From the IMG/VR virus record IMGVR_UViG_3300046678_000420, positions 25,948 through 89,947 of that record: DNA of 64,000 nucleotides. One strand, 5' to 3'. The DNA is from a virus (lineage: Duplodnaviria; Caudoviricetes). The position numbers and the translations under genes are program-made. The notes below the pieces were generated by a model that saw only the letters and a list, made by a program, of their open reading frames with translations, ran no database searches and was not told the DNA's origin. Of this stretch, positions 1 to 64,000 are shown piece after piece. The first letter of the stretch is position 1. Every line of letters begins with the position of its first letter.

Positions 1-778
1 ACGCTTCACGCGGGGCTCAGCCGGTGAACCCCTTCCCGCAGTCTTCAAGGCCCTCTCCGGCCAAGGTGTCCACTTCCGCCAGGGGCAGCTAGCACTCATC
101 GCGGCTGCCCCCGGTGTGGGCAAATCCCTGCTCTCCCTCACGCTCGCTATCCGGGCCGGTCTGCCATGCCTGTATTTCTCGGCGGACACGGACCAGGCCA
201 CCATGACCATTCGCGCTGCCGCGATGGTCTCCGGCTGGACGACGGGGGACATAGAGCAGGCCCTAGACGCGGGAATGACGGAAACGCTTGATGTGCAGCT
301 ACACAAGTGGTCGCACATTCAGTTTGACTTCAAGGCGTCGCCCACAGCGACGGACGTCGAAGAGGAACTGAAAGCGTTCCGTCAGGTTTACGGCGACTGG
401 CCCTCACTCATCGTTGTTGACAACATCTCGAATCTCGACAACGAGCTGAACACTGACGGCTTCCAGTCCCTCGAAGGGACTTGTGACTTTCTGCATGAGC
501 TGGCCCGGGAAACCGGCGCTTGTGTGGTTGGTCTCCACCACGTAACCGGCGACTTTGACGACGGCACTAAGCCCCCGTCTTTGTCTTCCCTCCGGGGCAA
601 GGTGTCGAAGGTCCCGGAGTTGGTCTTGGCTCTTCACCGCATAGGCGGAGATTCCTACGAGGGGAATCGGTCTATCGGTGTCAGCCCGGTGAAGAACCGG
701 ACCGGGAAGTCTGACCCGTCCGGCGGATGGTTTCTTCCGCTGGCTGTCGATCTCGAACGAATGGCGGTGACTGGATGA
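1..778 (+). CDS. DnaB/RecA-like replicative helicase (5' end outside the window)
   Basis: Walker A AAPGVGKS, Walker B LIVVDN, LHH motif; near-identical to 44758-45555. Confidence 0.88.
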   Translation, partial: RFTRGSAGEPLPAVFKALSGQGVHFRQGQLALIAAAPGVGKSLLSLTLAIRAGLPCLYFSADTDQATMTIRAAAMVSGWTTGDIEQALDAGMTETLDVQLHKWSHIQFDFKASPTATDVEEELKAFRQVYGDWPSLIVVDNISNLDNELNTDGFQSLEGTCDFLHELARETGACVVGLHHVTGDFDDGTKPPSLSSLRGKVSKVPELVLALHRIGGDSYEGNRSIGVSPVKNRTGKSDPSGGWFLPLAVDLERMAVTG

Positions 779-1167
779 CGAATGGTCGCGCCAGCAAGTC
801 CAAGGGCTACCGGGGTGAAACCGAATTCGTGGAGGCCGCGATAGAGGAAGGGTTCCCCGAAGCCGGACGCAACGGCAGCGTCTACGGATCGAAGGACCGG
901 GGAGATGTCCACGGCATTCCCGGGTGGGTGATTCAGGTCAAGAGCGTGGCCGTAGCCCAGATCCCTTCCTTCATCAAGGACGCCTCAGAGCAGGCGGTGA
1001 ACGCTGGTGTTCGCCTCTACTGCGTCGCTTTAAAGCTGCGCGGCAAGCACATGCGAGAAGGCGTCATCGTGATGCCGGTCAAACAGTGGTTCGGGATGGT
1101 GAGAGAAGCGGAGGAGATGCGTGCAGAGATCAAGGCACTCCGGCGGCTCCTCAATCCCGAAGCTTGA
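775..1167 (+). CDS. Holliday junction resolvase-like PD-(D/E)XK nuclease
   Basis: N-terminal SKSKGYRGE, GDV..QVK catalytic pattern; ATGA overlap with the helicase stop. Confidence 0.7.
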   Translation: MTNGRASKSKGYRGETEFVEAAIEEGFPEAGRNGSVYGSKDRGDVHGIPGWVIQVKSVAVAQIPSFIKDASEQAVNAGVRLYCVALKLRGKHMREGVIVMPVKQWFGMVREAEEMRAEIKALRRLLNPEA

Positions 1168-1540
1168 CATCGCACAGGTACTCGAACACTACGGCGCATC
1201 GCACGTTCCGGAAGGCCGTGAACGCTCCATGCGATGCCCCTTTCACGGGGAGGACCGAACGCCTTCCGGCTCGGTCAACACGGACACTGGCCTGTTCTTT
1301 TGTTTCACCTGCGGGATTGGTGGGGACGGTTGGGCACTCATTCAGGCAAGGGAGGGATTGAGCTTTCGTGAAGCTCGCGAGTTCGCGGCTGGCGTATTTG
1401 GCGCAGGCGACGGAGACATACAGCAAGGCCCTTCGCGGGTCACTCGCCGACGAGTATTTGACGACGAAGCGGGGACTGAGCGCGGACAGCAAGACATATT
1501 TTCGGCTGGGCTTCGTCGCCGACCCTTTGCCGGGTCATGA
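1121..1540 (+). CDS. DNA primase zinc-finger (CHC2) part
   Basis: CPFHGEDRTPS..FFCFTCG motif. Confidence 0.85.
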   Translation: MQRSRHSGGSSIPKLDIAQVLEHYGASHVPEGRERSMRCPFHGEDRTPSGSVNTDTGLFFCFTCGIGGDGWALIQAREGLSFREAREFAAGVFGAGDGDIQQGPSRVTRRRVFDDEAGTERGQQDIFSAGLRRRPFAGS

Positions 1541-2015
1541 GAAGTACCGGGGTCACCTGTCCGTTCCCTATGTGACTAGGGCCGGGATCGTGGCCATGAG
1601 GTTCCGTCGCATCGGCGACGGCGCAGGCCCCAAGTACCTTTCCGAACCGGGCGAAGAATCGCGCCTATACCACCCCGAGGGCTTCTTTCGACACGAGCGC
1701 TACATCTGCTTGTGCGAAGGCGAGATAGACACGATGACCGCCGTTCAGGCCGGGCTACCGGCCGTGGGCGTGCCGGGGGCGAACTCGTGGGCCCGGTTCT
1801 TCTACCGGGCCTTTGACGGCTACGACGCCGTGTTCATCCTCGCCGACCAGGACGACAAGGGAGCCGGACAAGGCTTCGCCGAGAAGGTAGCTGGCCAGAT
1901 CAAGGCCGCTCGCATCATCCCCATGACCCATCAGGGCCAGGGCCACGACGTCAATTCGCTCGTCATGGAGCACGGCGCGGACGCGCTGATATCAAAGATC
2001 GGAGTTGAGCTGTGA
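1368..2015 (+). CDS. DNA primase TOPRIM part
   Basis: CEGEIDT and LADQDDKGAG TOPRIM motifs; overlaps the zinc-finger ORF in the +1 frame. Confidence 0.88.
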   Translation: MKLASSRLAYLAQATETYSKALRGSLADEYLTTKRGLSADSKTYFRLGFVADPLPGHEKYRGHLSVPYVTRAGIVAMRFRRIGDGAGPKYLSEPGEESRLYHPEGFFRHERYICLCEGEIDTMTAVQAGLPAVGVPGANSWARFFYRAFDGYDAVFILADQDDKGAGQGFAEKVAGQIKAARIIPMTHQGQGHDVNSLVMEHGADALISKIGVEL

Positions 2016-2317
2016 GCATCAAGTACCCGCCTGGCCTGATGAAGTTCGGGATCTCGTCGTCTGACTTGGGCCTGGCCGTGAACGTGTTCCTGTTCGGTGC
2101 GGTCGAGCGCATCAGCGGGACCGGCGCAGAGCAGTACGAGAAGCGCGACAAGAACGGCGCGCCGTTCCAGGCGTTCGAGGAGATGACCCCGCTTGAACTG
2201 GTCCGGGCGGCTCGGGAAGAGGTGCAGGACCTCGGCGTGTACGCCGCGATGACGGATCTCCGGTTGGCCCGGCTGCAATCGTCCCTCGCGGGCACGGTCG
2301 TGGGTGATGCCCGATGA
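2012..2317 (+). CDS. Hypothetical protein, possibly a MazG-like nucleotide pyrophosphohydrolase
   Basis: G..QY...AREEVQDLGVY resembles the all-alpha NTP-PPase EExxD motif; conserved in unit 2. Confidence 0.45.
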   Translation: MSIKYPPGLMKFGISSSDLGLAVNVFLFGAVERISGTGAEQYEKRDKNGAPFQAFEEMTPLELVRAAREEVQDLGVYAAMTDLRLARLQSSLAGTVVGDAR

Positions 2318-2676
2318 GTGACATCAGGGTTGAGCTGGACTTGGAACCGGCGGCCCTCGCCGGGATCTACCGGTGGCACGGCTGGCCCCTGGCCCTATGC
2401 GAGGAATCCACGCCTACGGCCGACGACATCACGGAGCTGGTGACACACGTGGTGACGGAGGTTGCCGCCGTTGACCCCGGCTCGTACGTCTCCCTCGGCC
2501 GGGTGCTGGCCATCCGAGACACGGAGATGCCGCACGCAATCGAGGTCGCGCTAGTCATCGGCGTGGCCTGGATCGGAGACGACGAAGACCCCGACGCTCC
2601 CGCGCCGGCGAACCGCTTTACAGACGGCGCCGCGGACTGGGGCCACGACATCCTGAACGAGGGGGAGAGCAAGTGA
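2314..2676 (+). CDS. Hypothetical phage protein
   Basis: ATGA/GTGA coupling on both sides; homolog at 47088-47447. Confidence 0.8.
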   Translation: MSDIRVELDLEPAALAGIYRWHGWPLALCEESTPTADDITELVTHVVTEVAAVDPGSYVSLGRVLAIRDTEMPHAIEVALVIGVAWIGDDEDPDAPAPANRFTDGAADWGHDILNEGESK

Positions 2677-3437
2677 GCGACTGGAAAACGATTCTGTGCC
2701 TGCCGGACTACCAGGTTCCTTACCATGACGCGAAGCTGGTCCGGACGCTGACGCGGCTGGTGGGTGACCTTCAGCCGGACACGGTCGTTCACGTCGGCGA
2801 TTTCCTCGACAGCCCGGAGCCGTCGCGCTGGTCTCGCGGCGCGGCAGGCGAGTACGCCGGGACCCTTCAGAAGTCGCTCGACCAGGCAACCGACGTCCTC
2901 ATAGATCTGCGCGTGGTCTATGACGGCCCGATCGTGCTGAAGCTCGGCAACCACGACCGACGCATTCAGGACTACGTCCGCCGGTACGCTCCGGCGCTGG
3001 CGCCGCTGCGGGCACTGGACTTCGGGCGGCTCATCGGCGCGGACCGTCTGAACGTGGAGATCTGCCACGGCGTCTACGAGGTCGCCCCCGGCTGGCTCGT
3101 CGCCCACGGCGATGAGGGCTCGTTGTCGCGGTACGCGGGCGGCACGGCCGCCGGTCTGGCCCAGAAGTTCGGCAAGAGCGTGGTCTGTGGGCACACGCAC
3201 CGCGCGGGCCTGATCCCCCACTCGACCGGCTACAACGGCCGGACCCGGTCCCTGTTCGGGATGGAGGTCGGGCACGCCATGGACCTGAAGCGCGCGGGCT
3301 ACCTGAAGGCGGGGGCAGCCAACTGGCAACAGGCTTTCGGCGTCTTGAGGACCAACGGCAAGACCACCATCCCGACCCTTGTCCCTGTGGTTGATCGACG
3401 GTTCACCTTTGACGGTGCCGTCTACGACGTGAAGTGA
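2673..3437 (+). CDS. Calcineurin-like metallophosphoesterase
   Basis: PD.Q.PYHD, HVGDFLD, LGNHD, AHGD and CGHTHR motifs. Confidence 0.9.
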   Translation: MSDWKTILCLPDYQVPYHDAKLVRTLTRLVGDLQPDTVVHVGDFLDSPEPSRWSRGAAGEYAGTLQKSLDQATDVLIDLRVVYDGPIVLKLGNHDRRIQDYVRRYAPALAPLRALDFGRLIGADRLNVEICHGVYEVAPGWLVAHGDEGSLSRYAGGTAAGLAQKFGKSVVCGHTHRAGLIPHSTGYNGRTRSLFGMEVGHAMDLKRAGYLKAGAANWQQAFGVLRTNGKTTIPTLVPVVDRRFTFDGAVYDVK

Positions 3438-3446
3438 GGTGAGCTG

Positions 3447-4028
3447 TTGCTGACGCATGACGACTACGAGCGGGTGTCTGAGATCGTGAAGCGGGCCGCT
3501 CGGGGCCTCGCTAAGTCCTGGCCGGGCATCGACGGGGAGGACATCGAGCAAGAGATCTGGGTGGGCCTGGTCAAGGACTGGCCGAAGCTCCCGGATGATG
3601 ACGGCCTGATCCGGCATCGTGCTTGGAAGCACGGCCTGAAGTACTGCCACGACGAGCGGTATTTCTACACGCTGCGCTCGGCGGAGTGGGTCTACACCCC
3701 GAGCGAGGTACGGGCCCTGTTTCGGGACTGCTTCTTTGACCCCGTGTGGTGGGAGGACATGCCCACGAAGGAAGCGGACAACAGCCTCAAGGCCGGGGGC
3801 GTGGTCGTGCTTCTGTGGGACCTGCGGAACGTCTGGGACTCGCTGAGTGACGACCAGCGGGAGGACATCGGCCGCGTGTACCGGGATCAGGCCGAGGTGA
3901 CCTCCGCCGAGCGGAAGGCGTGTCAGAGGGCCGTTGACGTCGCCACGGAGAAGCTGAACCGGCGGATGGAGTATCAGACGCTTGTCCGCCGTGGGGTTGA
4001 CGCGGACCGGGAGGCGCTTCGAGTGTGA
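3447..4028 (+). CDS. Phage sigma-70-like factor
   Basis: Region-2-like DGEDIEQEIWV and region-4-like LSDDQREDI..ERKACQRAV; follows the phosphoesterase as in related actinophages. Confidence 0.65.
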   Translation: MLTHDDYERVSEIVKRAARGLAKSWPGIDGEDIEQEIWVGLVKDWPKLPDDDGLIRHRAWKHGLKYCHDERYFYTLRSAEWVYTPSEVRALFRDCFFDPVWWEDMPTKEADNSLKAGGVVVLLWDLRNVWDSLSDDQREDIGRVYRDQAEVTSAERKACQRAVDVATEKLNRRMEYQTLVRRGVDADREALRV

Positions 4029-4056
4029 GCCGGCCGCGAGCTGTAAAGCGAACCGC

Positions 4057-4088
4057 AGGCCCCTGGTCTTCTGGCCGGGGGCCTTTTG
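4057..4088 (+). terminator. Intrinsic terminator ending the replication operon
   Basis: AGGCCCCTGGTC-TTCT-GGCCGGGGGCCT followed by a T-run, right after the motif copy at 4040. Confidence 0.7.
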
Positions 4089-4169
4089 GCGCTCTTGACG
4101 AGACTCCGTTCCGCCGTAAGGCTCCATAGGAGCGCAACATTCGACAACCTTTGAGGCAGGGGACAGACA

Positions 4170-4388
4170 GTGCGCCTAACATTCATCGGCAAGGACCCGG
4201 AGTCGAATCCGAACGGCTCACCAACCGTGTACCGCACGGACCGAGGAACCTGGGTGGTGCAGGGCTGGGACATCACTGATCCCGCTGTGCTTGCTCAGAT
4301 GCACATCCCCGAGGGTGAGACGTGCGTGGAGATCCCGGATCGGATGCTTCAGTTCTTCAGTCAGGAAGGTCATGGAGTCGATCAGTGA
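4170..4388 (+). CDS. Small conserved actinomycete protein of the DUF6879/XRE module
   Basis: MRLTFIGKDPES..GSPTVYRTD..WVVQGW; homolog at 48943-49161. Confidence 0.75.
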   Translation: MRLTFIGKDPESNPNGSPTVYRTDRGTWVVQGWDITDPAVLAQMHIPEGETCVEIPDRMLQFFSQEGHGVDQ

Positions 4389-4890
4389 GGGTGAGTTCGG
4401 CGAGCTGCTGACCACGTTCAAGCGCGACGCGATCCACCTCGAACAGCGCGACGCCTACGGCACTGAGATTGAGCTGCCGTACATGGCGAAGTGGGCGGCC
4501 GGGGAGCCGGATGACCTGGCGTGGCTCAACGAGTGGTGCGAGTCGCTGCGGGAGCATGTTGCGGCTGGCCGGTCGGTGCGGCGTGCCCGCATCGTCTCCG
4601 AACCTTTGAGCGACTATCAGCGCTGGTCGTACAGCATCGCTCAGCCGATGGTCGATGCTGGCGAAGATATCCGTTGGGTTCCTCGCCGCCGGGTGTCGTC
4701 GCTTGCCCTGCCGGGTAACGACTACTACCTGTTTGACGATCGACTTGCCGTGTTCCTGATCTACGCGGGTAACGGGCTCGCGGTGGACCGGCTTGCTTCC
4801 ACTGATCCCGCCGACCTGAAGCTATGCCGGTCGGCGTTTGAAGAGGTGTGGAAGCTGTCCATCCCGCACCGTGACTACGAAGCCGTCTAG
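4372..4890 (+). CDS. DUF6879-family protein
   Basis: HLEQRDAY..W..W..RARIVSEPLSDYQRW..DYYLFDD pattern; start set from homolog 49145-49663. Confidence 0.75.
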   Translation: MESISEGEFGELLTTFKRDAIHLEQRDAYGTEIELPYMAKWAAGEPDDLAWLNEWCESLREHVAAGRSVRRARIVSEPLSDYQRWSYSIAQPMVDAGEDIRWVPRRRVSSLALPGNDYYLFDDRLAVFLIYAGNGLAVDRLASTDPADLKLCRSAFEEVWKLSIPHRDYEAV

Positions 4891-5740
4891 CGCCGCGCAG
4901 CAAGCGCGCGAGGCACTTGGGGTTCGTCTGCGCGATCTACGCAAAGACGCTGACCTGACTGCCCGTGCGCTTGCTGCGGAGACCGGCATTCACTACACGC
5001 GGATCAGCAAGGTTGAGAACGGTTCCGTCTCCCCTTCTGAGCACGAGGTTCATACCTGGTGCCGGGCGTGCGGGGCTGAGGACCAGGACCCGGACCTTAT
5101 CGCCACTCTGCGGACCGTTGAGTCAGCCTACGTCGAGCACCGACGCCAGAGCCGATCAGGCATGAAGCGCGTTCTTGGGGCGCACACGCCCCAGCTCTAC
5201 GAACAGACCCAGGTGTTCCGGATCTATGAACACAACGTCGTGCCGGGGCTGTTCCAGACGGCTGACTACACCCGGTCCATGCTGGAGTTCTGGATCAGGT
5301 TTCTCAACACCCCGAACGACGTTGACGAAGCGCTGGCCGTCCGCGTTCAGCGTCAACAGGTGATCTACCGGCCGGATAAGCGTTTCTTCGTCGTGTTGGA
5401 AGAGCAGGCGCTTCGGACCTGGTTCGGGAGCGCGGAAGTCCAGGCCGGTCAGCTCGACCGGTTGTTGACTGTGATGTCCCTGCCGAACGTGTCGCTAGGG
5501 ATCATTCCCCTGATGATTGAGCGTGACGGTGTGGCATCCGCCGGATTCTGGATCTTCGATGATCTGCTTGTCGCGTTGGAGACTCCGACAGCTGGTATCG
5601 AGGTGACTCGCCCTCAGGAGATCGGGCTCTATGCCCGCATGTTCGATCACATGAAGGCTTCCGCCGTCTATGGCGCAAGTGCCCGTGCGCTAATCACACG
5701 AGCGTCCGAGGAGACCATGAACGGTCGCGAGTACGGGTGA
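4871..5740 (+). CDS. XRE helix-turn-helix / DUF5753 regulator
   Basis: LGVRLRDLRKDA..ISKVENG HTH; VPGLFQTADY and VLEEQAL DUF5753 motifs. Confidence 0.88.
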   Translation: MTTKPSSAAQQAREALGVRLRDLRKDADLTARALAAETGIHYTRISKVENGSVSPSEHEVHTWCRACGAEDQDPDLIATLRTVESAYVEHRRQSRSGMKRVLGAHTPQLYEQTQVFRIYEHNVVPGLFQTADYTRSMLEFWIRFLNTPNDVDEALAVRVQRQQVIYRPDKRFFVVLEEQALRTWFGSAEVQAGQLDRLLTVMSLPNVSLGIIPLMIERDGVASAGFWIFDDLLVALETPTAGIEVTRPQEIGLYARMFDHMKASAVYGASARALITRASEETMNGREYG

Positions 5741-5802
5741 CCGATAGGCAACATCTGTCAACTTCGTAGACGCGGTCTCAGTGCCCTTCTTAACGTCGGA
5801 CC

Positions 5803-6129
5803 ATGACGCAGAGGAGCGCGAGCGCACCCATGAGTGAAGAGAACCCCACCCCCCGCCGCGTCCTAGCGCTGCTTGCGGAGGAACCCTCCTATCTGCCCAT
5901 GCGGACGGTACGGCTTCCTGACGGGCTGACCCTCGGCGAGGTCACCTCGGGCGACCTGATCGGGGTTGAAGGCCGCTGGTATCCGGTCCTCGGGTGCACG
6001 TCGGTCAACGGATGGGTCACGGTGGACCGGTCCGGCGCAACGAATCTGACGGCGCACGAGTCCACGCCTGTTTACCTCGCGCGGAGGGAGCCGGTCCGTG
6101 AGCCCGTGGCCCAGGGCCAGCGGCCATGA
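5803..6129 (+). CDS. Hypothetical protein
   Basis: ORF conserved at 50576-50902; ATGA coupling to the next gene. Confidence 0.7.
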   Translation: MTQRSASAPMSEENPTPRRVLALLAEEPSYLPMRTVRLPDGLTLGEVTSGDLIGVEGRWYPVLGCTSVNGWVTVDRSGATNLTAHESTPVYLARREPVREPVAQGQRP

Positions 6130-6365
6130 GCGGGACGGCAGCAACCGCGAGAGCGCAGGACCTTAAGGCCGGTCAACGCGTCTACATAGGCCGCCTTGGT
6201 CGCTGGTGCACCCTGTCCGCTGATGCCAAGACGCACCGTCTCTCACGGAATCTGATCCGGCTGGAGTTCGCCGAGATACCGAACGAGTACCGCAGGGTCA
6301 ACGAAGCGGTACAGGTCCGGCCGCCGCGCCGAAGGGTCGGCGCCGACGCCGGCCGCGAGCTGTAA
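6126..6365 (+). CDS. Hypothetical protein
   Basis: Homolog at 50899-51138; the stop codon lies inside a motif core. Confidence 0.7.
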   Translation: MSGTAATARAQDLKAGQRVYIGRLGRWCTLSADAKTHRLSRNLIRLEFAEIPNEYRRVNEAVQVRPPRRRVGADAGREL

Positions 6366-6465
6366 AGCAAGCCGCGGCCTTTTGAACCACCCGCCTGCTC
6401 GTGACTTCCCCCCGTGGCGCGGGCGGGCGGGTGTTCCACAACCACCCCCGAAGGAACGAAGCCCG

Positions 6466-6645
6466 TTGAGCGAGAAGAACGACCCGCCGAACATCAGCGG
6501 GATTCCGCAGTTGGACGCCTACCTTGCAACGCGCCTGACCCCCGAGGAGCAGGAGCAGATGCGGCAGACCTACGTCGATGGAGACCCGGAGGGCAGTCAG
6601 GCGATCGTGAACAAGGCGAACATCCGCAACGAGAACAAGAAGTAG
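6466..6645 (+). CDS. Small hypothetical protein
   Basis: TTG start after GAAGGA; near-identical at 51239-51418. Confidence 0.6.
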   Translation: MSEKNDPPNISGIPQLDAYLATRLTPEEQEQMRQTYVDGDPEGSQAIVNKANIRNENKK

Positions 6646-6649
6646 AGCC

Positions 6650-6838
6650 GTGGTTTACGAACCGCCGCCGAATCCTGACGACTGGATCTGTGACGCACTG
6701 CCCTCGCGCCGCACGTCGGAGTCGTCGGACACGCGTCACGCGGCCCTTTACCGCCAGGAAGAGCCGATCACGTGGGATGCGATACGCGCTGCACGGCCCG
6801 TCTACGAACCGCGCCACGGCGGCCTGACAGCCCGCTAG
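6650..6838 (+). CDS. Small hypothetical protein
   Basis: Homolog at 51423-51611 with the same length. Confidence 0.55.
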   Translation: MVYEPPPNPDDWICDALPSRRTSESSDTRHAALYRQEEPITWDAIRAARPVYEPRHGGLTAR

Positions 6839-6870
6839 TCATGCATGTCCCTCCGAGCAAGGGAGAGCAC

Positions 6871-7419
6871 ATGAACAGGAAAGTAATCGCGACGCTGATC
6901 CTTGCCGGACTGGTCATCGTCAGCACGAGCGGAGCGTCCGGCGGATGCGGGAGTGGCGGCGACGGAGGCACATCCGCGCCTGCGGTGGGGGCGGGTGGCG
7001 AACAGTCCGCTCCGAGCGAGGAGCACAGTTCAGCCGAGGAGACGGCCGACGAGCCGAGCGAGCCACCGGACGAGGGACACGACCCGTGCAACGCCCACCT
7101 GTCGCCGATCACAGTAGGTCACAAGGTCTCAGCAACCCTCACGGTCGGGCCGTGCGCCGACCAGCCCGAGGAGTACAGCGGGTCTTTGACGCTCCAGTAC
7201 GGGACCGGCGAACTTCCCCACCTGAAGTGGACGACAGCGACTCTCATCCCGATCTACAGCGAGAACGCGACGCAACCGATCTCGGCTCCGTGCCAAGATG
7301 CGTACTGGGTGGTCGTGTACGACGCGGCCGGACGTGACGCCCACGGGAAAGACTTCCAGAGCACTCACAGCGTCTTCCTCGAAGAGAACCAATTCCCACG
7401 GAAGGCGAACTGTCCATGA
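6871..7419 (+). CDS. Putative secreted protein or lipoprotein
   Basis: Signal-like MNRKVIATLILAGLVIV..GASGGC, acidic linker, Cys-containing beta domain; RBS GGGAG; homolog at 51689-52243. Confidence 0.7.
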   Translation: MNRKVIATLILAGLVIVSTSGASGGCGSGGDGGTSAPAVGAGGEQSAPSEEHSSAEETADEPSEPPDEGHDPCNAHLSPITVGHKVSATLTVGPCADQPEEYSGSLTLQYGTGELPHLKWTTATLIPIYSENATQPISAPCQDAYWVVVYDAAGRDAHGKDFQSTHSVFLEENQFPRKANCP

Positions 7420-7832
7420 GCGAAGAACCCGCCGCCCCCGTTGCGGCGCTTGTGGGCGTCCCCGCCGGTACAGGTAGCGCCTTCATCCCCGACTACAAGT
7501 TCCCGGGGGCCACGCGCCTGCGCACGGCGGTCGGTTCAACTCTCCTGTTCGCGCTCGTCAACCATCCCCGAGCCACTGACCCCGAAGTCCGAGAGCGGTA
7601 CCAGCGCCACCGGCACGACTTCCAGGACACAGAGCTTGTGGTGAACGGCGAGACCTATCCGGCGGTCGAAGTCCAAGACGCCGAGATCGGCATCCGCGTT
7701 CGCGCTGCGGCTGTGAACGGCCTCACTGTGGTCACCACGTTCCCGGTTGATCAGAACGTCCCCGGCGTCCGCGTGACGTGGCCGGAGAGTGGCGACGCCG
7801 ACCGGTCTCCTGACGCCGGCCAAGCGCTGTAA
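7416..7832 (+). CDS. Hypothetical protein
   Basis: ATGA-coupled to the lipoprotein gene; homolog at 52240-52644. Confidence 0.7.
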   Translation: MSEEPAAPVAALVGVPAGTGSAFIPDYKFPGATRLRTAVGSTLLFALVNHPRATDPEVRERYQRHRHDFQDTELVVNGETYPAVEVQDAEIGIRVRAAAVNGLTVVTTFPVDQNVPGVRVTWPESGDADRSPDAGQAL

Positions 7833-7938
7833 AGCGCGCGTGTGAGCCGTACCCCACACGCGCTATGCTGATCCCTGCTTCCTCGTTCAACGCTTTCCTT
7901 TCGAGGTGTGTTGTGACTTGCTGGCAATCGAGTTGAGG

Positions 7939-7979
7939 AAGCGCAGAGCCCCCGCCCTAGTGGCGGGGGTTTTGCTTTT
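7939..7979 (+). terminator. Intrinsic terminator
   Basis: GCCCCCGCC-CTAGT-GGCGGGGGT with a T-rich tail; conserved near 52750-52790. Confidence 0.75.
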
Positions 7980-8003
7980 CACCTGCGGGTTCGGAATTAT
8001 CTA

Positions 8004-8041
8004 TAACTCGCTTGACGCAAGGTGGGTGGAGGTCTTATCGT
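8004..8041 (+). promoter_or_regulatory. Sigma70/HrdB-like promoter with extended motif
   Basis: TAACTCGC-TTGACG-N18-TATCGT; unit 2 has TTGACG-N18-TATTGT at 52821. Confidence 0.75.
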
Positions 8042-8083
8042 TTTGCCATGCCCGAGGGGGCATGGAAACGGACGGTTGCCAGC

Positions 8084-8188
8084 ATGTCTAAGTCGTTCAG
8101 CAAGGGCGAGCGTAAGACCTCCGGAAAGTCTGATCGGGAGTTCCGCCGGATGCGGAAGACGGCCCGGAAGGCGGAGGGGGAAAAGTGA
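8084..8188 (+). CDS. 34-aa basic peptide (MSKSFSKGERKTSGKSDREFRRMRKTARKAEGEK)
   Basis: Below the ORF-track cutoff; GTGA-coupled to the next gene; conserved at 52893-52997 with mostly synonymous changes. Confidence 0.7.
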   Translation: MSKSFSKGERKTSGKSDREFRRMRKTARKAEGEK

Positions 8189-8910
8189 AGAAATCCCCGA
8201 AGGACAAGAAGAAGTCGGTCGCGCGGTACCCGGTCGCGTTGGTGTTCACGCTGCTCGCGGCCGGTGTGTACGTGAACGTGCGGCACGGTGCGGCTCACGG
8301 CAAGCCGCTGAAGCTGTACCCGATTGAGGCCGGGGTCATATCGGCGCTGCCAACGCTGATCACCGCTGCGAGCATTCACCTCCTGGTCCTCACGTTCGAG
8401 GGGAAGCGACGCCCCGCAAAGCTCCACGGGTTCCTTGCCCGCCTGGGAGTTCTCGGGATCTCAGCGGCTGCGTTCCGGGTCTCGTATGACGCCTGGACCA
8501 CGGTAAGCAAGGCGGCCGGTATCCGGGGCAGCCTGAGCGGCTATCTCCCATGGATCACGGAGGGGTTCTTGGCCTTCGCGGTCTACGCGGCGTGGGTGGT
8601 GCAGATGCAGAATCGGGATGAGGAAGTCCCGGGGGAGCCTCAGGCTCCTGTCGCGCCGGTCATCCCGAACACGGTGGAAGAGATGCAAGACGAGTGGGCT
8701 AAGGAGCCCCCGCAGGCGGAGCCAATGCCCGCGCCTGCGATACCGGAACCGGAGGTAACGAGCCCTTCGGCGAGCCAGTTTCCGGGGCCCGCAGCTCCCG
8801 CCCTTCGCGGGGCCGCTGACTTCATGGCCATGGCCAACCAGGCGACGCACCCTAATACCCGCGCCTACTGGATGAAGCTTCATCACGCTCAAGGCAAGAC
8901 CCAGATCTGA
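8185..8910 (+). CDS. DUF2637-like membrane protein
   Basis: Four hydrophobic segments, AFRVSYDA..AAGI..LPW..EG pattern, Pro-rich tail. Confidence 0.65.
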   Translation: MKKSPKDKKKSVARYPVALVFTLLAAGVYVNVRHGAAHGKPLKLYPIEAGVISALPTLITAASIHLLVLTFEGKRRPAKLHGFLARLGVLGISAAAFRVSYDAWTTVSKAAGIRGSLSGYLPWITEGFLAFAVYAAWVVQMQNRDEEVPGEPQAPVAPVIPNTVEEMQDEWAKEPPQAEPMPAPAIPEPEVTSPSASQFPGPAAPALRGAADFMAMANQATHPNTRAYWMKLHHAQGKTQI

Positions 8911-8924
8911 GAGGCGCTGAACTA

Positions 8925-9293
8925 GTGGAAATCGTGATTCGACGGGTGGCTGACGACTTGGACAACACGCAGGACGCGACGGAGACCATTCCGTTCGCCT
9001 TCGACGGCATGGACCTTGAGATTGACCTCTCGGAGGCCAACGCTCTTGAGTTCCGGCTGATGATGGCGCGGTACGTCAACGCAGCCCGGCCGCGCGTGAA
9101 GAAGGCCCCGAAGGGGAAGGCCCGCAAGTCCTCCTCGGGCTACGACGTGCCGAAGGTGCGGAGGTGGTGGGGCGAGAGCTGGGAGGCGGAGGGTTTGCCG
9201 GAGCCATCGGACCGGGCCCGCATCCCGAACGCGGTCAGGGACCGGGCGATAGAGCGGGGCGTGATTGCGCCTCTTCTGCAACTGGCTGCCTGA
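8925..9293 (+). CDS. Lsr2-like protein with variant DNA-binding domain
   Basis: Lsr2 dimerisation motif DDLD..A.ETI.F..DG..LEIDLSEANA; C-terminal VRRWW..SDRARIP. Confidence 0.85.
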   Translation: MEIVIRRVADDLDNTQDATETIPFAFDGMDLEIDLSEANALEFRLMMARYVNAARPRVKKAPKGKARKSSSGYDVPKVRRWWGESWEAEGLPEPSDRARIPNAVRDRAIERGVIAPLLQLAA

Positions 9294-9301
9294 GAGACAG
9301 A

Positions 9302-9333
9302 GAACCCCCGGGGCTACGGCTCCGGGGGTTTTT
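9302..9333 (+). terminator. Intrinsic terminator between the two lsr2 genes
   Basis: AACCCCCGGGGC-TACG-GCTCCGGGGGTT followed by a T-run. Confidence 0.75.
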
Positions 9334-9457
9334 CGTGCTCTCACTCTGTGCCGGCCAGGTGCTTTAAAGCCGGTTGGATGGATGATTCGGGTTGCTTGGA
9401 TGTGCGCGCGTCGGGCATCATCACCGACGACAGGCTTTCTACAGAATGGTTGGACCA

Positions 9458-9799
9458 GTGGCCAAGCGGGTTATTGAGGTTTTCAACGACGACTTGGACG
9501 GCACCGAGGGCGCCAGCACCGTGAAGTTTGGTCTTGACGGCAAGTCGTATGAGATCGACCTCGGGTCGAAGAACGAAAAGGCGCTCAGGAAGGTGCTGGA
9601 AAAGTACGTGGCGGCAGCCACCCCGGTACGGGCGAGCGATGCAGGTCCGGGGCGCCGTAAGTACGGCACCGGCCCTGTACGCCGGGACACGAAGCACATC
9701 CGTGAGTGGCTGCGCGGTCAGGGCGTCGAGATCAGCGACCGAGGCCGTATCCCCACGGACCTCATGCAGCGCTACCAGGCTGCGAACCCCGGCCGCTGA
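9458..9799 (+). CDS. lsr2: Lsr2 nucleoid-associated protein / xenogeneic silencer homolog
   Basis: DDLDG..TVKFGLDGKSYEIDL and IREW..G.EISDRGRIP canonical Lsr2 motifs; start uncertain. Confidence 0.92.
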   Translation: MAKRVIEVFNDDLDGTEGASTVKFGLDGKSYEIDLGSKNEKALRKVLEKYVAAATPVRASDAGPGRRKYGTGPVRRDTKHIREWLRGQGVEISDRGRIPTDLMQRYQAANPGR

Positions 9800-9810
9800 A
9801 GGCGCGCGTT

Positions 9811-9836
9811 AAGGGCCAGCCTTCGGGCTGGCCCTT
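9811..9836. terminator. Bidirectional terminator
   Basis: AAGGGCCAGCC-TTCG-GGCTGGCCCTT perfect stem between convergent genes; conserved in unit 2. Confidence 0.8.
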
Positions 9837-9906
9837 CGTCATGCCGGCGGGGAGCTTTACAGCTCCCCGCGGTTCGTCTGTGGCGCTGCCAGCGGTCAGA
9901 CAGAAG

Positions 9907-10077
9907 CTACTTTGTCGCTGTCATCTTCGTGGCTGTGTCCTGGTCGGCCGCGTCCTCGGCTCTTTCGGCTTCAAGGATCTTCGTCAGCTTGCTTCTGGCT
10001 CGCTTGAGGTGCCGCTTGCTGCCCCTGGAGCTTATGAGGAGATCCGGGTTCGGCTCGAACGGCGGGAGTTTGGCCAT
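9907..10077 (-). CDS. 56-aa hypothetical protein, unit 1 only
   Basis: ATG preceded by AGGAG; MAKLPPFEPNPDLL...TATK. Confidence 0.55.
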   Translation of the reverse strand: MAKLPPFEPNPDLLISSRGSKRHLKRARSKLTKILEAERAEDAADQDTATKMTATK

Positions 10078-10105
10078 GGGGTGCTCCTACGTGGGCGTTT
10101 GGTAC

Positions 10106-10744
10106 TCACAGCTTAAGTGCGGTCACCGACACGAGCAAGCCTAGTCCTACCGACAGAAAGAGGGCGGACCATCCTAGAAGCAGGCTCTTGAGCCCGACAT
10201 CCAGCTCATCGAGTTGGTAGGCCCCAACGGTGGTATCGATGATCAACAACAGTGCATCATCTGGATCTTTATCAGCCAGGTCACGCAGCTCACGGGGCCC
10301 TTCAGTCACTCTAGACCCACGAAGAAAGAACAACACTACCGCAGCAATTAAACCGGACAGGGCCGCTGCTGCTTGGGCCGCCAACGCAAGATTTCCGGGG
10401 TCAGCGGCTTGCGCAATAAAGCCAACCACAAGGCCATCGAAACCAAGCAGTAAACCAGCTTTGGCATCGATTGCCCGCGTATATTTTTCCTGGGCCTTGA
10501 CGCGCATAGCTATTGCTTGTCGAACCACGTCTAGCGCGGGGTACTTGGGCGGGTCAGGAGCGGGCGCTGGTTCACCAGGTCCTATGGTCGGGGCTGCGCA
10601 CATGGATATTATCCCACCCTGTTGATTGTTCTCGCGCCACTTGGAAGGCCGCCCGAGGCTGCCACAAAGGCAGCCGTTCGGGGGACGACGTGGGTTTTGC
10701 ATGTGTGGAGGCGTCGCCCGCACGGTCGCATGAATGAACCCCAC
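10106..10744 (-). CDS. Low-GC membrane protein, resembles the Pycsar-effector (DUF5706) architecture
   Basis: IDAKAGLLLG TM1, TM2, loop, K..L..S..FL..GL TM3; lower GC; two TTA codons; start uncertain. Confidence 0.5.
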   Translation of the reverse strand: MGFIHATVRATPPHMQNPRRPPNGCLCGSLGRPSKWRENNQQGGIISMCAAPTIGPGEPAPAPDPPKYPALDVVRQAIAMRVKAQEKYTRAIDAKAGLLLGFDGLVVGFIAQAADPGNLALAAQAAAALSGLIAAVVLFFLRGSRVTEGPRELRDLADKDPDDALLLIIDTTVGAYQLDELDVGLKSLLLGWSALFLSVGLGLLVSVTALKL

Positions 10745-10826
10745 CAGCCGCTACGTCAGCGGGCCGGAGTGCAGGTTGGCGTTGGTCGTTGCATCGTGAA
10801 GCGATCGCCTACGTCAAGGAGGACCA

Positions 10827-11291
10827 GTGGCTACAGCTGGCGGGAACGATATCGCAACCCTCAATGACAAGCTCCGCCGAAAGTCGGCCAAAATGCCGGA
10901 TCTGCTTCGTGAAGTCTTGTGGTTGGTGTTCATCGTTGCAGTGCCATATTACGCGCTTGTAATAAAGCACGGTTGGGGTGAATCGGTGCGTAATGGTGAC
11001 CTCTTCTTGTTTAATATAACGGCGCTGGCAGCAGTCCTCTTTGAATGGTTGGTAAGTAAACCACCAAGTTTTCCAGAGTTTCTCCGTCCGTCATATTTCC
11101 TCTTTTTGGGGGTCATCGGCTTTGGGGCACTTGGATGGACTGTCTATCTCTTCGCCGATTCACCATTGCCGCATTCGCCACGAGAGGTCCAAATATTCGT
11201 TGCGATCGGATTTGCGTTAATTATGCCGATTCATAGAATTGCAAAACGGGAGCCAGGTGCCGAGGGCGCCGAACCGGAGGAAACAAGCTAA
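10827..11291 (+). CDS. Low-GC multi-pass membrane protein, unit 1 only
   Basis: RBS AAGGAGG, about four hydrophobic segments, AT-rich codons. Confidence 0.7.
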   Translation: MATAGGNDIATLNDKLRRKSAKMPDLLREVLWLVFIVAVPYYALVIKHGWGESVRNGDLFLFNITALAAVLFEWLVSKPPSFPEFLRPSYFLFLGVIGFGALGWTVYLFADSPLPHSPREVQIFVAIGFALIMPIHRIAKREPGAEGAEPEETS

Positions 11292-11301
11292 GCTAGAGCA
11301 G

Positions 11302-11958
11302 TTACCACAGGCCTTCTTGCCCAACGGCCTCCGCGTGGCGTTCACGCTTAATCGGCACAATCAGACCCCGAAATGTCGGCCCGTACTTGACGAGTATGGG
11401 TTCCTCGGGGTCGCGGATCATCCAATCTGCCTTCCGCTCGTTCTTGTCCGACTTCACCAGCCGGAACCGGCTCGCTAGGCCCATGTCCAGCAGAAACACG
11501 CTCGACGGGTCCTCATAGCGCTCGAACAGTTCGCGCAGGCCGCGCCAGGCAGCCGGAGACGTCATCCCCGCCGCGTCCTCTACGGACTCGCGGGCCGCCC
11601 CGGCTTGCAGCACCAGACCGTCACCCGGGAACCAGGACAGCATGACGTCTTGCTTCGGGTGCTGCCGACAGAACGACGTGATGGTGTCGAGCCCTTCGCG
11701 GGGGATCTCAATCTCGGTGACGGCACCGCGGGTTGCTGTAAAGCCTCCGGCCGGCTGAATCGGTGCCGAGTCGAACGCTGCTGCGTATGGGTCGCCGCCC
11801 AGGATCGTCAGCACGTTGTCCGGCGTGAGGGTCATCATCACGGACCGGATGGTGGGGTTCTTCTTGTGAACGTGGCCGATGTTCCCGGCGACGCGAACAA
11901 GCGTGTCCGCGTCCATGGTCCAGGCCGCTACGGGTTCGCTCAGAGTCGTTCTCCTCAT
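11302..11958 (-). CDS. Possible beta-clamp-like protein
   Basis: N-terminal V...P..SV...L..L..D.Y and C-terminal PILVKYGPTFRGLIVPI resemble DnaN-fold proteins; homolog at 55117-55749. Confidence 0.45.
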   Translation of the reverse strand: MRRTTLSEPVAAWTMDADTLVRVAGNIGHVHKKNPTIRSVMMTLTPDNVLTILGGDPYAAAFDSAPIQPAGGFTATRGAVTEIEIPREGLDTITSFCRQHPKQDVMLSWFPGDGLVLQAGAARESVEDAAGMTSPAAWRGLRELFERYEDPSSVFLLDMGLASRFRLVKSDKNERKADWMIRDPEEPILVKYGPTFRGLIVPIKRERHAEAVGQEGLW

Positions 11959-11999
11959 CGGGGATGCAGAAGGCCCCGCCGGAGCGGGGCCTCAGGGGG

Positions 12000-12179
12000 T
12001 CATTCGCAGTCGCTCCCGTAGCGATGGGGGAAGTCGAGGGCGCACTCATCGCACACGAACTCGTCGTCCAGCTCCGACATCAACCCGTGTTCGGTCCAGT
12101 GACCGCACTCCGTGCACTGGTAGGGGGCTCGGTCGTCCTCTACCTCGTACTCTCCGAGGTCGTCATAGTCGCCCATCAT
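12000..12179 (-). CDS. Small acidic zinc-finger protein
   Basis: CTECG...CDEC; homolog at 56076-56261. Confidence 0.65.
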   Translation of the reverse strand: MMGDYDDLGEYEVEDDRAPYQCTECGHWTEHGLMSELDDEFVCDECALDFPHRYGSDCE

Positions 12180-12298
12180 CCGGCGCCCTTGAGGAACACC
12201 GCGCCGAGGAGCAGCATCCCGACCTCTGCGCAGAGAATCGCGACGAACCAGAAAACCCAGACAACGAGGAAGTACGCCCACGGGGGCAGGTCCCGCAC
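12176..12298 (-). CDS. 40-aa membrane peptide
   Basis: MRDLPPWAYFLVVWVFWFVAILCAEVGMLLLGAVFLKGAG; ATGA overlap with the next gene; conserved at 57304-57426. Confidence 0.6.
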   Translation of the reverse strand: MRDLPPWAYFLVVWVFWFVAILCAEVGMLLLGAVFLKGAG

Positions 12299-12361
12299 TC
12301 AGCACCTTCTTTCAACACGAAGGGCCACCCCGAAGGGTGGCCCCGATGGATTGGGGAGGGG

Positions 12362-12607
12362 TCAGGACTTGACCCACGGGCCGATCTGCCGCGAGACGAT
12401 CCACGCGGGGACGTCCGGGTGTTGCTCGTCGAAGTAGGCAAGGTCCAGGACGGCTAGCACCTCGGCGCTGTAGACGCCGATCACTTCGCCGCCTTCGACG
12501 ATGACGGCCCACTCGGTCACCATGTTGTCCACGATGGTGTGAAGCTCGATGTTGTCGAGGAACAGGCGCACGACTTCGTTAAAGGCGTCTTCTATCAGCG
12601 TGCCCAT
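12362..12607 (-). CDS. Hypothetical protein
   Basis: MGTLIEDAFNEV...; homolog at 57490-57735. Confidence 0.65.
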   Translation of the reverse strand: MGTLIEDAFNEVVRLFLDNIELHTIVDNMVTEWAVIVEGGEVIGVYSAEVLAVLDLAYFDEQHPDVPAWIVSRQIGPWVKS

Positions 12608-12611
12608 TCGG

Positions 12612-12803
12612 TCAGGCTGCCTTTCCGTAGTTGTAACCATGGTCGTAGACGTAGAAAGCCTCACGGATACGAGCCGACGCGGAGCGGAGTCCTTCCGGGT
12701 TGTCCTCGGAGATGGACTGAAGGCGCATCACAGCGACCATGTGTTCCGGGTACTGCGAGTACTGGGTGATGGACTGCAAGGCCGCGTCGAGCGTGTATCC
12801 CAC
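12612..12803 (-). CDS. Hypothetical protein
   Basis: RBS GGAGG; homolog at 57740-57931. Confidence 0.7.
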   Translation of the reverse strand: MGYTLDAALQSITQYSQYPEHMVAVMRLQSISEDNPEGLRSASARIREAFYVYDHGYNYGKAA

Positions 12804-12842
12804 TGCCTAACCTCCCGGGGGTGGTGGTGTGCTGGCTCCGCC

Positions 12843-12880
12843 ACCGTATCTCCCTTGATGCAGATGCGTCAATGGAGTTA
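12843..12880 (-). promoter_or_regulatory. Leftward promoter embedded in an inverted-repeat motif
   Basis: Minus strand reads TAACTCCA-TTGACG-N18-TACGGT; unit 2 has TACAGT. Confidence 0.7.
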
Positions 12881-12968
12881 TGCCACGATTCCCGGCGGGG
12901 CCCCAAGGGGGACCCATCGAGTCCGCTTCATGGGTCGCGATTTGCGGACTGATTCAGGGTTCAGATTC

Positions 12969-13050
12969 AGGGCCGTGTTTCCGTGCCCATTCTTGAGGCC
13001 GTTCCTGAGTCCATTTTCGGGGCCGTTTTGCGGGCCGCTTTCGGGGCCGC
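12969..13050. repeat. Degenerate 12-bp tandem repeats (about GGCCRTTTYCG)
   Basis: gaggccgttcct/gagtccattttc/gggccgttttgc/gggccgctttcg; similar array near 58100-58180. Confidence 0.6.
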
Positions 13051-13682
13051 CTTCTAGCGGAGCCTGGTCCTCGTGGCGCTCCGCGTTGTGGGGCGCGACT
13101 TGGCGACCGTGACGCCGTTCCCTTCGAGGCGCCCACCGGCCAACCATCTGCACGCCACTAGCGCTGTGTCCTGGGGGTTCAGCTCCGCGGGCTGCTTTAC
13201 AGCTCCTCGCCGGCCTAGGCGACCGGACTTCGTCGACGAACGCGGCGCCTGCTTTACAGCTCGCGGCCGGCACGGCTTGCGCGTGCGCCAGCTCGGTTAC
13301 GTGAAGGTCGTACGCGGTGGATTTTCGAGTCTGCCGACCGGCAGCCGGAGCCCGTCCGGGGCGGGGCCCGAAAATGACCACGTCGGCCGTGGGTCGCTGG
13401 TCGATGACCCTACTTGCAAAAATTTTGTGCTTGGCTGCAACCTCGGCGGGCACGCACGAGGGCTACAAACTGCCCCTCGGCCCGGTTGGCGCAGATCCCC
13501 ACATGTTTGCCCGACAATTCCCGGTGATGTCTCGAGATGTCTGTTTAGAGGCATAGGAGTGCCTTTGTAGGGTCGGCGGAAAGCAATTTCGGGCAGTCCT
13601 TACACGGCCCTTTTCGGGCCGTCGTTCTACCGCGTCTGACCAGCATTCCACCCGCGTTCGGCCAGGTCAAACCCTGTTTTCA

Positions 13683-13720
13683 TACCTCCCTTGACACGCT
13701 TTACAGCGGTCGTGCATCGT
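13683..13720 (+). promoter_or_regulatory. Promoter with motif core inside the spacer
   Basis: TTGACA(13691)-cGCTTTACAGCggtcgtg-CATCGT; identical at 58822. Confidence 0.7.
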
Positions 13721-13772
13721 CTTGCCTCGCCAGCAAGACACCGAACATCGGAACGACCGAAAGGGAATGCAC

Positions 13773-14843
13773 ATGCCTAGCGCTTACAAGACTCGTGAGG
13801 CCTGGCTACACGCGGCACGCAAGCTCATGCAGAAGCGCTTTGAGCGCGCCGGGGTCAGCGTTCCGACCGACGTGCATATCAGCGTGGGTTTCAAGCCTGG
13901 CGGCGGCCCGGAATCGGCGAAAGTGATGGGGTGCTGCTATGTGCGCCTCGCGTCATCCGGCAACGTGAACGAGATATTCATCTCGCCGGAGTGGGATAAC
14001 CCCGCTGACGTGCTGGAAACCCTCGCACATGAGCTGATTCATGCCGCGTCGGACTGCCAGGATGGGCACGGCCCCGGATTCAAGCGGGACGCGCTGGCAT
14101 TTGGGTTCCTGTCGCCGATGACATCCACACCGGCCAGCGATGAGCTGAAGTGTTTTCTTCGCATGGTCGCGGCCACCCTGGGGCCGTTCCCGCATTCGGC
14201 TACTCGCATCATGGCTCTCAAGCGCCGTCCGAAGACTGACCCGGTGAAGCCTGACGGGAACTCTTCGACCGGCGAGAGCGGCGGCGGGAAGGCTCATTCC
14301 GGCCGCCCGAAGCAAGGCACGTCAATGCTCAAGCTTGAGTGCGTCAACCCCACATGCGGTTTCATCGCACGCGCCACGGCGAAAAACCTTGACCTCGGAA
14401 TGCCTATCTGCGCATGCGGTACGCCCCTCTCGTCTCCGCAGTACGCGGAGGTGCTGTATGAGCGGCTGTTCAACGTCGGGCCCTGGCAGGGTGACCCCTG
14501 GTATGGGTTCGGGCAGGAACCGGCACGGCTTGAGAAGCGCCGCGAGTGGTCGCGGGCCCGTGGGTTCCTGCCTGCGCTCGGCGTCGCGGTCACCACCGCC
14601 GTTAAGGCCGTGGCCAAAAAGGCCGCTAAGCCTAAGGCTCCGACTCTTCCCGCTCCCACTGCTGACGCGCTCGCCAAGATGCGAAAGACGCTTTCGGAGT
14701 ACTACTTGGAGCCGTACCCGGCAACTCTCGCCGATGAGGAACGGCACTCCGAAGAGGCTCTGTACATGTGGGACCTGGCCGAACAATTGGCTTCCCTGTT
14801 CCAAGACATCGACGCTGCAATGACCGACACCGTTACCGCCTAA
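13773..14843 (+). CDS. SprT-like zinc metalloprotease with zinc ribbon
   Basis: NEIFISP..LAHELIHA..H HEXXH motif, followed by C..PTC..CAC. Confidence 0.75.
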   Translation: MPSAYKTREAWLHAARKLMQKRFERAGVSVPTDVHISVGFKPGGGPESAKVMGCCYVRLASSGNVNEIFISPEWDNPADVLETLAHELIHAASDCQDGHGPGFKRDALAFGFLSPMTSTPASDELKCFLRMVAATLGPFPHSATRIMALKRRPKTDPVKPDGNSSTGESGGGKAHSGRPKQGTSMLKLECVNPTCGFIARATAKNLDLGMPICACGTPLSSPQYAEVLYERLFNVGPWQGDPWYGFGQEPARLEKRREWSRARGFLPALGVAVTTAVKAVAKKAAKPKAPTLPAPTADALAKMRKTLSEYYLEPYPATLADEERHSEEALYMWDLAEQLASLFQDIDAAMTDTVTA

Positions 14844-14861
14844 GCAGAGAAGGGGTTAGCC

Positions 14862-15368
14862 ATGAAGTCTTGGAACTACGACGCTCCCAAGATGGTGCTT
14901 GACGTCCGCGTGGATTACTCGACTGTGCTTATCGCGCCGGACGGTCACGAGATGTTCGGCCGGAATCAGCTCCGGCCATACGAGCTCCGCGAGATTCGCG
15001 AAACGATGGCGGAGGCGCTGACTCCCAAGGGCTACCGGCTCAAGGTTGAGCGGCACGTGAGCACGTGGTGGGTTCCCGCGTGTTGGTACTGCCAGGCTCG
15101 CCCGTGTGCGATCGACTTCGACTGTGACGGCCCTTACCGCCGGGTCGTCTGTGAGCAAGAGCAGTGCCAGCGGGGAAGCAACCCGGATAATCGCGATTGG
15201 GTGACGGGCCGGGGTCCGCTTTGGGGGCCGGAGCATCCCGAGTGGGGGCCCGCGACGGACCCGGAAGGCGTCGAGTTGTGCGGCGGGTGGTGCGTCCTGA
15301 CGGCCGGACACGATGCGGACGGCACTAACAGGCACGTGGACGCCACCGGCTACGCGTTCAGCCGCTAA
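14862..15368 (+). CDS. Hypothetical Cys-containing protein
   Basis: CWYC..C..C..C..C; shorter homolog at 60002-60403. Confidence 0.7.
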   Translation: MKSWNYDAPKMVLDVRVDYSTVLIAPDGHEMFGRNQLRPYELREIRETMAEALTPKGYRLKVERHVSTWWVPACWYCQARPCAIDFDCDGPYRRVVCEQEQCQRGSNPDNRDWVTGRGPLWGPEHPEWGPATDPEGVELCGGWCVLTAGHDADGTNRHVDATGYAFSR

Positions 15369-15370
15369 GA

Positions 15371-15411
15371 GCAAGCAAGGGGTTAGGCCGCTGGCCTAAC
15401 CCCTTGCTTGC
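15371..15411. terminator. Long perfect hairpin (19-bp stem)
   Basis: GCAAGCAAGGGGTTAGGCC-GCT-GGCCTAACCCCTTGCTTGC; unit 2 keeps a stem with compensatory changes (AGGGGCTAAGGC/GCCTTAGCCCCT). Confidence 0.75.
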
Positions 15412-15421
15412 GTCCTCAGCA

Positions 15422-15458
15422 TAACTCCCTTGACGCACGCTTTAAAGCCTGGCAAGAT
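15422..15458 (+). promoter_or_regulatory. Promoter with motif core inside the spacer
   Basis: TAACTCCC-TTGACG-cacGCTTTAAAGCctgg-CAAGAT; conserved at 60461. Confidence 0.7.
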
Positions 15459-15505
15459 CTGGCCTGCCAGCAAGACACCATCCGCACTAACCGAGAGGCA
15501 AGACC

Positions 15506-16192
15506 GTGAGCATCCACAACGGCAGCTATCGCCCGAACGCTAAGGGCGCGACCTCGCTCCGCGACGCTCGCCCGTTGTATGTCGGAAACGACCGGGTCAC
15601 CGTTGAGGTTTACCCCTGGGAGGGTGGCCAGTGGATGACCATCTTCATTGGTTGCTCGCACAAGGCTTTTGAGGGCCCGATTCCCGCTGGCATCGAATAC
15701 GACGCGGAGTTCTACGGCTTCATTTATGAAAGCGTTGAGGCCTTTGCCGCTAAGCGGGCAAAGGTGGAGGCGTCTAAGGCGGAGCCGGTTAAGGCCGCGA
15801 CCCCGAAGCACGGAAGGCGGACCATGGGCGAGTATGAGACCCGGTTCGGATTCATCTACGCGAACTTCACCACCATCGGGCAGGCGGCTCACGAAGCGCG
15901 CGTGAGCGTCTACATAGACGACGCGACGCGTTGCCCGCACCCGTTGCCTGCGTTCTGCGTTGCTCTCGCGGATCAGACGCCGGAGTCGGTCCGCCTGGCC
16001 CTCCGGACCGCCACTGAGCGCATGGGTCGAGAATTCAGCGTGGCGGGCATGACGTGGAACCCGTCCTACGAAGGCTTCCGGGGTGTGCAGTGGTATCCGG
16101 ACACCCGCCGTCCGGTGAACGGCCGCATCCTGCGGGACAGCATCGCGATTCCGGCCGTCCGGCGTCCGGCGCACGCTAAGGCGGCTGCGTAA
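15506..16192 (+). CDS. Hypothetical protein
   Basis: RBS GAGAGG; homolog at 60545-61228. Confidence 0.75.
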   Translation: MSIHNGSYRPNAKGATSLRDARPLYVGNDRVTVEVYPWEGGQWMTIFIGCSHKAFEGPIPAGIEYDAEFYGFIYESVEAFAAKRAKVEASKAEPVKAATPKHGRRTMGEYETRFGFIYANFTTIGQAAHEARVSVYIDDATRCPHPLPAFCVALADQTPESVRLALRTATERMGREFSVAGMTWNPSYEGFRGVQWYPDTRRPVNGRILRDSIAIPAVRRPAHAKAAA

Positions 16193-16404
16193 TGGCGTGG
16201 GTGGCGTTCCTCGCCGTTGTGGCCCTGGGGTTCTATGCGACCCGAGCAAAGGTCAAGGACGCGGAGCGGATTACGGCTCAAGAGCGGGCCCGCGAGCAAG
16301 CGGCCCGGTACGCGGAAGCGCGAGCGCTCAAGGAAGCGGAAGAGATCAGAGCCCGTCAACCGGCACCACGCCGGGGCCGTCCCCGGAAAACCACAACCCC
16401 ATAG
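16192..16404 (+). CDS. Small membrane-anchored coiled-coil protein
   Basis: TAATG coupling, N-terminal TM segment; homolog at 61228-61440. Confidence 0.75.
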   Translation: MAWVAFLAVVALGFYATRAKVKDAERITAQERAREQAARYAEARALKEAEEIRARQPAPRRGRPRKTTTP

Positions 16405-16413
16405 CGCGCAACG

Positions 16414-16442
16414 AAAGGGCCCTCTTCGGAGGGCCCTTTTTC
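16414..16442 (+). terminator. Intrinsic terminator
   Basis: AAAGGGCCCTC-TTCG-GAGGGCCCTTT followed by a T-run. Confidence 0.85.
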
Positions 16443-16582
16443 GTGCCCTGGCACACCTGCGGAGAGAAACGGCCGGAGAGCGATTCTAAGCCCCGGCCGG
16501 CCTGGGGTTGCCTGCCGGGATACCCGGGATATGAGAAAGGCCCCTCACGGGGCTGTGAGAGGCCTTCCCGGGGTTGTTCTAT

Positions 16583-16852
16583 CTAGCAGCCCATCGCGCC
16601 GAAAACGAAGTGAGGTGTCGGCGAAGCGACTTCAACCGCCATGGCAATGATTCGCTTGTCCCACGCCAGGACTCCGGGCCACCGTTCGAAAGCCTCCGCC
16701 GTCGCCTCCTGGACGTCATCCGCAGACACGTAGACAGTAGTAACCAGCCGCCCATAAGAGGCAGACGTAGCAAGACCCCTGCCGAGGTCTTCCGGGGGCG
16801 GGGCACCCTCCGCGTCCATGTCCCACACGGCCGTCACGGCGTAGTCAGTCAT
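16583..16852 (-). CDS. Hypothetical protein
   Basis: Homolog at 61620-61886. Confidence 0.7.
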   Translation of the reverse strand: MTDYAVTAVWDMDAEGAPPPEDLGRGLATSASYGRLVTTVYVSADDVQEATAEAFERWPGVLAWDKRIIAMAVEVASPTPHFVFGAMGC

Positions 16853-16926
16853 GCCGCCATCCTGCCAGAAACGCAGAGAGACCCACCCCGGTTAAGAGGT
16901 GGGTCTACACGCGCTTTACAGCGCGC

Positions 16927-17205
16927 CTACAGCTCCGAGAAATCCACTCCGAACATACCTAGCCAGTGAGACAGGCGTATCACGTCTCGCACGCTCTCCG
17001 GGTACGGATGGCGCATGCGCGCCCGGACCGCGTCCGGCGTGTCCTGCCACCTATCCGCCGGAACCCAGATCACCCGAACCCACGTGGTGACGCTTCCGGC
17101 CCTCCGGCCCGGGGTGTACTCCACCGTGACTTTGTAGCCCTGGGAAACGGCTATCTCGGATAGGCGGTCTACGGCGGCCGGAATCTCGACCATACCGCCG
17201 GTCAC
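16927..17205 (-). CDS. Hypothetical protein
   Basis: Homolog at 61962-62240; GTGA coupling. Confidence 0.7.
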   Translation of the reverse strand: MTGGMVEIPAAVDRLSEIAVSQGYKVTVEYTPGRRAGSVTTWVRVIWVPADRWQDTPDAVRARMRHPYPESVRDVIRLSHWLGMFGVDFSEL

Positions 17206-17411
17206 TCAGCATCACCCGTGATGTACTCCCAAGCGGCATCCTTCGCGTTATCGAACGTGGCGAATCCCACGCCTATGAACTCCTCATCCACCCACGCGGA
17301 AATCCGACCGTCGTGCTCACGAACGACCTTTGCCGCGCTATGGGCAAACGGGTGGACCAGGTCCCACCGGTTCGGCCCGAACGGCTTCCACTCGAATCCG
17401 TAGCCGCTCAT
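17202..17411 (-). CDS. Hypothetical protein
   Basis: MSGYGFEW...; homolog at 62237-62452. Confidence 0.7.
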   Translation of the reverse strand: MSGYGFEWKPFGPNRWDLVHPFAHSAAKVVREHDGRISAWVDEEFIGVGFATFDNAKDAAWEYITGDAE

Positions 17412-17593
17412 GAGCAATCCCCACCCATGAAACCGCCGATATTGCCGAAGAATCCGATCTCGCCCCGGTACTCGAATCCAACACAGTGCGTGGCGTCCGT
17501 CTGGACGACCACACCGGCCTGTCCCGGGTTGCTGTACGTCTGGACGTGGCCGCCGCTCACAGCGGCTATCAGGGCCAACAGCAAGGCAATCAC
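17408..17593 (-). CDS. Small secreted Gly/Cys peptide A
   Basis: Signal-like IALLLALIAAVSGG; ends C.GFEYRGEIGFFGNIGGFMGGDCS; homolog at 62449-62634. Confidence 0.7.
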   Translation of the reverse strand: MIALLLALIAAVSGGHVQTYSNPGQAGVVVQTDATHCVGFEYRGEIGFFGNIGGFMGGDCS

Positions 17594-17805
17594 GAGCAAT
17601 CGCCACCCTTGAAACCGAAGGCGTTACCGAAATACCCGACGTGACCGCCAGTCTCATACCCGATGCACTGACCGTGCCCGAACTGAACGACCACACCTCG
17701 ATTCATTGACTTGTGCCCGTAGCCGTACGTCATCCAATGCCAGTGATGCACGTGGTGTGTGACCAGGACGTGCAAGAGAACCGACAGTGCGTGATACCAG
17801 GACAT
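17590..17805 (-). CDS. Small Gly/Cys/His peptide B, paralog of peptide A
   Basis: RBS GGAAGG; ends CIGYETGGHVGYFGNAFGFKGGDCS; homolog at 62631-62846. Confidence 0.7.
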   Translation of the reverse strand: MSWYHALSVLLHVLVTHHVHHWHWMTYGYGHKSMNRGVVVQFGHGQCIGYETGGHVGYFGNAFGFKGGDCS

Positions 17806-18681
17806 GCGCTTGTGCCTTCCATGTGTCGTGTCAGCCGCTCCGTGGGCTCGGTGCGGCCGGTCTTGCTGGCAAGGCACATGTCTAGGCCCCAGGTCACCAG
17901 TGCGTCAAGTGAGGTACGGGTCACTGCGAATGAGGCGCACATCACATTCACCAGGTAGACCAATCAGCCATCCAGTCGAGGCCGGCTTGGACTAAGCAGC
18001 TGGTCATACGGGCCATATGGGCCCGGGGGGTCACTAGACCACACCCATACACCCATCGCCCGGAGCCGACCAGGGCGACGGCCGGACAACAGCCAAGCCG
18101 CCATGTCATAGTCTGTCCGACTTTGGCTAATCCAAGATGCCCGGATTCAATCAATGATAGCCGCTGGATTGAAGACACTACCCATATGGGGGTGTCATAA
18201 GTCTAATGTCCGTTTTGCACAAGACCCGCGCAGGCTTATTTTTTTCGCCGCAAGTTAGATCGACTTTGGTGATGGAGACGCCAAAAGGCCCTCCCGGGAC
18301 TGGAGGGCCACTTTCGATGACCATCCGGCCCTGGGAGGGCCGTGGTTCGAGGATTGCACGGCTTGGGGCCGTGCGTCAAGCGAGTTAGATCCCCTGGTCA
18401 GGCATGCGTGATGCAGATCACACGGCCTAGTGTCCTCTCTTCGACGAGACGACAGACCCTATGTCTATGGGGGGTAAGGGGGGGTCTACTTACCTCATAG
18501 GCCCGACAGGGCCCTATGTATCTACCTCATAGCTTTCAGTAACGAGCCTCTGAGGGCTCGCATCTCTTAACCTTCGGCCGCTAAGGCGGCCTCTAAGGAG
18601 CCAGCCCTTAAGGCTGGCTCTTATAGAGGGTGCTTCAACATCCGGCCGATAACGGCCTTCCGGCCGTTTGGGGGTTAACTC

Positions 18682-18960
18682 ATGCCACGGTCGATGTGCC
18701 GCCGCTGTCGGCGGCTAGTCCCGTTAGGGCAACCCTTCTGCTGGGAACACAGGGCAGCCGATCGTTACTCGGCTGCATGGAACTTAAACAGTAAGGCCGC
18801 TAGAGCGGCTAACCCTTTCTGCGTCAAGTGTGGATCGGTATTCGATCTCACGGCTGATCACATCATTCCGCGTTCACGCGGCGGGACTGACCACATGTCG
18901 AACATTCAGGTTCTCTGCCGTTCGTGCAACAGCCGGAAGCACAACCGCCCGAGGGGGTGA
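18682..18960 (+). CDS. HNH endonuclease (packaging-associated)
   Basis: CVKC..DHIIPRSRGGTD..N.QVLCRSCNSRK; directly upstream of terS. Confidence 0.92.
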   Translation: MPRSMCRRCRRLVPLGQPFCWEHRAADRYSAAWNLNSKAARAANPFCVKCGSVFDLTADHIIPRSRGGTDHMSNIQVLCRSCNSRKHNRPRG

Positions 18961-18966
18961 CATCTC

Positions 18967-19425
18967 ATGCCGGGGCCTCTCCCGAAACCGACCCACCTAA
19001 AAATCCTGACCGGTAATCCGGGTAAGAGGCCGCTGCCTGAGCACGAACCCCAGCCCACCAGGGGCGAACCGATTCCGCCTGACTGGCTGGACGGGGAAGC
19101 CCTGGAGGAATGGCGGCGCGTCGTCCCGGAGCTGGCGGCGCTGGGCCTGACTGCCTTGGTGGACCGGGCCGCGCTGGTCGTGTACTGCCAGGCATGGGCT
19201 TCTTACGTCTCCGCTTCACGTCAGCTCGCGGAGCAGGGGCCGACTTCGACCGGACGCAACGGCGAGATGGTCAAGCATCCGGCCGCGCAGATCGCGCGGG
19301 ACTCGGCGGACCTGATGAACAAGTTCGGGAGTCAGTTCGGCTTCACGCCCGCTTCGCGGGCTCGCCTGTCCATTCCCGAGCAGGACTCGGGGGCCTTGGA
19401 CATCGCAGCAATCATCTCCGCGTAG
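18967..19425 (+). CDS. terS: Terminase small subunit, P27 family
   Basis: PGPLPKPTHLKIL.GNPGKR..WL..EA.EEW..FGFTPASRARL. Confidence 0.92.
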   Translation: MPGPLPKPTHLKILTGNPGKRPLPEHEPQPTRGEPIPPDWLDGEALEEWRRVVPELAALGLTALVDRAALVVYCQAWASYVSASRQLAEQGPTSTGRNGEMVKHPAAQIARDSADLMNKFGSQFGFTPASRARLSIPEQDSGALDIAAIISA

Positions 19426-19519
19426 CCCGCGGAGCGCTTTACAGCTTCCGGCCGGCGCGGGGGTACGGCCGGGGGACGGTGGTTGAGGCCGGGGGTTGAG
19501 TCTTGCTCCCCCCGGTCTC

Positions 19520-19864
19520 CTACTTCCCGATGAAGAGGGCGAGCATCGCGGCGATGCCCGAGAGGAGTCCGCCAATTGCGCTTACGGCTGTCCACGAAAT
19601 CTGGCGGGGCGGACGCACGAGCCTGGGTTCTCGTGGGGCGGGTGCACCGTGCCTGATCGGTTCGGAGCGGGAGGTCTGTTGAGCCGTTCGCACCGCAGCT
19701 CTATCGGGGCCGCGCCCGCGCCTCTGTCGCGCGCGCTTCCGCCTGTCCTTCCGGTCGCCCAGTTCAATGACCAACCAAAGAATGAACCAGACCACGCCCG
19801 TGCCCCAGATCGGCGAGGTCACCAAAGCGATCCCAGCGGCGTCGTTGATTGCGGACCCCCTCAT
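19520..19864 (-). CDS. Two-TM membrane protein inserted between terS and terL
   Basis: Hydrophobic segments at both ends with a basic loop; start uncertain. Confidence 0.55.
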   Translation of the reverse strand: MRGSAINDAAGIALVTSPIWGTGVVWFILWLVIELGDRKDRRKRARQRRGRGPDRAAVRTAQQTSRSEPIRHGAPAPREPRLVRPPRQISWTAVSAIGGLLSGIAAMLALFIGK

Positions 19865-19935
19865 CGGCAGCTGAGCAATAGGCGGATCGTAGCAAAGCTC
19901 TGTGATCGAATTTGCCTGGTTGGAGGTGACAAGAG

Positions 19936-20361
19936 ATGCCTCGGTACGTCGCAACGAAGGTTCCCCGTGTTCCGCGAGTCCCCGGCGTTCACCGGGTGGC
20001 GCGGGTTCGCCGCGTGCGGCCTCCGTCCCATGTTCACTACCCGCATTCGCCGGGGTCGGTGGTGCATCGGCATCCGCATCAGGGCAACCACAACCCGCGC
20101 CCCGGGGCGCATGTTCACCACCATGCCGCCAGCGGCGGCCACCACGCGCACGCGGGCAACCACGGTCACCGGCACGTCGCATCGGGCGGGCATCACCCGC
20201 ACAAGGGTGTGCACGAGCATCACCACGTTGTGGCTGGCCGCCATCACCCGCATAAGGGTGTTCACGAGCACCACCACGTCCCGAAGGGGCGACACCACCA
20301 CCACAAGGGGAGCCACGGCCATCGGAGACACCATCACGCGCACCGGCACCACGGCGTGTAG
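19936..20361 (+). CDS. Histidine-rich protein (44 His in 141 aa)
   Basis: GGAGG RBS upstream of ATG; repeats of HHPHKGVHEHHHV; followed by a motif copy at 20379. Confidence 0.7.
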   Translation: MPRYVATKVPRVPRVPGVHRVARVRRVRPPSHVHYPHSPGSVVHRHPHQGNHNPRPGAHVHHHAASGGHHAHAGNHGHRHVASGGHHPHKGVHEHHHVVAGRHHPHKGVHEHHHVPKGRHHHHKGSHGHRRHHHAHRHHGV

Positions 20362-20404
20362 AGCCGCGCCGGCCGGACGCTGTAAAGCTCGCGTCTGTAC
20401 CTTG

Positions 20405-20432
20405 CTTGACGCATGACGCGTCAAGGGAGTTA
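20405..20432. promoter_or_regulatory. Dyad CTTGAC-N9-GTCAAG upstream of the HTH gene
   Basis: CTTGACGCATGACGCGTCAAGGGAGTTA; same architecture as 38866-38900. Confidence 0.55.
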
Positions 20433-20511
20433 GATCATGCCTCAAGACACGGAAGACCCCGGCGGGTGCTGGACACACCCCCGGGGCTTGGCTTGAGGAG
20501 CTGCACTCCAC

Positions 20512-21396
20512 ATGCGCATTCAGCGTACCCCGCAACAAGGTTTCTTCACCATCGTTCCGAACGCGACGGCGCGTGATCACGGCCTGTCGTTCACGGCCCG
20601 GGGCATCCTGGCCTACCTGCTGTCGCTCCCGGCTGGCCGCTCTGAGACGGTCATGAGCCTGTCTGAGAAGTCGGTGGAGGGTCGCAAGGCCGTTTCGGCT
20701 GCGATGACGGAGCTTGAGGAGCGCGGTTACCTGGCTCGCAAGCGGGTTCGCGGTGAGGCGGGGCAGATCACCACTGACGTTGTGGTCTTCGACATGCGCG
20801 ACGGCGCATCTCCCCAGGTCGCGCCGAACGACACTCCAGTGTCGGTCGGTGGCCCGGTCGCCGGTTCGTCGGTCGATAACCCCATAGAAGACTTGGTAGA
20901 AAACTCCCCCCTCCCTACCCCCGTGACGGCCCCGGCTCTGACCGAGTCGGCCCCGGAGGGGCGGGCGGGGGGTGAGATATCTCGATCGGAAACCCTTCTC
21001 GCCGAGGTCGGCCGGGCTGACGCACGGCTACACCTGTCGGTGCGGGATCTGCGCAAGCTGGCCCCGCTGGTCGAGGCGTGGTTCGAGCGGGGCGCGGACG
21101 AGCGCTTGGTGAAGCTGGCGCTTACGGCGGGCCTTCCGGAGCGGGTGCAGCACCCCGCCGGGCTGCTGCGGAAGCGCCTCGAAGACAAAATGCCCGCAAC
21201 GGCTCCCGTGGCCCCTGTGGCGGCCCCGCAGGCTCCCCGGCATGAGTGCCCCGAGTGCCAGCGTCCTGTGATCACTGCGGGCCTGTGCAAGTCATGCGCC
21301 GGGGACGCCCCGGCAACGGCCACCCCCATTTCGGGCCCGGTCTCCTGGCGAGACCTGGCTAAGAGCTTCGCCCCGGGCGCCTTCGCTACGGCCTGA
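20512..21396 (+). CDS. Winged-HTH replication-initiator-like protein with C-terminal zinc finger
   Basis: FTIVPN..LSF.ARGILAYLLSLP..ELEERGYL; GLPERV.HPAGLL; CPEC..C.SC. Confidence 0.75.
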   Translation: MRIQRTPQQGFFTIVPNATARDHGLSFTARGILAYLLSLPAGRSETVMSLSEKSVEGRKAVSAAMTELEERGYLARKRVRGEAGQITTDVVVFDMRDGASPQVAPNDTPVSVGGPVAGSSVDNPIEDLVENSPLPTPVTAPALTESAPEGRAGGEISRSETLLAEVGRADARLHLSVRDLRKLAPLVEAWFERGADERLVKLALTAGLPERVQHPAGLLRKRLEDKMPATAPVAPVAAPQAPRHECPECQRPVITAGLCKSCAGDAPATATPISGPVSWRDLAKSFAPGAFATA

Positions 21397-21471
21397 CGCC
21401 CCTCCCCTCTCCGTCGACCAAACCGCGGGGCGCTTTACAGCGTCCCGCCGGCCTGATGCGAGGGGGTGTAG

Positions 21472-23121
21472 ATGCTCCTTGCCCCCCACGCCCCGGCGAA
21501 CGCTGCATCCGGCACCTTCATATGGGACCAGGCCGCAGCTGACCGAGTCGTCGCGTTCTTCGAGCGCGTCTTGGTCCACACCAAGGGCAGGCACGCACGG
21601 ACACCCTTCCTCCTGACCGACTGGCAGAGGGACGAGATCGTACGGCCCTTGTTCGGCACGCTCGCCTATGACGAGCAGTACGACGAGTACGTACGTCAGT
21701 ACCGCGTCGCCTGGCTTGAGATGGCCCGCAAGAACGGCAAGTCAGAATTGGCGTCCGGCTTTGCCCTGTATGGCCTTGTAGGCGATGGGGAAGAGTCCGC
21801 CGAGGTCTATTCCGTCGCGGCTGACCGCGACCAGGCGTCGCTAGTTTTCGACGTCGCTAAGCGCATGGTCGAGCTGTCCCCGGTCCTTTCCCGGCGTCTC
21901 GAAGTCGTCGCCTCTAAGAAGCGCATCATCGACCCGGCCACGAACTCTTTCTATGCGGTGCTGCCCGGAGATGCCTCCGGCGCTCTCGGCACCAACCCGA
22001 GCATGGTCCTCTTCGATGAGGTCTTGACTCAGAAAGACCGGCACCTGTGGGACGCGATGCGCCAAGGGTTCGGCACCCGGCGTCAGCCGATTCTCATTGC
22101 TACTACTACCGCCGCGTACACGTCGGCGCGGTTCGCATTGGAGGAACACGAATATGGGGAAGGTCTCCTCAACAATCCTGCCGCCGACGCCGCCCGGTTC
22201 GTGTTCATGCGAAACACACCGAGGGATTGGGACTGGCGAGACGAAGGGCACCCCGCCAATCCCGAGACCGGAGAGCCCGCAACCGGCTGGTACCACGCCA
22301 ATCCCGCTCTTGGAGATTTCCTCTCCATCGGAAACCTCCGATCCGAAGCCGTAGAAGCCGAGTCCAAGCCTTCGGCTGAGAACGCGTTCCGCGTGTTCCG
22401 GCTGAACCAGTGGACTTCTCAGGCCGAACGCTGGCTCGATATGCAGACGTGGGACCGCAACGGGGAAACCCCGGTTCTGCGTGAGCACCTGGCGGGCCGT
22501 TGCTGCTATGCCGGGCTCGACCTGGCGAGCGTTTCCGACTTCACGGCGTGGGTGTTGCTGTTCCCGGGCTCTCCGGAGGACAAGGACGCCGAGGGGTTCA
22601 CGATTCTTCCCCGCTTCTGGATTCCGTCGAAGGCGCTTAAGGCGCGTGGTGTGCAGCGTTCGACGCTTGAGTACTGGGCGCAAATGGGCTGGCTCACCAT
22701 CACTGACGGGGACGTTACGGATTATCGGGTTGTTCAGGCGGAAATCGAGAAGGACGCCGAAGATTTCTGCATTGATCTCTTCGGTTATGACCCGTGGAAT
22801 GCGACAAACCTGGTTACGGAGCTGGAAGACGGCGGCTTAGAGGGCGTTAAGGCGCCTCAGACGTCTGCCCGCATGACGGACCCGTGCAAGTGGATGGAAA
22901 CCCTCTTGGCTGAGGGAGTCCTTAGGCACGGCGGTAACCCCGTCCTCCGCTGGATGGCGGACAACGTCGAAATCCAATACACGGGAGACGGCCTTTTCAA
23001 GCCGTCTAAGGCCAAATCTGGCGACAAAATCGACGGCATTTCGGCGCTCTTGAACGCGCTTTTTGTTGCTTTTACCGAAGATGACACGGAAGTGGGCTTC
23101 ATCAGCCTCGAAGATGACTAG
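21472..23121 (+). CDS. terL: Terminase large subunit
   Basis: ARKNGKS Walker A, AADRDQA, FDEV Walker B, GLDLASVSDFTA nuclease motif, KIDGI. Confidence 0.96.
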   Translation: MLLAPHAPANAASGTFIWDQAAADRVVAFFERVLVHTKGRHARTPFLLTDWQRDEIVRPLFGTLAYDEQYDEYVRQYRVAWLEMARKNGKSELASGFALYGLVGDGEESAEVYSVAADRDQASLVFDVAKRMVELSPVLSRRLEVVASKKRIIDPATNSFYAVLPGDASGALGTNPSMVLFDEVLTQKDRHLWDAMRQGFGTRRQPILIATTTAAYTSARFALEEHEYGEGLLNNPAADAARFVFMRNTPRDWDWRDEGHPANPETGEPATGWYHANPALGDFLSIGNLRSEAVEAESKPSAENAFRVFRLNQWTSQAERWLDMQTWDRNGETPVLREHLAGRCCYAGLDLASVSDFTAWVLLFPGSPEDKDAEGFTILPRFWIPSKALKARGVQRSTLEYWAQMGWLTITDGDVTDYRVVQAEIEKDAEDFCIDLFGYDPWNATNLVTELEDGGLEGVKAPQTSARMTDPCKWMETLLAEGVLRHGGNPVLRWMADNVEIQYTGDGLFKPSKAKSGDKIDGISALLNALFVAFTEDDTEVGFISLEDD

Positions 23122-23131
23122 GGGGTGGCTG

Positions 23132-23308
23132 ATGCGCCGTCGCGCGATCGTGCTTGAGGTGGTGTCCACGCTGGTTGAGGGCCTGGGAGCCCTGGGAGTG
23201 GCCTACGGTCTGGCGCAGGTTTACCGGCCCCTCGGGTGGATTCTTGGGGGCCTTTTCGTGGCCGTGGTGGGCTTCTCGCTGTCCCCGAAGCCGGGTGAGC
23301 AGCGTTGA
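23132..23308 (+). CDS. Small membrane protein before the portal
   Basis: Two hydrophobic segments; TTGA coupling to the portal. Confidence 0.65.
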   Translation: MRRRAIVLEVVSTLVEGLGALGVAYGLAQVYRPLGWILGGLFVAVVGFSLSPKPGEQR

Positions 23309-24603
23309 GTATCTTCTCCCGCATCGAGGCCCGGACGGGCGGTCTTGGCTGGCTCGCCAGTCAGCCCCCCGTTGACTGGGTCCGCAATGCCTTCCTCGCG
23401 AATGATCCCGTCTACTCGGGTAAGCAGGTCAATGAGCAAACGGCGATGCAGGTTAGCGCCGTCTACTACTGCGTTGGACTTATCACGGACGCTATCGCGT
23501 CTCTGCCTATCGACGTCTTCAAGGACTATCCGGACGGCACCACGGAGAAGGTTCGCGCCCCGGCGTGGCTGCGAAAGCCGAACTATCGGATGACCCCGTT
23601 CGACTTCTGGCAGCGGGTAGTCATGTCCCTTCTCGTGGCCGGAAACGCCTACATCTTCACCCTGCGGAACGGTAAGGGCGACATCATCGAGGTGTGGCCC
23701 ATTCACCCGAGCTGGGTCTATCCCTTCCCCGAGGAGGGAACGACCAACGTCCTGTATGACGTGAACGGCGTCACCATGGATCAGACCGAGATCATCCATA
23801 TCCCGGCAATGTCGATGCCGGGCTACCTCACCGGTCTTTCGCCGCTTGAGGCGGCCCGTCAGGCAATCGGCATCTCGATGGTGACGGAGGAGTTCGGGGC
23901 CCGGTTCTTCAGCCAGGGCGCCTACATGTCCGGCATCATCCAGCACCCGGGCAAGGCGAACCCGGAAGAGGCTCGGCGCCTCAAAGAGGACTTCGTCAAG
24001 AAGCACCAGGGCGTAGCGAACTCGCATGCCGTGGGCGTTCTGACCGGTGGCGCCTCTTGGCACCCGATCACCATCACGCCCGAGCAATCCCAGTTCCTTC
24101 AGACCCGGAACTTCACGAAAGCCGACATCGCGTTGTTCTACCGGGTGCCCGCCTATCGGGTTGACCCGGCGGTCACGTCCTCTTGGGGCCGTGGCGTCGA
24201 AGAGCAGAACTACGCCATGGCTCAGGACACGTTGCACCCGTGGGCCGCACGTATCGAGCAGGCCATATCGACGTTCCTTCTGCCGGGCTTTCAGACCATG
24301 CGTTTCAACATGGATGCCCGCTTGAGGGCGAAGCTTTCCGAGCGCTACGCGGCACATGCGCAAGCGATCAGCTACGGCATCAAGAGCCCGGATGAAGTCC
24401 GCTCCGAGGAAGGCATGTCGCCCATTCCTGACGGCAAGGGCGATGTGTGGTACCGCCCGGCGAACATCATCGGCATTGATGAGGATCTGCCGACAACGAA
24501 CGATTGGAAAAAGCTTCCGGACGCGGTCGATGGGGGAACGATGGTTGTTCCCCCGCCTCCCCCGGAGCCTAACGGGGGTGGTGGCGAGAATGAGCCTGCT
24601 TGA
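23305..24603 (+). CDS. Portal protein, HK97 family
   Basis: AMQVSAVYYCV..I...IASLP, GLSPL, QSQFLQTR, I.SPDEVR. Confidence 0.95.
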   Translation: MSIFSRIEARTGGLGWLASQPPVDWVRNAFLANDPVYSGKQVNEQTAMQVSAVYYCVGLITDAIASLPIDVFKDYPDGTTEKVRAPAWLRKPNYRMTPFDFWQRVVMSLLVAGNAYIFTLRNGKGDIIEVWPIHPSWVYPFPEEGTTNVLYDVNGVTMDQTEIIHIPAMSMPGYLTGLSPLEAARQAIGISMVTEEFGARFFSQGAYMSGIIQHPGKANPEEARRLKEDFVKKHQGVANSHAVGVLTGGASWHPITITPEQSQFLQTRNFTKADIALFYRVPAYRVDPAVTSSWGRGVEEQNYAMAQDTLHPWAARIEQAISTFLLPGFQTMRFNMDARLRAKLSERYAAHAQAISYGIKSPDEVRSEEGMSPIPDGKGDVWYRPANIIGIDEDLPTTNDWKKLPDAVDGGTMVVPPPPPEPNGGGGENEPA

Positions 24604-25240
24604 GCGCAGGTCGGTTGAGACCCAGTTCGACATTGCCGCTAAGGGCGATGGGTGGACGTTCACCGGATACGCCGCGAAGTACGGAACCAGGTCTCACGAC
24701 CTCGGGGGCTTCAAGGAAACCATTCGGTCGGGCGCGTTCACCCGCGCCCTCGGTGAGGGCCAAGACGTGAGGGCCCTTATCAACCATGACGCCGGTCTGA
24801 TCCTGGGGCGTACAGCCTCCGGCACGCTGAAGCTGGCCGAGGACAGCACGGGCCTTCACTACGAAGTGGACGCGCCAGACACCAGCTATGCCCGTGACCT
24901 GGCGGAGTCCATGAAGCGGGGCGACGTCACGCAGTCGTCCTTTGCTTTCCGTGTCCGTGAGGACGACTGGCAGAAGGAAGGCCGCTCGCGGCTCCGGACC
25001 CTCATCGACCTTGACCTACTCGACGTCTCGCCGGTCACGTACCCGGCGTACGAGGACACAGAGTCAGGGGTCACCGCGGCGCGTGCTTTACAGCTCGCGG
25101 CCGGCCGACTGGGTTGGGATGAGGAGAGAGACGCGCTTGCGGCGCGTGACCTGGTGGGGGCGTGGAATCCGCTCCCACCGGAGGACAACGAAACGCTTCG
25201 GCTTGCCCTTCGGGCGATCCGGCTTAGGGGCCGTGCCTGA
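24590..25240 (+). CDS. Prohead protease, HK97 family
   Basis: GYAAKY..DLGGFKE.I..GAF, ALINHD, QSSFAF, DVSPVTYPAY. Confidence 0.95.
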   Translation: MSLLERRSVETQFDIAAKGDGWTFTGYAAKYGTRSHDLGGFKETIRSGAFTRALGEGQDVRALINHDAGLILGRTASGTLKLAEDSTGLHYEVDAPDTSYARDLAESMKRGDVTQSSFAFRVREDDWQKEGRSRLRTLIDLDLLDVSPVTYPAYEDTESGVTAARALQLAAGRLGWDEERDALAARDLVGAWNPLPPEDNETLRLALRAIRLRGRA

Positions 25241-25336
25241 CGGCACCAGCTCCAAACACATACAGAGGCTCACCCCTGACGGGTGGGCCTCTTTCGTTTG
25301 GCCGCGAACGGCGGCCCCTTGGGGGAGGTACCAGTT

Positions 25337-26605
25337 TTGAGTTACGCACAGCAGGCCGAAGAGATCCTGACTCAGCGCGCGAACATCTTCGAGCAGCGCA
25401 AGGCGATCACGGATTCTCTGACGGACGGCGCGGAGCCGACTGCGGAGCAGCGGACCCAGCTCGACCGAATGGACACGGACCTGAACCGCCTCGGCGCGGA
25501 GGCCCGCTCCATCGTGGAGGAGGGCGAGCGGGAGGCTGAGGCGGCGGAGCTGCGGGACCGTGCGGCCCGGCTCGGCGTCAAGTCCGGCGTGTTCAACGGC
25601 GATCAGCAGCGCCAGAACGCGGGCGTGTCCCTGTCGGACGAGATCCGAAACCTGAACTACGGCGAGACGCTGACGGTCGGCTCGGACCTCTACATGAAGC
25701 CGGGCAGTGACGAGGTTCGGTCCGCGCTTGAGTCGCGGGTCGCGACCACCGGCAGCGCCGCGAACGCTGGCGCCACCATCCCGACGACCTTCGTCGCGCG
25801 GGTCCTGGACTACATGCTGCCGCAGATCGGCGTGTGGCAGGCAGGCCCGACCATCATCACCACTTCCGGCGGCGAGCCGATGACCTTCCCGCGCCTGACC
25901 GGTCGGCCGACTGTCGCGCCGGTCGCGGAGAACAGCCCGTTCCCGACTTCCGACGCCGCATTCAACAATTTCACGCTGAATGCCAAAAAGTATGGCGTGA
26001 TCGTTCAGGTCTCCAAGGAAATGGTGCAGGACAGCGGCATTGACATTGCTGGGTTCATCGCTCAGCAGGCGGGCATCATGGCGGGCCGTCAGGTCGCCCA
26101 TGACCTGACCGTCGGCTCCGGTACCGGCGGCGTGCCGACTGGTGTTCTGACTGCCACTGTGGCGGCGAATGCCGGTACCACCATGGGCACTGTCGGCGCC
26201 ATCTCCGGTGACGACATCATCGCGCTCTACTACAGCGTGATTGACGCCTACCGGCGGAACGCGAAGTTCATGATGAATGACGCGACCGTGGGCAAGCTGC
26301 GAGGCGTCAAGGACGCCTATGGTCAGTACCTTTGGCAGCCCGGCTTGGTCTCCGGCGCCCCGGACATTCTTCTCGGCAAGCCGGTTGTGACCGACGTCAA
26401 CATGCCGACCGTGGCGACCGGCAATCAGTCGGTCATCTTCGGCGACTTCTCCACCTACTTCGTTCGCCAGGTCAACGGCGTTCAGGTCGAGAAGTCTTTC
26501 GAGTTCGGTTGGGGTTCCGACCTGGTGTCGTACAAGGTGACTTGGCGCGGCGACGGCAACCTGTCGGACACCACGGGTGCGCTGAAGACTCTGGTCGGCA
26601 AGTAA
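25337..26605 (+). CDS. Major capsid protein, HK97 fold
   Basis: Coiled-coil delta domain, SKEMVQDS, KDAYGQYLWQP, LLGKPVV, FGDFS.Y; TTG start after GGAGG. Confidence 0.95.
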   Translation: MSYAQQAEEILTQRANIFEQRKAITDSLTDGAEPTAEQRTQLDRMDTDLNRLGAEARSIVEEGEREAEAAELRDRAARLGVKSGVFNGDQQRQNAGVSLSDEIRNLNYGETLTVGSDLYMKPGSDEVRSALESRVATTGSAANAGATIPTTFVARVLDYMLPQIGVWQAGPTIITTSGGEPMTFPRLTGRPTVAPVAENSPFPTSDAAFNNFTLNAKKYGVIVQVSKEMVQDSGIDIAGFIAQQAGIMAGRQVAHDLTVGSGTGGVPTGVLTATVAANAGTTMGTVGAISGDDIIALYYSVIDAYRRNAKFMMNDATVGKLRGVKDAYGQYLWQPGLVSGAPDILLGKPVVTDVNMPTVATGNQSVIFGDFSTYFVRQVNGVQVEKSFEFGWGSDLVSYKVTWRGDGNLSDTTGALKTLVGK

Positions 26606-26669
26606 GCCGTTAGCGGGTTAGGGGAGGGCCTTAGGGTCCTCCGCTTTCTCATGCCCGGAGGGGGTGCCT

Positions 26670-27542
26670 ATGAGGCTCGTTCGCGGCTATGCCGGAGTAC
26701 TGAGCGCAACGTTTATGACGGACGAAACCCCGATCGATGCCGGGGCGGTCACGGTCACAGTTACTAACGCGGCTGGCGTGGTTGTGGCGTCGGGTGCCGC
26801 ATCGACTCCGAGCACGGGGATCTACACGTTTCCCATGGCTCCGCTAACCGCCCTCGGGCCGTTAGTCGTTAGCTGGGTTAGCGCGACGCTAACGCAGACA
26901 ACCACCGCTGAGGTGGTCGGCTCAACCCTGTTTGCTTTGCCTGACCTGCGGGCTTCAGACCCCGCGTTCTCTAACACCACTAAGTTCCCTACGGCCGCCC
27001 TGGCGGCGGCGAGGGATGCGGTAACGGACGAGTTCGCCCGCATCTGCGGACGCTCCTTCATCCCGCGAGGCAACACCTACACGGTAACGCTCGACAACAC
27101 GGGCTATGTCCTATTGCCCGATGCCGACCTCACGAAGGTGGTTAGCGCATCGGTCGATGGCGTTACGCAAACGGGCATGACCACTGACCCTATCGGGCTG
27201 GTCTACGGGCTTCCGACTATGCAGGCGCTAACGCTGCAAGAGCTTTGGAGCGGGGCGATAGGCTCCGGGGCTCCCGGCCCCGGTTTGTGCGTCATCACAT
27301 ACGAGTACGGGTTTACTCAGGTCCCTAACGACCTTTATCGGGCTGCGATTCAGCGCGGCCGGTTCATCCTCGCGGCTATCGCGTCGGGCATCCCCGACCG
27401 CGCAACGTCATTCGTGGCGACCGAGGGCGGATCGTTCACTCTGGCGACCCCGGGGTCTGGGGTTTGGCAGACCGGCATCCCTGACGTTGACGCAGTGCTG
27501 GCCCGATACACCATCGCGCCTAAGGGCGTGGTCGTGGCATGA
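26670..27542 (+). CDS. Head-tail adaptor-like protein
   Basis: Position after the capsid gene; TGIPDVDAVLARY C-terminus typical of actinophage adaptors. Confidence 0.65.
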   Translation: MRLVRGYAGVLSATFMTDETPIDAGAVTVTVTNAAGVVVASGAASTPSTGIYTFPMAPLTALGPLVVSWVSATLTQTTTAEVVGSTLFALPDLRASDPAFSNTTKFPTAALAAARDAVTDEFARICGRSFIPRGNTYTVTLDNTGYVLLPDADLTKVVSASVDGVTQTGMTTDPIGLVYGLPTMQALTLQELWSGAIGSGAPGPGLCVITYEYGFTQVPNDLYRAAIQRGRFILAAIASGIPDRATSFVATEGGSFTLATPGSGVWQTGIPDVDAVLARYTIAPKGVVVA

Positions 27543-27961
27543 GCACTAACGCGTTGCTCGTCAAGGCTGCCATCCAGACCGCTTTACAGCAGTCGGCCGG
27601 CCTGGTGGACGTGCCGATCATCTGGGGGCCCGACCCGAGACACCAGCCTCAGCGCTGGATTCTCCTCGGGCAAATCCACTGGGATCACGAACGCTGGGCC
27701 ACGAACAGGTCCAAAGAAGAGACGTTCACTATCGACCTGATCTCAGAGGTAATGCTTACTGCCTCTACGGCGTTCGACGCCGAAACTCAGGCCGCTGAAC
27801 TCTCAGGGATTGTCGAGGACATCGTCAAGGCATCCCCCGGCTTCGGGCTCTCCGGAGTCGTCACATCCATCTACAGCCCTGGGCGGCTGCTCTCTTTTCC
27901 CGCTGATGACCGCTGGGTTGGCCAAATGCACGGCGAACTCAAAGTCACAGCCCGCGACTAA
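27539..27961 (+). CDS. Head-closure / tail-terminator protein
   Basis: Synteny, size and ATGA coupling. Confidence 0.6.
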   Translation: MSTNALLVKAAIQTALQQSAGLVDVPIIWGPDPRHQPQRWILLGQIHWDHERWATNRSKEETFTIDLISEVMLTASTAFDAETQAAELSGIVEDIVKASPGFGLSGVVTSIYSPGRLLSFPADDRWVGQMHGELKVTARD

Positions 27962-27976
27962 CGGGGGGTTCTTACC

Positions 27977-28354
27977 TTGTCTCAGGTCCTCTACACGGGC
28001 CCGCTGGCTGGCGTCGTGACGCCGGACGGCACCGAGTTTCCGAAGGGCGTTCCGGTCCTGGTCTCTGACGAGCTGGCGGCGTCGCTTCTGCTTCAGACCT
28101 TCGTCGATGCGACTTCGACCCCGGCGGCTACGACCGCTACGACCGACACCACCACCACGGCGCCTACGCCGGCCGCGAGCTTTACAGCTCCCGCCGCGGT
28201 TCCGGCCCCGGCTCCCGCTCCCGCCCCGGACCCGACTCCGGCGGCTCCCGTTGCGGACCCGGCTCCGGCTGCGCCTGCTCCCGATCCGACTCCGGCCGCT
28301 GCGCCGGACCAGACCGCGACCGTCCTTGCTCCGGTTAGCGGGGTGACCGCGTAA
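27977..28354 (+). CDS. Small virion-associated protein with Pro/Ala/Thr low-complexity tail
   Basis: YTGP..G.PV.VSDELAASLL followed by PAPAPAPDPTPAA repeats. Confidence 0.7.
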   Translation: MSQVLYTGPLAGVVTPDGTEFPKGVPVLVSDELAASLLLQTFVDATSTPAATTATTDTTTTAPTPAASFTAPAAVPAPAPAPAPDPTPAAPVADPAPAAPAPDPTPAAAPDQTATVLAPVSGVTA

Positions 28355-29337
28355 TGGGCACGTACACAGTTCATGACAGTTACCTCGGCATGTCGGCGGA
28401 GACGACCTACGCGACCGGCGTTGCCGCGTCCCGGTTCTTCGAGTTCGAGACGGAATCCATCACCGGCAAGTACAACCGCATCGACTCCAAGGCGGCGCGG
28501 GCCGGTACCCGCGTGCTGCGGACCGACCGGTGGGCCCCGAACCCGAAGGGCGCGGACGGCTCGATCAAGCTGGAAGTCCTGGACTCCGGGTTCGGCCTCC
28601 TGCTCAAGAACATGCTTGGCGCGGTGTCGCTCGGCATCGTGACCGGTGGCTACACGCCGATGACGTTCACCATCGGTTCTCTCCTGGGGATCTCGTCCAC
28701 CTGGCAGGTTGGCCGGTACAGCACGGACGGCTCTCTGACGCCGTTCACGTACATGGGCGGGAAGTGCCACAACTGGGAGCTTCAGTCCGCCGTTGACGGC
28801 ATCCTGGGCCTGACCCTGAATATCGACTTCGCTACGGAGACGATCGGCGCGGGTTCCGGCGCCACTGCCCTGTCTACTCCGACCTACCCGACCGGCGCGC
28901 AGCTCTTCACGTACATCGGTGGTTCGGCCACCGTGGCGGGGACGCAGTTCGCCGTGCATGACGTGATGGTCAAGGGCGACAACAAGCTGAAGGTTGACCG
29001 GTACTTCATGGCCAACAACGGCGTGAAGAAGGAGCCCCTTGAGCAGGAGCTTCGCGCGATCAACTGGGAGATGAAGGGCGAGTTTGACGGGATCGCTCAG
29101 TACAACCGGGTTGCGTCCACGACCAACGCCGGGGCTACAGCGTCCATCGTCATGAACTGGGCGACTCCGCAGGGCGGCGCGCTTCAGGTCACGATCCCGA
29201 ATGCTCGTTTCGACGGCGGCGCTCCGCACGTGGACGGCATGAAGATTCCCGAGATCTCGTTCACCGGCCTGGCTCTCGATGACGGCACGCTTCCGCCTAT
29301 CAGCGTGGTTTACACCACGAAGGACGCGGCGCCCTAA
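28354..29337 (+). CDS. Major tail tube protein
   Basis: ETTYATGV..RFFEF..ES motif; beta-rich, 327 aa. Confidence 0.85.
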   Translation: MGTYTVHDSYLGMSAETTYATGVAASRFFEFETESITGKYNRIDSKAARAGTRVLRTDRWAPNPKGADGSIKLEVLDSGFGLLLKNMLGAVSLGIVTGGYTPMTFTIGSLLGISSTWQVGRYSTDGSLTPFTYMGGKCHNWELQSAVDGILGLTLNIDFATETIGAGSGATALSTPTYPTGAQLFTYIGGSATVAGTQFAVHDVMVKGDNKLKVDRYFMANNGVKKEPLEQELRAINWEMKGEFDGIAQYNRVASTTNAGATASIVMNWATPQGGALQVTIPNARFDGGAPHVDGMKIPEISFTGLALDDGTLPPISVVYTTKDAAP

Positions 29338-29853
29338 GTGCCGTACCAGGCTGGCCAGGGCCGGGGCAGCCAGTTCACTAGTAGGTACTCCAACGACTTC
29401 AGCCAGAAAATCCAGGTCGAGGGCCTGTATGAATTCCTGGCGCAAGTCAAGACCACGGCCCCGCAAGTTGTGGGGCAGGTCTCGGAGACAAACAAGTTGG
29501 CTGCCGACATGGTGAAGGACGCGGCCAAGTCGAAGGCGTCCGGCCTTGGTGGCGTCGCGAATAAGGCTGCTGGGTCGCTGGCGACGTCGAAGGCCACACG
29601 GCAGGCGTCCGTCCGGCTCGGCATGGGAATGGCCTTCGCCTTCGGTGCCGAGTTCGGCGCCAAGAGATACAACCAATTCAAGCCGTGGCGCGGCAATCAG
29701 TGGGTGGCCGGTGACGGCCCCGCTAGTGGCGTCGGCTACTTCCTGTATCCCGCGATTCGCGAACAGCGCGCGGACGTAGAGCGCATCTACATGGCTTCCA
29801 TGATGCGGCTCATGAGAGAAGCGGGCTTCCGGGTCAACGACCTGGCGGAGTAG
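29338..29853 (+). CDS. HK97 gp10-like tail-completion protein
   Basis: IQVEGL..FL, YA-like AFGAEFGA, YFLYPAI. Confidence 0.6.
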   Translation: MPYQAGQGRGSQFTSRYSNDFSQKIQVEGLYEFLAQVKTTAPQVVGQVSETNKLAADMVKDAAKSKASGLGGVANKAAGSLATSKATRQASVRLGMGMAFAFGAEFGAKRYNQFKPWRGNQWVAGDGPASGVGYFLYPAIREQRADVERIYMASMMRLMREAGFRVNDLAE

Positions 29854-29927
29854 TACCGCGGTTCGCTTTACAGCGCCCCGCCGGCCAAGTGTCGGCGGGG
29901 CTTCCTACTTTCAAGAGGAGTCCCCCT

Positions 29928-30236
29928 ATGTCTGAAGTTCTGAGCCTTGACCCCGAAGACCTGAGCATTGGCGACCTCGAAGACTTCGAGGAGATCACCG
30001 GCCAGGCGCTCACTGAGGCGCTGAAGTCGCGTCCCGTGCTCGACGCGGACGGCAATCGGACGTTTGACGAGAAGGGCCGCCCCCTGTCTGAGGCGCAGCT
30101 CTCGGCGAAGGTCATCAAGGCGCTGGTCTTCCTGGTCAAGCGTCGTGACAATCCGGCTTTCACGCTGGAGGACGCGCGGCATGTCCGCATCTCCGATCTG
30201 AAGTTCGCTGAGGCGGACGCGGAGGGAAACGGCTAA
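29928..30236 (+). CDS. Tail assembly chaperone (gpG-like)
   Basis: Precedes the tape measure gene; ends with the slippery heptamer G GGA AAC. Confidence 0.85.
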   Translation: MSEVLSLDPEDLSIGDLEDFEEITGQALTEALKSRPVLDADGNRTFDEKGRPLSEAQLSAKVIKALVFLVKRRDNPAFTLEDARHVRISDLKFAEADAEGNG

Positions 30237-30388
30237 AGCTGGACCGGCTTAAGGAATGGGCATTGCTGGCCCGTTTCTACGGCTGGACCCCAGCACAAAT
30301 ACGGGGGCTAACGCTGTCCGAGTACCGGGTGTTTCTCGGGTATGCGGAAGCGCTACGGGATTCGGGGGTAGACCGTGGCGGCTGGTGA
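30224..30388 (+). other. Programmed -1 frameshift site and gpT-like extension
   Basis: GGGAAAC at 30224-30230 is in phase; the -1 frame reads RLKLDRLKEWALLARFYGWTPAQIRGLTLSEYRVF...GGW*. Confidence 0.85.
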
Positions 30389-33299
30389 GAAGATTCTCCG
30401 CGTCATCATCGCGGGTGACGCGCTCGGCGCGGTCGGCGCGCTTGAGTCGCTGTCTCACGGGCTTGAGCGAGCACATAGCGAGGCGGACACTCACGGCGGC
30501 GGGATCATGTCGTCTATGGGCGGTGCCGCTAAGGGCATCGGCCTTTTCGCTGTAGGCGCGGCGGCGTCGCTCGGGGCGGTAGCGGCCGAGATCTACCATC
30601 TCGGCTCGGGCTACGAGCAGAACCTAAACGCGATTCAGGCCTTCACTCATTCGACTAACGATCAGATGAAGTCGCTTGAGTCTCAGCTCTACTCGCTGTC
30701 GCCAAAGTTCGCGCAGATGGGCCAGACCGTTAGTGACGGCTCGCAGGCCCTTTACGAGCTGACTAAGGCGGGCGCGTCGTCTAAGGACGGCATGGCGGAA
30801 CTCGTGCCGACTATGGCTCTGGCTAAGGCGACGAACACGGATTACTCCGAGTCCGCTAAGGAGATGACGCGGGTCCTTGACTCGTTCGGCCTTAAGGCGT
30901 CGGACGCATCGACGGTTGCGGACGTCCTGACGAATGCCACTCACACGAGCACGCAGACGCTTCAGGACATGGCCGATGGCCTGAAGTACACATCCGTCGC
31001 GGCGCATGACTTCGGCATTGACCTTCAGACGACGGCCGCCGTTACTGCCATGTACGCGAATGCGGGTATTCAGGGCACGCAGGCCGGTACGGCATTCCGT
31101 CAGATGCTTCTGAACCTGTCGGCTCCGACGAAGCAGGCCAAGGACGCAATCAAGGCCATTGGCCTTCAGGCGTTCGATGCTCAGGGCCACATGAAGCCGC
31201 TGTCAGACATCTTCCAGCAGTTGCAAGATAAGTTCGGCAAGGGCCTGGACACCCATAGCCTTGAGAAGATCGCACCGGACCTTAAGGCGATATTCGGGGC
31301 CCGTGGCGTTGAGCCCATCATGGCCGCCATCAAGCAGGGCGGCGGAGGCCTTGACCAGTACATCAAGCTGATGAACCGGACGGGCGAGGCGAGCGCGATT
31401 GCGCAGGCCAAGAGCAAGGGCCTCTCGGGTACGTTCAACATGCTCAGTGCCACCATGGAGTCCGCCGCACAGCACTTCTATATGCAGGTTGGCCCGAAGC
31501 TGGCAAACTTCCTGGACCCGTTTGTGGAGGCCCTTCCGGGCTACCTGTCGAAGGCGGCGAAGTACGGGCAAGAGATCTGGACTGCGCTTTCCGATCCGGG
31601 TAAGGCCGCGAAGGGTCCGGATGGCGGAAGCGGTTTCACGAAGGGCCTTGTTGAGGTCGGCAAGGTCGTGCACGGCGAGGTGCTTCCGGCCCTCGGCGAG
31701 ATAGGCCGCTTCGTGAAGTCGGACGTTATCCCGGTGGTTGTTCAGTTCGGGAAGATGTTCGCCACTCAGGTAGTTCCGTTTGTGGCTCGCGTGGCATCCG
31801 ACATAGGCCGGATGCTGATTCCGATCCTGCGGGATGTCGGCCGATTCGTAAAGACTGAAATTGTCCCTGCGCTGAAGCAGTGGGGCGAGTTCGTTTCTAC
31901 GGTCGTGATTCCGAAGATGGAACTTATCTGGACGAAGGTCCGCCCGATTCTGCAAATGCTGGCCGACTACATCCAAAAGAAGGTCGTCCCACTTCTTTAT
32001 TGGGCGTTCGAGCAGATGAAGCCGCTCATGAAGGATTTCGAGGCGCTGATCTCGCAGGTCCTTGACGCGCTGGCCTCGCTCTACGGATTCCTGGCGCCGG
32101 TGATCAAGTGGCTGATTGACACTTTCGGCGGCCCGCTGATCGACGTGGTTAAGGGATTCCTTCTCGGCGTGTTCCAGATGGTTAAGGGCGTGATCGAGGT
32201 AGCGCTCGGACTTCTCGATTTCCTGAAGGGGATTTTCACCGGCGACTGGGGGAAGATCTGGCACGGACTGGCCGAGATCGTCTCTGGAGTCTTCAACTTC
32301 ATTGTTGGACTTCTCCGGGCGGTAATCTTCGGCAAGATTGTGAAGATATTCGTCGAGGGCGGAAAGCTTTTGATGGATGCCATCGAAGCGCCTTTCGAGT
32401 GGATTGCCGCACGGGTCGAATCTTTCGGCTCGGATATAGCCTACGGTTTTACGCGGCTGAAGCAGGTTGCCGGAGCGATTTGGAAGACGCTTTGGGATGA
32501 CGCGACTTCGCTTCTTTCTAACGCCATGAAGTCTATGAGCGACAATGTCGTGCGGATCGGTGCGGATATCCTGAAGTGGTTCCAGGATTTGCCGGGCGAA
32601 CTGGGTCGGCTTCTCGCGAACGCCGGACAGTGGCTTATCGACACCGGTACGAAGCTGCTTACCGGCCTGAAGAATGGCCTCCTCTCCGGCGTGAAGGCGG
32701 TCTATTCGTGGTTCACCTCGGATCTGCCAACCGGGGTGAAGGGCGTCCTTTCGGACGTTGGTTCGTGGCTCGAAGACTCCGGCCTTCACATGATGGAAGG
32801 CTTCATCAAGGGCATAGAGGATATGGCCGGGAAGGTGAAGGATTCGGCCGTGGGCGTCGTCAAGGGCGCCTATAACGGGGTGAAGTCCTTCCTAGGCATC
32901 AACAGCCCTTCGCGCCTGTATACGGAGGTCGGCGGGCACACGGGTCAGGGCTACGTCAACGGAATCGCGGCCAAGACACAGGCAGTCCATGACGCAGTGG
33001 TGGGCATGGTGACTGTGCCGGCCAACCGCTTTACAGCGGCCTTCCGTCAGCAGCAGCAGACCGCGACCACGGCGGCGGCAACGGCCGCCAGGAACGCCGG
33101 TCAACTGTGGGCCTCTACCGGAGTCGGCGGCCCGGCTCAGCCGGCCGGAGGCTTTACAGTGCCCGTCACTATCAACGTGGCCGGGAGCATCCAGGCTGAG
33201 CGGGATTTCGCTCGCACCATGTCTCAGTCGATCCGAGACGAGATCCGCCAGATAGCCCGCCGTAACGGCGGCAAGACAGGCCTTACGGGGGCCTTCTAA
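30375..33299 (+). CDS. Tape measure protein
   Basis: 974 aa, helical and Ala/Gly-rich, TP901-type core (AGIQGTQAGTAFRQML), W-spaced repeats, GINSPSR. Confidence 0.95.
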   Translation: MAAGEKILRVIIAGDALGAVGALESLSHGLERAHSEADTHGGGIMSSMGGAAKGIGLFAVGAAASLGAVAAEIYHLGSGYEQNLNAIQAFTHSTNDQMKSLESQLYSLSPKFAQMGQTVSDGSQALYELTKAGASSKDGMAELVPTMALAKATNTDYSESAKEMTRVLDSFGLKASDASTVADVLTNATHTSTQTLQDMADGLKYTSVAAHDFGIDLQTTAAVTAMYANAGIQGTQAGTAFRQMLLNLSAPTKQAKDAIKAIGLQAFDAQGHMKPLSDIFQQLQDKFGKGLDTHSLEKIAPDLKAIFGARGVEPIMAAIKQGGGGLDQYIKLMNRTGEASAIAQAKSKGLSGTFNMLSATMESAAQHFYMQVGPKLANFLDPFVEALPGYLSKAAKYGQEIWTALSDPGKAAKGPDGGSGFTKGLVEVGKVVHGEVLPALGEIGRFVKSDVIPVVVQFGKMFATQVVPFVARVASDIGRMLIPILRDVGRFVKTEIVPALKQWGEFVSTVVIPKMELIWTKVRPILQMLADYIQKKVVPLLYWAFEQMKPLMKDFEALISQVLDALASLYGFLAPVIKWLIDTFGGPLIDVVKGFLLGVFQMVKGVIEVALGLLDFLKGIFTGDWGKIWHGLAEIVSGVFNFIVGLLRAVIFGKIVKIFVEGGKLLMDAIEAPFEWIAARVESFGSDIAYGFTRLKQVAGAIWKTLWDDATSLLSNAMKSMSDNVVRIGADILKWFQDLPGELGRLLANAGQWLIDTGTKLLTGLKNGLLSGVKAVYSWFTSDLPTGVKGVLSDVGSWLEDSGLHMMEGFIKGIEDMAGKVKDSAVGVVKGAYNGVKSFLGINSPSRLYTEVGGHTGQGYVNGIAAKTQAVHDAVVGMVTVPANRFTAAFRQQQQTATTAAATAARNAGQLWASTGVGGPAQPAGGFTVPVTINVAGSIQAERDFARTMSQSIRDEIRQIARRNGGKTGLTGAF

Positions 33300-33347
33300 T
33301 AACGGGGGGAGGTCGGGGCTCCGCGCTATGCGCGGGGCCCCTTCTGT

Positions 33348-36300
33348 ATGTCTACAACTCTTGGTGTTCACATCGGCTGGGATGCGAACCTTCCGGACCA
33401 GTACGTCAAGTACAGCGACGTGTCCGGCTACGTGACGCAGGTGGATACGCAGCGGGGCCGCTCGACGGAGCTGGACGACATCCAGACCGGTACCGCAACC
33501 GTCGCGCTCGACAACTCGGACGGCCGGTTCACTCCGGGCCGCGCCTACGGCAAGGAACTGCTTCCCGACAACATTCGGACCTCGACCGGTTGGACCAGCC
33601 ACAGCACGGGGTTCACGGGGGGAACGAATACGACCCTGAGTTCTGCATCCGCGCACACGCTGTCGTGGACAGCCAGCCTCAAGGCCGTTGTGTCCGCAGG
33701 GGTGGCGGGAAACCGCATCGTCCGGACTTCGACTGTCCCAGTGACTCCAGGACTCCAGTACCGGGCCTCGGCAATGTCGATGGCGCTCACGGGGACGCTT
33801 CAGGCTCAGATGGCAATCCGGTTCTACGACTCTTCCGGGAACGACCTCGGCAACGGCACCGACTACGACACGACATGGAAGCAGTACGCGGACGTCGTCC
33901 GCGCATCGATGCCGGTGGCCTACCACCGGATGAACGACGCCGGAGGCAACTCCTGTGCCCCGACTGCGGGGCGGGACCCGATGGTCACGTACAACGTGAC
34001 GGCTGGCGCCGCTGGCTCCTCGTGGGCCGCTGGCGGCACCGCTTCGGCAGGCGCGTTCAATGGCACGTCTTCCGTTGCGGAGCCTTGCGGTATCCCCCTG
34101 GCGACTGTCGTGAACAACGCCGCGTCGGCCGGGGTATCTTCGGTCGAGTTGTGGTTCAACACCACCACCCCGGGCGGTCTTCTGGCCGATGCCCCTTCGG
34201 CGCTGATGGCTAGCGGTGGCTACAACCCTCCCGTGCAGTACACCATCAGCAGCGCGGGCACTCCGGTGACCGGCGGCGCGCTGTTCCCTGTGGCCTACAT
34301 CGGCACGGACGGCTACCTGTACTGCCAGCAAAACGGGTACATGGCGAGCCCGCCAAAGAGCACATTCCCGGTTAACGACGGCCTTTGGCATCACCTGGTG
34401 ATTGCTGGCAGTGCTTGTTACCTCGACGGGGTTCAGTTCGGCACGGGGACCGTGAGCCTTTCGCGCCCAGTCCTCGGCTATGTGGACTTCTCCGCCTCTG
34501 CGCCGTCGGGTGCGTGGGTCGCTAAGCCGACTACGGGCTGGTTCAAGGGCAGCATGGCCGATGTGGCGCTGTACCGCCACGCGCTGACGCCTCAGACAGT
34601 CGCAGACCACTACCGGCATGGCGTGGCAGGGCTCCGTCCCGTGCAGTCCACGGGCAGCGCGTACCCACTCCCGTGGGGGCTCCTCACCAGTGGGGTCACC
34701 GCGCCGGCGAATGCCTTTACAGCGGCCGTTGAAGTCGTCACCGGCAACGCGGGGACGTTCTACTTCGACTCGTTCTCTCTGCGCACGGTCTCACCGTTCT
34801 ACGGCCGTATCCGGCCGCGTCGGCGGGTCCGGATCTTCGCCACGACCGGACAGAACTTGATGCCTCCGGGTATGAACCTCGGCTATCAGACGTACAGCGG
34901 CATCCCCGCTGGAGTGGATGACAACGAAACCGGGACGTGGATTCTCGCGAGCGGGACGAACCTTTCGTTTGACCCGTCGAGCGGCGTGACAACGTATGCC
35001 GCTAACTCGTCGTCGGTTTCAGGGCTCTCGCTCTATGGGCCATCAGGCAACGGGATTTCGGTCCCGTGGATGTTGCTGCCCGGGAACACGTACACCTTCC
35101 AATGCCAGGTTGCATGCTGGCGGTTCGCTGCGAACAGCACAGGCGTAACCATCGGCATCAACACGACCGTGAACTCTCAGCCGGGTTCTTCGACGTACTT
35201 CAACGGCTCGGTACCGACTCAGCACATCACCGTGGGCGACGTGTCTTGGAAGACGGTTTCGTGGACGTTCACGATCCCCACGACCTACACGCAGCCCGAA
35301 TTTCTGCTCACGGTCTTCACCAGCGAAACCGTGTCCTCGGGCACGACGTTTGGATGGCAAACCGCCCTCAGGAACCTTCAGCTCGTCGATGTGACCAACG
35401 GCCAGACCATCCCGGCCTATCAGGCCGGTGACGCCACCATGCCCGTGTTCGTGGGCGTGGCGGACAAGTGGGAGAGCACCACGGAGTACGACCAGGTTGC
35501 GCAGATGCAACTGTCGTGCTCGGACATGATGCGGGCTCTCGGCGAGTCTCAGATGTCAAGCGCGCCTCAGTCGCTGGGCTTCCGACCTGACTGGAACTGC
35601 ATAGGCTCCTGGGACCTCAGCCAGCAACTCGACCTAAACGGCGACTGTGCGAATGTCGCCCCCAATCAGCTATTGGGTACGGCTCAGGTCTACTCGGCTA
35701 ACACCGCGTCCGTGAGCAACATGTTCATTAGCGAGGCTCCGAACGTCAGCCTTCCGGGGCGCTATCTTCCCCAGGGGAACGGCGGCATCAACTTCCAAAC
35801 GGCGCTATGCCAGTACTTGCTTTCATTCGGGAAGCTTCCGGCTAAGGGCTCGGTCGAGTTCTGGTTCCGGCCGTTCAACAACGCGGGGACTAACGACGTC
35901 TGGAACGGCGGCGACAACCTGATCTGTGGGTCAGGGCCTTTCTTGAGCATGTATATCGGGTCCGGCGGGGTTGGCCAGGTGTCGTGTGGGTGGAACGGCC
36001 GTAAGGCCACTTCGACTAACGTCGCGCCGGGTTCCCCGGCGAACCTGATGACCCGTGGTGGCCACGTGGCTATGGAGGTCATCACCTCGGGCGGTGCGTC
36101 GCCCACGGCTTCGGTGCAGGTCTTCTACAACGGGATATCTGTCGTCTCGTCTAGCGGCGAGTCGTTCGGCCCGGTCGCCGAGCAGTACAACGGCCACTCT
36201 TCGGCGTTCTCGATCGGCGGTGACCGAAATTTCACCGACCCGATTTCGGGGGTTTCGCTGGCTCAGTTCTGTGGCGAGGTCTATTCACCGGCCATGTACG

Positions 36301-37109
36301 GCAACACCGGTATGGACTGGGCTACCAGGGTCAACCTGTTCTCTGTCTCGGTTGGCTTTGCCGTCAACACTCCGGTGAACAACGGCAGCGTCATCAGCGC
36401 GACGCAAACCCAACTGCCTTGGATTGTGGCCGCTTCGGGCATGACGTTTCCGCTCACGGTCGGGTCTGCATCCTCGCCCGCCGATGTGCCGATCTTCAGC
36501 AGCGGGACCGGTCTTGACGCGTTCAAGACGCAGGCCGCTCAGACCATGGGCATGGTCGTGTTCAATCGGTACGGCGCCTTGTCGATCCAAGACAGTTCGT
36601 TCCGGCAGTCCGGGAACGACGTGTATTCGTTCGACTGCACGGGGGCTACCGGGCCGGATAGCGCAATGCTGTACGTGAATGACATCGACCGGACATGGAC
36701 TTCCGTTCAGCTTAACGGAGATGACGGATCGACCACGTGGAACAGCTTTGCCGGGTGGTCTCAGTACGGGTGGCATCAGCAGGCGCAGACCGTTCAGAAC
36801 TACACAGCCGCGACCGGCGGCTATGCGTGGGGCTTCCTGGCGAACTATCTGCAACCGACTGCACGAATCGACTCGGCGACGTTCACCGTGGCCAACAACG
36901 CTCTGGCTGCCACGGCGCTGTTGGTGGATATCGGTTCGCACGTTCAGTTCCTCGACCTCCCCGACAACGCCCCGGGAGACGGCCCCTATGGGGCCTACAT
37001 GTGTTGGGTGGAATCGGTGAAGGTCACGGCGCAAGCCCAGGGCGGCGTGATCGTGCCAACGGTTCAGATCACGCTTTCCCCGGACTTCACCTATGTACCG
37101 ATCATGTAA
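33348..37109 (+). CDS. Large minor tail / receptor-binding protein with carbohydrate-binding and LamG-like domains
   Basis: N-terminal RGRSTELD..GTATVALDNSDGRFTP; VAYHRMND..SVELWFNTT..NDGLWHHLV LamG-like motifs. Confidence 0.85.
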   Translation: MSTTLGVHIGWDANLPDQYVKYSDVSGYVTQVDTQRGRSTELDDIQTGTATVALDNSDGRFTPGRAYGKELLPDNIRTSTGWTSHSTGFTGGTNTTLSSASAHTLSWTASLKAVVSAGVAGNRIVRTSTVPVTPGLQYRASAMSMALTGTLQAQMAIRFYDSSGNDLGNGTDYDTTWKQYADVVRASMPVAYHRMNDAGGNSCAPTAGRDPMVTYNVTAGAAGSSWAAGGTASAGAFNGTSSVAEPCGIPLATVVNNAASAGVSSVELWFNTTTPGGLLADAPSALMASGGYNPPVQYTISSAGTPVTGGALFPVAYIGTDGYLYCQQNGYMASPPKSTFPVNDGLWHHLVIAGSACYLDGVQFGTGTVSLSRPVLGYVDFSASAPSGAWVAKPTTGWFKGSMADVALYRHALTPQTVADHYRHGVAGLRPVQSTGSAYPLPWGLLTSGVTAPANAFTAAVEVVTGNAGTFYFDSFSLRTVSPFYGRIRPRRRVRIFATTGQNLMPPGMNLGYQTYSGIPAGVDDNETGTWILASGTNLSFDPSSGVTTYAANSSSVSGLSLYGPSGNGISVPWMLLPGNTYTFQCQVACWRFAANSTGVTIGINTTVNSQPGSSTYFNGSVPTQHITVGDVSWKTVSWTFTIPTTYTQPEFLLTVFTSETVSSGTTFGWQTALRNLQLVDVTNGQTIPAYQAGDATMPVFVGVADKWESTTEYDQVAQMQLSCSDMMRALGESQMSSAPQSLGFRPDWNCIGSWDLSQQLDLNGDCANVAPNQLLGTAQVYSANTASVSNMFISEAPNVSLPGRYLPQGNGGINFQTALCQYLLSFGKLPAKGSVEFWFRPFNNAGTNDVWNGGDNLICGSGPFLSMYIGSGGVGQVSCGWNGRKATSTNVAPGSPANLMTRGGHVAMEVITSGGASPTASVQVFYNGISVVSSSGESFGPVAEQYNGHSSAFSIGGDRNFTDPISGVSLAQFCGEVYSPAMYGNTGMDWATRVNLFSVSVGFAVNTPVNNGSVISATQTQLPWIVAASGMTFPLTVGSASSPADVPIFSSGTGLDAFKTQAAQTMGMVVFNRYGALSIQDSSFRQSGNDVYSFDCTGATGPDSAMLYVNDIDRTWTSVQLNGDDGSTTWNSFAGWSQYGWHQQAQTVQNYTAATGGYAWGFLANYLQPTARIDSATFTVANNALAATALLVDIGSHVQFLDLPDNAPGDGPYGAYMCWVESVKVTAQAQGGVIVPTVQITLSPDFTYVPIM

Positions 37110-37120
37110 GGGGGGGGGTC

Positions 37121-37432
37121 TTGTCTTACGAGACCGTGATTTCAACGGTGGCAGTCATCGCGGGTGGCCTGGGCATCAGCTCGGGCGCCCGCGCCCGTGT
37201 GAAGGCCGCTGCGCACGTTTCCACCATCGAGGTGTGGCGGGAAGAGGCGGAGGCCCAGAAGGCCCGTGGTGACCGTCTAGAGGCGGGCATGGCGAGTATG
37301 CGCGAGGAGTTCAAGCGCGTTTCTGACGAACTGACCCTAGTCAAGGGCGAACTTGTCCGCCTCACAAAGATGCTTCGGGCTGTAGCTCCGGAGCTGGTTT
37401 CAAACAAGGGGGAGTTTGATGACGACGACTGA
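37121..37432 (+). CDS. Membrane-anchored coiled-coil protein of the lysis region
   Basis: N-terminal TM segment plus coiled coil, directly upstream of the endolysin. Confidence 0.7.
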   Translation: MSYETVISTVAVIAGGLGISSGARARVKAAAHVSTIEVWREEAEAQKARGDRLEAGMASMREEFKRVSDELTLVKGELVRLTKMLRAVAPELVSNKGEFDDDD

Positions 37433-38396
37433 GACTGTTCTCAACGTGGCGCGGGGCCAGGTCGGGACCACTGAGAATTCAGCCGGCGACACGCTTTACA
37501 GCGACTGGTACGGGCTGCCGTCCGAGTCGTGGTGCGACATGTTCGTGTCCTGGGTCGGTAGCACTGCCGGTGCTACGGACATCATCGGCAAGTTCGCGTA
37601 CTGCCCGGCTCACGTGAACTGGTTCAAGGGCCGGGGCCAGTGGGGCTCTGAGCCCCGAGTCGGGGCCGTGGTGTTCTTCGACTGGAATGGGGACGGGGAG
37701 GCCGATCACGTCGGCCTGGTCGAGAAGGTCAACCCGAACGGCTCCATCGGCACGATCGAGGGCAACTCCACGAACCCCAGCGGGGGCCGCTTCGGCGTGT
37801 TCCGGCACACGGAAAGCGCGCCGTACATCCTGGGCTACGGCTACCCGGCATATGACGCTCTGGGCAACGTGACCGCTGGCGGGGCGAAGACCTACACGGT
37901 TCGGAAGGGTGACACTCTCTGGGGTATCGCGGCCGTCCTGGGCGTGTCCCTGTCGGCTCTGCTCGCAGCGAACCCGGGCGAGGCGAAGCACCCGAGCGCG
38001 ATTCAGCCGGGAGACGTTCTCAAGGTTCCTGCGGCCACGGCCCCGGCAACCGCGGGGCCGACTGTAAAGCCTCCGGCCGGCTCTCCGACTCCGACGAAGC
38101 CGACCACTCCGAAGCCTCCGGCTCCCGTGAGCAAGCCTCCGGCATCGGCTCCGCCGACCAGTCCCGCGCACACGCGGGTGCTGTCCTACGGCGCGTCTGG
38201 TGACGACGTCCGGCGCATTCAGCAGTGCCTAGCGGATCGCGGCTACAGCCAGCCTGTCACGGGCTGGTACGGCTCTATCACGACCGCGAACGTCCGCTAC
38301 TTCCTGTCGCTGCGCTCTTGGCTCTGGACCGGGGGCGTAGGCGGTCCGGACGGCGTCGCCGGGCCTCTCACTCAGTCCGAGATCTGCAAGTTCTAA
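37419..38396 (+). CDS. Endolysin: CHAP + LysM + peptidoglycan-binding domain
   Basis: WCDMFVSW, HVGLVE, IEGNS (CHAP); YTVRKGDTLWGIA (LysM); GDDVRRIQQCL. Confidence 0.93.
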   Translation: MTTTETVLNVARGQVGTTENSAGDTLYSDWYGLPSESWCDMFVSWVGSTAGATDIIGKFAYCPAHVNWFKGRGQWGSEPRVGAVVFFDWNGDGEADHVGLVEKVNPNGSIGTIEGNSTNPSGGRFGVFRHTESAPYILGYGYPAYDALGNVTAGGAKTYTVRKGDTLWGIAAVLGVSLSALLAANPGEAKHPSAIQPGDVLKVPAATAPATAGPTVKPPAGSPTPTKPTTPKPPAPVSKPPASAPPTSPAHTRVLSYGASGDDVRRIQQCLADRGYSQPVTGWYGSITTANVRYFLSLRSWLWTGGVGGPDGVAGPLTQSEICKF

Positions 38397-38411
38397 TCCA
38401 AGGGGGAACGC

Positions 38412-38786
38412 ATGAACCTGTCTCTGTTCAAGTTCAAGGCCGCTACTGAGCCGGTCTGGGTAGTTCAGGGCCTGTCGGCCCTGGTGTCGATCGGCTCCGC
38501 TGTCGCGGGTGGGGATGACTGGCGGTCCTACATTCCCGCTCTGCTCACGGCGGCGTCCGCGCCGCTTCTGCGGTCCCGGGTGGTTCCGATTCAGAAGACT
38601 GCCGATCTGCTGAACATCGCCCTTCACACCCCGGCGCCGGGCGGCGGCCCGGTCATCGTCCAGGACGTGAAGGCCACCGTGAAGGACGCGGAGAAGACCA
38701 TCCAGGACGTCATGAAGGCTGCGGCTACGTCGGGCCTGACCGTGTCCACGCCTTCGGGCCCGGCGGTCCTGCCGCCTCAGCACTAA
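38412..38786 (+). CDS. Probable holin
   Basis: Follows the endolysin; TEPV..hydrophobic helices..RSRVVP. Confidence 0.65.
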   Translation: MNLSLFKFKAATEPVWVVQGLSALVSIGSAVAGGDDWRSYIPALLTAASAPLLRSRVVPIQKTADLLNIALHTPAPGGGPVIVQDVKATVKDAEKTIQDVMKAAATSGLTVSTPSGPAVLPPQH

Positions 38787-38832
38787 CCGCGGAACGCTGT
38801 AAAGCGCTCGGCCGGCCTACTGGAAACGGGTA

Positions 38833-38861
38833 GCCCCCTGCCTTCGGGCAGGGGGCCTTTT
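38833..38861 (+). terminator. Late-operon terminator
   Basis: GCCCCCTGCC-TTCG-GGCAGGGGGC followed by a T-run. Confidence 0.85.
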
Positions 38862-38865
38862 GTCG

Positions 38866-38900
38866 TATCTCCCTTGACACGTCGTGCGTCAAATGGGTTA
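38866..38900. promoter_or_regulatory. Dyad TATCTCCCTTGAC-N9-GTCAAATGGGTTA upstream of the integrase operon
   Basis: Inverted pair of the extended TTGAC motif. Confidence 0.55.
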
Positions 38901-38948
38901 CACTTGAGCTTGTTCCCGCAGGTGGCGGGCCTGATTGGAGGTATCCGG

Positions 38949-39131
38949 GTGACCATTCAGCGCCGTATCAACTCGACAGCAGTGGATAGCGACGGCAATG
39001 AGAACACTGCTAGGTTTCGACACGGCGCACGGTCCGGCCCGCACGTTACCTCTTGGACGTGTGCGGCGGAGCCCGACTCCGCCAAATATCGCAGGCTCCT
39101 GGGGCTGCTCTTCGACGTGGACCAGCCGTAA
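38949..39131 (+). CDS. 60-aa hypothetical protein upstream of the integrase
   Basis: GGAGG RBS then GTG; ends AKYRRLLGLLFDVDQP. Confidence 0.55.
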   Translation: MTIQRRINSTAVDSDGNENTARFRHGARSGPHVTSWTCAAEPDSAKYRRLLGLLFDVDQP

Positions 39132-39200
39132 GAGCCTGAACATGGGTGACCCCGGCGGTGCGCTAACACCCCGGGGTCTGGCCAGTCTGGAAGGACTGAC

Positions 39201-41273
39201 ATGACGAACGGTACTCGTTTTCGTGACCCCGGCCTCCGCAACGCGCAACTTCGCGCGGCGGCATACGGGCGGGTGTCTACGGCGGATCAGGTACTCGGCT
39301 ACGGGGTTGCAGATCAAGATCATTCGTTCGACCAGTGGGAGCGCGAGAACCCCACGGCTGCCGTGGTCGGCCGGTTCTATGACCTGGCTGTTAGCGGTGC
39401 GCTCGAAACCCGCGACGAGATGGAAAAGGTCGAAGCGCTCGCCCACGCGAAAAAGGTCAACTGCATCGTTGTCCCCAAGGTGGACCGCATCGGCCGGACC
39501 GTCCGGGCATCCCTTCAGTGGGTTTGGCGAATGCAAGACATCGGCGTTCACTTCATCTCGATTCATGAGCGCATTGACACCAGCGAGCCGTTTGGCATGG
39601 AGCGCTTCATGCGCTATGTCGAGTTCGCCGAGATGGAGTATCAGCGCATCCGTGAGCGCACCATGGGCGGCAAGGAGATTAAGGTAGCCCTTGGGGGCTG
39701 GCCTGGCGGTCCGGCGCCGTATGGCTGTGAGATCGTGGGCAAGGGGCAGCGGGGATCGACTCTTGGCCCCTGCGCTGCCGAGATCACCGTCTTGGAAGAG
39801 GCCGTCTCCCTGCTGGTGGACGAGGGGTTTACCTACGGCCAGACGGCCACGGCGCTGAACTCGCTGGGCCTCTTCAATCGGTCCGGCGGGCCATGGGACG
39901 GGGCGAACCTTCATCTGCGACTGCGGCACACCGCCCTTGACGGCTACGTGACGTACCGCAAGACCACCGGGTACGGCGCGAACAAGACAAAGGTGTGGGA
40001 AGACGGAACGCCGGTCTACGGCGAGTCGATACAGATCCCCGTCCCGCAGATGCTTCCGGCCGAGAGGGTTACGGCGCTCAGGGCAGCCATGAAGCGCCTG
40101 GAGCCGAAGAACGCTCGGCGCCCGAACGAGCAATACCCGCTGTCGAAGCGCATCCATGGCTCATGCGGCCACGTGTACGTGGGCAACATGGCGCGGGCAA
40201 GCTACAACAAGCGTGGATACGTGTGCCAAGGAGGGCTCGCCTTCTACGTGAAGAACAAGGAAGAGCGCTGCAATGACGGACGGCTCGACGCTGACGCTGT
40301 TGAGCAAGCCGTGTGGGAACAGGTCGTCAAGCTCCTGGGCGACGACAAGCGGCTTCGCGCCCTCGCCCAAGACTGGATAGCTGCGCTGCCCGGGAACCGG
40401 GAGAAGTACCAGGAACGCGAAGCGTCCCTGATGAAGCAGGTTAAGAAGCAGAAGGATCTTATTGAGCGGCAGGTCATCGACTACGTGAAACAGGGCGTCG
40501 ATGCAGAGATTATGGCTGCCGCAACCAAGACGCTGAAGAAAGAGCTTGCGGACATGGAGACGCAGCTTGCTGAGGCTCAGCACTGGCTTCAGCAGAATGA
40601 GCAGGCCACCGGGCAGATTGAACGCATCAGCGCCCTAGCGTCTGGCGCTGCGGGCCGCCTGCTGTCGATGGAGCGGCCCGAGCGGGCCGAGATCATCGCC
40701 ATGTTTGACGTCGAGGTCACCCCGCAGGATCACCGGGTGATGGTGGACAACGGCGGGAACAAGGGCGAAGCCGTGGACTGGCACTTGAAGACCGGAAGCC
40801 TTATCCCCGCAGAGGTGTCTGAGGAGGAGTGGCCGGAGGTCGAGGCGTTCTTGTCCCAGTGTGGAAGCATGCCCAATCTCCGGGGAGGGTCGCACCCGCG
40901 ATTGGTCGTGAACGGAATCCTGCTGAAGCTTCGCACAGGCATCGCCTGGCGTGACCTCCCCGAGGAGTACGGGTTTTGGCGGAAGGTGCAACGCTGGCAA
41001 TTCGATTGGATGAAGCGCGGCACCTGGCCCGAACTGGTGGCGCTTCTGAATGAGCGGGGAGGCGGTAGCCCTATCTACCGGGTGCCGCTGGTTCCGCCGC
41101 TCGTCATCACGGGGAAGCTGTTCGCGGACCTCATCACGTCCCTGGACGCTGTGCCGGCCGAGAGCTTTAAAGCGGAGAACGGAGTGGGACACGCCCCGTA
41201 TGGGCTAACCGGCCTCTCCAGCCCAGTTACGTCATACGGTCCGTGTACCTTTAGCCTCACCTACACCGGCTGA
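39201..41273 (+). CDS. int: Large serine integrase with an IS5-transposase-N-terminus-like (DUF4096) insertion
   Basis: AYGRVS catalytic motif, VPKVDRIGR, GGWPGGPAPYG, zinc ribbon and coiled coil; extra SEEEWPEV..NGILLKLRTGIAWRDLPEEYGFW..W..GTW segment. Confidence 0.93.
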   Translation: MTNGTRFRDPGLRNAQLRAAAYGRVSTADQVLGYGVADQDHSFDQWERENPTAAVVGRFYDLAVSGALETRDEMEKVEALAHAKKVNCIVVPKVDRIGRTVRASLQWVWRMQDIGVHFISIHERIDTSEPFGMERFMRYVEFAEMEYQRIRERTMGGKEIKVALGGWPGGPAPYGCEIVGKGQRGSTLGPCAAEITVLEEAVSLLVDEGFTYGQTATALNSLGLFNRSGGPWDGANLHLRLRHTALDGYVTYRKTTGYGANKTKVWEDGTPVYGESIQIPVPQMLPAERVTALRAAMKRLEPKNARRPNEQYPLSKRIHGSCGHVYVGNMARASYNKRGYVCQGGLAFYVKNKEERCNDGRLDADAVEQAVWEQVVKLLGDDKRLRALAQDWIAALPGNREKYQEREASLMKQVKKQKDLIERQVIDYVKQGVDAEIMAAATKTLKKELADMETQLAEAQHWLQQNEQATGQIERISALASGAAGRLLSMERPERAEIIAMFDVEVTPQDHRVMVDNGGNKGEAVDWHLKTGSLIPAEVSEEEWPEVEAFLSQCGSMPNLRGGSHPRLVVNGILLKLRTGIAWRDLPEEYGFWRKVQRWQFDWMKRGTWPELVALLNERGGGSPIYRVPLVPPLVITGKLFADLITSLDAVPAESFKAENGVGHAPYGLTGLSSPVTSYGPCTFSLTYTG

Positions 41274-41339
41274 CCTGCTCTAAGGCGGCTCTGCGCGTGT
41301 CCTCAGGGCCGTCTCAGCGACACCAATTATTCTGACGCC

Positions 41340-41714
41340 ATGGATGAGAACCGTGCCCGCCGCGTCGTGGATGCCCTCCGCGAACGCGGCGTGGACGCAC
41401 ACATGGCGAAGGTGAGCGTCTACCAGTTCGGCGTGCGCGTGATGCTCCCCGATGGTCGGCAAGCAGAGTGGGATACAGACAACACCGTCGCGCTAGAAGC
41501 GCAGGTGCTTCGGGATGGGGTATTGGTGGGCTTCGTCCCCACGCTCCCGGGCTCCGAGGACTTCGACGAACAGCAGACCATCGACGCGATTCTGACCACG
41601 GACTATGACCAGCCGATAGCGACTCGTCGGACTGCGCCGCTGCCGCCCCTGAAGCCGCTGCCGCGCGAGGGCGGCGTGTTCCGCCGGTTCCTCGAAGGGT
41701 TCCGGGAGCGCTAG
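41340..41714 (+). CDS. Conserved streptomycete-type hypothetical protein at the unit 1/unit 2 junction
   Basis: Host-like GC3 bias; TATTCT 6 nt before ATG (leaderless-type). The resemblance to Streptomyces core hypotheticals is recalled, not searched. Confidence 0.7.
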   Translation: MDENRARRVVDALRERGVDAHMAKVSVYQFGVRVMLPDGRQAEWDTDNTVALEAQVLRDGVLVGFVPTLPGSEDFDEQQTIDAILTTDYDQPIATRRTAPLPPLKPLPREGGVFRRFLEGFRER

Positions 41715-41839
41715 CCGCTTTACAGCGCATGGCCGGCACGGTGCCCTACCCTCTCATGGTCTGCTCACACTGTTTTGCCGATCCTTTACTGAGCGGATTC
41801 GAGGGGTGCTCCGTGGTATTGACGGGGCGTCCTTGGTTC

Positions 41840-41855
41840 TAGAACGCGCGTTCGA
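41840..41855. promoter_or_regulatory. Putative LexA (SOS) box
   Basis: TAGAAC-GCGC-GTTCGA against the actinobacterial consensus TCGAAC-N4-GTTCGA (1 mismatch). Confidence 0.55.
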
Positions 41856-42103
41856 ACTCATTAGTTCTGACGTGCAACGAACCCAGTCGCTCGGCCCGCT
41901 GGTTTATTTGCTACAGCGTGTAATAGTTGCCCCCCGTAAACGCAGGACCCTTATAGATTTAATGAGCATAACCCCCTTGACCTGCGGCGTAAGGCAACGC
42001 TTTAGATTTAGGCTCGCTTGTCAAGGGAGATAGGATCGCTTAGAGTAATCCCCATGCGGTCGGCAAACCGGCCCGCGCGGCCCGCAGGGGGCATGACTAT
42101 TGG

Positions 42104-42607
42104 TTGGATGGGACATCGGTAGCCATGGGAACCGAACGAGTGATCAAGGCTTCTAATGCCGAGATCGCGGCGCAGCTTGAGGCCGGTAAGACCACGGCCG
42201 AACTCGCCGAGAAATACGGTGTGCAGCCTCAGTCGATCAGACGTGTCGCCCGGCTGGCCGGATGGGGCCCTGGGCGTGCCGCCAGCACTCGCGTGCTGCC
42301 CTGGCAGGGCATCGGCCCGGCCGCTCACTCGCCCGCTGCGAGGGGTCTCCGTGCGGCGCTCCGCGTTGAGGCTGTAGCCGAAGAGCAGGAGATCAGCCGC
42401 GAGGAGGCGGCAGAGCTGGAGCTGAAGGGCCGCAACCTGGTCACCTTCCGGAACTGGAAGGCGGAGCGGGACGCCACGGACACTGTCGTCATGCTTGACC
42501 GGGACCTTGGTCCCGACCCCGGCAACCCGGCGTCGCCGGAGCATGGGCTCCTGTACTACGCCAAAAGGCGGCAGGACACGCCCAAGGATCAGTATTACCA
42601 GCTGTAA
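42104..42607 (+). CDS. Immunity repressor, L5 gp71-like
   Basis: EI..L..G...ELAEKYGV..Q HTH, then LPW..HS..LR, VVMLD..P.PG, G.LYY..R..D, matching the recalled gp71-family pattern; start may be 42125. Confidence 0.78.
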   Translation: MDGTSVAMGTERVIKASNAEIAAQLEAGKTTAELAEKYGVQPQSIRRVARLAGWGPGRAASTRVLPWQGIGPAAHSPAARGLRAALRVEAVAEEQEISREEAAELELKGRNLVTFRNWKAERDATDTVVMLDRDLGPDPGNPASPEHGLLYYAKRRQDTPKDQYYQL

Positions 42608-42627
42608 CCAGTAAGTCAGCGAAAAGT

Positions 42628-42660
42628 AAGGGTGCCCGCGTGGAGCGGGTGCCCTTTTTT
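42628..42660 (+). terminator. Terminator after the repressor gene
   Basis: AAGGGTGCCCGC-GTGGA-GCGGGTGCCCTT followed by a T-run. Confidence 0.8.
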
Positions 42661-42879
42661 GTGGGCGCCGGTAGGTAAATTTTGGGTCAACGAAGTGCCT
42701 TGTACAGCTTTGAAGTAAGGCCCTAGGGTGTGGTCCACGGCGGACAGCCGACCCGGCAGGGCTCCAGGTCAGGCAGGAAGTTAGCGCATCGGTACGGCCG
42801 GACCGCGTCCGGAGAACGGAGTCAGTCAGTGGCGGGGACGGCGGTGCAAGCGGACGTAGTTGTGTCCGCATTGGGCGAA

Positions 42880-43158
42880 ATGAAATGCGCCGTATGCGGG
42901 GTGGGTTCGGGCGCAGCCCTAGGCCGCTTTCTCGGTGAGTACCAGCTTCACGTTGACCTCGGCGCGGAAGCGTGGGAGTGGAGCTTTGAACGGTCAACCC
43001 TCATCTTCATAGCCGGTAGCCGCACCCTCGCGGAAAGTAGTTATCGTAACTCGATTGACGCAGGCGTACGAGTGCCCTACTGTTCTACTTGTGCCGCTGA
43101 GACAGCGGCCGACAGAGGGCTTCTACCGGGCACGACGATTGTCGTCTACGCCGAGTAA
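42880..43158 (+). CDS. Hypothetical protein with two CxxC pairs
   Basis: CAVC...CSTC; flanked by terminators; start uncertain. Confidence 0.45.
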   Translation: MKCAVCGVGSGAALGRFLGEYQLHVDLGAEAWEWSFERSTLIFIAGSRTLAESSYRNSIDAGVRVPYCSTCAAETAADRGLLPGTTIVVYAE

Positions 43159-43240
43159 AAGAATTCAGGGCCTCCCGCACTAGCGGGTGGGCCCTTTCTT
43201 GCGCCCTCTGTGTAACTCACTTGACGCAGGGAGGTCACGT

Positions 43241-43549
43241 TTGAGTAAGACGGTTGAGGTTGGGGCCCGGCACGAGTTCAGGTCCGGCGAGTACCCCGAG
43301 GACACTTTCGGCTTCCAGGCGATCACCACGTCAAGCGGTGACGTGGTCCTGGCGCTGTCCCTCACGGAGGGATCAAGCGTCTTCGCCGAAACGTCGATCA
43401 CGCTTCCGCAGCTCGACGAGTTCGCCCGGAGCCTCGCGGCAGCGATCCGCCAGGCAAGAGAGCTGGACGAAGCCAAGCGGTACGGCTGGCTCAACGACTA
43501 CATGCGGTCCGGCATCTTCGAGTTCAAGTCCTCCGAGGACGGGTCCTGA
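43241..43549 (+). CDS. Hypothetical protein
   Basis: GGGAGG RBS then TTG. Confidence 0.65.
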   Translation: MSKTVEVGARHEFRSGEYPEDTFGFQAITTSSGDVVLALSLTEGSSVFAETSITLPQLDEFARSLAAAIRQARELDEAKRYGWLNDYMRSGIFEFKSSEDGS

Positions 43550-44397
43550 CGGCCACACACCGGTCCGTCTCACAGCTCACCACCTGGGCCCGCTGCGGAG
43601 AGTCCTACAGGCTCGAACGAGTCGCTAGGGCCCCGCAGACGCCCGCCGCGTGGACACTCCAGGGCACGGCCGTACACGCGGCCGTAGAAGCCTTCGAGCG
43701 CTCCGGGCGGGTGATCGGTCATGACGGCGCGCTGGAGGTCTACTACGCGGCTTGGGACGCCGGTCTAGCAGAGATGCAGGCCCGGGAGCCCGACATGTCG
43801 AAGTGGCTCACCGGCTCGAAGACGACAGGCTTTACAGATGCTGGCCGGCGCCGCTCGCGCGGAGCCGATCAGGTCATCGGCTACTGCCTTGCTGTCCGGT
43901 CAAGTCCGTTCGTGATCTGGGAGTCCCCAGACGGCCCCGCCGTCGAGTTGGAGTTCCGCATCACGCTCGGTGGCGTCGAAGTCGTCGGCTTCATCGACCA
44001 GGTTCTAGAAGCCCCTGACGGGGGCTTGCATGTGCGAGACCTCAAGACCGGAACCAAGCTTCCCGACAGCCCGCTTCAGCTCGGCGTCTACGCCGAAGCC
44101 ATAGAGCAGCAGTACGGGATTCGCCCCCGCTGGGGCGACTACTTCATGTGCAAGAACAACGCACCGACCAAGCCAGCCGACTTGAGCGGCTACACGGCGG
44201 ACCGTCTGGGCCGCTGGTTCGCGCGGCTGGACCGCGCAGTCAAAGCAGGCGTCTTCATCCCGTCCCCCGGGGACGCCTGCCGAACGTGTGCCGTGGCGCG
44301 CTGGTGCGACGCGGTGGGGGAAGACCGAGACACCTACGGAGGCTCAGACCTTGACCCTGAAGTACAACACGTCTCTGAAGTACGGCCCCGGGCATGA
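43546..44397 (+). CDS. RecB/Cas4-like PD-(D/E)XK exonuclease (probable CTG start)
   Basis: HRSVSQL..W..CGE.YRL, QGTAVH, VELEF..GFIDQV..VRDLKTG..QLGVY, C..C.V..WC. Confidence 0.85.
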   Translation: MTATHRSVSQLTTWARCGESYRLERVARAPQTPAAWTLQGTAVHAAVEAFERSGRVIGHDGALEVYYAAWDAGLAEMQAREPDMSKWLTGSKTTGFTDAGRRRSRGADQVIGYCLAVRSSPFVIWESPDGPAVELEFRITLGGVEVVGFIDQVLEAPDGGLHVRDLKTGTKLPDSPLQLGVYAEAIEQQYGIRPRWGDYFMCKNNAPTKPADLSGYTADRLGRWFARLDRAVKAGVFIPSPGDACRTCAVARWCDAVGEDRDTYGGSDLDPEVQHVSEVRPRA

Positions 44398-44749
44398 CGC
44401 TCCCTGGCTGACCGTCGAGTCCGACAACGAGGAGGAGCTACACGCCGCGTTGGCGTCGCTCGCGGCTCCGGACTCTGACTTCTTCGCTGTGCTCGGCCGT
44501 GCCATCGGCGCGTTCAAGACCGGTGGCGTCCTGGGTGAGGTTCTGGGGGCTCAGGTGCTTCCCCCGGCTCAGGCTTCGGCTGTGCCGGCCGGAGGCTTTA
44601 CAGCTCCCCCCGCGGTTCCGCAGGGTGGCGGTGAGGCGAAGTACTGCGCTCACGGGCTGCGCAACTTCAAGAGCGGCACCAACAAGAACGGCAAGGCGTA
44701 CAGCGGCTATTTCTGCTCGGCGAACCAGTGCCCGCCCGAGTGGGGCTGA
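44351..44749 (+). CDS. Conserved actinophage replication-region protein
   Basis: KYGPGHDAPWLTV and C-terminal CAHG..FKSG..KNGK.Y..YFC..C..W. Confidence 0.7.
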   Translation: MTLKYNTSLKYGPGHDAPWLTVESDNEEELHAALASLAAPDSDFFAVLGRAIGAFKTGGVLGEVLGAQVLPPAQASAVPAGGFTAPPAVPQGGGEAKYCAHGLRNFKSGTNKNGKAYSGYFCSANQCPPEWG

Positions 44750-44757
44750 TTCGCTGA

Positions 44758-45555
44758 ATGCTGAGTCTTGCCCGCGCACGCTTCACGCGGGGCTCAGCCG
44801 GTGAACCACTTCCCGCAGTCTTCAAGGCCCTCTCCGGCCAAGGTGTCCACTTCCGCCAGGGGCAGCTAGCGCTCATCGCGGCTGCCCCCGGTGTGGGCAA
44901 ATCCCTGCTCTCCCTCACGCTCGCTATCCGGGCCGGTCTGCCATGCCTGTACTTCTCGGCGGACACGGACCAGGCCACCATGACTATTCGCGCTGCCGCG
45001 ATGGTCTCGGGCTGGACGACGTGGGACATAGAGCAGGCCCTAGACGCGGGAATGACGGAAACGCTTGATGTGCAGCTACACAAGTGGTCGCACATTCAGT
45101 TTGACTTCAAGGCGTCGCCCACGGCGACGGACGTCGAAGAGGAACTGAAAGCGTTCCGTCAGGTTTACGGCGACTGGCCCTCACTCATCGTTGTTGACAA
45201 CATCTCGAATCTCGACAACGAGCTGAACACGGATGGTTTCCAATCCCTTGAAGGGACCTGTGACTTTCTGCATGAGCTGGCCCGGGAAACCGGCGCTTGT
45301 GTGGTCGGTCTTCACCATGTGACAGGCGACTTTGACGACGGCACTAAGCCCCCGTCTCTGTCGTCTCTCCGGGGCAAGGTGTCGAAGGTCCCGGAGTTGG
45401 TCTTGGCGCTTCACCGCATCGGCGGAGATTCCTTCGAGGGCTCTCGGTCTATCGGTGTGAGCCCGGTGAAAAACCGGACCGGAAAGTCTGACCCCTCCGG
45501 CGGATGGTTCCTTCCGCTGGCTGTCGATCTCGAACGAATGGCGGTGACCGGATGA
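44758..45555 (+). CDS. DnaB/RecA-like helicase (unit 2)
   Basis: AAPGVGKS Walker A; homolog of 1-778. Confidence 0.88.
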   Translation: MLSLARARFTRGSAGEPLPAVFKALSGQGVHFRQGQLALIAAAPGVGKSLLSLTLAIRAGLPCLYFSADTDQATMTIRAAAMVSGWTTWDIEQALDAGMTETLDVQLHKWSHIQFDFKASPTATDVEEELKAFRQVYGDWPSLIVVDNISNLDNELNTDGFQSLEGTCDFLHELARETGACVVGLHHVTGDFDDGTKPPSLSSLRGKVSKVPELVLALHRIGGDSFEGSRSIGVSPVKNRTGKSDPSGGWFLPLAVDLERMAVTG

Positions 45556-45941
45556 CTAATGGTCGCGCCAGCAAATCCAAGGGCTACCGGGGCGAAACAG
45601 AATTCGTCCAGGCTGCCGCCGAACACGGATATGAGGCCGGGCGCAACGGCAACGTCTACGGCAACAAAGACCGGGGCGATATCCACGGAATCCCCGGATG
45701 GGTCATTCAGGTCAAGAGCGTAGCCACCCCCAAGATTCCCGAGTTCATCAAGGACGCCGGGGAGCAGGCCAAGAACGCCGGGGTCCGGCTCTACTGCGTC
45801 GCGCTCAAGCTCAGAGGCAAGCACATGCGGGATGGGGTCATTCTCATGCCCGTTGGCCAGTGGTTCGAGATCGTGAAGGAACTGGAGGAGTTGCGCAATG
45901 ACAAAGAAGCGCTCACAAGGCTTCTCCGCTCCGAAGCTTGA
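45552..45941 (+). CDS. Holliday junction resolvase-like nuclease (unit 2)
   Basis: Diverged homolog of 775-1167. Confidence 0.7.
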   Translation: MTNGRASKSKGYRGETEFVQAAAEHGYEAGRNGNVYGNKDRGDIHGIPGWVIQVKSVATPKIPEFIKDAGEQAKNAGVRLYCVALKLRGKHMRDGVILMPVGQWFEIVKELEELRNDKEALTRLLRSEA

Positions 45942-46314
45942 CATCGCTCAGGTACTCGAACATTACGGCGCATCGCACGTCCCAGAGGGCCGGGAACGGC
46001 CCATGCGATGCCCCTTTCACGGGGAGGACCGATCGCCTTCCGGCTCGGTCAACACGGATACCGGGCTGTTCTTTTGCTTCACCTGTGGAATCGGTGGGGA
46101 CGGTTGGGCACTCATTCAGGCAAGGGAGGGATTGAGCTTTCGTGAAGCTCGCGAGTTCGCGGCTGGCGTATTTGGCGCAGGCGACGGAGACATACAGCAA
46201 GGCCCTTCGCGGGTCACCCGCCGACGAGTATTTGACGACGATGCGGGGACTGAGCGCGGACAGCAAGACATATTTTCGGCTGGGCTACGTCGCCGACCCT
46301 TTGCCGGGTCATGA
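45898..46314 (+). CDS. Primase zinc-finger part (unit 2)
   Basis: CPFHGEDRSPS..CFTC. Confidence 0.85.
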   Translation: MTKKRSQGFSAPKLDIAQVLEHYGASHVPEGRERPMRCPFHGEDRSPSGSVNTDTGLFFCFTCGIGGDGWALIQAREGLSFREAREFAAGVFGAGDGDIQQGPSRVTRRRVFDDDAGTERGQQDIFSAGLRRRPFAGS

Positions 46315-46789
46315 GAAGTACCGGGGTCACCTGGCAGTTCCCTATGTGACTAGGGCCGGGATCGTGGCTACGAGGTTCCGTCGCATCGGCGACGGCACAG
46401 GCCCCAAGTACCTATCCGAACCCGGGGAAGAATCCCGCCTCTACCACCCTGAGGGCTTCTTTCGGCACGAACGCTATATCTGCCTCTGCGAAGGCGAGAT
46501 AGACACGATGACCGCCTTTCAGGTCGGGCTACCGGCCGTGGGCGTACCGGGTGCGAATTCGTGGGCCCGGTTCTTCTACCGGGCCTTTGACGGCTACGAC
46601 GCCGTGTTCATCCTCGCCGACCAGGACGACAAGGGAGCCGGGCAGGGCTTCGCCGAGAAGGTAGCTGGCCAGATCAAGGCCGCTCGCATCATCCCCATGA
46701 CCCATCAGGGCCAGGGCCACGACGTCAATTCGCTCGTCATGGAGCACGGCGCGGAAGCGCTGATATCGAAGATAGGAGTCGAGCTTTGA
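46142..46789 (+). CDS. Primase TOPRIM part (unit 2)
   Basis: Homolog of 1368-2015. Confidence 0.88.
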   Translation: MKLASSRLAYLAQATETYSKALRGSPADEYLTTMRGLSADSKTYFRLGYVADPLPGHEKYRGHLAVPYVTRAGIVATRFRRIGDGTGPKYLSEPGEESRLYHPEGFFRHERYICLCEGEIDTMTAFQVGLPAVGVPGANSWARFFYRAFDGYDAVFILADQDDKGAGQGFAEKVAGQIKAARIIPMTHQGQGHDVNSLVMEHGAEALISKIGVEL

Positions 46790-47091
46790 GTATCAAATAC
46801 CCGCCTGGCCTGATGAACTTCGGGATCTCGTCGTCTGATCTGGGCTTGGCCGTGAACATATTCCTGTTCGGCGCGGTCGAGCGCATCAGCGGGACTGGCG
46901 CAGAGCAGTACGAGAAGCGCGACAAGAACGGCAACCCCTTCCAGGCGTTCGAGGAGATGACCCCGCTCGAACTCATCAAGATGGCCCGGGAAGAGGTTCA
47001 AGACCTGGGCGTCTACGCGGCGATGACGGATCTCCGGTTGGCCCGGATGCAAGCGGCCCTCGCCCGGTCGGTCGTGGGTGATGCCCGATGA
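46786..47091 (+). CDS. Hypothetical / MazG-like protein (unit 2)
   Basis: Homolog of 2012-2317. Confidence 0.45.
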   Translation: MSIKYPPGLMNFGISSSDLGLAVNIFLFGAVERISGTGAEQYEKRDKNGNPFQAFEEMTPLELIKMAREEVQDLGVYAAMTDLRLARMQAALARSVVGDAR

Positions 47092-47447
47092 GTGACATCC
47101 GGGTTGAGCTGGACTTGGAACCGGCAGCCCTCGCCGGTATCTACCGGTGGATGAGCTGGCCCCTGGCCCTGTGCGAGGAATCCACGCCTACGGCGGATGA
47201 CCTCACGGAGCTGGTGACACACGTGGTGACGGAGGTTGCCGCTGTTGACCCCGGCTCGTACGTCTCGCTCGGCCGAGTGCTGGCCATCCGAGACACGGAG
47301 ATGCCCGACGCGATCGAGGTCGCGCTAGTCATCGGCGTTGCCTGGATCGGCGACGACAACGACCCCGACGCCGCGCCGGCCAACCGCTTTACAGCAGGCG
47401 CCGCGGACTGGACCCACGACATTCTGAACGAGGGGGAGAGCAAGTGA
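47088..47447 (+). CDS. Hypothetical protein (unit 2)
   Basis: Homolog of 2314-2676. Confidence 0.8.
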   Translation: MSDIRVELDLEPAALAGIYRWMSWPLALCEESTPTADDLTELVTHVVTEVAAVDPGSYVSLGRVLAIRDTEMPDAIEVALVIGVAWIGDDNDPDAAPANRFTAGAADWTHDILNEGESK

Positions 47448-48208
47448 GCGACTGGAAGACGATTCTTTGCCTGCCGGACTACCAGGTTCCCTATCATGAC
47501 GCGCGGCTGGTCCGGACGCTGACGCGGCTGGTGGGCGACCTTCAGCCGGACAAGGTCGTTCACGTCGGGGATTTCCTCGACAGCCCGGAGCCGTCGCGCT
47601 GGAACAAGGGCGCGGCGGGTGAGTACGCCGGGACCCTTCAGAAGTCGCTCGATCAGGCGTCGGACGTCCTCATAGACCTGCGGGTGGTGTATGACGGCCC
47701 GATCGTGCTGAAGCTGGGCAACCACGACCGGCGCATTCAGGACTACGTCCGCCGGTACGCCCCGGCGCTAGCGCCCCTGAGAGCCCTGGACTTCGGGCGG
47801 CTCATCGGTGCTGACCGCCTGAACGTGGAGATCTGCCACGGCGTCTATGAGGTCGCCCCCGGCTGGCTCGTCGCCCACGGCGATGAGGGTTCGTTGTCGC
47901 GGTACGCGGGCGGCACGGCCGCCGGTCTGGCTCAGAAGTTCGGCAAGAGCGTGGTCTGTGGGCACACGCACCGCGCGGGCCTGATCCCCCACTCGACCGG
48001 CTACAACGGCCGGACCCGGGCTCTGTTCGGGATGGAGGTCGGACACGCCATGGACCTGAAGCGCGCGGGCTACCTGAAGGCCGGGGCCGCCAACTGGCAA
48101 CAGGCTTTCGGGATCTTGAGGACGAACGGCAAGACCACCATCCCGACCCTTATCCCTGTGGTTGATCGGCGGTTCACCTTTGACGGCGCCGTCTACGACG
48201 TGAAGTGA
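47444..48208 (+). CDS. Metallophosphoesterase (unit 2)
   Basis: Homolog of 2673-3437. Confidence 0.9.
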   Translation: MSDWKTILCLPDYQVPYHDARLVRTLTRLVGDLQPDKVVHVGDFLDSPEPSRWNKGAAGEYAGTLQKSLDQASDVLIDLRVVYDGPIVLKLGNHDRRIQDYVRRYAPALAPLRALDFGRLIGADRLNVEICHGVYEVAPGWLVAHGDEGSLSRYAGGTAAGLAQKFGKSVVCGHTHRAGLIPHSTGYNGRTRALFGMEVGHAMDLKRAGYLKAGAANWQQAFGILRTNGKTTIPTLIPVVDRRFTFDGAVYDVK

Positions 48209-48217
48209 GGTGAGCTG

Positions 48218-48799
48218 TTGCTGACGCATGACGACTATGAGCGGGTGTCCGAGATCGTGAAGCGGGCCGCACGCGGCCTCGCGAAGTCTTGGCCGGGCAT
48301 CGACGGGGAGGACATCGAGCAAGAGATCTGGGTGGGCCTGGTCAAGGACTGGCCCAAGCTCCCGGATGACGACGGCCTGATTCGGCATCGCGCCTGGAAG
48401 CACGGCCTGAAGTACTGCCACGACGAGCGGTATTTCTATACGCTGCGTTCGGCGGAGTGGGTCTACACCCCGAGCGAGGTGCGGGCCCTGTTCCGGGACT
48501 GCTTCTTTGACCCGGTGTGGTGGGAGGACATGCCCACGAAGGAGGCGGACAACTCCCTCAAGGCCGGGGGCGTGGTGGTGCTTCTCTGGGACCTGCGGAA
48601 CGTCTGGGACTCGCTGAGCGACGACCAGCGGGAGGACATTGCCCGCGTGTACCGGGACCAGGTCGAAGTGACCTCGGCGGAGCGGAAGGCGTGCCAGAGG
48701 GCTGTTGATGTCGCTACGGAGAAGCTGAACCGGCGCATGGAGTTTCAGACGTTGGTCCGCCGTGGTGTGGACGCGGACCGGGAGGCGCTTCGAGTGTGA
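48218..48799 (+). CDS. Sigma-70-like factor (unit 2)
   Basis: Homolog of 3447-4028. Confidence 0.65.
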   Translation: MLTHDDYERVSEIVKRAARGLAKSWPGIDGEDIEQEIWVGLVKDWPKLPDDDGLIRHRAWKHGLKYCHDERYFYTLRSAEWVYTPSEVRALFRDCFFDPVWWEDMPTKEADNSLKAGGVVVLLWDLRNVWDSLSDDQREDIARVYRDQVEVTSAERKACQRAVDVATEKLNRRMEFQTLVRRGVDADREALRV

Positions 48800-48942
48800 G
48801 CCGGCCGCGAGCTGTAAAGCGAACCGCGGAGCCCCCTAGCCTTCGGGCCGGGGGGCTCTTTTGCGCTCTTGACGAGACGCCGTTCCCCCGTGAGGCTCCA
48901 TAGGGCGCAACATTCGACAACCTTCGAGGCAGGGGACAGGCA

Positions 48943-49161
48943 ATGCACCTAACATTCATCGGCAAGGACCCGGAGTCGAATCCGAACGGCTCGCCAACCG
49001 TGTACCGCACGGACCGAGGAACCTGGGTGGTGCAGGGCTGGGACGTCAGTGATCCCGCTGTGCTCGCCCAGATGAACATCCCCGAGGGCGAGACGTGCGT
49101 GGAGATCCCGGATCGGATGCTTCAGTTCTTCAGTCAGGAAGGTCATGGAGTCGATCAGTGA
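48943..49161 (+). CDS. Small protein of the DUF6879 module (unit 2)
   Basis: Homolog of 4170-4388. Confidence 0.75.
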   Translation: MHLTFIGKDPESNPNGSPTVYRTDRGTWVVQGWDVSDPAVLAQMNIPEGETCVEIPDRMLQFFSQEGHGVDQ

Positions 49162-49663
49162 GGGTGAGTTCGGCGAGCTGCTGACCACGTTCAAGCGCGA
49201 TGCGATCCACCTCGAACAGCGGGACGCCTACGGCACTGAGATTGAACTGCCGTATATGGCGAAGTGGGCGGCCGGGGAACCGGATGACCTGGCGTGGCTT
49301 AACGAGTGGTGCGAGTCGCTGCGGGAGCATGTTGCGGCTGGCCGGTCGGTGCGGCGTGCCCGCATCGTCTCCGAACCTTTGAGTGACTATCAGCGCTGGT
49401 CGTACAGCATCGCTCAGCCGATGGTCGATGCTGGCGAAGATATCCGTTGGGTTCCTCGCCGCCGGGTGTCGTTGCTAGCCCTGCCGGGGAACGACTACTA
49501 CCTGTTTGACGATCGACTTGCCGTGTTCCTGATCTACGCGGGTAGTGGGCTCGCGGTCGATCGGCTCGCTTCCACTGATCCCGCCGACCTGAAGCTATGC
49601 AGATCGGCGTTCGAAGAGGTGTGGAAGCTGTCCATCCCGCACCGTGACTACGAAGCCGTCTAG
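49145..49663 (+). CDS. DUF6879-family protein (unit 2)
   Basis: Homolog of 4372-4890. Confidence 0.75.
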   Translation: MESISEGEFGELLTTFKRDAIHLEQRDAYGTEIELPYMAKWAAGEPDDLAWLNEWCESLREHVAAGRSVRRARIVSEPLSDYQRWSYSIAQPMVDAGEDIRWVPRRRVSLLALPGNDYYLFDDRLAVFLIYAGSGLAVDRLASTDPADLKLCRSAFEEVWKLSIPHRDYEAV

Positions 49664-50513
49664 CGCTGCGCAGCAAGCGCGCGAGGCACTTGGGGTTCGT
49701 CTGCGCGATCTGCGCAAAGACGCTGGCCTGACTGCCCGTGCGCTTGCTGCGCAGACCGGCATTCACTACACGCGGATCAGCAAGGTTGAGAACGGTTCCG
49801 TCTCCCCCTCTGAGCACGAGGTTCATACCTGGTGCCGGGCGTGCGGGTCTGAGGACCAGGACCCGGACCTTATCGCCACTCTGCGGACCGTTGAGTCAGC
49901 CTACGTCGAGCACCGACGCCAGAGCCGATCAGGCATGAAGCGCGTCCTTGGTGCGCATACGCCCCAGCTCTACGAACAGACCCAGGTGTTCCGGATCTAT
50001 GAACACAACGTCGTGCCGGGGCTGTTCCAGACGGCTGACTACACCCGGTCCATGCTGGAGTTCTGGATCAGGTTTCTCAACACCCCGAACGACGTTGACG
50101 AAGCGCTGGCCGTCCGCGTTCAGCGTCAACAGGTGATCTACCGGCCGGATAAGCGTTTCTTCGTCGTGCTGGAAGAACAGGCGCTTCGGACCTGGTTCGG
50201 GAGCGCGGAAGTCCAGGCCGGTCAGCTTGACCGGTTGTTGACTGTGATGGCCCTGCCGAACGTGTCGCTAGGGATCATTCCCTTGATGATTGAGCGTGAC
50301 GGTGTTGCCTCCGCTGGGTTCTGGATCTTCGATGATCTGCTTGTCGCGTTGGAGACTCCGACAGCTGGTATCGAGGTGACCCGCCCTCAGGAGATCGGGC
50401 TCTATGCCCGCATGTTTGACCACATGAAGGCTTCCGCCGTCTATGGCTCAAGCGCCCGTGCGCTAATCACACGAGCGTCCGAGGAGACCATGAATGGTCG
50501 CGAGTACGGGTGA
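49644..50513 (+). CDS. XRE-HTH / DUF5753 regulator (unit 2)
   Basis: Homolog of 4871-5740. Confidence 0.88.
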   Translation: MTTKPSSAAQQAREALGVRLRDLRKDAGLTARALAAQTGIHYTRISKVENGSVSPSEHEVHTWCRACGSEDQDPDLIATLRTVESAYVEHRRQSRSGMKRVLGAHTPQLYEQTQVFRIYEHNVVPGLFQTADYTRSMLEFWIRFLNTPNDVDEALAVRVQRQQVIYRPDKRFFVVLEEQALRTWFGSAEVQAGQLDRLLTVMALPNVSLGIIPLMIERDGVASAGFWIFDDLLVALETPTAGIEVTRPQEIGLYARMFDHMKASAVYGSSARALITRASEETMNGREYG

Positions 50514-50575
50514 CCGATAGGCAACATCTGTCAACTTCGTAGACGCGGTCTCAGTGCCCTTCTTAACGTCGGACC

Positions 50576-50902
50576 ATGACGCAGAGGAGCGCGAGCGCAC
50601 CCACGAGTGAAGAGAACCCCACCCCTCGCGGCGTCCTAGCGCTGCTTGCGGAGGAACCCTCCTATCTGCCCCTGCGGACGGTACGGCTTCCTGACGGGCT
50701 GACCCTCGGCGAGGTCACCTCGGGCGACCTGATCGGGGTTGAAGGCCGTTGGTATCCGGTCCTCGGGTGCACGTCGGTCAACGGCTGGGTCACGGTGGAC
50801 CGGTCCGGCGCAACGAATCTGACGGCGCACGAGTCCACGCCTGTCTACCTCGCGCGCAGGGAGCCGGTCCGTGAACCGGTGGCCCAGGGCCAGCGGCCAT
50901 GA
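50576..50902 (+). CDS. Hypothetical protein (unit 2)
   Basis: Homolog of 5803-6129. Confidence 0.7.
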   Translation: MTQRSASAPTSEENPTPRGVLALLAEEPSYLPLRTVRLPDGLTLGEVTSGDLIGVEGRWYPVLGCTSVNGWVTVDRSGATNLTAHESTPVYLARREPVREPVAQGQRP

Positions 50903-51138
50903 GCGGGACGGCGGCAACCGCGAGAGCGCGGGACCTCAAGGCCGGTCAACGCGTCTACATCGGCCACCTCAAGGCCTGGTACAGCCTGGCCGCTGACGCC
51001 AAGACGCATCGTCTCTCAAAGGACGTGATCCGGCTGGAGTTCAGCCAGATACCCGATGAGTACCGCCACGCCAACACGGCTATGCGGGTCCGGCCGCCGC
51101 GCCGAAGGGTCGGCGCCGACGCCGGCCGCGAGCTGTAA
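50899..51138 (+). CDS. Hypothetical protein (unit 2)
   Basis: Homolog of 6126-6365. Confidence 0.7.
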   Translation: MSGTAATARARDLKAGQRVYIGHLKAWYSLAADAKTHRLSKDVIRLEFSQIPDEYRHANTAMRVRPPRRRVGADAGREL

Positions 51139-51238
51139 AGCGCGCCGCGGCCTCTTGAACCACCCGCCTGCTCGTAGCTTCCCCCCGTGGCGCGGGCGGG
51201 CGGGTGTTCCACAACCACCCCCGAAGGAACGAAGCCCG

Positions 51239-51418
51239 TTGAGCGAGAAGAACGCCCCGCCGAACATCAGCGGGATTCCGCAGTTGGACGCCTACCTTGC
51301 AACGCGCCTGACTGACGAGGAGCAGGAGCAGATGCGGCAGACCTACGTCGATGGAGACCCGGAGGGCAGTCAGGCGATCGTGAACAAGGCGAACATCCGC
51401 AACGAGAACAAGAGCTAG
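51239..51418 (+). CDS. Small hypothetical protein (unit 2)
   Basis: Homolog of 6466-6645. Confidence 0.6.
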   Translation: MSEKNAPPNISGIPQLDAYLATRLTDEEQEQMRQTYVDGDPEGSQAIVNKANIRNENKS

Positions 51419-51422
51419 AGCC

Positions 51423-51611
51423 GTGGTTTACGAACCGCCGCCGAATCCTGACGACTGGATCTGTGACGCACTGCCCTCGCGCCACATATCCGCGTCAGCG
51501 GACACGCGTCATGCGGCTCCTTCCCGCCAGGAGGCGCCGCATCCATGGGCGGCGCTGATTGCCTTCCGGAACACCTACAGAGCCCGTCACGGCGCACCAG
51601 TGCGCTATTAG
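51423..51611 (+). CDS. Small hypothetical protein (unit 2)
   Basis: Homolog of 6650-6838. Confidence 0.55.
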   Translation: MVYEPPPNPDDWICDALPSRHISASADTRHAAPSRQEAPHPWAALIAFRNTYRARHGAPVRY

Positions 51612-51688
51612 ACCCCCGTCCGTCCGATGGTCCCCCCGACTTCGGGCGGGCGGGTTCATGTCCTGCCCGGCCACGCAAGGGAGAGCAC

Positions 51689-52243
51689 ATGAACAGGAAA
51701 GCAATCGCGACGCTCGTCCTTGCCGGATTGGTCATTGTCGCCACAAGCGGCGCGTCCGGCGGGTGCGGCAGCGGCGGCGACGGAGGCACGTCTGCACCTG
51801 CGGTGGGAGCAGGCGGCGAACAGTCCCCGCTGCCCGAGGAACACAGCTCCAGCTCCGCCGAGGAGACCCCCAACGGGCCGAGCGAATCGCCGGACGAGGG
51901 ACACGACCCGTGCAACGCCCACCTGTCGCCGATCACGGTAGGTCACAAAGTGTCGGCAACCCTGACGGTCGGGCCGTGCGCCGACCAGCCCGAGGAGTAC
52001 AGCGGGTCTTTGACGCTCCAGTACGGAACCGGCGACCTGCCTAACGTGAAGTGGACGACGGCGACTCTGATCCCGATCTACAGTGAGAACGCGACGCAAC
52101 CGATCTCGGCTCCGTGTCAAGATGCGTATTGGGTGGTCGTGTACGACGCGTCTGGACGCGACGCCCACGGGAAAGACTTCCAGAGCACCCATTCCGTCTT
52201 TCTGGAAGAGAACCAATTCCCACGGAAGGCGAACTGTCCATGA
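51689..52243 (+). CDS. Putative lipoprotein (unit 2)
   Basis: Homolog of 6871-7419. Confidence 0.7.
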   Translation: MNRKAIATLVLAGLVIVATSGASGGCGSGGDGGTSAPAVGAGGEQSPLPEEHSSSSAEETPNGPSESPDEGHDPCNAHLSPITVGHKVSATLTVGPCADQPEEYSGSLTLQYGTGDLPNVKWTTATLIPIYSENATQPISAPCQDAYWVVVYDASGRDAHGKDFQSTHSVFLEENQFPRKANCP

Positions 52244-52644
52244 GTGAAGATCCCCCCGCCCCTGTCGTGACGCTTGAGGGCGTGCCCGCCGAAACAGGTA
52301 GTGCCTTCATCCCCGACTATAAGTTCCCCGGGACCACGCGCCTGCGGACGGCGATCGGCTCGACACTGCTTTTCGCGCTCATCAATGACCCCCGAGTCAC
52401 TGATCCCGAGGTGCGAGAGCGGTACCAGAGCCATCGTCACGACTTCCAAGACACAGAGCTTGTGGTGAACGGCGAGACCTATCCGGCGGTCGAAGTCCAA
52501 GACCCCGAGATCGGTATCCGCGTTCGTGCTGCGACCGTGAACGGCTTCACCGTGGTTACCACGTCCCCGGTTGATCAGGACGTCCCCGGCGTCCGCGTGA
52601 CGTGGCCGGAGAGTGGCGACGCCGACGCCGGCGAAGCGCTGTAA
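52240..52644 (+). CDS. Hypothetical protein (unit 2)
   Basis: Homolog of 7416-7832. Confidence 0.7.
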   Translation: MSEDPPAPVVTLEGVPAETGSAFIPDYKFPGTTRLRTAIGSTLLFALINDPRVTDPEVRERYQSHRHDFQDTELVVNGETYPAVEVQDPEIGIRVRAATVNGFTVVTTSPVDQDVPGVRVTWPESGDADAGEAL

Positions 52645-52892
52645 AGCGCGCGTGTGAGCCGTACCCCACACGCGCTATGCTGGCCCTGCTTCCCGCGCCT
52701 TCCTAGCCTTTCGGCCGTGTGGGTAACTTGCTGGCAACCGAGGGGAAGCGCAGAACCCCCGCCCTAGTGGCGGGGGTTTTCTGCTTTCTACCTGCGGGTT
52801 AAGAATTCTCTATAACTCACTTGACGCAAGATAGCTGCGGGCCTTATTGTTTTGCCATGCCCGAGGGGGCATGGAAACGGACGGTTGCCAGC

Positions 52893-52997
52893 ATGTCTAA
52901 GAGTTTCAGCAAGGGCGAGCGCAAGGCCTCCGGAAAATCTGATCGGGAGTTCCGCCGGATGCGGAAGACGGCCCGAAAGGCGGAGGGGGAGAAGTGA
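52893..52997 (+). CDS. 34-aa basic peptide (unit 2)
   Basis: Homolog of 8084-8188. Confidence 0.7.
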   Translation: MSKSFSKGERKASGKSDREFRRMRKTARKAEGEK

Positions 52998-53716
52998 AGG
53001 CCCCAAAGAACAAGAAGAAGTCCGCCGGGCGGTACCCGGTCGCGTTGGTGTTCACGCTGCTTGCGGCCGGTGTGTACGTGAACGTGCGGCACGGTGCGGC
53101 CCACGGCAAGCCGCTGAAGCTGTATCCGGCGGAGGCCGGGGTCATATCGGCCCTGCCGACGCTGATCACGGCGGCGGCTATTCACCTCCTCGTCCTCACG
53201 TTCGAGGGGAAGCGGCGTCCCGCGACGCTCCACGGGTTCATCGCCCGCCTGGGTGTCCTCGGCATCTCTGCGGCAGCGTTCCGGGTCTCTTATGACGCCT
53301 GGACGACGGTAAGCAAGGCGGCGGGTATCCGGGGCAGCCTGAGCGGCTATCTCCCCTGGATCACTGAGGGGTTCTTGGCCTTCGCGGTCTATGCGGCGTG
53401 GGTGGTGCAGATGCAGAACCGGGATGAGGAAGCGCCGGAGGCGCCTCAGGCTCCTGCCGCGCCGGTCATCCCGAACACGGTGGAAGAGATGCAAGACGAG
53501 TGGGCTAAGGAGCCCCCGCAGGCGGAGCCTATGCCCGAGCCTGCGATACCGGAACCGGAGGTAACGAGCCCTTCGGCGAGCCAGTTTCCGGGTCCCGCAG
53601 CTCCCGCCCTTCGCGGGGCCGCTGACTTCATGGCCATGGCCAACCAGGCGACGCACCCCAATACCCGCGCCTACTGGATGAGGCTTCACAACGCTCAAGG
53701 CAAGACCCAGATCTGA
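52994..53716 (+). CDS. DUF2637-like membrane protein (unit 2)
   Basis: Homolog of 8185-8910. Confidence 0.65.
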   Translation: MKAPKNKKKSAGRYPVALVFTLLAAGVYVNVRHGAAHGKPLKLYPAEAGVISALPTLITAAAIHLLVLTFEGKRRPATLHGFIARLGVLGISAAAFRVSYDAWTTVSKAAGIRGSLSGYLPWITEGFLAFAVYAAWVVQMQNRDEEAPEAPQAPAAPVIPNTVEEMQDEWAKEPPQAEPMPEPAIPEPEVTSPSASQFPGPAAPALRGAADFMAMANQATHPNTRAYWMRLHNAQGKTQI

Positions 53717-53730
53717 GAGGCGCTGAACGA

Positions 53731-54099
53731 ATGGAAATCGTGATTCGACGGGTGGCTGACGACTTGGACAACACGCAGGACGCGACGGAGACCATTCCGT
53801 TCGCCTTCGACGGGATGGACCTTGAGATTGACCTCTCGGAGGCCAACGCTCTTGAGTTCCGGCTGATGATGGCGAGGTACGTGAACGCGGCCCGGCCCCG
53901 CGTGAAGAAGGCCCCGAAGGGGAAGGCCCGCAAGTCCGCGTCTGGCTATGACGTGCCGAAGGTGCGGGCCTGGTGGTTCGATGAGTGGGAAACGTTGGGC
54001 CTGCCGGAGGCGTCGGACCGAGCCCGTATCCCCAATGTGGTCAGGGACGCAGCGATAGACCACGGCGTGATCCCGCCGCTTCTGCAACTGGCTGCCTGA
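53731..54099 (+). CDS. Variant Lsr2-like protein (unit 2)
   Basis: Homolog of 8925-9293; SDRARIP. Confidence 0.85.
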   Translation: MEIVIRRVADDLDNTQDATETIPFAFDGMDLEIDLSEANALEFRLMMARYVNAARPRVKKAPKGKARKSASGYDVPKVRAWWFDEWETLGLPEASDRARIPNVVRDAAIDHGVIPPLLQLAA

Positions 54100-54264
54100 G
54101 AGACAGGGAACCCCCGTGGCTTCGGCTTCGGGGGTTTCTTCGTGCTCTCACACTGTGCCGGCCAGGTGCTTTAAAGGTAGTGGCATGGGTGATTCGGGTT
54201 GCTTGGATGTGCGTGGGTCGGGCATCATCACCGACGACAGGCTTTCTACAGAATGGTTGGACCA

Positions 54265-54606
54265 GTGGCGAAGCGGGTTATCGAAGTTTTTCACGACGAC
54301 TTGGACGGCGCCGAGGGTGCCAGCACCGTGAAGTTTGGTCTTGACGGCAAGTCGTATGAGATCGACCTCGGGTCGAAGAACGAAAAGGCGCTCAGGAAGG
54401 TCCTGGAAAAGTACGTGGCAGCGGCCACCCCGGCACGGGCGAGCGACTCGGCGCCGGGGCGCCGGAAGTACGGCACCGGCCCGGTTCGCCGGGACACGAA
54501 GCACATTCGTGCGTGGCTTCGCGGTCAGGGTGTCGAGATCAGCGACCGGGGCCGCATCCCTACGGACCTCATGGACCGCTACCAGGCGGCGAACCCGGGT
54601 CGCTGA
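54265..54606 (+). CDS. lsr2: Lsr2 homolog (unit 2)
   Basis: SDRGRIP; homolog of 9458-9799. Confidence 0.92.
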   Translation: MAKRVIEVFHDDLDGAEGASTVKFGLDGKSYEIDLGSKNEKALRKVLEKYVAAATPARASDSAPGRRKYGTGPVRRDTKHIRAWLRGQGVEISDRGRIPTDLMDRYQAANPGR

Positions 54607-54651
54607 GGGCAAACGTTGAGGGCCAGCCTTCGGGCTGGCCCTTCTTGGTTT

Positions 54652-54759
54652 TCAGCTCTTAGCCCTCTGGCCCTCTCGGGCCCTCCGCGCCTTCTTCTTC
54701 TGGACTGCCCAATAGATCCATCCTGGGATGCCCACCCAAACCGCAATGAGCGTGATCAC
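54652..54759 (-). CDS. 35-aa membrane peptide, unit 2 only
   Basis: MITLIAVWVGIPGWIYWAVQKKKARRAREGQRAKS. Confidence 0.5.
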   Translation of the reverse strand: MITLIAVWVGIPGWIYWAVQKKKARRAREGQRAKS

Positions 54760-54872
54760 GTCAAGGGTCGTTCCCACGGTCCCCCTGGGGTCGGTAGCGC
54801 CTGCGAGGCGCGGACAGGCCCCCACTGTATGGCTTGCCGTGCGCGACGTCAGCGTTTCCCGAGCACGCCGAC

Positions 54873-55097
54873 CTAGGCAAGCTCGGTCGAGTAGACCTCC
54901 GGCGTTGGGTGGCTCGCCTCTTGACGCGACAGGTGTCGCTGGGCGTTGAACTCCGCATCAGCCTTGATGTCTGCACCGCGAGAGTGAGCACCGCACTCAC
55001 AGCGCCAGTGATATATCGGCGGATTGAATGGACGGCTAGGCAGGCTGCTCGCTTGCGGCCCGGCGCCGATGAGCGTCCGCAGAACCTTCCCGATCAC
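54873..55097 (-). CDS. Hypothetical protein, unit 2 only
   Basis: WRCECG..A..H motif; RBS GGAG. Confidence 0.55.
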   Translation of the reverse strand: MIGKVLRTLIGAGPQASSLPSRPFNPPIYHWRCECGAHSRGADIKADAEFNAQRHLSRQEASHPTPEVYSTELA

Positions 55098-55116
55098 ACC
55101 TGGTCTCCTGTCTCTT

Positions 55117-55749
55117 TTACCAGAGCCCGTCTTGGCCTACGGCTTCGGCGTGGCGCTCCAGCTTGATTGGGACCATGAGGCCCCGGAAGTAAGGCCCATA
55201 CTTCACGAGTATCGGTTCCTCGGGGTCACGAATCATCCAAGCGGCCCGGCGTTCGCTCTTGTCCGACTTCACCAGCCGGAAGCGGGACGTGAGGCCCATG
55301 TCCAACACGAACACGCTCGACGGGTCCTCGTAGCGCTCGAACAATGCGGCCAGGCCGCGCCAGGCGGCATCCGGGGTCATGCCGGTGGCGTCCTCCACGG
55401 CCTCACGGGACGAGCCGATCTGTAGCACCAGCCCGTCACCGGGGAACCAGGACAGCACGACGTCTTGCTTCGGGTGCTGGCGACAAAACGAGGTCACGGC
55501 ATCGAGCCCTTCGCGGGGGATCTCGATCCTGACGGTTCCGCGGTTCGCTTTAAAGCCTTCGGCCGGCGTCCAGTCGTACGCGGCGGCGTACGGGTCGCCC
55601 CCGAGGATCGTCACGCCGTCGGCGTCCACGGTGAAAAGGACGCTGCGGATGGTGGCGTTCTTCTTGTGGACGTGGGCGACGTTGCCCGCAACGCGGCAAA
55701 GCGCGGCGGCGTCCATGGTCCAGGTGGCTTGAGGCTCGCTCAGGGCCAT
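55117..55749 (-). CDS. Possible beta-clamp-like protein (unit 2)
   Basis: Diverged homolog of 11302-11958. Confidence 0.45.
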   Translation of the reverse strand: MALSEPQATWTMDAAALCRVAGNVAHVHKKNATIRSVLFTVDADGVTILGGDPYAAAYDWTPAEGFKANRGTVRIEIPREGLDAVTSFCRQHPKQDVVLSWFPGDGLVLQIGSSREAVEDATGMTPDAAWRGLAALFERYEDPSSVFVLDMGLTSRFRLVKSDKSERRAAWMIRDPEEPILVKYGPYFRGLMVPIKLERHAEAVGQDGLW

Positions 55750-55801
55750 CCTCCTATCAGACGAGAAAGGCCCCGCCGAAGCGGGGCCATCTAGGGGGCG
55801 T

Positions 55802-56083
55802 CTATCTCATGTGCTCGGGCCGGTCATTGGCCTTGGCGAACAGGTCCGCGACCATGGCCGGATCGGCCAAGCTGGGGTCATAGAACGCGTCTGTGTAGCT
55901 GGGTCGCTGCTTGCGTTCGTCCAGGACCGCGCGCAGCGCCTTGACGGGCTCTAACCGCTCGTTGCGACGCTCGCAGTGCCTCAGCGTGGTGCAGTAGATA
56001 GAGGTGTCACACGCGTACTCGTGGTCACGGATGATCCGTGCCTCTTGCTGGTCGAGCCACGCATAGAGCTCGCGGTCATTCAC
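55802..56083 (-). CDS. Hypothetical protein, unit 2 only
   Basis: GTG start overlapping the upstream stop; 93 aa. Confidence 0.55.
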   Translation of the reverse strand: MNDRELYAWLDQQEARIIRDHEYACDTSIYCTTLRHCERRNERLEPVKALRAVLDERKQRPSYTDAFYDPSLADPAMVADLFAKANDRPEHMR

Positions 56084-56261
56084 AGTCGGCCCCGTAGCGC
56101 TGGGGGAAGTCGAGGGCGCACTCATCGCACACGAACTCGTCGTCCAGCTCGGAGAGGATGCCGTGCTCGGTCCAGTTGCCACACTCGGAGCACTGATCCA
56201 AGCCGTCCGGTTCGTCTACCTCGTACTCTCCCAAGTCGTCACAGTCGCCTATGGTGAACAA
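56076..56261 (-). CDS. Small acidic zinc-finger protein (unit 2)
   Basis: AAGGAGG RBS; homolog of 12000-12179. Confidence 0.65.
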   Translation of the reverse strand: MFTIGDCDDLGEYEVDEPDGLDQCSECGNWTEHGILSELDDEFVCDECALDFPQRYGADCE

Positions 56262-56407
56262 CCTCCTTCGCAGCAGTCCGGGTAGCAGGCCAGGCAGCAT
56301 GCGCAGTCTCCGCAGAAGTCCACGCCGCATTCGTAGACGACGGAGGCCCGCGACTGGCGGGCCTCTCGCACCATCTGTTCAACTGTCCGGGCTTGGACGA
56401 TTGCCAT
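56249..56407 (-). CDS. 52-aa Cys-rich protein, unit 2 only
   Basis: ECGVDFCGDCACCLACYPDCCEGGCSP: 9 Cys in the last 26 aa. Confidence 0.6.
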   Translation of the reverse strand: MAIVQARTVEQMVREARQSRASVVYECGVDFCGDCACCLACYPDCCEGGCSP

Positions 56408-56441
56408 CCCTAGCCCGCCCTCTGTAAAGCTCCCCGCCGGC

Positions 56442-56948
56442 CTAGTCGTGGTCGTACCAAGCAACGTCGATGCCCCCGGCCGTCACGGTGATGATGGCGT
56501 GGTCTCCGAAGGCCGCCCTCAGGACGTGGTCGGCGGAGCCAGACCGAATCGCCTTGCTCAGGGCCTCCGCGAGCGCGTTCACCTCGGGGTAGAGGCCGTG
56601 CCGCGTCACGAACCGGCCGGTCCGGTCGTCCCACCGCTGCGTGCCCATCGTCGGGTGGTAGTCGCCCACCTCGAAGCCGTCCCCGTCGAAGTCGTCCGGG
56701 TCCTCCGGGTCCGCGTCGGCAACGGTCTGCACCCACACGTCGTAGGCGGAGAACTCGCACGGCTCCCCGTCGTTGAAGTACGGGACGTACTGACGCCAGC
56801 CGAACGCCTTCACATCCTGGTGGCCGACGAGCGGCCGGAGCAGATCGGCGAACTCCTCATCGGTGAGGACCGGGACCCGGTCGCGCTTGTTGTACGGGTA
56901 GACCTCGCCGGACAGGGGGATTCCGTGGAACGTCAGGGCAGGCTTCAA
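56442..56948 (-). CDS. Hypothetical protein with QYVPYFNDGEPCEF motif, unit 2 only
   Basis: GAAGGAG RBS; TTGA coupling to the DUF6915-like gene. Confidence 0.75.
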   Translation of the reverse strand: MKPALTFHGIPLSGEVYPYNKRDRVPVLTDEEFADLLRPLVGHQDVKAFGWRQYVPYFNDGEPCEFSAYDVWVQTVADADPEDPDDFDGDGFEVGDYHPTMGTQRWDDRTGRFVTRHGLYPEVNALAEALSKAIRSGSADHVLRAAFGDHAIITVTAGGIDVAWYDHD

Positions 56949-57307
56949 GCTGGGATCTCCTTCAACAGGTGGGACAGGGGGAGGGTTTTGCGCTGCGCGC
57001 CGGACATCCACGGCTCAAGTGGCATGCCCTTGATGTAGTCGGTCGGGCTGGGGAGCCAGCCGAGATCTTCGATGATGTGCCGCTCGGCGATGAGCCGGAC
57101 CGGGATCAACTTCCGGCCGACCTTCAGCGTCGGACCGAAGACGCGTTCACACAGGAACACCCCGGCGGTGTGGTGGTACATGCTGCGGTGCCGAGAGTCG
57201 CCGATGATCTCCTTAGAGGAGTCGATGAACGTCTCTATGGGGAGGTAGTCCTCCGGCGTGCCGCCCCACTTCCGGGCGGCTGATTGCGCGTGGTGCCAGC
57301 TATTCAT
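56945..57307 (-). CDS. DUF6915-like protein, unit 2 only
   Basis: HA.S.ARKWGG.PEDY..I..F.DSSK..D.RHR..HH..G..E..FG..H..EDLG..PS. Confidence 0.75.
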   Translation of the reverse strand: MNSWHHAQSAARKWGGTPEDYLPIETFIDSSKEIIGDSRHRSMYHHTAGVFLCERVFGPTLKVGRKLIPVRLIAERHIIEDLGWLPSPTDYIKGMPLEPWMSGAQRKTLPLSHLLKEIPA

Positions 57308-57426
57308 CCGGCGCCTTTGAGGAACAGCGCCCCAAGGAGAAGCATCCCGACCTCTGCGCAGAGAATCGCGACGAACCAGAAGACCCAGACGACCAGGAAG
57401 TACGCCCACGGAGGCAGGTCCCGCAC
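57304..57426 (-). CDS. 40-aa membrane peptide (unit 2)
   Basis: Homolog of 12176-12298. Confidence 0.6.
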   Translation of the reverse strand: MRDLPPWAYFLVVWVFWFVAILCAEVGMLLLGALFLKGAG

Positions 57427-57489
57427 TCAGCACCTTCTTTCAACACGAAGGGCCACCCCGAAGGGTGGCCCCGATGGTTTGGGGAGGGG

Positions 57490-57735
57490 TCAGGACTTGA
57501 CCCACGGGCCGACCTGCCGCGTAACGATCCACGCGGGGACGTCGGGGTGTTGCTCGTCGAAGTGGGCCAGGTCCAGGACGGCCAGCACCTCGGCGCTGTA
57601 GATGCCGATCACTTCGCCGCCTTCGGCGATGACGGCCCACTCGGTCGCCATGTTGTCCACGATGGTGTGAAGCTCGATGTTGTCGAGGAACAGCCGCCCG
57701 ACTTCGTTGAAGGCGTCTTCTATCAGCGTGCCCAT
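57490..57735 (-). CDS. Hypothetical protein (unit 2)
   Basis: Homolog of 12362-12607. Confidence 0.65.
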   Translation of the reverse strand: MGTLIEDAFNEVGRLFLDNIELHTIVDNMATEWAVIAEGGEVIGIYSAEVLAVLDLAHFDEQHPDVPAWIVTRQVGPWVKS

Positions 57736-57739
57736 TCGG

Positions 57740-57931
57740 TCAGGCTGCCCTTCCGTAGTTGTAACCCTGGTCGTAGACGTAGAAAGCCTCACGGATACGA
57801 GCCGACGCGGAGCGGAGTCCTTCCGGGTTGTCCTCGGAGATGGACTGAAGGCGCATCACAGCGACCATGTGTTCCGGGTACTGCGAATACTGGGTGATGG
57901 CCTGTAGAGCCGCGTCGAGCGTGTATCCCAC
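57740..57931 (-). CDS. Hypothetical protein (unit 2)
   Basis: Homolog of 12612-12803. Confidence 0.7.
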   Translation of the reverse strand: MGYTLDAALQAITQYSQYPEHMVAVMRLQSISEDNPEGLRSASARIREAFYVYDQGYNYGRAA

Positions 57932-58903
57932 TGCCTAACCTCCCGGGGGGTGGTGGTGTGCTGGCTCCGTCACTGTATCTCCCTTGATGCAGATGCGTCA
58001 ATGGAGTTATGCCACTGCCCCCGGCGGGGGCCCCAAGGGGGACCCATCGAGTCCGCGACATGGGCCGCGATTCGCGGACCGATTCAGGGTCCAGATTCAA
58101 GGCCGCGTTTCCGTGCCCATTTCTGAGGCCGTTCCTGAGTCCGTTTTCGAGGCCGTTTCGGGGGCCATTTCCGGGGCCACCTTGTAGTGGTGGCCGTTCC
58201 TGGGTGTCGCCCGGGGGAGCAGACCCGGCCACGCAAGCGCGGAGCCGTCGCCGTAGTGGCTCCCGCTGGGGCGTGCGTCGGTGCGTCACCTGAGGCCGTG
58301 TCCTGGGGCTTCGGTTCCGCGGGCTGCTTTACAGCTCCTCGCCGGCAAAGCTGCCGGGACTTCGTCGACGAACCGCGGCCTGCTTTACAGCTCGCGGCCG
58401 GCACGGCATGCGCGTGCGGCAGCTCGGTTACGCGACGGTCGTGCGCCGTGCTCTGTTGAGCCTGCCGAGCGGCAGCAGGAGCCCGTCCAGGCCGGGCCCG
58501 AAAAATGACCGCGTCGGCCATGGGTCGCTGGTTGATGGCCCTACTTGCAAAAAACTTTGTGCTTGGCTGCAACCCCGGCGGGCGCGCACGAGGGGCTACA
58601 AACTGCCCTCGGCCCGGTTGGCGCAGATCTCCCATGCTCGCCCAGCAATTCCCGGTGATGTCACGGGATGTCCGTTTAGGGGCATGGGGGTGCCTTTGTG
58701 GGGTCGGCGGAAAGCAATTTCGGGCAGTCCTTACGCGGCCCCTTTCGGGCCGTTGTTCTACCGCGTCTGACCAGCATTCCACTCACGTCCGGGCAGGTCA
58801 AACCCTGTTTTCATACCTCCCTTGACACGCTTTACAGCGGTCGTGCATCGTCTTGCCTCGCCAGCAAGACACCGAACACCGGAACGACCGAAAGGGAATG
58901 CAC

Positions 58904-59983
58904 ATGCCTAGCGCATACAAGACTCGTGAGGCCTGGCTACATGGCGCGTACCGCCTGATGCGTAAGCGGTTCGCCGAGATTGATTGCCAGGTGCCTACCG
59001 ACTTCCACGTGTCCGTGGGATTCAAGCCTGCCGGGGGATACGAGTCGGCCCGGGTTATGGGCTGTTGCTACCGACGCGTTGCGTCAACTGCCAACGTGAA
59101 CGAGATTTTCATCTCCCCCGAATGGGATGACCCGATAGAGATCCTGGCCACGTTCGCACATGAGCTTATTCACGCATCGTCTGACTGTGCAGACGGTCAC
59201 GGGTACGGCTTTAAGCGGTACGCGGTGCCGTTCGGCCTCACGGGGAAGATGACCGCGACCTATGCCGGTCCGGAGCTTGAGAAGTGGCTCAAGATGGTTT
59301 CGGCAACGCTGGGCCCGTACCCGCATGCGAAGACGCGGATTTTCGCGCTCAAGCGTATTTCGCAGACGGGCCCGGATGGACGGCCGGACGGCACGCCTGG
59401 CGCTTCGGGTGGTGGCGAGGGTGGCGGGAAGATACATTCCGGCCGTCCGAAGCAAGCAACGGCAATGCTCAAGCTTGAGTGCGTCAACCCCACATGCGGA
59501 TTCATCGCACGCGCCACGGCGAAAAACCTTGACCTCGGAATGCCTATCTGCGCATGCGGTACGCCTCTCTCGTCTCCGCAGTACGCGGAAGTGCTGTATG
59601 AGCGGCTGTTCAACGTCGGACCCTGGCAGGGTGACCCCTGGTACAAGTTCGGCAGGGACTTGGAAGACCTTGAGAAGCGGCGCGAGTGGTCGCGGGCCCG
59701 TGGGTTCCTGCCCGCGCTCGGCGCTGCGGTTACGACTGTCGTTAAGGCCGTAACCAAAAAGGTCGCTAAGCCGAAGGCTCCGACCCTCCCGGCTCCCACT
59801 GCCGAAGCTATGGCCAAGATGCGGCAGACGCTTTCGGAGTACTACTTGGAACCGTACCCGGCAACTCTCGCCGATGAGGAACGGCACTCCGAAGAGGCGC
59901 TGTATATGTGGGACCTGGCCGAACAACTGGCTTCCCTGTTCCAAGACATCGACGCTGCAATGACCGACGCCGTTACCGCCTAA
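58904..59983 (+). CDS. SprT-like metalloprotease (unit 2)
   Basis: FAHELIHA; homolog of 13773-14843. Confidence 0.75.
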   Translation: MPSAYKTREAWLHGAYRLMRKRFAEIDCQVPTDFHVSVGFKPAGGYESARVMGCCYRRVASTANVNEIFISPEWDDPIEILATFAHELIHASSDCADGHGYGFKRYAVPFGLTGKMTATYAGPELEKWLKMVSATLGPYPHAKTRIFALKRISQTGPDGRPDGTPGASGGGEGGGKIHSGRPKQATAMLKLECVNPTCGFIARATAKNLDLGMPICACGTPLSSPQYAEVLYERLFNVGPWQGDPWYKFGRDLEDLEKRREWSRARGFLPALGAAVTTVVKAVTKKVAKPKAPTLPAPTAEAMAKMRQTLSEYYLEPYPATLADEERHSEEALYMWDLAEQLASLFQDIDAAMTDAVTA

Positions 59984-60001
59984 GCGGAGAAGGGTTTAGC
60001 C

Positions 60002-60403
60002 ATGAAGGCCTGGAATTACGACGCACCCAAGATGGTGCTTGACGTCCGCGTGGATTACTCGACTGTGCTTATCGCGCCGGACGGTCACGAGATGTTCGGC
60101 CGGAATCAGGTCCGGCCCTATGAGCTTCGCGAGATCCGCGAAACGATGGCGGAGGCGCTGACTCCCAAGGGCTACCGGCTCAAGGTTGAGCGGCGCGTGA
60201 GTACGTGGTGGGTTCCCGCGTGCTGGTACTGCCAGGCTCGCCCGTGTGCGATCGACTTCGACTGTGACGGCCCTTACCGCACGGTCACCTGTGACACGGA
60301 GCAGTGCCGCCAGGGCCACAACCCGGATAACTCCGATTGGGTCGCGGGCAAGGGGCCGCTTTGGGGCCCGGAGCATCCCGAATGGGGCGCGATAGCGGCC
60401 TAG
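60002..60403 (+). CDS. Hypothetical protein (unit 2)
   Basis: Shorter homolog of 14862-15368. Confidence 0.7.
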   Translation: MKAWNYDAPKMVLDVRVDYSTVLIAPDGHEMFGRNQVRPYELREIRETMAEALTPKGYRLKVERRVSTWWVPACWYCQARPCAIDFDCDGPYRTVTCDTEQCRQGHNPDNSDWVAGKGPLWGPEHPEWGAIAA

Positions 60404-60544
60404 CCGCAGCGACGAGGGGCTAAGGCGTGCTGCCTTAGCCCCTTTCGCTTGCCACGAGCCTAACTCCCTTGACGCATGCTTTAAAGCCTGGCAAGATCTG
60501 GCCTGCCAGCAAGACACCATCCGCACTAACCGAAAGGCAAGACC

Positions 60545-61228
60545 GTGAGCATCCACAACGGCAGCTATCGCCCGAACGCTAAGGGCGCGACCTCGCTCCG
60601 CGACGCTCGCCCGTTGTACGTCGGAAACGACCGGGTCATCGTTGAGGTTTACCCGTGGGAGGGTGGCCAGTGGATGACCATCTTTGTCGGGTGCAAGGCG
60701 GCTTTTGAGGGCCCGATTCCCGCTGGCATTGAGTACGACGCGGAGTTCTACGCGTTCATCCATGAAAGCGTTGAGGCCTTTGCCGCTAAGCGGGCTAAGG
60801 CGGAGGCGGCTAAGGCGGAGCCGGTTAAGGCTGCGACCCGGAAGCACGGAAGGCGGACCATGAGCGATTACGAAACCCGGTTCGGATTCATCTACGCGAC
60901 GTTCACCACCATCGGGCAGGCCTCCCACGAAGCATGCGTGAGCGTCTACATAGACGACGCGACGCGTCGCCCCCACACCTGGCCTTCGTTCTGCGTCGCC
61001 CTGGCGGACGAGACGCCGGAATCGGTCCGCCTCGCGCTCCGCACTGCCACTGAGCGCATGGGCCGGGAATACGGTGTCGCGGGCATGACGTGGAACCCCT
61101 CCTATGAGGGATTCCGAGGTTGCCAGTGGAACCCGGACACGCTCCGCCCCGTGAACGGTCGGGCTCTCCGGGACAGCATCGCGATTCCGGCCGTCCGGCG
61201 TCCGGCGCACGCTAAGGCGGTTGCGTAA
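60545..61228 (+). CDS. Hypothetical protein (unit 2)
   Basis: Homolog of 15506-16192. Confidence 0.75.
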   Translation: MSIHNGSYRPNAKGATSLRDARPLYVGNDRVIVEVYPWEGGQWMTIFVGCKAAFEGPIPAGIEYDAEFYAFIHESVEAFAAKRAKAEAAKAEPVKAATRKHGRRTMSDYETRFGFIYATFTTIGQASHEACVSVYIDDATRRPHTWPSFCVALADETPESVRLALRTATERMGREYGVAGMTWNPSYEGFRGCQWNPDTLRPVNGRALRDSIAIPAVRRPAHAKAVA

Positions 61229-61440
61229 TGGCGTGGGTGGCGTTCTTCGCAGTGGTCGCACTCGGCTTCTACGGCACGCGGGCAAAGGCGAAGCAAGCGG
61301 AGCGGATCACCGCTCAAGAGCGGGCACGCGAGCAAGCGGCGAAGTGCGCGGAGGCGCGGCTACTCAAGGAAGCCGAGGAAATCAGGGCGCGTCAACCGGC
61401 GCCCCGACGCGGACGGCCCCGGAAGACCACAACCCCATAG
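61228..61440 (+). CDS. Small membrane-anchored protein (unit 2)
   Basis: Homolog of 16192-16404. Confidence 0.75.
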   Translation: MAWVAFFAVVALGFYGTRAKAKQAERITAQERAREQAAKCAEARLLKEAEEIRARQPAPRRGRPRKTTTP

Positions 61441-61619
61441 CGCGCAACGGTAGGGCCCTCTTCGGAGGGCCCTTTTTTCGTGCCCTGGTACAGCCAAAAG
61501 GAGAAACGGCCGGAGAGCGATTCTAAGGCTAGGCCGGCGTGGGTTTGCTTGCCCGGATACCCAAGGTGCGAGAAAGGCCCCTCACGGGGCTGTGAGAGGC
61601 CTTCCCGGGGGTGTTCTGT

Positions 61620-61886
61620 CTAGCGGCCCATCGCGCCGAAAACAAAATGCGGCGTAGTCGAGACAGGCTTAACGGACATGGCAATGAGTCCGCGTGTTTC
61701 CCACATGAACGACCCGGAGAACCGCTCGAACGCTTCCGCCTGCGCCTCCTGGACGTTGTCGGCCGACAGGTAGAGGGTCGTAGCCAGCCGTCCATAAGAG
61801 TCGGACGTAGCGGCAAGACCGGGGAACGGCTCCGGCGCGTTCCCAGAGTCGATGTCCCACACGGCCGTCACGGCGTAGTCAGTCAT
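61620..61886 (-). CDS. Hypothetical protein (unit 2)
   Basis: Homolog of 16583-16852. Confidence 0.7.
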   Translation of the reverse strand: MTDYAVTAVWDIDSGNAPEPFPGLAATSDSYGRLATTLYLSADNVQEAQAEAFERFSGSFMWETRGLIAMSVKPVSTTPHFVFGAMGR

Positions 61887-61961
61887 GCAGCCATCTTGCC
61901 AGGAGCGCAGAGAGGCCCACCCCCAATAAGGGGATGGGCCCACACGCGCTTTACAGCGCGC

Positions 61962-62240
61962 CTACAGCTCCGAGAAGTCCACTCCGAACATGGCCAGCCA
62001 ATGCGACAAGCGGAGGACGTCTCGCACGCTCTCCGGGTACGCGTGACGCATACGCGCCCGGACCGCGTCCGGCGTTTCCTGCCACCTATCCGCCGGAACC
62101 CAGATCACCCGAACCCACGCCGTCACGCTTCCGGCCCTCCGGCCCTCCGCGTACTCCACCGCGACTTTGTAGCCCTGGGAAGCGGCTATCTCAGACAGGC
62201 GGTCTACGGCTGCCGGAATCTCGACTACCCCGCCGGTCAC
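61962..62240 (-). CDS. Hypothetical protein (unit 2)
   Basis: Homolog of 16927-17205. Confidence 0.7.
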   Translation of the reverse strand: MTGGVVEIPAAVDRLSEIAASQGYKVAVEYAEGRRAGSVTAWVRVIWVPADRWQETPDAVRARMRHAYPESVRDVLRLSHWLAMFGVDFSEL

Positions 62241-62452
62241 TCCGCGTCCCCCGTCAGGAACTCCCACGCCGCTTGCATGGCGTCATCGAACGTGGCGAAT
62301 CCGTCGCCTACCTGTTCCCCATCCACCCATGCGGTAATCCGGCCGTCCATACTGCGCACGACCTTTGCAGGGCTGTGCACACTCACGCGCGGGTGGATCA
62401 GGTCGAATCGGTTAGGGCCGAACTTCTCCCACTCAAACCCGTAGCCGCTCAC
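62237..62452 (-). CDS. Hypothetical protein (unit 2)
   Basis: Homolog of 17202-17411. Confidence 0.7.
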   Translation of the reverse strand: MSGYGFEWEKFGPNRFDLIHPRVSVHSPAKVVRSMDGRITAWVDGEQVGDGFATFDDAMQAAWEFLTGDAE

Positions 62453-62634
62453 GAGCAATCCCCGCCCTTGAACCCCAGGATGTTGCCGAAGAATCCGACC
62501 TCGCCCCGGTACTCAAGCCCTACACAGTGCGTGGCGTCCGTCTGGACCACCACACCGGCCTGCCCCGGGTTGCTGTACGTCTGAACGTGCCCGCCGCACA
62601 CAGCGGCTATCAGGGCCAACAGCAAGGCAATCAT
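62449..62634 (-). CDS. Small secreted Gly/Cys peptide A (unit 2)
   Basis: Homolog of 17408-17593. Confidence 0.7.
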   Translation of the reverse strand: MIALLLALIAAVCGGHVQTYSNPGQAGVVVQTDATHCVGLEYRGEVGFFGNILGFKGGDCS

Positions 62635-62846
62635 CCGCAGTCGCCACCCTTGAAACCGAAGGCGTTGCCGAAGTAGCCGATGTGACCGCGAGTCTCATAG
62701 CCGATGCACTGACCATGACCAAAGCTAACGACCACACCTCGATTGCTCGACTTGTGTCCGTAGCCGTACGTCATCCAATGCCAGTGATGCACGTGGTGCG
62801 TCATCAGGATGTGCAGGAGCACAGACAGTGCGTGATACCAGGACAT
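62631..62846 (-). CDS. Small Gly/Cys/His peptide B (unit 2)
   Basis: Homolog of 17590-17805. Confidence 0.7.
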   Translation of the reverse strand: MSWYHALSVLLHILMTHHVHHWHWMTYGYGHKSSNRGVVVSFGHGQCIGYETRGHIGYFGNAFGFKGGDCG

Positions 62847-63723
62847 GCGCTTGTGCCTTCCATGTGTCGTGTCAGCCGCTCCGTGGGCGGTGCGGCCGGT
62901 CTTGCTGGCAAGGCACATGTCTAGGCCCCAGGTCACCAGTGCGTCAAGTGAGGTACGAGTCACTGCCAATGAGGCGCACATCACATTCACTAGGTAGACC
63001 AATCAGCCATCAGCCCGAGGCTGGCTGAGGCTAAGCCGCTGGTCAGACAGGCCATATAGGCCCGGGGGGTCACTAGACCACACCCATACACCCGTCGCCC
63101 GCCAGCGACCAGGGCGGCGACCGGACAACAGGGCAGTCCGTCATGTCCAAGTCTGCCCGACTTTGACTAATCCAGTATGCCCGATTGTATCGTTTATATG
63201 GCGCTTGATTGAAGACACTACCCATATGGGGGTGTCATAAGTCTAATGTCCGTTTTGCACAAGACCCGCGCAGGCTTATTTTTTTCGCCGCAAGTTAGAC
63301 CGACTTTGGTGATGGAGACGCCAAAAGGCCCTCCCAGGACTGGAGGGCCACTTTCGATGACCATCCGGCCCCGGGAGGGCCGTGGTTCGAGGATTGCACG
63401 GCCTCCCGCCATGCGTCAAGCGAGTTATATTCCCTGGTCAGACATGCGTGATGCAGATCACACGGCCTAGTGTCCACTCTTCGACGAGACGACAGACCCT
63501 ATGTCTATGGGGGGTAAGGGGGGGATCTACTTACCTTCATAGGCCCGACAGGGCCATGTGTACTTACCTCATAGCTTTCGGTAACGAGCCCCTGAGGGCT
63601 CGCATCTCTGAACCTTCGGCCGCTAAGGCGGCCTCTAAGGAGCCACCCCTTAAGGCTGGCTCTTATAGAGGGTGCTTCAACATCCGGCCGCTAACGGCCT
63701 TCCGGCCGTTTGGGGGTTAACTC

Positions 63724-64000
63724 ATGCCACGGTCGATGTGCCGACGCTGTCGGCGGTTAGTGCCGTTAGGTCAACCCTTCTGCTGGGAACATAGGGCAGC
63801 CGATCGTTACTCGGCTGCATGGAACTTAAACAGTAAGGCCGCTAGAGCGGCTAACCCTTTCTGCGTCAAGTGCGGATCGGTATTCGATCTCACGGCTGAT
63901 CACATCATTCCGCGTTCACGCGGCGGGACTGACCACATGTCGAACATTCAGGTTCTCTGCCGTTCGTGCAACAGCCGGAAGCACAACCGCCCGAGGGGGT
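63724..64000 (+). CDS. HNH endonuclease (unit 2; stop codon cut by the window edge)
   Basis: Near-identical to 18682-18960. Confidence 0.9.
   Translation, partial: MPRSMCRRCRRLVPLGQPFCWEHRAADRYSAAWNLNSKAARAANPFCVKCGSVFDLTADHIIPRSRGGTDHMSNIQVLCRSCNSRKHNRPRG

Follow-up and report, generated by a model that had tools for sequence, protein, structure and literature searches.

Three-part putative repressor sites dispersed across a group of uncultivated actinobacterial phages

Why would a phage keep the same short quasi-palindrome, flanked at fixed distances by GC-rich modules, at about 25 places across its genome, both inside and between genes? We examined a window of 64,000 nucleotides, positions 25,948 to 89,947 of the 89,947-bp IMG/VR record IMGVR_UViG_3300046678_000420. 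A first-pass annotation of this window had listed at least 41 copies of a GCTKTAMAGC core, 35 of them with CCGGC exactly 5 nt away on one side and many with GCGG 5 or 7 nt away on the other. That observation was confirmed. The window holds 35 exact cores, whereas shuffled sequences gave a mean of 0.15 and at most 2. Seven further cores with one mismatch carry the flank, giving 42 copies, 35 of which have CCGGC exactly 5 nt from the core. However, the window is not one genome. The record consists of two ~45-kb phage genomes (units A and B), 89% identical over 91%, joined head to tail with a 38-bp end repeat, so that the 41 copies represent about 1.4 genomes' worth. The true load is about 23 to 29 sites per genome; each genome has 23 to 26 exact cores, or 26 to 33 when one-mismatch sites are counted.

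To define the site, we compared five related genomes (units A and B and three others), which share 80 to 89% ANI and each hold 22 to 26 cores. G precedes CCGGC in 99% of sites although it was not selected for; the left module is therefore GCCGGC. Of 122 distinct oriented sites from the five genomes, 42 have CCGCGG 3 nt beyond the core, 17 have it 5 nt beyond, and 51 lack it, which accounts for the GCGG noted previously at 5 or 7 nt. Sites were then chosen in one genome and read in the others (147 comparisons). Orthologous sites differ by 1% in GCCGGC, 1 to 5% at fixed core positions, and 4 to 10% in CCGCGG, compared with 14 to 26% in the spacers and about 20% in the flanks. The same holds inside genes (2.9% against 13%), which answers the question, posed beforehand, of whether intragenic copies are under synonymous constraint. 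Sites are lost by point change and not by clean indels, with one indel in the 147 comparisons. Together, these data indicate that all three modules are under purifying selection, inside and outside genes, with freely drifting spacers. The full pattern is not a chromosomal motif: it gave 8 single hits in 185,579 species genomes, an indirect form of the host-chromosome test because the host is unidentified.

The dispersed sites are placed preferentially, although not exclusively, at gene ends. About half of the tripartite cores are not fully inside a CDS, against 17 to 20% noncoding DNA (p 1e-3 to 1e-5 per genome). As the first-pass annotation claimed, copies lie after or across stop codons: the core starts 9 to 11 nt after the upstream stop or supplies the TAA itself (cores at 6359, 7826, 9361, 51132, and 52638). 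Sites abut the stop of the sigma-like gene at 4029–4060 (+, unit A) and 48800–48831 (+), the TerS stop at 19425–19456 (−), and stops at 29854–29885 (−) and 38785–38816 (−); the copy at the same place as the latter in unit A has the opposite polarity. The core TAA is the stop at 6348–6379 (+), for an ORF ending at 6365, at 7815–7846 (+; no CCGCGG), at 51121–51152 (+), and at 52627–52658 (+), the last followed by a terminator-like hairpin at 52752. Further sites lie between the two Lsr2 genes (9350–9381, +, unit A; 54157–54188, +, one core mismatch), at the convergent end of the early operon (9843–9874, +, unit A only), upstream of a winged-HTH (wHTH) gene (20368–20399, +; no CCGCGG), between that gene and TerL (21421–21452, −), between leftward genes (56410–56441, −; one core mismatch), and 2 nt after a stop about 400 nt upstream of the candidate repressor gene (41706–41737, −). 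Two tandem sites occupy a noncoding ori-like region in each unit, at 13183–13214 and 13240–13271 (both −) in unit A and at 58315–58346 and 58371–58402 (both −), the latter pair 56 bp apart.

Intragenic tripartite sites are found at 2604–2635 (+; one core mismatch), inside the leftward 210-aa gene (11724–11755, −, unit A; 55536–55567, −), inside the 220-aa gene between portal and capsid (25074–25105, −; called a protease in the first-pass annotation, but not annotated as such here), at 27570–27601 (−; no CCGCGG) and 28168–28199 (+; CCGCGG at +5), in the tape-measure gene (33017–33048, +; 33140–33171, +, one core mismatch), in the 1253-aa tail gene (34703–34734, +; one core mismatch), at 37482–37513 (+) and 38050–38081 (−; one core mismatch), in the serine integrase gene (41153–41184, +), in the exonuclease gene (43818–43849, −; one core mismatch), and in the early region at 44584–44615 (+) and 47375–47406 (+).

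A second class of sites carries the core without hexamers. Four of these lie within early promoters, where TTGACR is followed by 17 to 18 nt containing the core, then cAnnnT or TAnnnT, and then a conserved leader, GCCAGCAAGACAC. In unit B, promoter P1 spans 58822–58872 (+), with TTGACA, the core at 58829–58838 in the spacer, and CATCGT; promoter P2 spans 60469–60517 (+), with the core at 60478–60487 between TTGACG and CAAGAT and the same leader. Their unit A counterparts are P1 at 13691–13741 (+; core 13698–13707) and P2 at 15430–15478 (+; core 15439–15448). A simple promoter scan did not call these promoters, but they are conserved in all five genomes and, P1 in variant form, in a more distant relative (G006), which keeps the core and the promoters but lacks the GC hexamers. 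A third class consists of core-only sites in the conserved context CACGC-core-GCGYCTAYAGCTCCGAGAA, at 16913–16922 in unit A, 60 nt upstream of a leftward gene, and at 61948–61957 in unit B. One other core-only copy (1027–1036) lies inside a gene of unit A and is also present in genome G001.

We next asked which phage protein might read these sites. The gene proposed by the first-pass annotation, at 42104–42607, is taken here as 42140–42607 (+), encoding 155 aa; a TTG at 42104 would give 167 aa. An AlphaFold2 model (pLDDT 86; 93.5 for the C-terminal domain alone) predicts an N-terminal HTH, a linker, and a Stoperator-like domain. The only strong PDB match is 7R6R/7TZ1, the cluster A2 mycobacteriophage immunity repressor. 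Homologs are present in all five motif-bearing genomes and in G006, but the family is tiny (8 database hits), so that the model rests on 11 sequences. The gene stands alone between the integrase and the early genes, with an upstream promoter-like site at 42018–42046 (+; TTGTCA-17-TAGAGT, a consensus match only) and a terminator-like hairpin (12 pairs plus a T run) just after it at 42628–42656 (+). This is where R4-like Streptomyces phages carry their stoperator repressor (PMC10276819). G006 keeps, along with the core, the invariant H-x-P-A-A-R-x-L-R motif of the second domain, whereas its HTH recognition helix differs and its genome lacks the hexamers.

These results support the interpretation of the first-pass annotation, that the motif is a three-part recognition site for a phage protein, probably this repressor, in an operator/stoperator network of unusual architecture. 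We consider it somewhat more likely than not that the motif is the site set of the phage's own immunity repressor, a distant relative of the cluster A (L5-type) repressor encoded at 42140–42607. Selection on the three modules, their placement, and the predicted repressor fold rest on the analysis itself; that this protein is the binder, how many copies bind (the first-pass annotation proposed a multimer), and any effect on transcription are inferred. In the geometry we propose, the 30-bp site would comprise two monomer-sized sites of about 12 to 14 bp in inverted order, [GCCGGC-N5-GCT] KTAM [AGC-N3/5-CCGCGG]. The invariant Stoperator-domain motif would read a core half-site, and the more variable HTH would read the outer GC hexamer one helical turn away, about 10.5 bp from the center of the hexamer to the center of the half-core. 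Several features fit this view poorly. Cluster A sites are 13 bp, asymmetric, and bound by a monomer, whereas the core here is a 10-bp palindrome whose half-sites are too close for two domains on one face. The two outer hexamers differ in sequence, and GCCGGC never occurs on both sides. Promoter copies have no hexamers, although in cluster A both domains are needed for binding (PMC9283540). By site family, orientation relative to transcription is only 18 co, 10 anti, and 10 undefined, whereas cluster A sites are almost all one way (PMC6550527), and a test of whether anti-oriented sites need CCGCGG was negative (Fisher p 0.70). The phage also encodes other DNA binders: an XRE + DUF5753 protein, a 294-aa wHTH/Zn-ribbon protein found only in the hexamer-bearing clade, a sigma-like protein, and two Lsr2 proteins.

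Some of these binders could read all or part of the site. It is possible, but unlikely, that the repressor or another dimer reads the palindromic core while a second factor reads the hexamers, so that the dispersed sites would be composite assemblies with a role beyond simple repression. The leading candidate is the wHTH/Zn-ribbon protein (20512–21396), whose gene lies between TerS and TerL in a cassette bracketed by three sites; it is present in all five hexamer-bearing genomes and absent from G006, although the TerS-TerL region of G006 is present. The differences among the hexamers and core, and the promoter copies without hexamers, would fit two readers. However, the contrast rests on one genome that is only 76% complete; the wHTH protein is only 55% identical between units A and B although the hexamers are invariant; its cellular homologs in Catenulispora and Streptomyces come from genomes where the motif was not found; and annotation yielded only a weak HTH_36 match and PHROG "replication initiation" hits. 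Somewhat less likely still, a different protein such as the XRE + DUF5753 regulator (49644–50513) reads the whole site for another genome-wide task, for example compaction, looping, replication control, or late activation, and the cluster A–like protein has other targets. A short palindromic core suits a symmetric dimer better than a two-domain monomer, orientation bias is weak, the tandem sites of the ori-like region lie next to 11-bp iterons, and G006 also has an XRE homolog. Against this, no other repeated motif emerged that could serve the repressor homolog: besides the three core-bearing classes, the only recurring elements, seen in passing rather than by a dedicated motif search of the five genomes, were the promoter leader and the iterons, and a count of 10-mers in G006 gave no other candidate. 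Moreover, the core sits in the classical operator position at early promoters, and genome-wide dispersal of one site is the hallmark of this repressor family (PMC9283540, PMC6550527).

Three further readings appear more doubtful. GCCGGC and CCGCGG are targets of the NaeI and SacII types, and the hexamers might survive only where a bound protein covers them, or their methylation might tune repressor binding. With the motifs masked, CCGCGG occurs 0 to 1 times (28 to 36 expected) and GCCGGC 1 to 3 times (42 to 58 expected) in all five genomes; these are the two most depleted 6-bp palindromes in units A and B and among the most depleted in the other three genomes, and other actinomycete restriction sites (CTCGAG, GTCGAC, CTGCAG, GAGCTC) are purged as well. 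This reading assumes that the hexamers are restriction targets in the host, yet they are held at fixed distance with 1 to 10% divergence and are thus selected for and not merely tolerated, losing them would be the simpler escape, and no methyltransferase or nuclease gene was found on annotation. It is also improbable that the tripartite sites are promoters for the sigma-like protein (48218–48799), with GCCGGC and CCGCGG as −35 and −10 elements 18 bp apart and the core as an operator in the spacer. The 24-bp start-to-start spacing of the hexamers does equal that of the host-type promoters carrying the core, the sigma-like gene is present, and early-region sites point with transcription. However, about 40% of sites are inside genes, 10 of 28 site families point against transcription, CCGCGG is often missing, one site is followed at once by the terminator-like hairpin, polarity flips between units A and B at one locus, an all-G/C −10 element is unlike known sigma-70-family elements, and G006 has the sigma-like gene but no hexamers. 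Least likely, the sites are recombination junctions, miniature mobile elements, or RNA or DNA hairpins (terminators). Sites sit at gene boundaries, and BLAST breakpoints between genomes lie near them twice as often as random positions do, but no nearer than gene boundaries in general (18% against 22% within 60 nt). The 38-nt sites fold 2.4 kcal/mol better than shuffles, which is what three palindromes give by construction; copies share no spacer sequence, spacer positions next to the core do not covary to keep pairing (p 0.08–0.48), there is no Rfam match, and orthologous sites change by point substitution.

Three characterized systems invite comparison. Phage phiC31 is a ~63% G+C Streptomyces phage with a serine integrase, whose repressor binds roughly 18 dispersed 17-bp conserved inverted repeats (CIRs), some beside early promoters; that repressor is a much larger multi-isoform protein, and its sites are single palindromes without flanking modules. 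The repressor–stoperator system of Streptomyces phage R4 and the phiJoe/phiScoe phages belongs to phages with an actinomycete host other than Mycobacterium and shares a serine integrase, a repressor gene between the structural/lysis and early genes, and multiple intergenic sites (PMC10276819), but the phages studied here show no detectable sequence similarity to any isolate phage. The closest parallel is the cluster A system (L5 gp71, Bxb1, TipsytheTRex), which shares the predicted HTH and Stoperator-domain fold, about 25 sites per genome (26 in TipsytheTRex), one site in an early lytic promoter with the rest dispersed, many in short intergenic gaps, and a site number conserved among relatives. 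Several early genes have PHROG annotations (DnaB-like helicase, metallophosphoesterase, RusA, sigma-like factor), the sigma-like one finding its hits mostly in Mycobacterium phages. The present system differs from that of cluster A in its 30-bp site of three modules with free spacers, in dispersed sites carrying modules that the promoter copies lack, in its weak orientation bias, and in the purging of both GC modules from the rest of the genome. Sequence identity to the solved repressor is only 17 to 21%, and tblastn found no isolate-phage homolog.

On present evidence, these phages most likely carry a new version of the genome-wide silencing known from cluster A, an operator and stoperator-like network built on a 30-bp composite site that is itself new. 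In this view, repressor bound to the core between −35 and −10 of the early promoters would block initiation, whereas repressor bound at the ~20 dispersed sites per genome would act like a stoperator, a roadblock or silencing point placed mainly just after stop codons.

Self-comparison of the 89,947-bp IMG/VR virus record, of which the window covers bases 25948-89947, showed two units of ~45 kb in the same order, 89% identical over 91% of their length and head to tail; the record ends in a 38-bp terminal repeat. Window positions 1-18920 are the last 42% of unit A, and positions 18921-63963 are all of unit B. No host genes were seen. The ORF running off the right end of the window (63724-63999), whose counterpart precedes the TerS gene of unit B, carries what resembles, by eye, an HNH-nuclease motif. 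Three further complete or near-complete relatives were retrieved (G001, 44.4 kb with terminal repeats; G002; and G003), showing 80-86% ANI over 40-75% of their length. A unit is therefore one genome, and the record is either a chimeric assembly of two strains or a true tandem. Among isolate phages, a megablast search found no relatives, and TerL is at most 42% identical.

Unit B is a temperate siphovirus-type actinophage. In order, it carries TerS, a small cassette, TerL, portal, capsid, tape measure, tail genes, and a large serine integrase, followed by a 155-aa gene, exonuclease, DnaB-like helicase, RusA, primase, phosphoesterase, a sigma-like protein, an XRE + DUF5753 regulator, and two Lsr2 paralogues. 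A leftward gene block, an ~880-bp noncoding region, and rightward early genes follow, in that order. The Lsr2 paralogues lie in tandem (53731-54099 and 54265-54606), and only the second matches the Pfam Lsr2 DNA-binding domain; the DUF6879 + XRE/DUF5753 gene pair at 49145-50513 is of a kind common in Streptomyces chromosomes. The ~880-bp stretch (57931-58813) has no convincing gene. It contains about eight 11-bp repeats of GGCCGTTTY (58100-58185), an inverted pair of TTGAC elements (57981-58004), two tandem tripartite sites, and an A/T-rich patch; this layout is conserved in five genomes and looks like an origin of replication. At the place of window positions 38949-42033, G001-G003 lack the serine integrase and its neighbors, and G001 has a leftward gene of about 1.5 kb there. 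A more distant relative, G006 (capsid 62% identical), has a tyrosine integrase at its contig end. The integration module is therefore swapped within this clade, while the site network stays. The host was not identified from these sequences: the window has no tRNA genes, and the G006 "provirus" contig ends in a truncated tyrosine integrase with no host flank.

The core GCTKTAMAGC occurs 35 times in the window, compared with 0.15 in shuffled sequence, and seven more copies have one core mismatch together with the flank. Of these 42 copies, 35 have CCGGC exactly 5 nt away, as the first-pass annotation had claimed, and its observation is therefore confirmed and, with the comparative data below, strengthened. 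Each of the five genomes (units A and B and G001-G003) has 22-26 exact cores. Alignment of the 92 distinct, oriented, exact-core sites from these genomes gave the consensus G-CCGGC-S-R-N-R-M-GCT(G>T)TA(A>C)AGC-R-N-N-CCGCGG, in which the G preceding CCGGC is 99% conserved although it was not selected for. Among 122 distinct sites (one-mismatch cores included), CCGCGG lies 3 nt beyond the core in 42 and 5 nt beyond in 17, and is absent in 51. The fully G/C-symmetric core GCTGTACAGC never occurs among the core copies of the five genomes, although G-type half-sites make up 44% of half-sites and about 18 such cores are expected from half-site frequencies. At least one half must be GCTTT. In tripartite sites, the G-type half is next to GCCGGC in 60 cases and away from it in 23. 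Literature searches with the core sequences returned only unrelated primers, and a search on the phiC31 CIRs returned nothing.

To examine whether the sites are under selection, we picked sites in one genome and read the orthologous place in the other four, giving 147 comparisons. Differences between orthologues were 1% in GCCGGC, 1-5% at the fixed core positions, 14% at the two degenerate core positions, and 4-10% in CCGCGG, whereas the two spacers differed by 14-26% and the flanks by about 20%. The contrast holds both inside genes (2.9% against 13%) and outside them (1.0% against 26%), which is the outcome of the synonymous-constraint test that had been proposed beforehand. Sites decay by single substitutions, with one indel among the 147 comparisons. 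The full three-module pattern gave only 8 single hits when one genome from each of 185,579 prokaryote species was searched, none of them in an actinomycete. In IMG/VR, contigs with several copies came from a narrow range of sample numbers, and the five whose full records were checked are relatives of this phage. Within the limits set by an unidentified host, the motif is therefore not a host chromosomal word.

The copies fall into three classes. Tripartite sites number about 20 per genome, and about half of them are not fully inside a CDS, against 17-20% noncoding DNA. The core typically starts 9-11 nt after the upstream stop codon, so that the outer hexamer abuts the stop; in other cases the TAA of the core itself is the stop. 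Co-oriented intragenic copies nearly all use one reading frame, coding P-A-x-x-F-T/K-A, which suggests that coding constraints choose their polarity. Promoter sites number 2-4 per genome and lack the GC hexamers. They read CCCTTGACR, 1-3 nt, the core, 6-8 nt, cAnnnT or TAnnnT, about 8 nt, and then an invariant 13-nt sequence, GCCAGCAAGACAC, which is found about 8 nt after the -10 element of every core-bearing early promoter (13729-13741, 15466-15478, 58860-58872, and 60505-60517). The third class is one core in a conserved context upstream of a leftward gene (16913 and 61948). G006 keeps the promoter class, including a variant of the leader (GTCAGCAAG), and has scattered cores, but has none of the hexamer flanks.

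With the motif footprints masked, CCGCGG occurs 0-1 times per genome (28-36 expected) and GCCGGC 1-3 times (42-58 expected). This holds in all five genomes; the two hexamers are the most depleted 6-bp palindromes in units A and B and among the most depleted in the other three. In G006 they are less depleted (9 of 45 and 14 of 44 expected). Other palindromes that serve as actinomycete restriction sites are purged too (CTCGAG, GTCGAC, CTGCAG, and GAGCTC). These four and CAGCTG are strongly avoided across units A and B, G001-G003, and G006. GGGCCC and CCCGGG are depleted in G001-G003 (GGGCCC is also absent from G006) but not in units A and B, which suggests different restriction pressures on close relatives. 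Either off-target copies of the two hexamers are selected against, or restriction pressure removed every copy that is not functionally needed.

The candidate reader of the sites is encoded at 42140-42607, a gene that stands alone between the integrase and the early genes with a promoter-like site and a strong terminator-like hairpin. Its product has no Pfam or PHROG family and only 8 database relatives; a tblastn search for isolate-phage homologues gave no hit, a PDB sequence search gave nothing useful, and a wider search of IMG/VR found only the same clade. In its predicted structure, an N-terminal HTH is joined by a linker to a Stoperator domain. The protein proposed by the first-pass annotation is thus, as judged from predicted structure, a genuine, very distant member of the one repressor family known for genome-wide dispersed sites. 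In the A/T-richer noncoding gap upstream of this gene, TAGAACGCGCGTTCGA (41840-41855) is one mismatch from the actinobacterial LexA box TCGAAC-N4-GTTCGA and is the only one-mismatch hit in the window; it may be an SOS input to induction.

In cluster A mycobacteriophages, one repressor monomer covers 13 bp with its two domains in successive major grooves, and orientation relative to RNA polymerase matters. As in that system, one site type is present both in early promoters and at about 20 dispersed places per genome, although here the dispersed copies carry extra modules. The site is not a 13-bp asymmetric sequence sized for one monomer but spans about 30 bp, with a palindromic 10-bp core, GCCGGC at N5, and an optional CCGCGG at N3 or N5. 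Each half (outer hexamer, spacer, and core triplet) spans 12-14 bp, and the hexamer center lies 10.5 bp from the near half-core center on the left and 8.5 or 10.5 bp on the right. The 30-bp site therefore looks like two monomer-sized sites in inverted order around a central TA. Among 11 homologues, including that of G006, the start of the second domain (H-x-P-A-A-R-x-L-R...R) is invariant, whereas the HTH recognition helix varies. This invariance and variation among the homologues fits a second domain that reads the shared core and an HTH that reads the clade-specific hexamers. For co-variation of the site motif with the repressor sequence, there is one contrast only, G006, whose repressor is 35% identical with a different HTH helix, and which keeps the core but lacks the hexamers. 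The enrichment, the selection on the modules, and the placement of the sites are established by the sequence comparisons, and the fold of the candidate repressor by structure prediction, whereas the division of labor between the domains, binding of the sites, the number of copies bound, and any block to elongating RNA polymerase are inferred. The proposal of the first-pass annotation, a three-part recognition site in an operator/stoperator network, is supported as far as sequence and predicted structure can take it.

Several features argue against a simple transfer of the cluster A model. The two hexamers differ from each other, GCCGGC is never found on both sides, and the promoter copies lack hexamers. 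The sites are not predominantly in one orientation: by site family, 18 are co-oriented with transcription, 10 are anti-oriented, and 10 are undefined, and only the early region is consistent, with about 10 of 11 co-oriented. Polarity can flip by a few substitutions, as at the intergenic site that has opposite polarity in the two units (record position G000:C1:19950 in unit A, outside the window, and window position 38796 in unit B), where CCGCGG-N3 on one side has become CCGGC-N5 and GCCGGC on the other side has become GCTGGC. The idea that anti-oriented sites need CCGCGG to face the polymerase failed (Fisher p 0.70), and, judged by inspection of the map, orientation does not fit the direction of replication from the ori-like region.

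A second reader for the hexamers remains possible. The cassette between TerS and TerL (19496-21396) is bracketed by three motif sites and encodes a 294-aa winged-HTH/Zn-ribbon protein with a C-terminal CxxC...CxxC; it follows a stretch of uncertain strand, in which a + ORF at 19936-20361 competes with a - ORF at 19861-20352 that covers more of the relatives. The cassette is only ~55% identical between units A and B. Its absence from G006 gives the wHTH protein the presence/absence pattern that matches the hexamers, but this rests on a single contrast. Its nearest cellular homologues are in Catenulispora (48-52%), a possible hint of the host; a PDB sequence search gave nothing useful, and the ESM Atlas returned only unnamed Actinomycetota clusters. 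PADLOC defense-system models gave no hits among ten unknown proteins. A restriction- or methylation-linked role for the hexamers is not excluded but has no direct support. The sites do not behave as promoters for a phage sigma factor, because about 40% are intragenic, 10 of 28 families are antisense, and the second hexamer is missing in 51 of 122 sites. Recombination junctions are not supported, since breakpoints are no closer to sites than gene boundaries are, and miniature mobile elements are not supported, since sites are lost by point changes rather than clean indels. Structured RNA or intrinsic terminators are not supported, since spacer positions showed no covariation, no Rfam family matched, and the better folding energy of the sites comes from the palindromes themselves.

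A bolder reading, which we consider unlikely although the data do not exclude it, is that the 30-bp site is an obligate composite, in which two inverted monomer-sized sites for a cluster-A-type repressor share a palindromic center and give an orientation-independent roadblock. In this view, the two GC hexamers would be "reserved words" that the phage has removed from the remaining ~45 kb so that the repressor, or a partner protein, nucleates only at these ~20 places. To our knowledge, no phage immunity system has been described with this combination of module reuse and genome-wide word purging, and, if correct, it would show how a monomeric asymmetric-site repressor evolves into a symmetric multicopy one.

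Stoperator-type immunity, in which one repressor both shuts the early promoter and blocks transcription at dozens of sites, is known only from cluster A mycobacteriophages and R4-like Streptomyces phages, and its Stoperator domain had no structural relatives. The near-total removal of two hexamers from the genome outside the sites is a clean case of either specificity-driven or restriction-driven word avoidance, which could be separated experimentally. In practice, a 30-bp modular roadblock with its cognate 155-aa protein could become an orthogonal transcription insulator for high-G+C hosts. On the evidence of sequence and predicted structure, this uncultivated actinophage clade gives a second, very distant example of the repressor-stoperator system, differing in its composite 30-bp site and purged modules. 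Its different site grammar makes testable how the two domains divide the work, how site length and symmetry evolve, and whether orientation dependence is intrinsic to the mechanism.
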